A DNA stretch of 38,036 nucleotides from Verrucomicrobiota bacterium (lineage in GTDB: Bacteria > Verrucomicrobiota > Kiritimatiellia > UBA8416): NCBI GenBank assembly GCA_018645275.1, contig JABGOW010000489.1, positions 1 to 38,036 on the forward strand, read 5' to 3'. Under the pieces are notes generated by a model that was not told the DNA's origin, did no database searches, and was given only the letters and a program-made list of their open reading frames with translations. Each line of letters opens with the position of its first letter. Position 1 is the first letter of the stretch. Shown here piece by piece: positions 1 to 38,036 of this stretch. Made by a program: the position numbers and the translations under genes.

Positions 1-1
1 C

Positions 2-637
2 GCCTTTGAGCTGATTCCAGAAAACCTTCGGGAGAAGGCGGCCGGGCATCTGGTAGAGCTGGTTCACGCGGCTGACGATCATCTTCGCACCGGGTTCCTC
101 GGCACGCCGTTTATCACCTCGATTCTCGACGATATGGGACACAGTGACCTGGCACGCAAGGTCCTGTTCAAAGAGACGTACCCCTCCTGGTTCTTCTCGA
201 TCAACCAGGGCGCCACGACCATGTGGGAGCGATGGAACAGCTACAGCCACAAGGATGGTTTCGGCAATGCCGGCATGAACTCGTTCAACCATTACGCCTA
301 TGGCGCGATCAATAGTTGGATGGTCGAGCGCCTGGCAGGACTGGCTCCGGATCCCGCGCAGCCCGGCTACAAGCACTTCTTCATTCAGCCGCTTCCCGGC
401 GGTCCCCTGAAGTCGGCGGAGGCGACGCTGGAGACCCCGTACGGCCCGGCGAGGAGTGCGTGGACGCTGAAGGGCGATAGGCTACAGCTTGAAGTCACAG
501 TCCCGCCGAATACGACCGCGACGCTGCGCGTGCCGGCAGGCTGGTCGGGCAAGAATCTTCCGACAGAGCTGGCTCCCGGTAAGCATCGGCTAAAGTTGGT
601 GCGCAACCTTGCCAAAGAAGAGGAGCATCATGGATAG
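2..637 (+). CDS. Alpha-L-rhamnosidase (GH78), C-terminal part; 5'-truncated by the window edge
   Basis: Frame is open from base 2 (AFELIPE...HLRTGFLGTP) into ORF 134..637, with GH78 motifs GATTMWERWN, MNSFNHYAYGA, PGYKHFFIQP and VTVPPNTTATL. Confidence 0.9.
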   Translation, partial: AFELIPENLREKAAGHLVELVHAADDHLRTGFLGTPFITSILDDMGHSDLARKVLFKETYPSWFFSINQGATTMWERWNSYSHKDGFGNAGMNSFNHYAYGAINSWMVERLAGLAPDPAQPGYKHFFIQPLPGGPLKSAEATLETPYGPARSAWTLKGDRLQLEVTVPPNTTATLRVPAGWSGKNLPTELAPGKHRLKLVRNLAKEEEHHG

Positions 638-2000
638 ACGGGAGTTCGTGAAAAGAACAGGAGCTGCGGCTCTTGCGGTCGCAGGAAGCTCAGCATATGC
701 TCGCGCTGAGACAGCGGGAGCGAAGCGGCCGAACATCCTGCTGATCTTCTCGGATCAACAGCATTGGCAGGCGCTGGGCTTCATGGATCCGTTCTTCGCC
801 ACGCCCAACCTGGACGGGCTGGCAGAGGAAAGCGTGGTGTTCGAGCGATCCTTCTGCAGCACCCCACAGTGCTCGCCAAGTCGATCATCTCTCCTGACCG
901 GCTTCTACCCGAGCACAACTGACGTTCTGGGCAACGTGGGAGCCGCTGGAGGCAATTCCCTTGCGATACCAACGATAGGAAAGGAGCTCCAGGACGCCAA
1001 TTACGTGACCGGCTATTTCGGCAAGTGGCACCTTGGCGGCAAGGCGGTTGCGACGGCGGGGTGGGACCATCATGACTTCGCGACCAATGATCGCAAGGCA
1101 GAGTCGGGCGCCCTTGAGTTTCTCAAGACAAAACGCGATGAGAGCAGGCCATTTGCGCTGTTTGTGTCGATCAACAACCCGCACGATGTTTACGCCTTCA
1201 AGCGACACAAATCGAACCGTGGTGACGTCCCCATGCCACCCTCCTGGGCTGGCGAAACATTCGACGGCAAGCCCCCCATCCAGAAGCAATTCATGGAGGA
1301 GGATCAGGGAAAGGCGATTCATGGCCACCCCCGCGATGAATGGCAGAAGTACAGGGACTGCTATCGCAGCAAGACAGAGCTATACGACCGAAATGTCGGA
1401 GCGATCCTGGATGAACTGAAACGACAAGGTCAGTGGGATAACACAATCATCATCGTCACATCAGACCACGGCGATATGGACACGCAGCACAAACTGATCT
1501 TCAAAGGTCCCTTCATGTACGAACACATGATGCGCGTTCCGCTGATGATTCGGGTTCCCAGGGCGTTCTCCACTCTTGCCCCGCGCCGGATCAAAGAGAC
1601 CGATGTGGTTAACGTCGATATTGTCCCAACCATCCGGGATTTCTGCAGTCTACCGAGCCGGAACGCGCACGGCCTCTCACTCGCGCCCCTGTTTTCTAAA
1701 CCGGAACACTACACCCCCCGGGATTTCGTCATTGGACAGTACTACAGCAAGCAGAAGTGGGTAAACCCGATTCGGATGATTCGCACCGGCGACTACAAAC
1801 TCAACCGTCATATTCCCTGGGGAGACGAGCTATACGATCTGAAGCATGATCCCCACGAGTTGACGAATCTTGCGGACGACCCACACTACGCCGACATCAA
1901 GCGCGACCTGGAGACGAAGCTGGACCGATGGCTCAAGGAACACGATGACCCGTTCTACGCATTGCAGGCCACCTCCCGCCAAGGCGAGACACTCGACTAA
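630..2000 (+). CDS. S1 sulfatase, Tat-exported
   Basis: AGGAG at 621-625 precedes ATG 630. MDRREFVK is a twin-arginine signal. Motifs PNILLIFSDQ, CSPSRSSLLTG, GKWHL and TSDHG. Confidence 0.92.
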   Translation: MDRREFVKRTGAAALAVAGSSAYARAETAGAKRPNILLIFSDQQHWQALGFMDPFFATPNLDGLAEESVVFERSFCSTPQCSPSRSSLLTGFYPSTTDVLGNVGAAGGNSLAIPTIGKELQDANYVTGYFGKWHLGGKAVATAGWDHHDFATNDRKAESGALEFLKTKRDESRPFALFVSINNPHDVYAFKRHKSNRGDVPMPPSWAGETFDGKPPIQKQFMEEDQGKAIHGHPRDEWQKYRDCYRSKTELYDRNVGAILDELKRQGQWDNTIIIVTSDHGDMDTQHKLIFKGPFMYEHMMRVPLMIRVPRAFSTLAPRRIKETDVVNVDIVPTIRDFCSLPSRNAHGLSLAPLFSKPEHYTPRDFVIGQYYSKQKWVNPIRMIRTGDYKLNRHIPWGDELYDLKHDPHELTNLADDPHYADIKRDLETKLDRWLKEHDDPFYALQATSRQGETLD

Positions 2001-2015
2001 CCACTGGTCTTTGCT

Positions 2016-4250
2016 CTACGGAACACTCAACGCTTCGAGAACAAGCGTCGAGAGCAGGCGATTCCCTTGGGCATTCATGTGGACGGAATCCCCGGTCAGA
2101 ATTCCCCTTTCCGCATTCTCCGGATTGTGCTCTTTGAGATAGGTGATGAACGCCTTGCGCAGGTCAAGTAGCTGGGAGCCACTCTCCTTCGCCACCTTCC
2201 GGCTGATATCCGAGTACTGGTCGAGCATCTTGTCGTCGGGATTCGAGCCATCTGTTTTCTCGCCGATCACCGTCGGCGTGCAGAGGATGACTCGCGCGCC
2301 AACAGCGTTGATCTTGCCGATCATGTCTTTGAGGCCGTTTTCAAAGTCTTCCGGCGTCGTCCCCTTCTTCCCGCGCGCCACCACCCTGGGATGGGTCCAA
2401 TGCCACACATCATTGATGCCGATATAGATCAGGACGATGGTAGGCTTCTTCTGGAGCACATCGCTATCAAGGCGTCTCTGACAGTCGGGTACTTTGTGTC
2501 CGCCCTTGCCGGCGCCAATGGTCTCAATATTCAGGCCTGCGTACGCGTTGGAAATCGCCTGTGACGTCAACGTAACGTAGCCACCGGGCCTGACACCCGC
2601 CGCCGTGATCGAGTCCCCCAGGAATACAATCCTGTCGTTCTGCTTGAGCGACTTCCCGCCAAGGGATTCGGCCTTCGCCGGGGCAGGCTGCGCGTCTGTG
2701 AGATCCCACGTATCGGTACGGAATGGTGAGGCAGGAAAGCCCTCTGTGCTGTAGAGACTGCATCCAACCGGGTTGTCTGCCCAAGCATAGCGCACAGCAG
2801 CAGGATCCTTGATGGCGGCCGCACTGACCTCCACGCAATCCTCGCCATCGCGCTGCGCAATGGCGGCATCGGCCCAGACAAAGGTCTTGTCCGGTCCAGC
2901 AATAGCGAAGCCCTTCAGCTCGCCTCCTTTGGCCATAAGCCCAGAACCCGTGTAGTCAAAGCTGACGACAACCGTGCTGCCTTCAACGGCAAATGACTTC
3001 ATGAACGGGGTCGTTGGCGTCCCTCTGCCATAGGTCTTGTTCAGAATGGTCGAGGCTAGCCGAAAACCGACATCCTGCTTATTCTTCGGGTGGATGTTCT
3101 TGGCTTCTCCAATGTCGATCGTGGTGGTGGTGTAGGCTGACGGCGTGTTCTGGGCAACATGCACAAAGCTCTCGCGTATCACCGGCCAGATATTGTCCGA
3201 CTCAACCGGCGCCACTTGCTCCTTTTTGAAGTTGGGAAGCTGTACGGCATAAAAGGGAATGTCCTGTCCCCATTCCGTGCGCCAACAACGCACCATGCGA
3301 TCCAACTGGACGCGATAATGCTCAGCAGTAGCCAGCGCCTTGGCATTCCTTTCGCCCTGGTACCACATGGCCCCCTTGATTGCAAAAGGGAGCAACGGAT
3401 GGATCATGCCGTTGTACAGATTGGCGGGGTAGTTCTGATTCAGGCGTGGATCGGTCTTGAGTCGCGGACGGCGCGGTGCACGCTTCTTCTGGACCTTCGC
3501 CGCAGCAACGCTGTCCTCCCACGTCTTCAGTTGCTGTTCATACTGGGCCTTGGCCTGCTCTAGCGAAAACCCCTTGGCTCTGACGTCAGACGCGGCTTTG
3601 CTCTCACTGGCAAACGGATCCTCTGTCTGCGCCGCTAGAGGCGTCCAGGCTTCGACACAGGTTCCGCCCCAGCAGGACGTGAGCAGTCCAATCGGAACCT
3701 TGAGATCCTTATGCAGCTCCCGCCCCGTGAAATAGGCCGTGGCTGAGAAATTCTTGACGGTATTCGAAGCACAGACCACCCATGCGCCATTGCAGTCCGA
3801 AGCTTCCTCCAATACCGCCGCGCGCCCAACCATGAAAGAGCGGATATGAGGATAGTCGGCCTTTGCCACCTCTTCATCGGGATTGTTCGCCTTGGAAACC
3901 GGCCACGCCATGTTCGACTGGCCCGAGCACAACCAGACATCACCGGAGAGCACATTATTGATCTCTACGGTGTTGTTGCCCTTGATGGTAAGCGTAAACG
4001 GACCTCCGGCAGCCGGTGTCTGAAGCTTTACCTGCCACTTGCCGGCTTTGTCTACTGTCGTTGAGGCCGATTTGCCCCAACTGCCGCCCACGGTCACCTT
4101 CTCGCCCGCGTCGCCCCAACCCCATACAGCGGCTTGCGTGTCGCGCTGGATAACCATGTTGTCCGTAAACAACCCGGCAGGCTTGATGTCCGCCATAGCG
4201 ACAGATGCCACCGTAGCCATTGTGATAATCATCAGTCTTCGTGCATTCAT
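2016..4250 (-). CDS. Sialate O-acetylesterase (SASA) fused to a C-terminal SGNH/GDSL hydrolase domain
   Basis: Signal peptide, then GDVWLCSGQSNM, WYQGE, IHPKNKQDVG and VRYAW. Second domain has FLGDSIT, IGINDVW and DSVHMN. Confidence 0.9.
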   Translation of the reverse strand: MNARRLMIITMATVASVAMADIKPAGLFTDNMVIQRDTQAAVWGWGDAGEKVTVGGSWGKSASTTVDKAGKWQVKLQTPAAGGPFTLTIKGNNTVEINNVLSGDVWLCSGQSNMAWPVSKANNPDEEVAKADYPHIRSFMVGRAAVLEEASDCNGAWVVCASNTVKNFSATAYFTGRELHKDLKVPIGLLTSCWGGTCVEAWTPLAAQTEDPFASESKAASDVRAKGFSLEQAKAQYEQQLKTWEDSVAAAKVQKKRAPRRPRLKTDPRLNQNYPANLYNGMIHPLLPFAIKGAMWYQGERNAKALATAEHYRVQLDRMVRCWRTEWGQDIPFYAVQLPNFKKEQVAPVESDNIWPVIRESFVHVAQNTPSAYTTTTIDIGEAKNIHPKNKQDVGFRLASTILNKTYGRGTPTTPFMKSFAVEGSTVVVSFDYTGSGLMAKGGELKGFAIAGPDKTFVWADAAIAQRDGEDCVEVSAAAIKDPAAVRYAWADNPVGCSLYSTEGFPASPFRTDTWDLTDAQPAPAKAESLGGKSLKQNDRIVFLGDSITAAGVRPGGYVTLTSQAISNAYAGLNIETIGAGKGGHKVPDCQRRLDSDVLQKKPTIVLIYIGINDVWHWTHPRVVARGKKGTTPEDFENGLKDMIGKINAVGARVILCTPTVIGEKTDGSNPDDKMLDQYSDISRKVAKESGSQLLDLRKAFITYLKEHNPENAERGILTGDSVHMNAQGNRLLSTLVLEALSVP

Positions 4251-4380
4251 TCTGTTGTTCCTTTCGTTGTGGTCCTAACGTTATCCGTAAGTCTCTTTAG
4301 TAGCGAACTGATTTCCGAAAGTAGCCCCGGGCCGTGCATCCTCCAAATCAACAGCTCGATATCTTCGCAGGTCTTTGCGC

Positions 4381-4457
4381 ACCAAACACCAAACACTGAA
4401 TACTGAACACTGAACACCGAACACCGAACACTGAACACTGAACACTGAACACTGACC
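4381..4457. repeat. Heptamer tandem repeat, 11 units of ACTGAAC and variants
   Basis: accaaac x2, actgaat, actgaac x2, accgaac x2, actgaac x3, actgacc, read directly. Abuts the sulfatase stop at 4459. Confidence 0.95.
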
Positions 4458-4458
4458 T

Positions 4459-5973
4459 CTACGCCCCCATCAATCCCGGCGCAACAACCGGATCATCCAA
4501 TTCTTCGATCAGCTTCCGCAGCTTCTCTTCCATGCGTTCACGCACTGCCTTGTATTCAGGATTCGAGGTGCGATTCTCCATTTCGTCCGGATCATTCTTC
4601 AGGTCAAAGAGCTCCCATTGGAAACGGCCCTTCATGCCCGGGTAGTGGATCAGTTTGTAGCGCTCGGTGCGCACCCCGATCATTTCGGGCAAACGCTCGC
4701 CGTGGCTGTAGAAATGGTAGTAGGAGGCATCGCGCACCTGCTCGGCTTTGCCCTCCAGGATGGGTTTCAGGGAATGGCCCTGCATGTCGTCAGGAACCGG
4801 CAGCCCCGCGAACTGCAACAGCGTCGGCGCAAGGTCGACATGACTGACCATAGATTCATGCACCATACCGGCCTCAATGACGCCCGGCAGACGGACGAGC
4901 AGTGGCTGATGCATCGGACCCTCATACATCCACTGCTTGTTATACAGTCCATGCTCGCCCAGAGAGAAGCCCTGGTCCGAGGTATAGATCACCAGCGTGT
5001 CCTTCGCGAGACCACTCTCATCGAGGTACTTCAGAATCCGCCCTACATTGTCATCCACCGACTTCACCAGCCGGTAGTACCCCTTGATGTACTCCTGGTA
5101 GATGGCGCGCGTCAGTTCATCTCTTGTGATGTCCGGATTCTGCTTCTCCAGCTGCTCGCGATGTTTCAAAAAGGCCGGCCCCAACACCAGGCGATTTGCG
5201 GTCATAATGTCTGCGATGGCCTCCGGAGTTCGCCCCTCATAGTCATCCAGCAGCGTGGTCGGCTCGGGGATCTCGACATCCTTGAGGAATTCCTCGTACT
5301 TTTTCGGCGGGGTATACGGCGCATGCGGCGGCTTCGGATGCAACAACATGCAGAAGGGCTTTCCACCCTTCCGGTTCTTGAGCCAGGTGAGCGCCTCTGT
5401 CGTCATTACGTCATTGTTGTAGCCCTTGAGCTTCCGCCCGCCACTGAAACAGCTCTTCCGGTCCTTCGGCGACCAGGGAATCCACTCATGCTGCGGCTCG
5501 TACACCGTGGGGTTAATGGCCATGCCCTGCATCTTCATCACGCAGTAGTGGTCAAACCCAGTCGGCTGGGAAAGCAGGTGCCACTTCCCAAACAGCGACG
5601 TTTCATAGCCGCCGGCCTGCAGCAGCTTGGGGAACGTCTGCTGCGATCCGTTGAAGTTTTGATTCAGGTGCGTGGTACCGTTCTTGTGGGAGTACTTCCC
5701 GGTCAGCACCACCGCGCGCGAGGGCGTGCAGAAAGAGTTGGGCGTAAGCGCATGCTCAAACCGCATTCCTTCACTAGCGATCCGATCCAGCGCCGGGGTC
5801 CGGATATCCGTGTTCCCATAACACCCAATGGCCTTCTTCGCATGGTCATCCGACAGAATCAGCAGAATGTTTACCCGCCCTGCCCCAGCAGGCGAGCGTG
5901 GCGGGTTTGGACGCGTCGCCGCAACCGCGTTCATTCCCAGTAGTATCGACAGACATGCTATTGATTTCTTCAT
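4459..5973 (-). CDS. S1 sulfatase with Sec signal peptide
   Basis: Start reassigned to MKKSIACL (5973), with GAGGA upstream. The longer ORF runs into a REP-like element. Motifs NILLILSDDH, CTPSRAVVLTG, GKWHL and SDQGF. Confidence 0.92.
   Translation of the reverse strand: MKKSIACLSILLGMNAVAATRPNPPRSPAGAGRVNILLILSDDHAKKAIGCYGNTDIRTPALDRIASEGMRFEHALTPNSFCTPSRAVVLTGKYSHKNGTTHLNQNFNGSQQTFPKLLQAGGYETSLFGKWHLLSQPTGFDHYCVMKMQGMAINPTVYEPQHEWIPWSPKDRKSCFSGGRKLKGYNNDVMTTEALTWLKNRKGGKPFCMLLHPKPPHAPYTPPKKYEEFLKDVEIPEPTTLLDDYEGRTPEAIADIMTANRLVLGPAFLKHREQLEKQNPDITRDELTRAIYQEYIKGYYRLVKSVDDNVGRILKYLDESGLAKDTLVIYTSDQGFSLGEHGLYNKQWMYEGPMHQPLLVRLPGVIEAGMVHESMVSHVDLAPTLLQFAGLPVPDDMQGHSLKPILEGKAEQVRDASYYHFYSHGERLPEMIGVRTERYKLIHYPGMKGRFQWELFDLKNDPDEMENRTSNPEYKAVRERMEEKLRKLIEELDDPVVAPGLMGA
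5869..5908. mobile_element. 36-bp palindromic insertion inside the sulfatase CDS, copy A
   Basis: GTTT-ACCCGCCCTGCCCCAGCAGGCGAGCGTGGCGG-GTTT, with CCCGCC/GGCGGG inverted ends and a GTTT direct repeat. 29/33 identical to 8572-8604. Confidence 0.75.
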
Positions 5974-6032
5974 CGTATGGTTCCTCTTCTTGCTTACTCT
6001 AATCCCTCGGGCCACTGGCAATTCTCCATTTT

Positions 6033-6171
6033 TGGAGTGCGGCGATGAAATCGCCGCTTTCCGCGAGCGCGGAGCGCGTGAATGAACCCAGAGCGATCTA
6101 CTCAATCTACACCCCTTGCCCTAGTCACGCTCCGCTCGAATCCAAAGCGGTGACTCCGTCACCGCACTCCA
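6033..6171. repeat. Inverted pair of GGAG-type REP-like palindromes (REPIN-like)
   Basis: TGGAGTGCGGCGATGAAATCGCCGCTTT (6033-6060) and inverted AAAGCGGTGACTCCGTCACCGCACTCCA (6144-6171). Confidence 0.8.
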
Positions 6172-6174
6172 TAT

Positions 6175-6303
6175 CCCCAAGCTTGACTTCTTCGGCTTTC
6201 AGCTCTCTTCCGTCCACTTAGCCCCGTACACCGGTGCCGACCATCCAGTTCTTCACCACAATGGCCGGATTGACCAGTGGGGAGTCAGGTGTCGCATCGA
6301 CAT
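6175..6303 (-). pseudogene. Short protein-like gene fragment with an in-frame stop
   Basis: Reads VDATPDSPLVNPAIVVKNW...G*VDGRELKAEEVKLG. No start or RBS. Lies between the sulfatase stop and a REP. Family not identified with confidence. Confidence 0.45.
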
Positions 6304-6306
6304 ATC

Positions 6307-8679
6307 TCACCACGTCGGTGTCACGAATAGATTCAGCACCGAGAGCTTTGCCTCGGGTACCTCCAGCGAACGAATCTCGCGGCGCAGGTTGCGTATGGCG
6401 ATAGCGTACCGTTCATCTTCGACCGGTTTCTTGATGACGCCCCTGGCGGTCCGGATGGCCTGGTCAAGGGCTTTGATATCCAGACCGAGCTTGAGGGCGT
6501 TCTTCCGGGCGTCAGCGCCGGTATTGATTAGAGAGATCAGGCCCGGGCGCCAGGCATAGGCGTTGCCCGGATCGTCGGCAATGCTCCATCTCGTGTTGCC
6601 CGTGGGACCATGCCAGGGGGGGACGCTCTTGGACCGGACCAGGAAGCCGTTCTCATCGCGCAGGCAGAATATCCCGTGCGTCATTCCTGGGGGTGCAATC
6701 GCGGTCGCGATTCCATCGCCTAACTTGGCTGGAGCTCTGAACCATTCCTCGCAATGCGCACCTTCCCGCAACAGGTCCGACCCGTTCGCCGTGTAGACGA
6801 AAGCCGCATCGACGATCCGGGACCTCCCCTTACCCGTCTCAAATCGAACCGATACACGGTTGCCCTGCTCGGTCAATTCGAGCACGTTGGGGAGCTTGTC
6901 CGCGCCCGGGCACGTGCGCTCTGCGGGAACAACCTCTGGATTCTTGTATGGAAGCTGAGCCTCGAACTCCTCGAACCAGGCGTTCAGGTCTGCCAGCAGC
7001 TCCTGCCGCTTCTCCGGGTAGGTTTCCGCCAGGTTCTCCTGCTCGCCGAGATCAGCGCGGCTACCGTCCTCGTTGTAGAGCTTGAACAGCTCGATCGCCG
7101 GCCGTTTGTTCATCTCCGGCGCATGATTCAGGACCAGCTTCCACCCCTTCTTACGGACGGCACTCGAGGACGTGCCACCCACCGGCACGGTGAAGTAGAG
7201 CGTGTCACGCACGCTGCCGTCGGCGAACGTTGCTTCGTCCTGCTCCCCTTTCATGAGGGGGTAGATGTTACAACCGTCGAGGTCCAGCATGCTGGAAGCC
7301 ATGCTCGAGGCGCTCTTTGTAGGCCGGGAACGTTTCCCGGCCATCTCAGGCGCGGCCTCGTCATGGGGGACGGGAGACGCTCCCGTCCTACCTTCATACT
7401 CCACACCCGCCATTGCCATGAATGTCGGGAAGAGGTCAATCAGGTTGATCGGTGTATCGCTGGCACTGCCCGCCTTGATGCCCGGCCCCTGGATAATGAC
7501 CGGAACACGAATCCCGCCCTCGTAGATGGACGATTTACCCGCACGCAGTGGCGAGTTATCGGCCACGCGTTCCTTCGTGCCGAACCGGCCCTCGGCCGCG
7601 CCGTTGTCGGCGCTGACCACGATGTACGTGTTCTCGATCAGCTTGTGTCCGGGGTTGCGCGGATCGTCTGTCGTTTCGAGGAAAGTCAAGACCTTGCCGA
7701 CCATCCAGTCGAGACCATCCACCATCGAGGCGTAGTAGGGATTCTTCTGCCCCAACTGCTCATCCCATGCCTTCTTAGTGATTCTGCCCGAATCGGTCGG
7801 GAACGGTACGCCCATCTTCTCGCAGTAGTACGCAAGCCTCTTACGATCACGGGTGCTGATCGGGCCGTGAACCAGCGAGGGACACAGGTTGAGGAAGAAG
7901 GGCTGACCCGAATCCTTGGCCTTGCCCAGCCAGCGCACGGCCAGCTCACTCACCCCGTCACGCGGGCGATCATCATCGTTCGGATCGGTGCGAAACGGGT
8001 CATCCGGGCTGGAGGTGGCAAAGCCTGTGTGCCGGGGCTTAAGCGGCTGCCAAATCCCGTTCCAGTAATCACCCTTCTGCGGCATGTCCTTGTCCCAGAC
8101 GTCGGGGTCGTTGTAGTCCTTGGCCTTGCCGCCCCAACTGAAGTCGAAGCCATAGTCCAGCGGGGCCGGATACCCGCTGTTCCGTCCGCCGATATGCCAT
8201 TTCTTGATGTGGGCAGTCAGGTACCCCGCCCCTTTGAGCATCCGCCCGATGTTCGGTCTGGAGAGATCAAGTCGCATCGGGTAGAACCCATCGATAAAGA
8301 CCGATCCTTGGTTATGCGGCCGCGGCGGCGTGCTCCCCATCACGTGAAGGACGCCGGTGTGAGGCGTGTACTGCCCCGCCATATAGGCCGCGCGTGACGG
8401 CGCACAGGTGGCCGCCGGCGAGTAAGCCTGCATAAAGCGCATGCCGTTCTCCACGATCCGGTCCATGTGAGGCGTCTCATAGACCGACGCCTTCCCATGC
8501 ACGGCGCGGTAGTAAGCCGCCACATCCTGCCAGCCCAGGTCATCCGTCAGGATGTGGACGATGTTGGGTTTACCCGCCCCACCCCGGCAGGCAAGCGTGG
8601 CGGGCTTTGGAGCGGCAAACGTCATGCCCCCACTCAGAACCGCGCAAACACACAAACAACTCAACTTTGATCTTATCAT
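6307..8679 (-). CDS. Large S1 sulfatase with a C-terminal extension and in-frame repeat-derived inserts
   Basis: AGGAG precedes MIRSKL (8679). Signal peptide, PNIVHILTDDLG, CAPSRAAYMAG, KKWHIG and SADNG. Confidence 0.9.
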   Translation of the reverse strand: MIRSKLSCLCVCAVLSGGMTFAAPKPATLACRGGAGKPNIVHILTDDLGWQDVAAYYRAVHGKASVYETPHMDRIVENGMRFMQAYSPAATCAPSRAAYMAGQYTPHTGVLHVMGSTPPRPHNQGSVFIDGFYPMRLDLSRPNIGRMLKGAGYLTAHIKKWHIGGRNSGYPAPLDYGFDFSWGGKAKDYNDPDVWDKDMPQKGDYWNGIWQPLKPRHTGFATSSPDDPFRTDPNDDDRPRDGVSELAVRWLGKAKDSGQPFFLNLCPSLVHGPISTRDRKRLAYYCEKMGVPFPTDSGRITKKAWDEQLGQKNPYYASMVDGLDWMVGKVLTFLETTDDPRNPGHKLIENTYIVVSADNGAAEGRFGTKERVADNSPLRAGKSSIYEGGIRVPVIIQGPGIKAGSASDTPINLIDLFPTFMAMAGVEYEGRTGASPVPHDEAAPEMAGKRSRPTKSASSMASSMLDLDGCNIYPLMKGEQDEATFADGSVRDTLYFTVPVGGTSSSAVRKKGWKLVLNHAPEMNKRPAIELFKLYNEDGSRADLGEQENLAETYPEKRQELLADLNAWFEEFEAQLPYKNPEVVPAERTCPGADKLPNVLELTEQGNRVSVRFETGKGRSRIVDAAFVYTANGSDLLREGAHCEEWFRAPAKLGDGIATAIAPPGMTHGIFCLRDENGFLVRSKSVPPWHGPTGNTRWSIADDPGNAYAWRPGLISLINTGADARKNALKLGLDIKALDQAIRTARGVIKKPVEDERYAIAIRNLRREIRSLEVPEAKLSVLNLFVTPTW
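7319..7391. repeat. GTAG-type REP doublet inside the sulfatase CDS
   Basis: GTAGGCCGGGAACGTTTCCCGGCC ... GGACGGGAGACGCTCCCGTCCTAC, same layout as the intergenic copy at 36611-36674. Confidence 0.8.
8566..8608. mobile_element. 36-bp palindromic insertion inside the sulfatase CDS, copy B
   Basis: ACCCGCCCCACCCCGGCAGGCAAGCGTGGCGGG (8572-8604), with GGGTTT and GGGCTT 36 bp apart. Translated as KP-ATLACRGGAG-KP. Confidence 0.75.
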
Positions 8680-8743
8680 CCTAAATCTCCTATCCATTAC
8701 GGTCGTTCTGTCAAAACCTCTTCGTCAACCGATCGCCAACACC

Positions 8744-8818
8744 ATCCTGCCAGCTCCTCCGCTCCCCCACAACGGGCAACCAGCATCATCTGAGAATACC
8801 GATGCATCATTCTGGGGA
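8744..8818 (-). promoter_or_regulatory. Direct-repeat (ATGATGC x2) promoter upstream of the sulfatase
   Basis: GCATCAT at 8783 and 8804 (21 apart), with -10-like CAGGAT at 8744-8749. Geometry matches the sites at 30.5 kb and 36.5 kb. Confidence 0.65.
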
Positions 8819-10576
8819 CAAATGCGGCAGTTTCTCTACCGCATCATTAATCTTGAGCAGCAGCCGAAACTGTCCGCCGGCCATGCGCGACCCCGTCCGC
8901 GGGGCATGCCAGGTGTACATCCCCCCTGCCCCAACAACCCTCGTGGTCCATTCAATGGCTTGGGCGGGCGGGAATGCACACTTCCCAAAATTCCACCGAT
9001 CCTGCATCCCCATGAACACGTGCCCCATGGCACCGTTGCCCGGGTCGTCAACCGGTTTCCCGTCCGGGTCCATCCACGGCCCGGCCTCGATGGCCTCGAT
9101 CATGGGCAGATTGATCATGTCCCAGAACTTGTGCTTGGATCGGGGCGTGGGATGGCCACCGAAATAGTCGCACTGCGCCGTCGAGCGATAAGGAGGACCC
9201 GCCATCCGGTTGAAGACTACAATCGAGTCGGGGTTGCCGGCCCGCACCAGCTTGCGCCACAGCAGGCGCTCCTTCGCATCCAACCCGTTGGAACCGTCAA
9301 ACCACCACCCGTGAATCCGTCTCCCGTACCGTTCGGCGTAGTACCCGACAAGAAGCTCCCCAGTGGCGTCATCGTGCGTCATCCCCAATGCCTTCACATG
9401 GCGGTCCCAGGCGGCCCTGCTTTCCTCATTTCCATGGGCGTGAAATCCTTCGGCCGCAAAATAGACAAGGGCTTTCTTGCCCGTCTTCTCGATTCCGGCC
9501 AGGACCTCTCCCAGTATATCCCGGGCCGGAAACGCGGGCTTCGACAGCTTCAGGACTTTCGCCAATTCCGGGTGCGGACCGGTAAAGTAGTTGCCATGGG
9601 CAGGCTGAGTTACGTTGACCATGACGTAGGAGGCGCTCGTCAGCCGCGAGATCTGCGCCACAAACTGGGCCACATTGAAGTGTTCCACGTCGTCGGGCTG
9701 CATCGCCGACGGGATCGACATGCGCGGCCCCCAAGTGCCTGAAAACGGCAGGGCGTTCGGCGAGGTATCGAATTCCCTGGCTGCAACGCGCTCAATCGCA
9801 CCGAGGTACGCCTGCAACTCAGCGCCCGCTAGCCTCTCCACCTTGACAATTCTATCGGTCCGTATCTTGCTCCCCGTCTCATCGTAGCGCCCCATCAAGG
9901 CCATCGTCACATAGGCATCCACGAACCCCGAGAGATCCACGTCCTCTATCGCCACCCCCGCCGATGGCAACTGGAGGCTCCCACCGCCGTCATCCTTATA
10001 GCCGACCAGCTTGAAACGCAGCAGGTCCGGGCGCGCGGTAGCATGCTTCCAACCCACGAGCTTGCCTTTGAGAGTAAACCGTTGACTCTCCTCCGCCTGA
10101 GGCGCTACCCGTGCCGACGCCGGCTCAACGCCCCCGGGCGTAGAGCGCTTCGTCTCGCCGCCGCTGGCCACGGCTTCCTGTTCGGCCACTACCTTTTTCT
10201 GAACGCACCGACTGGAGCTGGATGCCTTCCGGTTCTTCTCGAGAATCAGGAAGAAAGCAAACGCGGCGCAGAAAGCAACGGCGACAATCAATGCTATGAT
10301 GGGGCCCTTTGGACCGGCCTTCTTCTTCCCCGAAGCGACCGATCTTCTGCGGCCAGAAGCGTTGAGAGTTGAACGTTTGCCGCCCACCGCTGCGGATTGC
10401 GCCTTCGGCTCCGATGCAGGGGCAGGAGCAGGCGCGGGTTCAGGCTCAGGCACCAGGGGGGTGGCTGCTTCTACAACGAATTTTCCACCGCATCCGCCAC
10501 ATTCGACTTTTCTGCCTGTCAGGTCTTCGCCGTATTCAAGAACCGTGCTGCAGTGCGGACATGTATATCGAAACAT
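8807..10576 (-). CDS. Zn-ribbon / transmembrane / GH107-like (endo-fucanase-type) glycoside hydrolase
   Basis: Start MFRYTCPHC (10576). CPHC..CGGC ribbon, Pro/Ala linker, basic patch, TM helix [20 protein letters not shown]. Catalytic-type motifs [13 protein letters not shown] and DYFGGHP. Confidence 0.7.
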
Positions 10577-10599
10577 AGTGATGAGTCCTGTATGTTGGT

Positions 10600-10724
10600 A
10601 TTCTGTTGTGCGTCCCCGTAAGCAACGTCGCACGGCTCGGAGCGCAAATAGAGTTTGCCACATAGCATTTGTCAAACCGCATACCTTGGGATGCAATTGA
10701 ATCCAGATTCTGTGTCAGGTTCAT
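10600..10724 (-). pseudogene. Sulfatase N-terminal fragment (about 40 aa)
   Basis: [32 protein letters not shown] carries the CxPxR signature. It lacks the preceding xxDD strand and all downstream sequence. Confidence 0.85.
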
Positions 10725-13045
10725 AATGGGAGTGGTTTCACGCCCCAGGCCTTATTGGGCTTCGGCCCGAGCCACAGTTCGAGCAATCCGCCCTTGATAA
10801 AGTCCCGATGGTAAAACCAACAGTTTTCGAGCGGGTTCCCGTTCAGTCTGGCGGACTGAATATACACATTCTCGGGCGCGTTGTTCTTCGCAACGATCCG
10901 GAAGATTTTGCCCGGATAATATCTCGGATCGAGATGGATGGTGACCTCGTCAAAGACGGGCGCGGTGATTTCATAGATGGGATCGACATCACAGCCGCCA
11001 CGCGCCTGAAAAAGGCCGATCGACATCAGAGCGCTCACGCCGCCCATCTGGCCCTGATCCTCGTCATGTCCGCCGTATCCGGAATCCGGCGTAATGCCGC
11101 CGTACGTGCGCTCGTTGACCTGCCTCACCCAGTACTGGGATAGCCAGGGTTTGCCTGCATAGTTGAACAGGTGCGCCATGCCGCAAGCCGGCTGGTTTCC
11201 GTAACTCACATACCCTTTCCCGTAGGCGCCTGCAAAATCGAACTCGCGCGATTGTTCAAAGGCGTAGTTCAACTTGTCACAGTAGGCGTCGTTGCCGCCC
11301 ATCAGATCTGCCAGCCCCTGCACATCATGAGTGGCCATCCAGGTGGTCTGCCAGCTGTTCGCCTCAACAAACCCCTTTCTGTTGGCATCCATCAACGGAT
11401 CAAACGGCGTCTTCCAGGAACCGTCCTTCATTCTCGGACGAATAAAGCCGGTCTCTTTATCAAACAGGTTCCGCCAGTTTCCGGAGCGCTTCATAAAAGT
11501 ATCGTAGAGTTCGTCCTGCCCGAGCGCCTTGGCATATTGCGCCAGCGACCAGTCCAGCATGGCATGCTCCATTGTGCGGCCAGCCGCACCGAAAGACTTC
11601 GGCGGCTCCCTCATCGGCACATACCCCAGCCGGAGAGAAAGAGCCATGTCATCGTAACCCCGGTCCATGGTGCTCCCCGGGGAGTGCCCTTTGACCATCG
11701 CCTCCAGCGCCAGCTGCTCATCAAAACCGCGAATGCCCTTCTGATAGGCCGACACCATCAGGTCCGTCAAATGACAGCCGGTCATAATCGGGCGTCGCGC
11801 GCCCGTGGTCATCGAACGAGGCAAATGCCCGCAATCCTTGTAGGCAATCAACGCTGTATTGGCAAAATCGTCCATGAGTTCCGGCCAGCCGAGTCCCCAG
11901 AGCGTATTCAGATTCCAGCGCATGATCCAAATCGCATCAAAGCTCATATACCAGAACTTCGGCTGCCCATTTTCATCAAGCGGAAGTTGACCCACAATCC
12001 GCTCTGGGCCCATCCGGTTGGGATAGGTTCCACTCACGTCATGAGTACGACGACGGCCCAATAGCGAATGCCACAGATCGGTGTAGAATTTTATCTTCTG
12101 CGGTTCCGTTCCGCCCTTCACCTCGATTTTACCAAGCCACTGGTTCCATTCATCGCGCGACTCTCTGCGCACCCGGTCAAAATCCCAATGATTCAGTTCG
12201 GTCTCCAGGTTGTTGCGCGCCTCCTTGAGATTGCACCAGGAGATGCCCGCTTTCACCAGCAGCTGATCGCCCGCCTTCACATTGAAGCGAGCAAACGTGC
12301 CCAAATCATTCCCCCTGATCGGCTCAGTCAGTGGACCAATCTCTTTGTTGCCCTGCCAGGCCTTCCATTCGGACGGGGCACGATCGAGCTGGATCACAAA
12401 GAAGAGCCGCGCCTCATTGGGCTGCGCAATTTTTGCAGCTCCGCCCCGACTGCTCTGTACAACCGAACCGCAGATCTCACGATCCGTCACACGCTCAATC
12501 CGCGCATCCAGCATGCGCTGACCGCCCAGCGCACCGCCCAGCCAGACCAGCAGATCTGCCTGCCCTGTTTGGTTAAACGTGTACCGGTGAAAGCCCACGC
12601 GGGCCGTGGACGTCAGTTCCACATCCACATCGTATCGATCCAAATGCAGCTTGTGATACCCCGCCTGAACGATCTCATCGTCATGGGAAAATTCCGACTT
12701 CCAGGCTTCCATGCCATCACACGGATTCACAGCGCCCGTCGTCGGCATCACCAGCAACCCGGCCGTATGCCAGCCATGCACATGCGTCATTCCGTAGACA
12801 TGCTTATCCTGATAGCGGTAGCCCGACTTCCATCGGCCAGTGATCGGGGCCGTCCCGGGCGACGTATCCGGGCTCAGGTTCACCAGCCCGAACGGACGGC
12901 AGGCCGTATTGAAAAAGAAGTAGCGTGACTTCGTCGACTCAATCCACGGATCGACATAATCCGCCGGTGTTTTTCCGGCTTCCGCCGCAAACCCGCCGCT
13001 AGCTAGTGCTCCCGCCAATACAGAACCCAACAATACCTTCTTCAT
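10721..13045 (-). CDS. GH92 alpha-mannosidase
   Basis: Signal peptide MKKVLLG (alternative start 13081). Motifs [38 protein letters not shown] and DEDQGQM. Confidence 0.92.
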
Positions 13046-13105
13046 CAGATATAGCCCTCTATCGCTAATGGGTTCTGTCAAATTTCATAGCCCTGTCTTG
13101 TTATC

Positions 13106-16100
13106 CTACTCAATGTTTATGGGAGTTTCCGAAGGCGGCAGCTCCTTAACGCCCCACGCTTTGTTGGGTTTCGGCCCCATTTGAAGAACAAGTGAACCGC
13201 CTTTCAGCAATTCGCTGGCGGGAAACCAGAACGCATTCCATACGTTTCCGTTGAGCTTGGCGCTCTGGATATATTTGTTCTTATGGGATACATCTTTAGC
13301 CTCAATGGTAAAACTCTTCCCCCGCCCATAGCGCTGTCCAAGATCAATCGTCACTTTGGGAAAGAGCGGACTCCCGATCTCGTAGATGGGGTCAACCCGG
13401 CAGCCGCCATCGATCTGGAACAGACCGAGCGCACTCATCACAAACCAGGCGCTCATCTGCCCCTGATCCTCATCGCCCAGATAGGCATCGGAGACACCGC
13501 GGCCATAATAACGATCCATGATGGAGCGCGACCATTTCTGCGTGAGCCAGGGCTTGCCCGCCCAGTTGAAGAGATAGGCAAAATGCATCGCCTGCTGATT
13601 GCCCTGCACCACCGGATAATCCCAATACTGATCACGCGGCGCATTGAAACGGAACGCCTCGGATTGAGCGAACCCCCACTCCAGCCGCTCCAGAAAGCGG
13701 TCACGACCAATGGACTCGATCAGGGCGGGCACATCCTGTGGCACAAAATAGGTCAACTGCCATGCACTGCCTTCTGTATATTCGCGGTTTGCTCCGTCAC
13801 GGACCGGATCAAAATTCGCCTTCCAGTTGCCTTTGCTGTCCTTCAGGCGCGAATAGCCTGTCTCCTTGTCTATCACATTTTTCCACCAGTAGCCGCGCTC
13901 ATTGAACTGTTTGTATTCGGTATCTTTACCGAGTGCCTTGGCAAACTGCCCGACGGTCCAGTCGTCGTATGAATATTCCATCGAGTTTGAAAACTTGCCC
14001 TTATCATGCGGCACATAGCCGTGAGCCAGGTAGGCGTCCAGGTCCCGGTTTCCGGCCAGACCATTACCGATCTTCTCAGCAGGTGTGGTCTGCATTTTAA
14101 CGACCGACTCAAACGCTAGATCGACATCATAGTCCCGTATTCCCATCTGATAGGCCCCAACGATCATCGGGATCTCATGCTCGGCGACCATGACCGGAAT
14201 ATACTCCATCCCGGCAGGTCCTTTCGCCAGCCAGCCGTTTGCACGGTACATCGCCAGCTGAGAACGCACCCAGCGGCTGCTCCATTCCGGCGTAGCCAGA
14301 TTCCAGAACGGATTCAGGTTCCAGAAGGTGTTCCAAAAGGCGTCACATCCCAGCGCCACATCCCCCGTTCCAGGAAGTTGCTGCGTTTTCTCCGTGGGAT
14401 CCGTCCACTGCCCGTTCACATCGCTGAATATATTGCGGCTGGCCAAAGCGCGATACATATTGCTGTAGAACCGGATCTTTTCGCCCCGGTCGTTTGTTGA
14501 AATCTGCAGCCGTCCTAAAAGCTCGTGCCACGCCTGCCGGTTATGATTCCTGACCGCCTCGAAGTCCCAGCCGAACGGCTTGACGACCTCGGTTTCCAGA
14601 TTCAGGGCCGCGTTTTCAATGCTGACGAAGGAGATTGCGCTTCGGACCTGCACCACCCGATTCTCGGACGTGTCGAACTCGGCAAACGCACCCACCGCAT
14701 TCACCCCGCCACATTCAAGAAAATCGACATGATGCACCTTCTCGTTTTCCCAGATCCCGAATGTTGCAATGGGGCGATCAAACTCGATCACAAAGTGAAC
14801 GGTATACTCCTGCCTGCAGCCTCCCCATGCGCTTGCACTATGGCGGCTGAATCCCTCGATACGGTGGTCGCTCACCTTTTCAATCTTTACGCCTTCAATG
14901 CGATAGTTGTTCTCCGCCGGAATCTTTAAATCGACCATGACCCGCGACTGATTATTGTCGGAAAAGGTGTGCCGCTGAAATCCGCAGCGCGTTGTCGCCG
15001 TCAACTCGGCCTTGATGTTGTAATCCGTCAGCATCACCTCGTAGTGACCGAGCGGCGCTTTTTCGGAGGCCTTATCAATCTCCGATCGATATCCGTCCTC
15101 GGGACAGTGCTCGCCCCCCATCACCGTTTCCAGCTTGCCCGCCGTCGGCATAATTCCCAGCCCGCCCAACGTCCATTCATGCACATGGGAGAACGTTCCG
15201 ATGTTTTCAATACTCGGCTCGTATCCGGCCTGCCATCCGCCATTCTGATTATCCGGGCTTAGCTTCACCATACTGAACGGCATCCACGGTCCGGGGGCGA
15301 TCATCCAGCGGGAGTGCCCCGTCCCGATCAGGGTATCGACGTAATCCGCCGGAGTCTGCAGCGGAGCGGACGCGCGCTCCACCGTCCCGGCCCGCACGGT
15401 TTTGCCGTCGAGCCTGATCTCATAGGATCCCGTCCGGGCTTTGGAAACCGCCGGCATCGGCGCCTCAAAAACAGAGTCCCCCTCTTCCAGCACGGAAGAA
15501 AAGATCTGTTTTCCGTCCAGCAGGACCGACAGTTCCGGCTCGCCTTCCAGATGCTCGACATGAACCAGCAACGGCTGCGTCTTTTTCGACAATCCGGCGG
15601 TCATCTCATAGTCCGCCGGCACCACGCTGCGCACAAAGGCCTTTTTCGGTTTTGTCAGCACCGCCTTTTCGGAACAGTGCAGACTGACCTGGTCAAACGT
15701 CACCCAGGAACCCCGCAGAATAGTCAGGTTCACTTCATTTCCGCCGCAATGCAGCATGCCCGCTTCCACTGGAAACTCCATGATACGCTGCTTTTGATTG
15801 TCGGGCCTTTTCAACGAACCTTTACTCTTCGGGATGTATTCCTTCCAGGAATGGCCGTTCACTGTGACCTTGAGCAGGGTGTCTTCCTCCGAATCGTTGC
15901 CGCTCAGCGCAACCCGCAGTTTCCATTGGGCGGCGACCGGCTCTTCTGCCAGCCCGAACAGGATGTTGAGCACATGCGTCCGCCATCCCGAGGTCCCCCA
16001 TGTTCCGCCCCACGTGCTGGAAGCACCCGGCAAGGTGTAAGGAAAATCTTTTTCGGGTGTGTGATGCCCGATCAGGTAGAAACGGTTTTCCCAACCGAAA

Positions 16101-16321
16101 TCGTGTTTTAGAAACTCCTCATATTGATCGGGAGCCAGCGCGAAATCGCCCGATTCCCCGTCCAGCCGGCCGATCTCCCAGACGGGCTTGTCGTTGGAAG
16201 GTTCTGTAACCGTATAAACCGGAGGCCGGTTCCGGATAACAAACTTGCTGAATCCGCCGCCCTGGACCGCGCCACCGAACAGTAACGCCAGCCCGAATTG
16301 CACCCATACCCGTTTATTCAT
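13106..16321 (-). CDS. GH92 alpha-mannosidase with an N-terminal accessory beta-domain
   Basis: Signal peptide and an N-terminal extension of about 320 aa. Motifs YVDTLIGT, PFSMVKLSPDN, YTEGSAWQ, QGNQQ and DEDQGQMSAW. Confidence 0.92.
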   Translation of the reverse strand: MNKRVWVQFGLALLFGGAVQGGGFSKFVIRNRPPVYTVTEPSNDKPVWEIGRLDGESGDFALAPDQYEEFLKHDFGWENRFYLIGHHTPEKDFPYTLPGASSTWGGTWGTSGWRTHVLNILFGLAEEPVAAQWKLRVALSGNDSEEDTLLKVTVNGHSWKEYIPKSKGSLKRPDNQKQRIMEFPVEAGMLHCGGNEVNLTILRGSWVTFDQVSLHCSEKAVLTKPKKAFVRSVVPADYEMTAGLSKKTQPLLVHVEHLEGEPELSVLLDGKQIFSSVLEEGDSVFEAPMPAVSKARTGSYEIRLDGKTVRAGTVERASAPLQTPADYVDTLIGTGHSRWMIAPGPWMPFSMVKLSPDNQNGGWQAGYEPSIENIGTFSHVHEWTLGGLGIMPTAGKLETVMGGEHCPEDGYRSEIDKASEKAPLGHYEVMLTDYNIKAELTATTRCGFQRHTFSDNNQSRVMVDLKIPAENNYRIEGVKIEKVSDHRIEGFSRHSASAWGGCRQEYTVHFVIEFDRPIATFGIWENEKVHHVDFLECGGVNAVGAFAEFDTSENRVVQVRSAISFVSIENAALNLETEVVKPFGWDFEAVRNHNRQAWHELLGRLQISTNDRGEKIRFYSNMYRALASRNIFSDVNGQWTDPTEKTQQLPGTGDVALGCDAFWNTFWNLNPFWNLATPEWSSRWVRSQLAMYRANGWLAKGPAGMEYIPVMVAEHEIPMIVGAYQMGIRDYDVDLAFESVVKMQTTPAEKIGNGLAGNRDLDAYLAHGYVPHDKGKFSNSMEYSYDDWTVGQFAKALGKDTEYKQFNERGYWWKNVIDKETGYSRLKDSKGNWKANFDPVRDGANREYTEGSAWQLTYFVPQDVPALIESIGRDRFLERLEWGFAQSEAFRFNAPRDQYWDYPVVQGNQQAMHFAYLFNWAGKPWLTQKWSRSIMDRYYGRGVSDAYLGDEDQGQMSAWFVMSALGLFQIDGGCRVDPIYEIGSPLFPKVTIDLGQRYGRGKSFTIEAKDVSHKNKYIQSAKLNGNVWNAFWFPASELLKGGSLVLQMGPKPNKAWGVKELPPSETPINIE

Positions 16322-16340
16322 TCTTCACTCTCTCTATATC

Positions 16341-16580
16341 CTATTGAAATTCACTCTCGGCTATCTGGACCGAGTTGGCGTTTTTCACATCGCGAACGGC
16401 GGTGATATTCAGACGATAGAATCGATACGCCTTCTTGTTATTCGTACTGAAAACGCGCTTCTGATAGCGCCCGGCCCACAACTCGCCGGTGCGGCGGTCG
16501 AGCGTCGTCCATTCTTTGCCGTCGTTCGACCGAGCAGCGGCCAATCATTGGGGTTCCCTATCAGGCCGTTCCTGTCCGTA
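16341..16580 (-). pseudogene. Frameshifted F5/8 type C (discoidin-like) domain fragment
   Basis: The pieces ERPDR, PNDWPLLG and SNDGKEWTTLDRR...YRFYRLNITA...VQIAE fall in three frames. Together they rebuild the usual RDPxDWxLxGSNDG...YRxYRL..IAE pattern. Overlaps the MFS 3' end. Confidence 0.7.
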
Positions 16581-17984
16581 GTACGTCCGCTCAATCTCTT
16601 CAAGCGAACGGCCCGCCGTCTCAGGCATAACCTTCCATACCATGAAGATCTGCGGCACGAGGATGGCTGCAAAGATCAGGAATGTTCCGGTCGGCCCGAC
16701 CCCTTCGCGCAATGCCGGGGTGAATTGTCCCACAATCGTGTCGGTCAGCCACATCGTCAGGATCGCAATCGACATGGCGTGCGAGCGGATGTTGGTCGGG
16801 AAGATTTCAGACGCGAAGATGAACTTAATCGGGCCCAGCGAGAAGGCGAAGAACGCCACGAACGCGCACATCAGCACAATGAGCATGTTGCTCGCACCAC
16901 TGCCGAATGTCGTCCCAATGCCCACGAGGCAGGCGATCGCGCCGATCGTGCCAATCTGAAGCAGCAGGCGGCGTCCCAACTTATCCACGTATTTCATGGC
17001 GACAACCGTGAAGATCATGTTGAAGAAACCGATGATCGCCATGCCGCTCAGAGCGCTGTCCGACTTGAAGCCGGCACCTTCCAACATCGAGGTCCCGTAG
17101 TAGAATACCACGTTGATTCCACTGAACTGCGCGAAGGCAGCCAGTAGCATAGCGATGATCAACGGCTTGCGATAGCGTTTGTGGAAAACATCCACGAACC
17201 GTTTCTCGTTGGCGCTCTCTTCAGCCACAGTTTCCCGGATCGTTTCGAACTCCTGGTCGGCCCCGTTCCGGAAGATGCGGTTCAGCACTTTCTTTGCTCT
17301 CTCGTGTTTACCTGCCTTTATCAACCAGCGGGGACTCTCAGGAAGCATGAACGCCAGGACCAGGTACACGAGACCGGGGATCAGTTCCGAGCCGAACATC
17401 GCACGCCAGGTCTCATCGACCAGGAAGTGTTTCATGAAGCTGCCTTCACGTGCCGTCTCGCTCATGGCCAGGGCCCACTGATGCAGCCCGAAATTATTAA
17501 ACAAAGCAATCATGATGCCGATCGTGATCGCAAACTGGAACACCGTCACTAGCCGGCCGCGCAGGTGGGTAGGTGAGATTTCCGAGATGTACAGCGGGCA
17601 GACCATGGCGGAAATACCGACACCCAGGCCGCCGATCCAGCGTGCAAACACAAGAAACTCAATGCTGTTGGCAAGGGAGCTGCCAAGGGCTGAAACCCAA
17701 AGCAGGACAGCAGCTACCACGAGGTTACGGCTTCGACCGAACTTGTCACTCAGCCAGCCGGCTATACCTGATCCAATCACCGCACCCAGCAGGCCGGAGC
17801 TCACAAAAAAGCCCTCCCATCCGGGCGTCAGCGCAAACTTCAGCTTAACAGGGGTAATGGTACCCGAGATTACGATCGCATCAAACCCCCACAACAAGCC
17901 ACCGAGCGCGGATGCCACGCAGATAAAGAGCAGGAACGGCAGGTGTGATTTATGTATTTCGTGGTGTTTCGATTCGTCGCGCAT
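16545..17984 (-). CDS. Sugar porter family MFS transporter
   Basis: GGLLWGFD, DKFGR, PLYISEISP, PESPRWL, DKLGRR, SEIFP and PETAGRSLEEI motifs, about 12 hydrophobic segments, AGGAGG RBS. Confidence 0.95.
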   Translation of the reverse strand: MRDESKHHEIHKSHLPFLLFICVASALGGLLWGFDAIVISGTITPVKLKFALTPGWEGFFVSSGLLGAVIGSGIAGWLSDKFGRSRNLVVAAVLLWVSALGSSLANSIEFLVFARWIGGLGVGISAMVCPLYISEISPTHLRGRLVTVFQFAITIGIMIALFNNFGLHQWALAMSETAREGSFMKHFLVDETWRAMFGSELIPGLVYLVLAFMLPESPRWLIKAGKHERAKKVLNRIFRNGADQEFETIRETVAEESANEKRFVDVFHKRYRKPLIIAMLLAAFAQFSGINVVFYYGTSMLEGAGFKSDSALSGMAIIGFFNMIFTVVAMKYVDKLGRRLLLQIGTIGAIACLVGIGTTFGSGASNMLIVLMCAFVAFFAFSLGPIKFIFASEIFPTNIRSHAMSIAILTMWLTDTIVGQFTPALREGVGPTGTFLIFAAILVPQIFMVWKVMPETAGRSLEEIERTYYGQERPDREPQ

Positions 17985-18020
17985 TGCGTCCTCCTTTAGT
18001 TTGCCTATATTCCTTTTGAT

Positions 18021-18971
18021 TCAATTCCTTGCAGCCGTATAGAAGAGTGCACCGGCACCGATCAGACCAGCATTGTCCGGATGCTCCGCCTTTACGATTG
18101 ACACCTGTCCCTCTTCAGCCCACGCCAGTTCAGACACGATGTCGCGAAAACGCTGAAGCACCGGTTCGGGCTCGTTCATGATCCCGCCGCCCACGATGAT
18201 ACGCTCAGGATCGAAGAGATGTATAAAGGAAACCAGGGCCTCACCCCAGAACTGAAGGCAATGATCCAGCACATCTCTTGCACAGCCATCACCCTCGGCT
18301 GCATGCTTCATTACTTCGCGGTATCCGAGACTTTCAAGACCGTTAAGGCTGCTTTCCCCGTACTGGGCATGCTCCTGCACAAGAATCGGCAGCACCCATC
18401 CTGATGCCTCACTCTCGAGACACCCCACGCCACCGCAGGTGCATTTCCGTCCACCGGATCGCACCAGCATATGCCCGCCAAGGTTTCCGCCAGTAAAGTG
18501 TGGGCCGGTCAGCGGCTTGCCCTCAGAAATAACCGCGGTTCCGATTCCCGTACCGATCGTTACCATCACCAGGTTGCCCGAGCCACGACCGGCACCGTAA
18601 CGCCACTCACCAATCAGCGCGCCACGCGCATCGTTGTCCATGCGCAGCTCCAGCCCAGTCCTGTTGCGCGACCAGGCTCTGAAATCAAACCCAACGGCAT
18701 CGTCGTACTTGCCGTTGGTCGACAGAACCCGCATCTCGCGGTTGTTCACCAGCCCGGTGCTCAACAGACCGATGCCATCGCAGGCTTCCAGCGCAGTTCC
18801 CTGCCCGGGACACAGCTTCCCCAGGTGCTCAAGGATCTCATCCAAATGCCCCTCAAGCGAACCTTGGGCGTCCGCCGGGCAGCTGGACGCGCAGATCACC
18901 TCACCCTCGTCCATCAGGCCAAATTTTGTACGGGTTCCCCCCAGATCAATCACGGCAACGGGCATCCTCAT
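18021..18971 (-). CDS. ROK family sugar kinase
   Basis: DLGGT, NDARG, TIGTGIG and CTCGGVGCLE. No N-terminal HTH. ATGA overlap with the upstream gene. Confidence 0.9.
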   Translation of the reverse strand: MRMPVAVIDLGGTRTKFGLMDEGEVICASSCPADAQGSLEGHLDEILEHLGKLCPGQGTALEACDGIGLLSTGLVNNREMRVLSTNGKYDDAVGFDFRAWSRNRTGLELRMDNDARGALIGEWRYGAGRGSGNLVMVTIGTGIGTAVISEGKPLTGPHFTGGNLGGHMLVRSGGRKCTCGGVGCLESEASGWVLPILVQEHAQYGESSLNGLESLGYREVMKHAAEGDGCARDVLDHCLQFWGEALVSFIHLFDPERIIVGGGIMNEPEPVLQRFRDIVSELAWAEEGQVSIVKAEHPDNAGLIGAGALFYTAARN

Positions 18972-20014
18972 GCCCTCCCATCGGCTTTGCTTGTACTAAC
19001 GTCCACTTGAGCTGCCTCGGCCATCGCCGCGACATTCTCAGGCGGAATGTCAGGCAGCAGTGCCTCATGGCTTGGGCTGATGATCAAGCTGGGGCCCAAT
19101 AGTTCCTGTACACGACTCACTTCCTCACGCACCTGATCCGGTGTTCCGTTTACCAGGAGATCCTGTGTATCAATGCCGCCCATAAACGCGATACGACCCT
19201 TGAAATCACGTGCCAGGGTCTCGGCATCCATGTTGGCGGCTTTGGCTTGGAGCGGGTGCAGACAGTCGACACCGGCATCGATCAGCCGGTCAATCACCTC
19301 GTGGACTGATCCGCAGGAGTGCAGAACGACCTGGTGGCCGTGCCTGTGTCCCTGTTCCGTGAACTTCTCAAACCACGGCAAGATGAACTCATCAAACTGG
19401 ACCGGCCCGCAGATCAGGCCTTGCTGAGTTCCAAAATCGTTACCGAAAAAGAAAGCATCGATCAAATTGCCGGCCGCCTGGAAGAAACGTTCGTTGGCTT
19501 CAAGGAAGAACTCGCAGGCACGATTGGTAATTGCGTGGATAACCTCCGGGTGGGTGTACATCTTAACCAGGTACTCCTCCATCCCGACAATATCCATTAT
19601 CTTGTGGTAGAAGTCTGTCCAGTAGCCGCTCATACGGTAGACATCTCCCGTATTCCGCAGCGCTTCCAGGCATGGCTCAATGTTGAGGTAATCAGGATTA
19701 GGCCACGGGTAGCGTTCGACATCGGAAACGGTCTCGGCATCCGCCAGTGGTCCACGACTCGCGTGCGCTTCGCACGTACCGGCAGTACTGAACATTGGAA
19801 GTCCATCGGGATGCTGGTAGGCATTCTCGAACTTCCCGGGACGAATCCACACCAGGTCGTCGCCGACTTTCTTCTGCAACTCGAGCTCGGATGCTGTTCC
19901 GAAATGCTCGTGCATAATCGGCCACATATCCGCGTGCGGATTACCCATCCAGAATCCGCAGCGCTCAACGGCCTCGCCCGAAATCAACCGCCGAATCATA
20001 TCTCGTTTATGCAT
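18968..20014 (-). CDS. Uroporphyrinogen decarboxylase / MtaA-CmuA superfamily protein of unknown function
   Basis: Start MHKRDM (20014). Motifs YPWP, GMEEYL, GNDFGTQQGL, LHSCG, FMGGIDTQ, GTPDQV and SPSHE. Confidence 0.85.
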   Translation of the reverse strand: MHKRDMIRRLISGEAVERCGFWMGNPHADMWPIMHEHFGTASELELQKKVGDDLVWIRPGKFENAYQHPDGLPMFSTAGTCEAHASRGPLADAETVSDVERYPWPNPDYLNIEPCLEALRNTGDVYRMSGYWTDFYHKIMDIVGMEEYLVKMYTHPEVIHAITNRACEFFLEANERFFQAAGNLIDAFFFGNDFGTQQGLICGPVQFDEFILPWFEKFTEQGHRHGHQVVLHSCGSVHEVIDRLIDAGVDCLHPLQAKAANMDAETLARDFKGRIAFMGGIDTQDLLVNGTPDQVREEVSRVQELLGPSLIISPSHEALLPDIPPENVAAMAEAAQVDVSTSKADGRA

Positions 20015-20174
20015 TTCTATAATCCCCTGATGACGCTTCCGTGTGCTGGTATTGTTGAAATTGAGCTGTGCGGCATATGATAATAAGGGGGGGGGCGGGA
20101 ATGCACGCATCTATTCCCTGATCTTGTGGTACTAAACCAGTTGTATTATTTCACCCCTGTGGTACAGTTACGGC

Positions 20175-21035
20175 ATGCAAGTCGAGATATCAAGAACAGA
20201 GCTGCCAGTAATAGACCGGGTTGGACACTTTCCCCTGCTCAATCCGGTTTTCGATTTCACATATAGAAACCCAACGAACGCCCTGCACCTATACGACTAC
20301 CACGGTCGTGTACGTATTGGCTCAAACGAATATGCAGTCAGCCCAGGCGACATCACCTGCATCCAAAACGGAACTGTCTATGGTTGCAGCTCAGAAACTC
20401 CAGGAAAACACTGGTGCATCCACTACTACGACACCCCTGGAAAAGCGACAGGAACTCTGGAGATTCCCCCCTTCATACGAATGGGAGCAAACAGCATCTT
20501 TTATCGCGAACAGTTTCAGCTGATCAACCGCCTCAGTTACAACCATAAAAACCGCAGGGACGACGACTCGGTCAAACTGGAAGCACAATTCCGGCTTAAG
20601 GCGCTGCTCCTCTCCCTGCATAATCTAACATCAGGTCGGGCGACGACCAGGCGAAGCAGCAATTTCTCATGGGAAGAGCTTCTCGGATGGCTTGATGAAA
20701 ATCTTGATCAACCAATCTCTGTGCATGCCCTGGCTGAACGCGCCAATCTGGGAGCAAGCACCTTAGCGAAGAAATTCAAACAGGCGCACAAGACCACTCT
20801 GAGCCGGTACCTGCTGCACCGTCGCATCGACAAGGCCAAATCACTTCTCGCCAACACCACCCTCACCATCTACGAAGTAGGCTCCTCCGTAGGAATCCCT
20901 GACCCCCAGTATTTCAACAAGCAGTTCCGAAAGGTAACCGGCATCAGTCCCAGCCGCTACCGTGACGATAACATGGAATATCTGCGCAATATCTCAGATG
21001 AGCTGGCCACCAGGGACGGGGCGTGGCAGAAATGA
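20175..21035 (+). CDS. AraC family transcriptional regulator
   Basis: Cupin-like N-terminus, C-terminal double HTH (RIDKAKSLL, VGIPDPQYFNKQFRKVTGISPSRYR). Divergent from the UroD-ROK-MFS-GH92 operon. Confidence 0.93.
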   Translation: MQVEISRTELPVIDRVGHFPLLNPVFDFTYRNPTNALHLYDYHGRVRIGSNEYAVSPGDITCIQNGTVYGCSSETPGKHWCIHYYDTPGKATGTLEIPPFIRMGANSIFYREQFQLINRLSYNHKNRRDDDSVKLEAQFRLKALLLSLHNLTSGRATTRRSSNFSWEELLGWLDENLDQPISVHALAERANLGASTLAKKFKQAHKTTLSRYLLHRRIDKAKSLLANTTLTIYEVGSSVGIPDPQYFNKQFRKVTGISPSRYRDDNMEYLRNISDELATRDGAWQK

Positions 21036-21275
21036 TGCGGCATGGAATCCATTCGCGGCCTCAGTGCTACTCTAGCAGGAAACGCCCGGTACTGACCGCT
21101 ATTTGACATACAGGACGGTCCCCGATGGAGGCGGTATCTCGGTTACGCTCTTTCTCCGGCTCTTTGCTTCTTCGGGGCCTCGAGGCGGGGACGCCGGGTG
21201 GTTTAATCCCCTACAAAGCAAATGCCTCACTATGGCGGTTTGACTCATCCCGTGTACGTTTGATACACCTATTCC

Positions 21276-22283
21276 ATGCCAACAATCGACGAAATTGCAC
21301 GGCTGGCGGGGGTCTCTATCGGGACCGTGTCGCGGGTCATTAACAAGAGGGACAAGGTCCGCCCTGAAACCCGCGAGCGGATCCAGGCCTTAATCGATCA
21401 GCTCGGCTACCAACCCAGTGCGGCGGCCCGGAATCTCGCATCACGTCGGACGCAGAGCATCATGTTGATCGTTCCCAACGTGACCGACAACTACTATGCC
21501 CGGCTCATCCGCCGTATGCTGCAGCTCGGACGCGAACACGACCAACGCATCTGGCTGGGCGTCTCCGACGGGGAGCCGGATGTTGAAGCCCGCTACCTGT
21601 CGGAAGCGCACGAGGGAAATGTCGACGGGCTCATCGTCTCCTCCCTGCTGGCCGAGGAGAACACCCCGCACTTCCTCGCCCTCGCTCACCGGAAGTTCCC
21701 CGTCGTCCACATGAGCAACGAGTGCCTGAACCCACGCATGAATGCGGTGATCTACGACGACATCGCCGGGGCCAAGCTGGCCATGCAGCACCTCTTCGAC
21801 AAGGGGCATACCCGCATCGCTTTCTGTGGTGCAACCGCACACTTTCGGACGGTCCGCGAGCGCATTCGAGGGTATCGCGAGAGCATGGCGCAGGCCGGCT
21901 ATCCGGTTGACCCCGCCTGGCTCCTCGTTACAGAAACGCGACTCGAGGAGTGGCCTTGGGAGAACTTTGACAACCTGTTCGGCACCAAGCCCCCCCCCAC
22001 CGCGATCTTTGCCGAGAACGACGTCATGGCGATCGCCTGCCTCCGGCGTTTGCGTGCCTCCAGCCGACACATCCCGGAAGATGTCGCGGTCGTCGGCTTC
22101 GACAACACCTACCCGCGCCATGCGGTTGAGCAGCCCTTGACAACCATCGCGCTTCCTCTCTCCGACGCCTGCCGAACCGCCATGGAGATTCTCCTCAAAG
22201 AGATTGGGCAGCCCAAGGAGGAACGCACCGGCAACACAGTCAAGATGCTGCCCCCGTCCCTCGTTGTCGGCAAAACGACCTGA
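21276..22283 (+). CDS. LacI family transcriptional regulator
   Basis: TIDEIARLAGVSIGTVSRVIN HTH, YQPSAAARNL hinge, IPEDVAVVGFDN and PLTTI. Confidence 0.95.
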   Translation: MPTIDEIARLAGVSIGTVSRVINKRDKVRPETRERIQALIDQLGYQPSAAARNLASRRTQSIMLIVPNVTDNYYARLIRRMLQLGREHDQRIWLGVSDGEPDVEARYLSEAHEGNVDGLIVSSLLAEENTPHFLALAHRKFPVVHMSNECLNPRMNAVIYDDIAGAKLAMQHLFDKGHTRIAFCGATAHFRTVRERIRGYRESMAQAGYPVDPAWLLVTETRLEEWPWENFDNLFGTKPPPTAIFAENDVMAIACLRRLRASSRHIPEDVAVVGFDNTYPRHAVEQPLTTIALPLSDACRTAMEILLKEIGQPKEERTGNTVKMLPPSLVVGKTT

Positions 22284-22319
22284 CCCCGGCGCCAGAGGCT
22301 TCGCCACCGTCAGCAGCGG

Positions 22320-22545
22320 CTTGACGGATCGGGGCAAACTGCAGCATGGGCGCATCCACCGGAATCCACGTTATGCCATAGTCGCTATTGGCTATGTTCA
22401 CCCAGCGCTGCACACAGAAGAAGTTCCGGTTGGCCCCGACCGTTCCTGACCAAATCGCCCGCCATGGACTGCTCACGACTGAGGATAACCAGCTCGCTAC
22501 GCTCCCAGGACGTGGTGTTGTACACATCAACGTCCAGGTTCTGCT
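22320..22545 (-). pseudogene. Internally deleted GH38-like alpha-mannosidase remnant
   Basis: DVDVYNTTSWERSELVILSRE..GDLV in one frame joins GANRNFFCVQRWVNIANSDYGITWIPVDAPMLQF in another. Both resemble segments normally far apart in GH38 C-terminal regions (recognised from memory). Confidence 0.6.
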
Positions 22546-22618
22546 GCGTCTACACGGCAATACCACCAACCACACATCACCTCAGACAGGGGCTTCAGCT
22601 AGACAACACCGACCCTAA

Positions 22619-22731
22619 TCATAGCGCTTCCAGTTTTCCGTATCAAGGGCCAGGTGGATCCACTTCTGGCGACGCCCCCCCAGCAAACTGGCAAAAAACT
22701 TGTTGCACACCTAGACTCATAGCGCTACAAT
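22619..22731 (+). promoter_or_regulatory. Sigma70 promoter with two LacI-type operators
   Basis: TTGCAC (22703-08), N17, TACAAT (22726-31). TCATAGCGCTACA (22717-29) overlaps the -10. A second TCATAGCGCTTC lies at 22619. Confidence 0.7.
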
Positions 22732-22804
22732 CCTTGACAGTTAAGTGATGGAATTGCCTGTTCACGGTGAACAGCAAAGAACAAGAAACCAGGGAGGTAT
22801 AGAT

Positions 22805-24208
22805 ATGAGATCCAATAGTCCAATCCTTGCGGTCATCGTTGGCCTCATTGTGACAAGCATGCTGTGGGCGTCCTCGGCTATGGCTGCGGAGCTGACCAAG
22901 TACAGCTTTGAGGACAACGCCAACGACACGGCAGTCGGCGACACGCACGACGATTCGCTGAGCATGAGCGGGACAGTCAGCTATGTGCAGGGCCTTGTGG
23001 GCAAAGCCGCGTCCTTCACGGCTGGTAACTACTTTGTCGTCACAAACTCCAGCGATCTCAACCTGGGCACAGCGCCCTGGACCATCGAGGCATTTTTCAA
23101 GGTACCAGACCAACCCTCTTGGTCAGCCGTTTGCGCGAGCAAGTGGGATCAGGGGGCTCCTTCCGGCTACTTCTTCGGTTTACACGATTCGGACCAGAAA
23201 GTTGTTTTGGATAATGACAGTGGCATCGACGGGACAGCCGGGGATCCACTGGATGATGGCAAGTGGCATCATGTGCTCATCTCGAACAACGGAAACGGCG
23301 GTGACTCTGCCGGGGTGAAATGCTGGGTTGACGGCACAAACATCCAATCGGCGAACGGTTACAGCGAGGATGGCCCCGATGGGTATTTCTATGTCGGAGT
23401 TTCAAGTTCGAGCGGGAACTGGCCCTTCCCTGGAGTTGTTGACGAGCTTATCATTCACGACGAAGTCAAGGATTCTAATTATGTCGCCGAGAGAGTGGAA
23501 CTTCTAGCTGACGCGAGCATACTGACCCGCTGGTCCTTTGAGGGCAACGCCGAAGACAGCGGCCCGAGCGGGACCACTGCCGATGATCTGACTATTACCA
23601 ATGGCACCGTCACGTTCGTTGACGGTGTCCCCGGCATGGATGGCACCCAAGCCGTAAATTTCGGGGACGATGACGCTTACATGCGATTCAGCACCTTTCC
23701 CACCCCGGCGGATATCCGACTCCTGGCTGAACCCTGGACCGTTGAGCTGTTCATCAAAGTCCCGGCGGAGGCATCAACCTCATGGCAGTGCGTTCTGTCA
23801 TCTGATTACTCGCATGGCGGGTACTTCATTGGGCTGAAACACACAGACGAATATCTGACCAAGATTGGCAGCAGCAGCGGCATCACGGCAGTAGGTCCCG
23901 CGCTGGACGATGATGAGTGGCACCACATCATGATCACGAACAATGGAGACACCGATGACGCAAGCGGCTACAAGTACTGGGTAGACGGCGTCAATACAGC
24001 CAGCGGCTACGGCATCGACCACGCCGAAACCACGGCAGAGTACGGCAACTGGTTCACCATCGGCTGTGCAGGATGGGACACGGTCCACCAATTCGAGGGC
24101 ACGGTGGATGAAGTCATCTACCACAACGAGGTCAAAGACGCCTCGTATGTGGCTGTGCGGGCAGAGCTCAGGCTGCCGCCTCAAGGGACGGTGATCACGA
24201 TCCTCTAG
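22805..24208 (+). CDS. Secreted protein with two LamG/ConA-like jelly-roll domains and a C-terminal PPQGTVITIL tail
   Basis: GGAGG precedes ATG 22805, then a signal peptide. The pattern YSFE/WSFE..WTxE..DDxxWHH..VDG..GxVDE occurs twice. Confidence 0.85.
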   Translation: MRSNSPILAVIVGLIVTSMLWASSAMAAELTKYSFEDNANDTAVGDTHDDSLSMSGTVSYVQGLVGKAASFTAGNYFVVTNSSDLNLGTAPWTIEAFFKVPDQPSWSAVCASKWDQGAPSGYFFGLHDSDQKVVLDNDSGIDGTAGDPLDDGKWHHVLISNNGNGGDSAGVKCWVDGTNIQSANGYSEDGPDGYFYVGVSSSSGNWPFPGVVDELIIHDEVKDSNYVAERVELLADASILTRWSFEGNAEDSGPSGTTADDLTITNGTVTFVDGVPGMDGTQAVNFGDDDAYMRFSTFPTPADIRLLAEPWTVELFIKVPAEASTSWQCVLSSDYSHGGYFIGLKHTDEYLTKIGSSSGITAVGPALDDDEWHHIMITNNGDTDDASGYKYWVDGVNTASGYGIDHAETTAEYGNWFTIGCAGWDTVHQFEGTVDEVIYHNEVKDASYVAVRAELRLPPQGTVITIL

Positions 24209-24271
24209 GGCCTCCCCTGCAAACTCAATCAAGAGCATCGGCGCCCATCCGAGAGAGCGAGCGAAGAGAGC

Positions 24272-24335
24272 GGGGTCAGGCCTGAATGGCACTTTATGTT
24301 GCGCGCAACATAAAGCGCCATTCAGGCCTGACCCC
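24272..24335. repeat. 64-bp near-perfect palindrome (GGGGTCAG...CTGACCCC) between convergent genes; REP-like, possible bidirectional terminator
   Basis: GGGGTCAGGCCTGAATGGCACTTTATGTTGCGCGCAACATAAAGCGCCATTCAGGCCTGACCCC, one mismatched pair. Confidence 0.85.
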
Positions 24336-24361
24336 TCTTACTCCTGTGTGCGTTCATGCGC

Positions 24362-25753
24362 TTACTTGGAAAAGAAGCGTTGCTGGTGTGCACGGGCCAG
24401 TGCTTCCAGGCGTTTGGCTTCCTCCGGGTAAGCGTCGATGACATTGGTAGTTTCGTAGGGGTCGTTCTCCATATCGAAGAGCGACAGTGCGATCTCCTTC
24501 CTGGCGTATCGGCCCGGCTTGCCGTCCTTACCCGGCGTCACCAGCGTCCGGTAGCCGTGGGGCAGATGCAGCTTCCATTTGCCGTCACCGGTGATTATCC
24601 CTTCGAATGTGCCCACTGTTGAGAAGCCATAATACTCGTGGGGATTCACGGATCCCGGCTGCCCGCAAACCACATCCCAGATATCCTTGCCGTCAATCTC
24701 ATGAGCCGGCAGCTCCGCGCCCGCCAGGGCTGCGATCGTCGGAAAGAGGTCTATCGAACAGAACATCCTGTCACTCCTGCTCCCGGCCGCAATACGTTTC
24801 GGCCACTTCATGATGCAGGGACTGCGCGTGCCACCGTCGAACCCAGTGGCCTTGGCTTCCCGGTAGGGCGTGACGCCGGCATGATTGCCGTAACTGACCC
24901 ACGGGCCATTATCCGAGGAGAAGATAACTAGGGTATCATCTGCCACACCCGCGGTTTCCAATGCTCTGGTAATCTCACCGACTGACCAGTCAATCTCCAT
25001 CATCACATCAGCATAGAGCCCCTGCCCCGACTTCCCTTCAAACTTATCACTGCAGAATATCGGCACGTGGGGCATCGAATGCGGAACGTAGAGAAAGAAA
25101 GGCTCGTATGCATGGCGCTTGATAAAGTCTACGGCGTGCTCAGTAAACCAGGTTGTTAGCAGCTTCTGCTGCGTGCCCGTCACATCTTCAATGGCAATCT
25201 TCCCGTTCTCCCAGAACTGTAGCGGACAGTTGTCAAAACGACGCGAGCTGGGATGAAATCGCCACATGTCGTTGGAATACATCAGCCCACACGATTCGTC
25301 GAACCCGCGTGCCGGCGGCCGCGTCTCAGGGAGATCGCCTAAATGCCATTTGCCGAATACCGCCGTGGCATACCCCACCCCCTTCAGAAGCTGGCCCATT
25401 GTAGTCCACTTCGGGTCCAACCCTTTGGCGCGGGGAGGATGGGCCCCGAACACCTTGGTTCTCCCCGGATAACACCCGGTCATCAGCGCCGCCCGTGAGG
25501 CCGAGCAAATAGCCTGCGGCACGTGGAAATTGCTAAAACAGCGCCCCTCCCTGGCCAGTTGTTCAACATGCGGCGTCGGATAGGCTGTCTCGCCAAAGGG
25601 CCTGAAATCGCCAAAACCCGCATCATCCAGAAAGATGATCACCACGTTCGGCGGCCGCGGCGTCTCCTCCGCAGCCATGACGCCCGACGCCGCCACAAGC
25701 ATGCCCAATGCCGCAATCTGCATGAATCGCTTTCGGAATGACTCTCTCTTCAT
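24362..25753 (-). CDS. S1 sulfatase (arylsulfatase A-like)
   Basis: GAGGAG precedes MKRESF (25753). Motifs PNVVIIFLDD, CSASRAALMTG, GKWHLG, HSMPHVP and SDNGPW. Confidence 0.93.
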   Translation of the reverse strand: MKRESFRKRFMQIAALGMLVAASGVMAAEETPRPPNVVIIFLDDAGFGDFRPFGETAYPTPHVEQLAREGRCFSNFHVPQAICSASRAALMTGCYPGRTKVFGAHPPRAKGLDPKWTTMGQLLKGVGYATAVFGKWHLGDLPETRPPARGFDESCGLMYSNDMWRFHPSSRRFDNCPLQFWENGKIAIEDVTGTQQKLLTTWFTEHAVDFIKRHAYEPFFLYVPHSMPHVPIFCSDKFEGKSGQGLYADVMMEIDWSVGEITRALETAGVADDTLVIFSSDNGPWVSYGNHAGVTPYREAKATGFDGGTRSPCIMKWPKRIAAGSRSDRMFCSIDLFPTIAALAGAELPAHEIDGKDIWDVVCGQPGSVNPHEYYGFSTVGTFEGIITGDGKWKLHLPHGYRTLVTPGKDGKPGRYARKEIALSLFDMENDPYETTNVIDAYPEEAKRLEALARAHQQRFFSK

Positions 25754-25811
25754 ATCAGCTCCTCGTTCAGTGTGTGTGCAACCGGAGTCCGATGAATGGC
25801 AATCAGGAAGG

Positions 25812-27611
25812 CTACAGGCGCGTAACGTAGATGTAGTATGCTCCTGCGATCGTTTTGCCCTGCGGGTCGAGCATTGTTCCTTTGACCTGCGTTGCACCTT
25901 GCTTCAGCGGAATCTCAAATACAACTTGCTTGTCCTTATCGCTCACCTGCCGAACTTCAGAGAAGCCACCGACCTCCAGTTTGATCGCAGCAACAGGCAG
26001 GGCCTTCATCGTGTTTCCATAGATCAGCTTGTCCTTACCGCCTTTCGCGTCCCACGCATCGACTTCTTTCTTGAACACGGGAACGCCCTGGATCGGGGCA
26101 TTTGCTTCGCGCGGCCATCGGCGGACCTCAAACCGATATGACCCTTCTTCCGCGATGGCGATATCCCAGGCACCGATGCGGTTTGGGCCCTTGGCGACCT
26201 CGGCGTGGTTCCAGGGCACGGACGGCAAATACCAGTCAGCTGGTTGAAGGAGCGTTTCACGATCATTCGGATGTCCGACAATGAATCGAGGCTTGTCTCG
26301 ATCTCCCGGACACACCCGTTCCCAGTAGGCTTTGTGCTGCTGCCGAATCGTTTCAACGACCTCAGGATGCTGTTGGATGACATTGGTCTCCTGGCCGGGA
26401 TCTTTTGAGATGTCATAGAGCTCTTTGTTGTTTATCAGACGCCATCGTTTCGTCATCCCTACGGTTTTGGCCCAGGACTTGGGTTTGAACGTTCGTTGGG
26501 TTTCGACGAACAGGGTCCGCTCCGGTAAGTCCAGATCCGGCTGAAAGAGTTGTTGCTTGAAACTGCGTCCATCAAAATCCACCGCGCGTTCGGGGGACAA
26601 ACCACACAACTCGATCAGAGTCGGAAGAAGATCTATGTGTGCAGTCAGATCAAATACATCTGTGCCGTGCTTCAATTTGCCCTTGGGCCAATGCATGAAG
26701 AACGGCACCCGATGCCCCCCATCGTATACCTGGCACTTTCTCCCTCGCATACCGGCATTGAACAGCTTCACCCCCGTCGTGCCGCCGTTGTCAGTCATGA
26801 ACATGAGAATTGTACTATCAGCCTTACCGGATGCTTTGAGAGCCCGACGCAAGCGGCCTATATTTCGGTCTATGCGGCCGATACCGGCAAAGAAGTAGGC
26901 CTCTTCTTCCGAGACCTGTGAGTCGTACTTCTTGATCCATGATGTGTTCGGCAAGGTATGCGGAGTGTGGGGCATGTAGGTGGCAAGGTATGCAAAGAAT
27001 GGCTTGTCGTTATGATCGCTCTCATTAATGAAATCTATCGCCGCATTGAAGAACACGTCCGGAGCGTACCCATCCCGCTGAACCCGCTCGCCGTTGTGCC
27101 AGTAGTGATCGTTCACCCGGTCATTGTCAAACCAATCGTCGGTGGTGCCGGTGCCGCCGTCACCCTGCCCCAACCATTCGTCGAACCCGCGATCCATGGG
27201 TCGATAGGGATAGTTGGAGCCCAGGTGCCATTTCCCAAACATGCCGGTTCGGTAACCGGATGCCCTAAACACATCTGCCATAGTCATCTCCGATGCACGC
27301 AAATGGTTTCCTCCTGCGATGGTATGCCACACTCCTGCGCGATGAGAATACTTCCCCGTTAAGAGGGCTCCCCGGCTAGGTGCGCAAGTTGGGTCAACGT
27401 GGAAGTCGGTGAATCGAACAGACTCGTCGTGCAGTTTATCCAGGTTGGGCGTCTCAAGCACCGGGTTGCCATGACAACTCAGATCACCGTATCCCTGGTC
27501 ATCTGTAACAATCAGGATGACGTTGGGTGATTGTGATGCCGAAACAAGCGATGCAAATAGCAACGAAGTGAAAAGCATCAACGCCAGAGCAACTCGACTT
27601 TTGATTTGCAT
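25812..27611 (-). CDS. S1 arylsulfatase with a C-terminal beta-domain
   Basis: Signal peptide, PNVILIVTDDQG, CAPSRGALLTG, GKWHLG, TDNG and RRWPRE. Confidence 0.93.
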   Translation of the reverse strand: MQIKSRVALALMLFTSLLFASLVSASQSPNVILIVTDDQGYGDLSCHGNPVLETPNLDKLHDESVRFTDFHVDPTCAPSRGALLTGKYSHRAGVWHTIAGGNHLRASEMTMADVFRASGYRTGMFGKWHLGSNYPYRPMDRGFDEWLGQGDGGTGTTDDWFDNDRVNDHYWHNGERVQRDGYAPDVFFNAAIDFINESDHNDKPFFAYLATYMPHTPHTLPNTSWIKKYDSQVSEEEAYFFAGIGRIDRNIGRLRRALKASGKADSTILMFMTDNGGTTGVKLFNAGMRGRKCQVYDGGHRVPFFMHWPKGKLKHGTDVFDLTAHIDLLPTLIELCGLSPERAVDFDGRSFKQQLFQPDLDLPERTLFVETQRTFKPKSWAKTVGMTKRWRLINNKELYDISKDPGQETNVIQQHPEVVETIRQQHKAYWERVCPGDRDKPRFIVGHPNDRETLLQPADWYLPSVPWNHAEVAKGPNRIGAWDIAIAEEGSYRFEVRRWPREANAPIQGVPVFKKEVDAWDAKGGKDKLIYGNTMKALPVAAIKLEVGGFSEVRQVSDKDKQVVFEIPLKQGATQVKGTMLDPQGKTIAGAYYIYVTRL

Positions 27612-27674
27612 ATGGTCTCCTCTGGAATGCCTGACCCGCCCCCGATGGCGCTAACCTAAACGCCTATTCCAGTA

Positions 27675-27765
27675 CTTTGTCGCGAGCCTTGTCGCGAGCT
27701 TTGTCGACTCTTCTCTCAGACTCATGCTCTTTTCGACAAAGCTCAGGACAAAGCTCGCGACAAAG
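27675..27765. repeat. 12-bp unit (CTTTGTCGCGAG) tandem array with an inverted counterpart
   Basis: About 3 TTGTCG units, a spacer, then 3 GACAAAG units forming a long stem. Confidence 0.85.
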
Positions 27766-27799
27766 GTGCCTCTCGTGACTGCGTGACTCCGGGTGGGCT

Positions 27800-30388
27800 T
27801 TAAATGCCCGGGGTCACATCAATCGCTTTCTTCACTTTAGCTTTGTAGCCCTTCACGAGGCGCGGAACCTTGCGAGGCATAGGCTTCATCTTCTCAATCG
27901 GATTCGCTTCGATCATTTTCCCGGCTTCCAGGAGAACGGATATGGCGTCTGCCTGCACCACGCCGTTGCCATCCGGGCCTACATTGAGCAGCAGATTGCC
28001 GCCCTTCATGTTCACATCCTTGAGCTTCTCATAGACCGTGGCCGCATCTTTCCACTCGTCGTCACCCTTCCTGTATCCCCAGGAATCGTTCATGGTGTAA
28101 CAGGCCTCCCAATGGTTTTCTGCTTTCGCAGCGTCAAAATGTCTTTGTTCTTTGGTGAGGAAGTCGGCTTCAAACGCTTTGCGTTTGCCGACACGGTTGT
28201 TCATGATGACGTGCGAACTCGCGTTACGAAGGGCGTTGTAGAGGTCAATTCCGTCCTCAACGGTCCACCACTCAACCCACTCACCATCAAACCAAAGAAT
28301 GGACGGGTCGTAATTCTCAATCAGCTCCAGAAGTTGGTTCTTCTGGTAGTCGACATACGTCTGCTTGTCACTGCCTTTGCCGCGATCGCTGAGAAAGGTA
28401 CGTCCCCAGCGCCAATTCGGGGTCTTTTTCTGCAAACTCGGCACCTGTGTCGGGTGATTCCAATCCAGCACACTGTAGTAGAGACCGAACTTTAAGCCGT
28501 GTTTCTTGCAGGCTTCGTTGAGCTCGGCAAGGATGTCGCGTCCTTTGAACGGTGTACTGGCAACATCAAAGTCGGTATATTTGCTATCCCAAAGGCAAAA
28601 GCCGTCGTGGTGCTTTGACGTAATGACCAGGTACTTCATTCCCGCTGCCTTGGCGGTGCGGACAATGCGATCGGCATCAAATTGAGTCGGATTAAAATCC
28701 TTGATCACTTCCGCATATTCTTCGCGGGGAATTTCCAAATTGGCGGAGATCCACTCTGAATACTTGCCAGGCATCTTCTGCCCCTTGAACTCGCCACCTA
28801 ACTGAGAATAGACACCGAAATGAATGAACATGCCGTATTGTGCATCCACAAACCATTGCATGCGCTTGTTGTAGGCCTCGAGAGACTCCTCAATAAAGGT
28901 CGAGGGACCGGCGGCCGAGGGAGCCTTTGAAGACGACTGCTTGACCGCGCGTGACAGGAAAGGCGACTCAAGGGAAACCTTGATCACGGTATCATGCTCG
29001 TCGATTGCCTTGGCCGGCAGACCAATCAGGAGGGTTGCCCCTCTCTGGGAGAGCGAAACCTTCTGATCAGTTCCCTCGGGTGCAAGGAAGGCTGCTGAGG
29101 CGGCCTCAGCCCCCACCCCGTCGACACGTAGTTTACCATCGGACGGCCACTCCATGACGTGCAGGTAGAGACTCTTTCCATCCTTCGACAGGGAGGCATC
29201 GCCCCATTCCGGTCGGGAAGGTAGCGGGTTCGCCTTGGTGTCGTAAATCGATTCATGGTTATCACGCATCCAGTCGCCAATACCAGAGAACGACTCGACC
29301 GCCTTGGGATCAATCTTGCCATTCCCCATCGGGCCGCAGTTGAGAAGGTAGTTGCCCCCGGCACAGACCGTGTGGACCATGCGGTGGATGAGATCCTGAA
29401 GAGAGTGGTAATGGTGTTCGCCATGGGCCTTGTAGCCATAGGCTGAACTCACACTATCAGGTGACTCGGTGGTCAGAGGGAGCTTCTTCCATGGGACCTC
29501 TTTGTCGCCCAGCGAGATGTAGTCGAACATCTCGAGCATCTCCGGCGTGACGACCTGTTTGGAAGAGGCGCCAGCCATGGTGGAGAGACGGGAGTTGATG
29601 ACGCAATCGGGGTTGAGACGGCGCACGGCGTCGCCAAATAGGACGGCCCGCTCCCGGGTCATACCGCGGGGGGTGTCGAACCAGATGAGGTCGATCTGGT
29701 AGTTCTTAAGCAGCTCCTCGATCTGCGGCAGGGACTTGCGCGCGATGTAGGCGTCAATATCGGGTTCTCGATCTTCCGGCAGGTTGGGAAAGATGTCCTT
29801 GAGCGTCTTTTCACTGGTAAACGACGGGGAATCCGGGTCGCTCCAATCTTTGGCCTGCGAGTAATAGACCCCGAACTTCAGCCCATGCTTGTGGCAGGCC
29901 TCGGAGAGTTCCTTGATGATGTCGCGCTTGAAGGGCGAGGCATCCATTACATCGTAATCCGAGCAGGCGGAATCGAAGAGCGCGAAGCCATCGTGGTGCT
30001 TGGAGGTGATGACTACATAGCGCATGCCGGTGGCCTTGAAGATCTTTACCCACTCCTCGGCGTCGAAATCCGTGGGATTAAACAGACCTGCGACCTCCTT
30101 GCGGTACTCCTCGTAGGGGATACCGAGATCCTGCTGGATCCACTCGGAGTACCTATATGAGCCCACGCGGTCCTTGTATTTCCCGGCCAGCGTGGAATAG
30201 GCCCCGAAGTGGATAAATGCGCCGAACTTCGAATCGCGAAACCATTTGTTCAACCGTACCTCCGTTTCCGGAGGATGTTTCAGCGTGGAGGGCATGAGTT
30301 TGTCGAAGTCCTTGCTCCTTCTCTCCCCCGCATGGACGGAGACTACGCAAAGGAGGGCGAGTAGCAAGAAGATGAAAACTGTTTTCAT
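27800..30388 (-). CDS. Alpha-L-fucosidase with two tandem GH29 catalytic domains
   Basis: GGAG precedes MKTVFIF (30388). The set WF..xxFIHFG / SEWI / TSKHHDGF / WFD / GGNxLLNxGP occurs twice. Confidence 0.92.
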   Translation of the reverse strand: MKTVFIFLLLALLCVVSVHAGERRSKDFDKLMPSTLKHPPETEVRLNKWFRDSKFGAFIHFGAYSTLAGKYKDRVGSYRYSEWIQQDLGIPYEEYRKEVAGLFNPTDFDAEEWVKIFKATGMRYVVITSKHHDGFALFDSACSDYDVMDASPFKRDIIKELSEACHKHGLKFGVYYSQAKDWSDPDSPSFTSEKTLKDIFPNLPEDREPDIDAYIARKSLPQIEELLKNYQIDLIWFDTPRGMTRERAVLFGDAVRRLNPDCVINSRLSTMAGASSKQVVTPEMLEMFDYISLGDKEVPWKKLPLTTESPDSVSSAYGYKAHGEHHYHSLQDLIHRMVHTVCAGGNYLLNCGPMGNGKIDPKAVESFSGIGDWMRDNHESIYDTKANPLPSRPEWGDASLSKDGKSLYLHVMEWPSDGKLRVDGVGAEAASAAFLAPEGTDQKVSLSQRGATLLIGLPAKAIDEHDTVIKVSLESPFLSRAVKQSSSKAPSAAGPSTFIEESLEAYNKRMQWFVDAQYGMFIHFGVYSQLGGEFKGQKMPGKYSEWISANLEIPREEYAEVIKDFNPTQFDADRIVRTAKAAGMKYLVITSKHHDGFCLWDSKYTDFDVASTPFKGRDILAELNEACKKHGLKFGLYYSVLDWNHPTQVPSLQKKTPNWRWGRTFLSDRGKGSDKQTYVDYQKNQLLELIENYDPSILWFDGEWVEWWTVEDGIDLYNALRNASSHVIMNNRVGKRKAFEADFLTKEQRHFDAAKAENHWEACYTMNDSWGYRKGDDEWKDAATVYEKLKDVNMKGGNLLLNVGPDGNGVVQADAISVLLEAGKMIEANPIEKMKPMPRKVPRLVKGYKAKVKKAIDVTPGI

Positions 30389-30502
30389 AAAAGGCTCCAT
30401 TCATTTGGCGCATCCGGGATTCTCATTTCTCCCCTTACGACCTCATGGCTAGGGAGCATCCCCTCAATACACGATACAATCCATACGTCGTCGCACAACA
30501 CC

Positions 30503-30576
30503 ATCATGGCAAATGAGCCGCTGCCCAAGAACAGCAAAGATGCATCATTTCAGTCCTGCCACGCATCATCCGGGAA
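30503..30576 (-). promoter_or_regulatory. Direct-repeat (ATGATGC x2) promoter upstream of GH29
   Basis: GCATCAT at 30542 and 30563 (21 apart), with -10-like CATGAT at 30503-30508. Confidence 0.65.
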
Positions 30577-30641
30577 GACTGAATCCGTTTACTCAACCGG
30601 AACGCGCAGCTCGGTTGTGCTGCTTACGGAAACCCACAGAA

Positions 30642-31115
30642 TCAAATCGCGGCCTGCAAGCGTGTTGCACGAAACACGCCGACTATGCCGCCATCACTGA
30701 AACGCAGTGTGCCACCCCGGGCATTGTCGATATCGTTCGCCTTGTCGTAGAGCACGACCCTGTCTACCCGCATGCCCTTCTCCAGGTCGATGCGTATCCA
30801 AGGAGTCTGCTCTCCTTTCGATGACCATTCACCCTCAGGGGTCATGATGCCATCGACAGCCTTGTCGGCGCGGTATTGCTGTGAGTATTCAGAGGAAACT
30901 GACACTGATTCCACCACATTGAAGGGGACCGATTTCTCATAGAGCGGCACCAGCGGCTCGTAGTCAGCGTGATTGGCAAGGCGGTTTGCCTTGGCGGCGA
31001 CCATCTCGAAATAGGGGAAAGACAACCGTTCCCCCTGCGGCGTAAACCGCCTCGTGAACTTCTCCGAGCCTAACTACTCCGTTTCCTTTGCCGTAAACTC
31101 CATCAACATCTGCGA
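30642..31115 (-). pseudogene. Degraded gene fragment with an F5/8 type C (discoidin-like) domain
   Basis: VSVSSEYS..YRADKAVDG..EWSSKGEQTPWIRIDL..VDRVVLYD..GTLRFSDG. There is an in-frame TAG upstream, no signal peptide or RBS, and the C-terminus degenerates. Confidence 0.65.
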
Positions 31116-31162
31116 TGCTCAAGGTTCTACGAATGACAACCGATTTCAGGACGGGACCCCAC

Positions 31163-31190
31163 TATTCAATATTCAACTTTCAATATTCAA
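31163..31190. repeat. Heptamer tandem repeat, 4 units of TATTCAA
   Basis: tattcaa tattcaa ctttcaa tattcaa. Confidence 0.8.
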
Positions 31191-31251
31191 TTCTCCCACC
31201 TCTCACCAGATGTTGCATTTCTCTCCGTCTTGCATCATCATAGTCTACGAA

Positions 31252-32349
31252 ATGAACAGCCCCCAAAAATCAATCCTGTTGCTCGCCGAGTGGGCTGACC
31301 CGAGGTTCTACAAGGGGGTCGCGCGGTATGCCAAGCAGGCAAACTGGCACCTGAACCTCGACGGCATATACGGGGGCAGGCTACCAACCGACTGGGAGGG
31401 TGACGGGTGCATCCACCTGGTCCAGAGCAAGGAAGCCCTGGACTTCATTGAGATGCTCAACGTCCCTTCCCCTGTGATGGGTGGAAATGCAGTCGGGGAA
31501 GGCCGTGAGGCCGCCGACTACTTTGCCCGTCTCGGGTTCCGGCATTTCGCCTTCTATACGACAGATCACTCTCAACCCATGTCACAGTCCCGATTCAGGG
31601 GGTACAAGGATCGACTGAAAGAGCTGGGGTTCTCTGCAACCGTACTGGACTGGGGTAAGAAGGGATCCATGAAGAAGGTTGCCTGGAAGGCGCGCAAGCA
31701 ATGGCTGAGCGGCAGACTGAAGCAACTGCCTAAACCGGTCGCCGTGTTCTGTATCGATGACCGACGCGCCCTGAGCCTGGTGGAGGCCTGCATGGATGTC
31801 GATATCGAGATACCCAACGAGGTGGCCGTTCTCGGTGTGGGTAACATGGAACTCGCCTGTGAGTGTTCGGCCGTTCCGCTCTCAAGCATCCGCCTTGATT
31901 TCGAACGACGGGGGTATGAGTCCGCAGCCATGCTGGACAGGATTCTCGATGGGGAGCAAGTAACCGAGCCCCTCATCCTGCCCTACGCGGGCATCGAAGA
32001 GCGCCGCAGCACCTACACGCTGGCGGTGGATGATGAACGCGGACGCAAGGCGCTGCGCTTCATGCTCGACAACTTCCACCGGCCGATTGGCGTCACCGAT
32101 ATCGCCGCTGCCGGCGGACTGACCCGCTGGCAACTCTCCTGCATCACAAAGCGGGATCTGGACACCACCCCGACAAAGCTACTCGAAGACACCCGCATCA
32201 ACAAAGCCTGTGAACTGCTCCGCACGACCAACTTCCCCATCAAGCGCGCCGCCTACGAGACCGGTCTCGGCACCGCCCTGCGCCTGCAGCGCATCTTCCG
32301 CAAACGGTTTGAGACCACGCCCAGTGCGTGGCGGAAGGCGCAGAAATAG
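31252..32349 (+). CDS. XylR-type regulator (periplasmic-binding-fold sensor plus AraC HTH)
   Basis: Start MNSPQK. Motifs GVARYA, LGFRHFAF, LPKPVAVFC, IPNEVAVLGV, PLSSI, ERRST and a C-terminal HTH ending FRKRFETTPSAWR. Confidence 0.9.
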   Translation: MNSPQKSILLLAEWADPRFYKGVARYAKQANWHLNLDGIYGGRLPTDWEGDGCIHLVQSKEALDFIEMLNVPSPVMGGNAVGEGREAADYFARLGFRHFAFYTTDHSQPMSQSRFRGYKDRLKELGFSATVLDWGKKGSMKKVAWKARKQWLSGRLKQLPKPVAVFCIDDRRALSLVEACMDVDIEIPNEVAVLGVGNMELACECSAVPLSSIRLDFERRGYESAAMLDRILDGEQVTEPLILPYAGIEERRSTYTLAVDDERGRKALRFMLDNFHRPIGVTDIAAAGGLTRWQLSCITKRDLDTTPTKLLEDTRINKACELLRTTNFPIKRAAYETGLGTALRLQRIFRKRFETTPSAWRKAQK

Positions 32350-32399
32350 GAGGAAGTCGGCACGCATTGTGGCTCCCCCCCGATGCGTCGGGGCTCAAG

Positions 32400-32626
32400 C
32401 GCTTCAGGGAGCAATTCCCGCTTGTTGATACGCGATTCCGGGGGTTGCACCCCCGGCTGGCGTGTTACTCCCCTTCGGGGAGCCGGAATCACCTCCGCAA
32501 TGGAGACAAACAGGTCTCTCTTCATCAGGAGCGGGGACCACGTCCCCAACGGGGACAAACATGATAGCCCAGCCAGAATGGCTGGGGATCGTTGCCATCC
32601 AAAATCATGGCTCCCTGAAAGGGAGC
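32400..32626. repeat. Two divergent multi-hairpin REP-like units
   Basis: CCGGGGG-ttgca-CCCCCGG and CTCCCC-ttc-GGGGAG, then the inverted unit GTCCCC-aac-GGGGAC, CCCAGCC-agaat-GGCTGGG and GCTCCC-tgaaa-GGGAGC. Confidence 0.7.
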
Positions 32627-32730
32627 AACAATGGGCACCACATACACAACGATCTCAGCACGCAAATGGCGCGATCCCGCGAGAAAACCGCGGGATCGTG
32701 CACCGCCGCCTCACAGAAATTCCTTCGAGT

Positions 32731-35700
32731 CTACTTGAACTTGAAGATCGCCCCTATAGCTGGCATCCGCAGGACGCCACTGCCACTGAAGTAGGTATCA
32801 TCCTCATTGTCTGCGCCACTGCCGACCGCACCGTACGTGCCCTTGGTGTGTTGCTGTACACCATTCAGATACAGTGATCCCACGGTCTGATCAATCCCGC
32901 TGGCCAGATCCATTTTGGCGCCCGATGCAATCCGTACGGTGCCTTCTGTATTCAGGCTTCCGCCAGCCGCAAGTGCGAGTACACCGGCATTGATCGTGAG
33001 GTAACCGGTGGTAGTGTTGGCGCCGGATAGCGTCTGCGTGCCGGCGCCATTCTTGAGCACTATGACACCATTCTGAATCGAGCCGCTGAAATTGCCGTCG
33101 CCGTCGTTGTTTCCAAGCCACAAAATGCTGGTGTTGCCTGTGTCGGATTCGTAAACCGTGCCGCTGCCGTCGAGGGCGTCGATCTTGAATGTTCCGGTCC
33201 GGATGTCGAGCGTTGCGTCGACCGTAACATCAAAGTTACCCGAACCTGCCACCACCCCTGCGTTCGGGTTGACGATCAGGTAGCCGCCCTCGATCGAGAT
33301 GGCGCCACTGAAGCTGTCGAGACTGGTCTTACTGGTGCTCCAGGCGATGTCCTGATGACCCGAGCCACTCTTGACCAGCGTGCCGGAGCCCAGAATGGAG
33401 CCACCGCTCCAGATGGAGCGATCTACTGTCGATGCCGTATTTGTCAGTTCCAGGAAGCCGCCGCTGTTGATCGTTATCGTGCCGACATCCTGCCGGCTTC
33501 CAGCATTGCTCTGCGCCGACGTGTCCAGTACCAGCGTGCCTTCACTTTCAATCGTGGTCGACGATGTAGCGCGCGTCCACGTACCACCCGTCAAGCTGGG
33601 TTGCTCCACCAGCGTGCCGCCATTAATCGTCGTCGTTCCGTCGTATGTATTTCCTTCAGCGTTGGCCAACGTCTGCGTGCCGCTGCCGCTCTTGATCACT
33701 GAGAAGCCATCTGGATCAACCAGCGTGATCGCCCCACTGAAGGTGCCGCTACCATCGTTGTTACCGAGGCTGAGTGTGTTTCCAGTGCCACTGGAATTCT
33801 TTACGGTGCCTGCACCATCAAGAGAATCGATCAGAACCGTGCCACTGCGTACGTCAAATTCGGCACCCAAGGCAACGGTCACATCCGAATTACCCGACCC
33901 CGCCGTGCCAGTATTACCGGAGTTCACCGCGAGCGACCCCTCATCGACACTGATTGCACCATTGAAGCTATTCAGACTGGCTGCGCTCCCGCTCCAGGCG
34001 ATGTCTGCTGGGGATCCACCACTCTTAACCAGCGTACCACTGCCCAAAAGAGAGCCTCCCGTCCATATATATTTGTCGGTTCCTGTGTTGCTACTGTCGT
34101 GATGGAGCTCAAGCGTTGCTCCGCTATTGATCGTAATGGTACCCACATCCAGTCTGGATCTATTATCAGTATAGGAAGTTGTATCGATAATCAGCCTAGC
34201 GCCGTCGGCAATGGTCGTCTCGCTCATCGGCCGAGTCCAGTCCGGATTGTTCAGGCTGGCTGCAGTACCATCACCGACCGTCACTTCCCTCAGCGTGCCG
34301 TCAGAAACGGTCAAGGTGCCGCTGTAGGCATTGCTCTCCGCGTTGGCCTGCGTCAGTGTGCCGTCGCTGTCTTTGACTATGGAGTACGTATTACCGGCAC
34401 CGCTATTATAGTCGGCTATCCCCAATTCATTGGTCAGAGTCACCCCGCTCGCAATGTCAAACGTCAGCGTTCTGTTCCCATTGAAATCTCCGGGAGTAAT
34501 CAGGTTGTCCGAACCGCTCACGTCCTCAATCAGTGAGTCCGCTGTTACGGTCACGGCGTCGAGAACAACAAACGATCCCCACGCAGTATTCAACCCACCT
34601 TTGCTTTCCAGTGTCCCGCCATTCAGGGTGAGGTTATCAAATGTAGTGACCGTTGCGGATGAGTCAATCACCCCACCGCTATTGACAACTACATCCGGGA
34701 TTGACCCGTCTTTGCTGAGCTGGTTGAAGTGGCCAAAGGCCAGCGTGCCACCATTGTTGATCGTGACGGTTCCCTGTGGCCCGGGGGGATTGGCGCCTCG
34801 ACTGAGTATCAGCGTACCGTGGTCGATGGTTGTCGCCCCGCTGTAAATGACGGTTTTCGTTTGTTCGGACAGCGTGAGGGTATCGGTAGCATCCTGAGCG
34901 TTGAGGGTCAGCCCAAAGGATCCGCCGGAGTCGCTGATCACTCCACCGAGGGTCAACGGACCCTCGTTCTCAATCGTTAGATCGTCTTCCAGCGTGATTG
35001 GGGTGCTGTCCGTATAGGCGACACTGGAGCTGATGAGCGTTTTGGTTCCACTCGAGCCAGCCTCGACAGTCAAACCCGCCTTGGTCGTGAAAGTTCGGGT
35101 AGCTCCGGAAATCTTCAACTCGGCATCAGCGGTGCCCGATGTATCACCGAGGTGAACGGTAGTAGCGGCAGTACCCAGGGCACTATCACTTGACTGCGCT
35201 TCAAGCCGCCCGGCCTTGACCTCGACCTTGGCAACACTCTTAGTGCCTCCACCGAAAAGGACGCTGCCGCTGGAGGTGTCCACGACAAAGGAGCCATCTC
35301 CGCTGATGTTGCCATCAAAACGGTTGGCGGCACCCAGTACTTGATCGCTGCTGTATTTAAAAACGGCACCGGAGGCTATTGAGAGTTCTCCATGATAATC
35401 GCCAACCTTGCCCGAACCGCCGATCTCCAGCGTGCCTTCGTCGACGGAGGTGTCGCCCGTGTAGGTGTTGGCGCCGGTGAGCGTCAGCGTGCCGCTGTTG
35501 GTCTTGGTGAGACCGTCGGCTGTACCGGCGATGACGCCGCCACCCAAGCTGTAGTCAGACGAAGAGTCCACAAGAATGCTGGCTGGACTGACCGTGCCCG
35601 AAATGCTGACCGTGCCCGCCCCTGTATCCAGGAACTGCACGGCATCGCCATCGTCGTATGTTCTCCCGCTCCAACTGGTCGCGTCACTTGTCCCCGTCCA

Positions 35701-36438
35701 GGTTGTATCGGGACTGCCGTCCCATGTCAGTGCAGGAGCGGCTGTAACTTGGAAATACTGTAATTTGGCACCGCTCCAGGTGCCGCCAGCACCTATGGTG
35801 GTGGTGAAATAGGCGCCGACGGAAATGATGTTATCGGGATCAGCCGGGTTTGCTCCTCCCCCCGTTACGCCAAACAGACTGAATGAACTCCACGTTAAAT
35901 CTCCAATAGCCGTATTGATGGTGGTGTAGTCATCATCAGTCAGCGTCTGGTTACTCTGATACCAGCCGTCCGCAGTTTCGATAAGATATCTAGCGGTGGT
36001 TGTTCCACCGCGAGTTGCAAACTCTATAGCGAATGAGGCCAGGACCCTGTCGCTGGTCATGAAGTCAGGTGCTTCCCAGGCAATCATGCTCTCAACAGTG
36101 CCCCCGGCACCGCCGAAGTTCTTCACCATCTGAATAGCATCTGTACCACCGGCACCGCCATTTTCATTAGGACCAAAAGGGTTCCCGTTTGGGTCCATCG
36201 CCCCGTAATAATTGCGGGTCTGCCCTGCCGCATTCGTCGAATACCCACTGGCTCCGTCAGCCGGACTAACATAGGTACCGGTGTAAGTCGTGCCGTAACT
36301 GCCGTTGGCATTGGCGGTCACGATCGTGTCGTCACCACCGGACTCACCCCACTTGACGATGGTAGACGCCGAAGCACCGCTGGACAGGCAAAGCATGGCG
36401 ACAACGACCCACGACGTATTTTTGAATGTGCTCTTCAT
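32731..36438 (-). CDS. Large secreted beta-helical protein with autotransporter-associated beta-strand repeats, no beta-barrel, C-terminal PAIGAIFKFK tail
   Basis: AAGGAG precedes MKSTFKN (36438), then a signal peptide. Multiple LTKxxxGTLTLxGxNTYxGxTxxxxGTL repeats. G/T/S/D-rich. Confidence 0.88.
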   Translation of the reverse strand: MKSTFKNTSWVVVAMLCLSSGASASTIVKWGESGGDDTIVTANANGSYGTTYTGTYVSPADGASGYSTNAAGQTRNYYGAMDPNGNPFGPNENGGAGGTDAIQMVKNFGGAGGTVESMIAWEAPDFMTSDRVLASFAIEFATRGGTTTARYLIETADGWYQSNQTLTDDDYTTINTAIGDLTWSSFSLFGVTGGGANPADPDNIISVGAYFTTTIGAGGTWSGAKLQYFQVTAAPALTWDGSPDTTWTGTSDATSWSGRTYDDGDAVQFLDTGAGTVSISGTVSPASILVDSSSDYSLGGGVIAGTADGLTKTNSGTLTLTGANTYTGDTSVDEGTLEIGGSGKVGDYHGELSIASGAVFKYSSDQVLGAANRFDGNISGDGSFVVDTSSGSVLFGGGTKSVAKVEVKAGRLEAQSSDSALGTAATTVHLGDTSGTADAELKISGATRTFTTKAGLTVEAGSSGTKTLISSSVAYTDSTPITLEDDLTIENEGPLTLGGVISDSGGSFGLTLNAQDATDTLTLSEQTKTVIYSGATTIDHGTLILSRGANPPGPQGTVTINNGGTLAFGHFNQLSKDGSIPDVVVNSGGVIDSSATVTTFDNLTLNGGTLESKGGLNTAWGSFVVLDAVTVTADSLIEDVSGSDNLITPGDFNGNRTLTFDIASGVTLTNELGIADYNSGAGNTYSIVKDSDGTLTQANAESNAYSGTLTVSDGTLREVTVGDGTAASLNNPDWTRPMSETTIADGARLIIDTTSYTDNRSRLDVGTITINSGATLELHHDSSNTGTDKYIWTGGSLLGSGTLVKSGGSPADIAWSGSAASLNSFNGAISVDEGSLAVNSGNTGTAGSGNSDVTVALGAEFDVRSGTVLIDSLDGAGTVKNSSGTGNTLSLGNNDGSGTFSGAITLVDPDGFSVIKSGSGTQTLANAEGNTYDGTTTINGGTLVEQPSLTGGTWTRATSSTTIESEGTLVLDTSAQSNAGSRQDVGTITINSGGFLELTNTASTVDRSIWSGGSILGSGTLVKSGSGHQDIAWSTSKTSLDSFSGAISIEGGYLIVNPNAGVVAGSGNFDVTVDATLDIRTGTFKIDALDGSGTVYESDTGNTSILWLGNNDGDGNFSGSIQNGVIVLKNGAGTQTLSGANTTTGYLTINAGVLALAAGGSLNTEGTVRIASGAKMDLASGIDQTVGSLYLNGVQQHTKGTYGAVGSGADNEDDTYFSGSGVLRMPAIGAIFKFK

Positions 36439-36523
36439 GATGTTCTCCTTCGCTCTTTCTGCCGATCGGTATGAGGTGCTTTTGGCCAGCACATCCCGAC
36501 ACGAGATCCCTTGCATATGATCT

Positions 36524-36597
36524 ATTATCCCAAGGACGCGCCCATTAGGGCAACGCAAGACAGGCATCATTCGGGGGTGCGATGCATCATTTGGGGA
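36524..36597 (-). promoter_or_regulatory. Direct-repeat (ATGATGC x2) promoter upstream of the beta-strand repeat protein
   Basis: GCATCAT at 36564 and 36584 (20 apart), with -10 GATAAT at 36524-36529 and TTGCCC 18 bp upstream of it. Confidence 0.65.
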
Positions 36598-36610
36598 GAC
36601 TTCTTCTTGC

Positions 36611-36674
36611 GTAGGACGGGCATCCTGCCCGTCTGTGCAATACGGCCTACAGACGGACAAGATGTCCGTCCTAC
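36611..36674. repeat. GTAG-type REP doublet (intergenic)
   Basis: GTAGGACGGGCATCCTGCCCGTC ... GACGGACAAGATGTCCGTCCTAC. Confidence 0.85.
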
Positions 36675-36717
36675 GAAGAGAGTGGCGACGGAATCCGATG
36701 ACCAGTCAAGTTTCAGC

Positions 36718-38034
36718 CTACCGAACCACAAACACCATCCCCACTGGATCCGGCGCCTTGACTCTCAGTAGCACGTTGTCGATCGTGACTTCAGAGTCGG
36801 CCACAGCATCACGGGCGAATACGAGCGTGACGTAGTCGAAATCCTCAACACCGCTAAATCCCCACTGCTCAAGATCAACCACCTCGGCAAATCTCGCGGA
36901 ACCTGCCGTCACGCCAGTCAGTGTGACCAATGGAGAGTAGTCTACCCCAAAATAGGCAGAAGGCGCCGATTCTGAAATCGTATCCCCTCCGACAAACTCA
37001 GAGGAGCTTATGTCCGTGTTGTCGAAATCCAGCTCAAGATACTGATATCGCCCGATACCACCGGCGGCGCCATGTCCATAGTTGCCGATGCGGGAAAGGG
37101 AGTTGGTGTAGGAACCCCGGGTTCCGAACAGATAGACGGAAAGCGACTCACCGGCGGCCGCCAACGTGTAATCAAAGCTCAGGCTGAGCTTCGTTCCTGT
37201 CATCGCTGTCCCCACACGAACCCCCTGCACCAGAGCGCCCTCACTGGCGGCATCATCCGTATCCCCGGCATTGCGCAAAACGCCGCCGGAAATCGTCCAA
37301 TTCCCAACCGCCGAGCGCCAACCGTCGCCTAGGTCGTCCGGCCGATAATTACCGCCGTCTTGTGTCAGGGTGTCGATTGCAAAGGAGTCACGAATAAGGC
37401 TACCCGCCCGGAAAGACGAAGCAACCAGACCGGCCCCGTTCCGCAGGTTGGGCTGGGCGACCTCACTCCAGGCGAAACGCATGGTCGTCGGAACGGGCAC
37501 CGCCGGGGAACTGAGGACCACCTTCTTGCCGCTCACCACGGCAGTGGCCGAGGTATAGACGCCTTCGCTCACTTCAAGCTCGAACCAATCAGGAGCCAGC
37601 CCATCGCTGGTCGTCAGGCCGGTAGCAGAATCAAAAGTGACCTCCAGCGTACTGCCGACGGTCTTCAGGTACTGGAACGTCGGTCCAGTGCTGATGATGT
37701 TCTGACCGTAGGTGTTAGCCAGCGCCAGCAATGCCAGGCGCTCTCCGGGTACTTGCTTATTCCTGGGATGAAGCTCAGTGAGGTCCGTGGCTCCCGTTGA
37801 GTCGTGCACGGCATCCGTGATCACTGCCATACCGGCATTGGTAACCTCACCGAGAACTGCGGACTGCGCTTCCCAGAAAAACGGGAGGACGCCATCGTCG
37901 ATGGCTGTGGTGGCGTTCGCGGTGTAGTCAAATGGCGCGATCTGCACGTAGTAAAACGGGAAGGCTTCGCCCCACAGGGAGCGCCAGCCATCGATGAGAG
38001 CCTTCTTCTTTGCCACATAGGTCAACGGCTGCCC
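36718..38034 (-). CDS. Sialate O-acetylesterase-type protein with an extra C-terminal beta-domain and a PDPVGMVFVVR tail; 5'-truncated by the window edge
   Basis: Frame is open to the window end. Motifs LIDGWR, PFYYVQIAPF, LHPRNKQVPGERLA and RFAWS..PNLRNGAGL..SFR. Confidence 0.85.
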   Translation of the reverse strand, partial: GQPLTYVAKKKALIDGWRSLWGEAFPFYYVQIAPFDYTANATTAIDDGVLPFFWEAQSAVLGEVTNAGMAVITDAVHDSTGATDLTELHPRNKQVPGERLALLALANTYGQNIISTGPTFQYLKTVGSTLEVTFDSATGLTTSDGLAPDWFELEVSEGVYTSATAVVSGKKVVLSSPAVPVPTTMRFAWSEVAQPNLRNGAGLVASSFRAGSLIRDSFAIDTLTQDGGNYRPDDLGDGWRSAVGNWTISGGVLRNAGDTDDAASEGALVQGVRVGTAMTGTKLSLSFDYTLAAAGESLSVYLFGTRGSYTNSLSRIGNYGHGAAGGIGRYQYLELDFDNTDISSSEFVGGDTISESAPSAYFGVDYSPLVTLTGVTAGSARFAEVVDLEQWGFSGVEDFDYVTLVFARDAVADSEVTIDNVLLRVKAPDPVGMVFVVR

Positions 38035-38036
38035 GT

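What the first reader, a model, noticed from the sequence alone, without database searches (positions are those of the whole stretch)
24176..36753. Candidate C-terminal sorting/secretion signal shared by three unrelated surface-type proteins
Seen: three non-homologous proteins end in PPQ-GTVITIL* (twin LamG, 24176-24208), PAI-GAIFKFK* (beta-strand repeat protein, 32731-32763) and PDPV-GMVFVVR* (esterase, 36718-36753). In all three, Gly is exactly the 7th residue from the end, Pro lies 2-3 residues before it, and positions -5, -4 and -2 are hydrophobic. None of the sulfatases, GH92s or GH29 here ends this way. Known: in PVC bacteria, LamG and passenger-repeat proteins of this style often end in PEP-CTERM (motif, TM helix, basic cluster) handled by exosortase. 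This tail has no TM helix or basic cluster, no terminal aromatic beta-signal, and is far shorter than a T9SS CTD. Inference: it is a short terminal beta-strand read by a dedicated export or anchoring machine encoded elsewhere. I cannot confirm it is undescribed.
Basis: partly seen in the sequence, partly recalled or inferred. Interest (0 to 1): 0.85.

Follow-up and report, generated by a model that had tools for sequence, protein, structure and literature searches.

The report
Short C-terminal sorting tail in Kiritimatiellia
Dozens of unrelated exported proteins in this bacterium and its class end in the same nine-residue tail, placed where related bacteria carry a membrane-anchor signal, so it looks like an undescribed address label for the cell surface.

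Summary
All three window proteins end as described. In the whole genome (4.69 Mb, my own crude gene calls), 38 of 3,804 ORFs end in G-[TSM]-h-h-x-h-[RKQH], against 0.46 expected. A profile adds about 17 variants. Consensus: P-x-G-T-(V/I/L)-F-x-(V/F/I)-(R/K)-COOH.

The carriers mostly have signal peptides and share little beyond the tail. They include 'choice-of-anchor' family proteins. Homologues carry PEP-CTERM at exactly this position. AlphaFold leaves the tail unpacked. DNA-pattern counts place the tail across the class, an uncultured Kiritimatiellia lineage, and at noise level in the rest of the phylum sample.

It is not PEP-CTERM: there is no TM helix, and tail-rich genomes of one family lack exosortase. 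I found no sortase, T9SS, autotransporter barrel or extra Omp85 to go with it. The tail fits the OMP beta-signal consensus plus one extra basic residue, so BAM is a candidate reader. No described model or paper matched.

The parts
22805..24208 (+). Gene for a twin LamG (Laminin_G_3) protein of 467 aa, counted from the Met that precedes the signal peptide
   Evidence: Translation. Pfam PF13385 twice. The same 467-aa protein was returned as P0124. AF2 model with mean pLDDT 84.
22805..22885 (+). Predicted Sec signal peptide of the LamG protein (about 27 residues ending ..SSAMA)
   Evidence: Sequence. Helix 6-21 in the AF2 model. Passed my heuristic signal-peptide test. The cleavage site is inferred.
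24173..24205 (+). C-terminal tail LPPQGTVITIL. It is atypical because it ends in Leu, not R/K/Q.
   Evidence: Residues 455-467 are coil and the last block has pLDDT 52 in the AF2 model. It ranks 4th among C-termini outside the regex in the tail profile.
32731..36438 (-). Gene for a PATR (autotransporter-associated beta-strand repeat) protein of 1,235 aa with no autotransporter barrel
   Evidence: Translation. PF12951 and TIGR02601. Returned as P0004. No PF03797 barrel anywhere in the genome.
36364..36438 (-). Predicted signal peptide of the PATR protein (MKSTFKNTSWVVVAMLCLSSGASAS)
   Evidence: Sequence. My first heuristic missed it because the longest ORF starts 74 codons upstream. It was read by eye.
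32734..32766 (-). C-terminal tail MPAIGAIFKFK
   Evidence: Homologues with the same C-terminal module end either in this tail (P0027, P0096 and others) or in PEP-CTERM (P0117).
36718..38034 (-). 3' part of an esterase-like gene (438 codons, 5' end cut by the contig end), with an extra C-terminal domain of about 220 aa
   Evidence: No Pfam hit at E<=0.01. A paralogue at C410:2094-2741 ends directly after the shared esterase part with its own tail.
36721..36756 (-). C-terminal tail APDPVGMVFVVR
   Evidence: Matches both regexes.

Best explanation
The tail (consensus P-x-G-T/S/M-V/I/L-F-x-V/F/I-R/K/Q-COOH) is a C-terminal sorting or anchoring signal specific to one lineage, the class Kiritimatiellia. 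Proteins that carry it are exported through Sec (shown only as signal-peptide enrichment). In the periplasm, the free and flexible tail is read by an outer-membrane-directed machine. That machine moves the protein to the cell surface or holds it there (inferred). In this class the tail does the job that PEP-CTERM, autotransporter barrels or folded C-terminal domains do for homologous LamG, PATR, beta-helix and carbohydrate-binding proteins elsewhere. It needs neither a TM helix nor exosortase. My best candidate is the general BAM complex, at roughly 0.25 of the total. Without its last residue the tail fits the OMP beta-signal consensus, most tail-rich genomes hold a single Omp85 gene, and no accessory family tracked the tail.
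For: (1) Many copies per genome, at the extreme C-terminus: 38 of 3,804 ORFs against 0.46 expected. About 17 more variants have P or A in place of G. No frame continues past the stop codon.
(2) Exported carriers: 26 of 38 pass a signal-peptide heuristic against 780 of 3,766 other ORFs (odds ratio 8.3, p 4e-10). Of the 12 misses, 6 are cut at contig ends, 2 have a signal peptide visible by eye and 2 are short 3' fragments.
(3) Unrelated carriers. With the tail removed, 115 tail proteins from 5 genomes fall into 60 clusters, 44 of them singletons. Pfam finds LamG, PATR, GDPD, DUF642, esterase, S9 peptidase, CBM and other domains.
(4) The tail stands where an anchor is chosen. NCBIfam choice_anch_C matches one carrier at 1e-46. 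choice_anch_Q ends 10-11 residues before the stop in carriers from three other genomes.
(5) Swaps in homologues. Of 119 PATR homologues, 7 end in the tail, 2 are tail-like, 43 are PEP-CTERM-like, 16 end in F/W and 25 have an FYR-type end. Of 149 LamG homologues, 7 end in the tail, 4 are tail-like and 18 are PEP-CTERM-like. In an alignment of 7 single-LamG proteins, the tail of P0137 lies on the PEP motif of five others and the Pro is invariant.
(6) Modularity: two paralogous esterases carry the tail after different domain ends.
(7) Not part of the fold: AF2 of the window LamG protein has mean pLDDT 84, while the tail is coil at pLDDT about 52.
(8) Conserved as a pattern. Orthologues at 53-65% identity end PRGTLITIQ, PRGTMVVIQ and PQGTLIFIK. 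Each lineage has its own consensus, for example PRGSVFKIR in G401 and GT-LLL-R in G047.
(9) Taxonomic range. Pattern hits against the reversed-pattern control: own genome 23/1, G004 55/3, G007 30/1, G401 38/4, G047 18/0. Among 200 genomes of other classes of the phylum, none exceeded 5 hits, and controls also reached 5.
(10) For BAM. The consensus zeta-x-G-x-x-[aromatic/hydrophobic]-x-[aromatic/hydrophobic] comes from passages of PMC10945584. Of 55 own ORFs with an aromatic end, 11 have G at -6, the same register shifted by one. Ten tail-rich genomes, including G000, G004, G401, G366, G260 and G114, have one PF01103 match each.
Against: No localisation, processing or binding data exist, so everything after Sec export is inference. 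No co-occurring machine was found. The recurrent neighbours are regulators and glycoside hydrolases. Exosortase, C25 peptidase, sortase and Omp85 copy number do not track the tail. Against BAM in particular: the residue at the polar position is Pro. The tail has adjacent hydrophobic residues (-5, -4) instead of the strict alternation seen in this genome's candidate OMP ends. An extra charged residue follows the last hydrophobic one. The carriers are not barrels. The window LamG tail ends in Leu and some tails lack the Gly, so the signal is loose. Counts in other genomes rest on a degenerate DNA pattern that catches about half of the tails and has one recurrent false hit. The gene calls and the signal-peptide test are home-made.
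Confidence: 0.6

Rival explanations
1. The tail is a miniaturised PEP-CTERM still cut by an exosortase. This could be one of the about 1,350-1,500-aa exosortase-TPR fusion proteins, whose TPR array would catch soluble tails.
For: The tail aligns onto the PEP motif with an invariant Pro. Variants such as ..TPEPSLFKFK exist. The genome has 3 exosortase-family genes but only 3 PEP-CTERM hits at E<=0.01. Exosortase-TPR fusions are conserved across the order.
Against: All 13 sampled genomes of family f26 (92-100% complete) lack any PF09721 match. Several of them are tail-rich: G366 16/1, G260 13/1, G389 12/2. Within the order, exosortase is present in 41 of 41 genomes whatever the tail count; G003 has 0 tails and 3 exosortases, G007 has 30 tails and 1. 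The tail has no TM helix to bring it to an intramembrane active site.
Confidence: 0.06
2. The tail is a structural or assembly element with no sorting role. It would be a sticky edge strand for self-association, or for donating a strand to a partner once the protein is in place, bounded by Pro/Gly on one side and a charge on the other.
For: Five to six beta-prone hydrophobic residues are bracketed by P-x-G and R/K. AF2 on a monomer cannot show intermolecular pairing. No machine was found.
Against: The same short sequence follows dozens of unrelated folds. It replaces PEP-CTERM in homologues and follows choice-of-anchor domains. That is the signature of a sorting signal, not of a fold element. 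This reading overlaps with 'anchoring' in the main explanation.
Confidence: 0.15
3. The tail is a C-terminal recognition tag for a periplasmic PDZ-type protease or chaperone (of the Prc/CtpA or DegP kind) and controls turnover rather than location.
For: Free hydrophobic C-terminal peptides are classic PDZ ligands (established knowledge, recalled). The tail is flexible.
Against: Nothing tested here supports it. A degron on about 55 mostly large binding or enzyme proteins, conserved across a class and exchangeable with an anchor signal, is hard to explain. The terminal residue is basic, not non-polar.
Confidence: 0.06
4. The tail is an evolutionary leftover of PEP-CTERM after loss of the TM helix and has no present function.
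For: It aligns with the PEP motif. Exosortase was lost in f26.
Against: The pattern is maintained with free synonymous change and conservative replacements across orthologues and orders. It is present on proteins of many unrelated families. A neutral remnant of 7-9 residues would decay.
Confidence: 0.04

Closest known systems
PEP-CTERM / exosortase sorting signal (PF07589, TIGR02595)
   Same: It lies at the extreme C-terminus of signal-peptide proteins and occurs many times per genome on unrelated proteins. It holds the same position in homologous LamG and PATR proteins, and the Pro aligns with the first Pro of PEP. The order is also similar: motif, then hydrophobic residues, then a basic end.
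   Different: The hydrophobic part is 4-5 residues, not a TM helix, and there is one basic residue, not a cluster. No HMM match. Tails occur in genomes with no detectable exosortase.
OMP beta-signal read by BAM (consensus zeta-x-G-x-x-[aromatic/hydrophobic]-x-[aromatic/hydrophobic]; PMC10945584, passages read)
   Same: G, then two residues, then F or a hydrophobic residue, then one residue, then F/V/I, at the C-terminal end. This genome's own candidate OMP ends show the same register one residue closer to the end.
   Different: One extra residue (R/K/Q/H) follows. Pro stands where a polar residue is expected. Hydrophobic residues are adjacent rather than alternating. The carriers are soluble-type multidomain proteins, not beta-barrels.
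T9SS C-terminal domain (PF18962, TIGR04183)
   Same: It is a C-terminal signal, without a TM helix, on Sec-exported glycan-binding or degrading proteins and adhesins. Homologues of the window proteins in other phyla carry it (PF18962), and those CTDs also end in a hydrophobic strand with a basic last residue (ends printed).
   Different: A T9SS CTD is a folded domain of tens of residues (recalled), whereas the tail is 7-11 residues. No PF18962 or TIGR04183 match in any of 39 carriers. No SprA or PorV match in the genome (the SprA control rang in no control genome).
'FYR'-ended C-terminal domain of PVC surface proteins (unnamed; seen here)
   Same: It is an alternative ending of homologous PATR and LamG proteins (25 of 119 and 12 of 149). 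It is used by LamG proteins of tail-poor relatives and coexists in this genome (21 regex hits against 4.2 expected).
   Different: It is a domain of about 50-90 residues with a W...FYR(V/I/L) signature, not a bare tail. No relation between the two has been established.

Membership tests
Tripartite C-terminal sorting signals (attributes listed in section 5 of bioRxiv 10.1101/2023.06.07.544157, read) | [quoted passage not shown] | tested here: met
   The tail ends at the stop codon in all 38 regex hits, and no frame continues.
Tripartite C-terminal sorting signals | 2) Multiple occurrences in one genome | tested here: met
   38 of 3,804 ORFs, plus about 17 variants.
Tripartite C-terminal sorting signals | [quoted passage not shown] | tested here: inconclusive
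   P-9 in 21/38, T/S-6 in 27/38, F-4 in 24/38. G-7 was fixed by my regex and is replaced by P/A in the variants. The positions are conserved but not invariant.
Tripartite C-terminal sorting signals | [quoted passage not shown] | tested here: not met
   Only 4-5 hydrophobic residues follow the motif.
Tripartite C-terminal sorting signals | 5) Cluster of two to five basic residues at the end | tested here: not met
   A single terminal residue: R 22, K 8, Q 5, H 3 of 38.
Tripartite C-terminal sorting signals | 6) Most carriers have an N-terminal signal peptide | tested here: met
   26/38 against 780/3,766 by my heuristic. Most misses are truncated ORFs.
Tripartite C-terminal sorting signals | 7) Many carrier pairs share nothing but the signal | tested here: met
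   115 carriers fall into 60 clusters, 44 of them singletons, after tail removal.
Tripartite C-terminal sorting signals | 8) Homologues elsewhere lack the signal or carry a different one | tested here: met
   PEP-CTERM, autotransporter-type F/W ends, FYR-type ends or no special end in homologues.
PEP-CTERM / exosortase | Match to PF07589 / TIGR02595 | tested here: not met
   No match on the three window tails at E<=10, nor on any of 39 carriers. Genome-wide PF07589 hits lie on other, small proteins.
PEP-CTERM / exosortase | Co-occurrence with an exosortase | tested here: not met
   0 of 13 f26 genomes have PF09721, yet tails are present there. There is no relation to tail count within the order.
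T9SS cargo CTD | Folded CTD matching PF18962 / TIGR04183, and T9SS genes present | tested here: not met
   No such match in 39 carriers. SprA and PorV were not found in the own genome. Weakness: the SprA model rang in no control genome, and the genome is 95% complete.
OMP beta-signal (BAM substrate) | Consensus zeta-x-G-x-x-[aromatic/hydrophobic]-x-[aromatic/hydrophobic] | tested here: inconclusive
   G, F/hydrophobic and F/V/I fit once the last residue is set aside. The polar position holds Pro. The fit of G and the two hydrophobic positions is partly built into my regex.
OMP beta-signal (BAM substrate) | It is the last strand of a beta-barrel and ends in an aromatic or hydrophobic residue | tested here: not met
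   The carriers are LamG, PATR, beta-helix and similar proteins. The last residue is R/K/Q/H in the 38 by definition. One relaxed hit ends in F and the window LamG tail ends in L.
LPXTG / sortase | Sortase present; LPXTG motif plus TM helix | tested here: not met
   PF04203 matches in 0 of 5 tail-rich genomes, while 3 Gram-positive controls rang. There is no TM helix.
Classical autotransporter (T5SS) for the PATR protein | C-terminal PF03797 beta-barrel | tested here: not met
   No PF03797 match in the genome; the controls rang.

The most novel reading that the evidence does not exclude
This would be the first linear C-terminal address label in diderm bacteria that has no TM helix and is not a folded domain. 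A tail of about nine residues sends dozens of unrelated folded proteins per cell to the outer membrane or surface of Kiritimatiellia. It does so either by borrowing the beta-signal docking site of BAM for non-barrel cargo or through a machine of a kind not yet described.
Probability: 0.4. Interest if true: 0.9.

Novelty: new variant of a known kind. Interest (0 to 1): 0.8.

Why it matters
All short prokaryotic C-terminal sorting signals listed in the source I read share one design: a motif, a TM helix and an Arg cluster, cut by an intramembrane enzyme. The other known option is a folded domain, the T9SS CTD. A nine-residue tail with no TM helix would have to be read in the periplasm by a different principle.

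If that principle is beta-signal mimicry, it would show that BAM, or something using the same docking logic, can handle non-barrel cargo.

In practice, the motif gives a one-line predictor of the surface or secreted proteome of Kiritimatiellia. These are major anaerobic degraders of sulfated algal polysaccharides (titles and abstracts listed). The motif also marks the glycan-binding and beta-helix proteins that sit in their polysaccharide-utilisation loci.

Tried and rejected
I rejected this because 0 of 13 f26 genomes have PF09721 although tails occur there, and because there is no relation within the order.

Other known machines. C25 (PorU-like) peptidase: 5 matches in the own genome but 0 in the tail-rich G366 and G114. 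Sortase: 0 of 5. T9SS SprA and PorV: no match. Autotransporter barrel: none. An extra Omp85 paralogue: counts do not follow the tails, and most tail-rich genomes have one match.

Machine gene next to substrate genes. Neighbours within 4 genes in the own genome, and within about 10 kb of 65 tail sites in four other genomes, gave only AraC, XylR-like and GntR-type regulators, sulfatases, GH29, GH78, GH28 and similar. No tail-bearing family was common to all five genomes.

Other checks. No read-through or longer signal after the stop was seen. A DNA or RNA element is rejected by the codon diversity. Taxonomy from LamG loci in named genomes gave only distant hits in many phyla; RpoB gave the class. 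A second AF2 model (CBM-like tail protein, 6-row alignment) had mean pLDDT 59.5, too low to weigh, and its tail was also coil.

Complex prediction. BamA (POTRA5 plus barrel, from the same-genus genome G001, because the own BamA gene is cut by a contig end) was folded with the second LamG domain plus tail. The verdict was 'no answer' (score 0.00, mark 0.32). This is neither for nor against binding.

Literature. Searches listed no paper describing such a tail; I saw listings only for most. In PMC6388578 a term search found 0 occurrences of 'C-terminal' and 'secretion'. Supplements are closed and were not seen, so surface or exoproteome tables in the Pontiella and Kiritimatiella papers could bear on localisation.


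Full report
WHAT IS THERE. The window is one whole contig (C190) of a 4.69-Mb draft genome in 581 contigs, 95% complete. Around them lie two sulfatases, a GH29 fucosidase, LacI-, AraC- and XylR-like regulators, a ROK kinase and an MFS sugar transporter. So this is a polysaccharide-utilisation-type locus. RpoB places the organism in Kiritimatiellia: named hits at 74-77% identity are 'Kiritimatiellia bacterium' (three times), a 'Lentisphaerae bacterium' MAG and 'Verrucomicrobia bacterium'.

IS IT MORE THAN CHANCE. I called genes with a simple codon-usage script, giving 3,804 ORFs that cover 84% of the genome.
- A refined regex, G[TSMGAL][VILM][VILFMY].[VILFY][RKQH]$, hits 38 against 0.46 expected.
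- 200 shuffles of the last 30 residues gave a mean of 0.365 and a maximum of 3, and the mirror-image motif hits 1.
- Pro, which is not in that regex, stands at -9 in 21 of 38 and at -10 in 10 of 38.
- A profile built from the 38 finds about 17 more ends in which Gly is replaced by Pro or Ala, or the last residue differs. Examples are ..PPAPTLFKFR..TPEPSLFKFK and the window's ..PPQGTVITIL.
- That makes roughly 55 carriers. Codons at the conserved positions vary freely and nothing is conserved after the stop, so the constraint is on the peptide.

WHO CARRIES IT.
- 26 of 38 pass a signal-peptide heuristic against 780 of 3,766 others (odds ratio 8.3, p 4e-10). An earlier, looser version gave 28/38 against 1,047/3,766. 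Of the 12 misses, 6 are cut at contig ends, 2 show a signal peptide by eye and 2 are short 3' fragments.
- Pfam on 39 carriers finds LamG (4), PATR (4) and single cases of GDPD, DUF642, esterase, S9 peptidase, CBM4_9, malectin, LTD, Ig-like and others. It finds no sulfatase and no GH catalytic domain.
- NCBIfam adds choice_anch_C (1e-46) and the T5SS/PEP-CTERM-associated repeat (2).
- In four genomes from other families of the class, the carriers are mostly right-handed beta-helix or PKD proteins. Their choice_anch_Q domain ends 10-11 residues before the stop.
- With the tail cut off, 115 carriers from five genomes form 60 clusters, 44 of them singletons.
- Two paralogous esterases carry the tail after different domain ends.

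IS IT PART OF THE PRECEDING DOMAIN. AlphaFold2 with a 70-row alignment models the window LamG protein at mean pLDDT 84. The last helix is 446-454. Residues 455-467 are coil, and the last block has pLDDT 52. A second, shallow model (pLDDT 59.5) also leaves the tail as coil but is too weak to count.

SWAPS.
- Among 119 PATR homologues found with the last 250 residues of the window protein, 7 end in the tail and 2 are tail-like. A further 43 are PEP-CTERM-like, 16 end in F/W (autotransporter type), 25 have an 'FYR' type end and 26 are other. P0117 has the same final module as the tail proteins but continues into a PEP-CTERM.
- Among 149 LamG homologues, 7 end in the tail, 4 are tail-like, 18 are PEP-CTERM-like, 12 are FYR-type, 8 end in F/W and 100 are other.
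- In an alignment of seven single-LamG proteins, P0137 ends ..LYPCGTVISIK where five others have ..(V)PEPS + TM + RR(RR). The Pro is invariant.

WHERE IT OCCURS. A back-translated DNA pattern was compared with its reversed form as the control.
- Own genome: 23 hits against 1.
- The order (41 genomes): G004 55/3, G007 30/1, G010 19/3, G015 17/1, G031 16/2, G037 14/0. Near zero in G003, G006, G016, G017, G021 and G025.
- Other orders of the class (151 genomes): G401 38/4, G047 18/0, G306 17/2, G366 16/1, G123 16/1, G114 15/0. One recurrent false hit has a conserved sequence.
- 200 genomes of other classes of the phylum: none exceeds 5 hits, and controls reach 5. A narrower pattern gave the same picture.
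- Each lineage has its own consensus, and orthologues keep the pattern through substitutions.
- LamG proteins of tail-poor relatives end in nothing special or in the FYR-type domain.

WHAT READS IT.
- It is not exosortase. PF09721 is in 41 of 41 genomes of the order whatever the tail count. It is in 0 of 13 f26 genomes, several of which are tail-rich. PEP-CTERM proteins number 0-5 per genome and are small.
- It is not sortase (0 of 5).
- I found no T9SS SprA or PorV and no autotransporter barrel. C25 peptidases are missing from two tail-rich genomes.
- Gene neighbourhoods give only regulators and glycan enzymes.
- One lead remains. The published OMP beta-signal consensus is zeta-x-G-x-x-[aromatic/hydrophobic]-x-[aromatic/hydrophobic] (PMC10945584, passages). 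The tail without its last residue reads x-G-T-h-F-x-(F/V/I). This genome's own aromatic-ended candidate OMPs show G at -6 in 11 of 55.
- Ten tail-rich genomes (G000, G002, G004, G037, G108, G114, G260, G366, G389, G401) have a single Omp85 (BamA) match. A universal reader would also explain why no accessory family tracks the tail.
- Against this lead: Pro replaces the polar residue, the hydrophobic pattern does not alternate, one charged residue follows, and the carriers are not barrels.

COMPARISON WITH KNOWN SIGNALS. Of the eight attributes listed for short C-terminal sorting signals (section 5 of bioRxiv 10.1101/2023.06.07.544157), the tail meets 1, 2, 6, 7 and 8, meets 3 partly, and fails 4 (TM helix) and 5 (basic cluster). 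No Pfam or NCBIfam (release 20.0) model matches it. Six literature searches listed nothing that describes it.

VERDICT. This is a real motif confined to the class, with every comparative hallmark of a sorting or anchoring signal but a new architecture. Its destination and its reader are inferred, not shown.

LIMITS. Gene calling and the signal-peptide test are home-made. Counts in other genomes are DNA-pattern proxies. Genomes are anonymous. Supplements were not available.

Noticed in passing
own genome, e.g. C325:6266-7231, C285:16054-23505, C113:465-7226; also homologues P0039, P0052, P0057 and others: There is a second, longer C-terminal ending: a domain of about 50-90 aa with a Trp and a final ..(R)FYR(V/I/L)x(1-9) end. 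It gives 21 regex hits in the own genome against 4.2 expected. It is seen in 25 of 119 PATR and 12 of 149 LamG homologues and in LamG proteins of tail-poor relatives. No Pfam name appeared for it in the precomputed lists.
   Followed up: partly
own genome C325:1165-5406 (L018); relatives: Giant exosortase fusions of about 1,340-1,500 aa, with an N-terminal exosortase followed by roughly 1,000 aa of TPR repeats, are found in many genomes of the order (ORFs of 1,300 aa or more among the rows). The own copy lies beside a small PEP-CTERM-like protein and an FYR-ended protein. All NCBIfam exosortase subtype scores were below their cut-offs.
   Followed up: partly
family f26 of the class (13 genomes, e.g. 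G260, G366, G389): No exosortase (PF09721) match in 0 of 13 genomes at 92-100% completeness, while 136 of 151 genomes of the class sample have one.
   Followed up: no
own genome C285:16807-18003, C344:18191-19276, C244:2665-3750, C28:3830-4897, C243:22032-22481: Five peptidase C25 (gingipain/PorU-type) domains lie in very large ORFs of 886-2,484 aa. G047 has 2, G306 has 1, and G366 and G114 have none.
   Followed up: no
the 38 tail genes of the own genome: The stop codon is TAG in 25 of 38 tail genes, against 1,551 of 3,804 (41%) of all called ORFs. Unexplained; it may reflect codon context after Arg/Lys.
   Followed up: no
window 31054-32349 (+) and 8 paralogues next to other tail genes: A XylR-like regulator (Peripla_BP_3 plus AraC HTH) is the most recurrent neighbour of tail genes in this genome: 9 members within 4 genes of a tail gene. 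AraC- and GntR-type regulators recur in other genomes too.
   Followed up: partly
G366, G047 and G306 loci L087-L136: In other orders the tail is usually preceded by a ..(M)G(C/A)YE.. motif, the end of the choice-of-anchor Q / beta-helix domain, giving ..MGCYEYVPxG(M/T)hFxhR*.
   Followed up: partly
many genomes of the class, e.g. G218:C105:4456-4485, G236:C1:1224303-1224332: A near-identical 30-mer (CCTCACGGCTGATTAGTA..GGT.AGCTGA) matches the tail DNA pattern once or twice per genome. It is clearly a conserved non-tail sequence, probably an RNA gene, so it is a false positive in the counts.
   Followed up: no
own genome C88:7136-7861: The only Omp85/BamA gene of the assembly is cut by the contig end; the profile is matched over positions 2-232 of 325. 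The same-genus BamA (G001, 786 aa) ends ..WVIWIGYDY.
   Followed up: no
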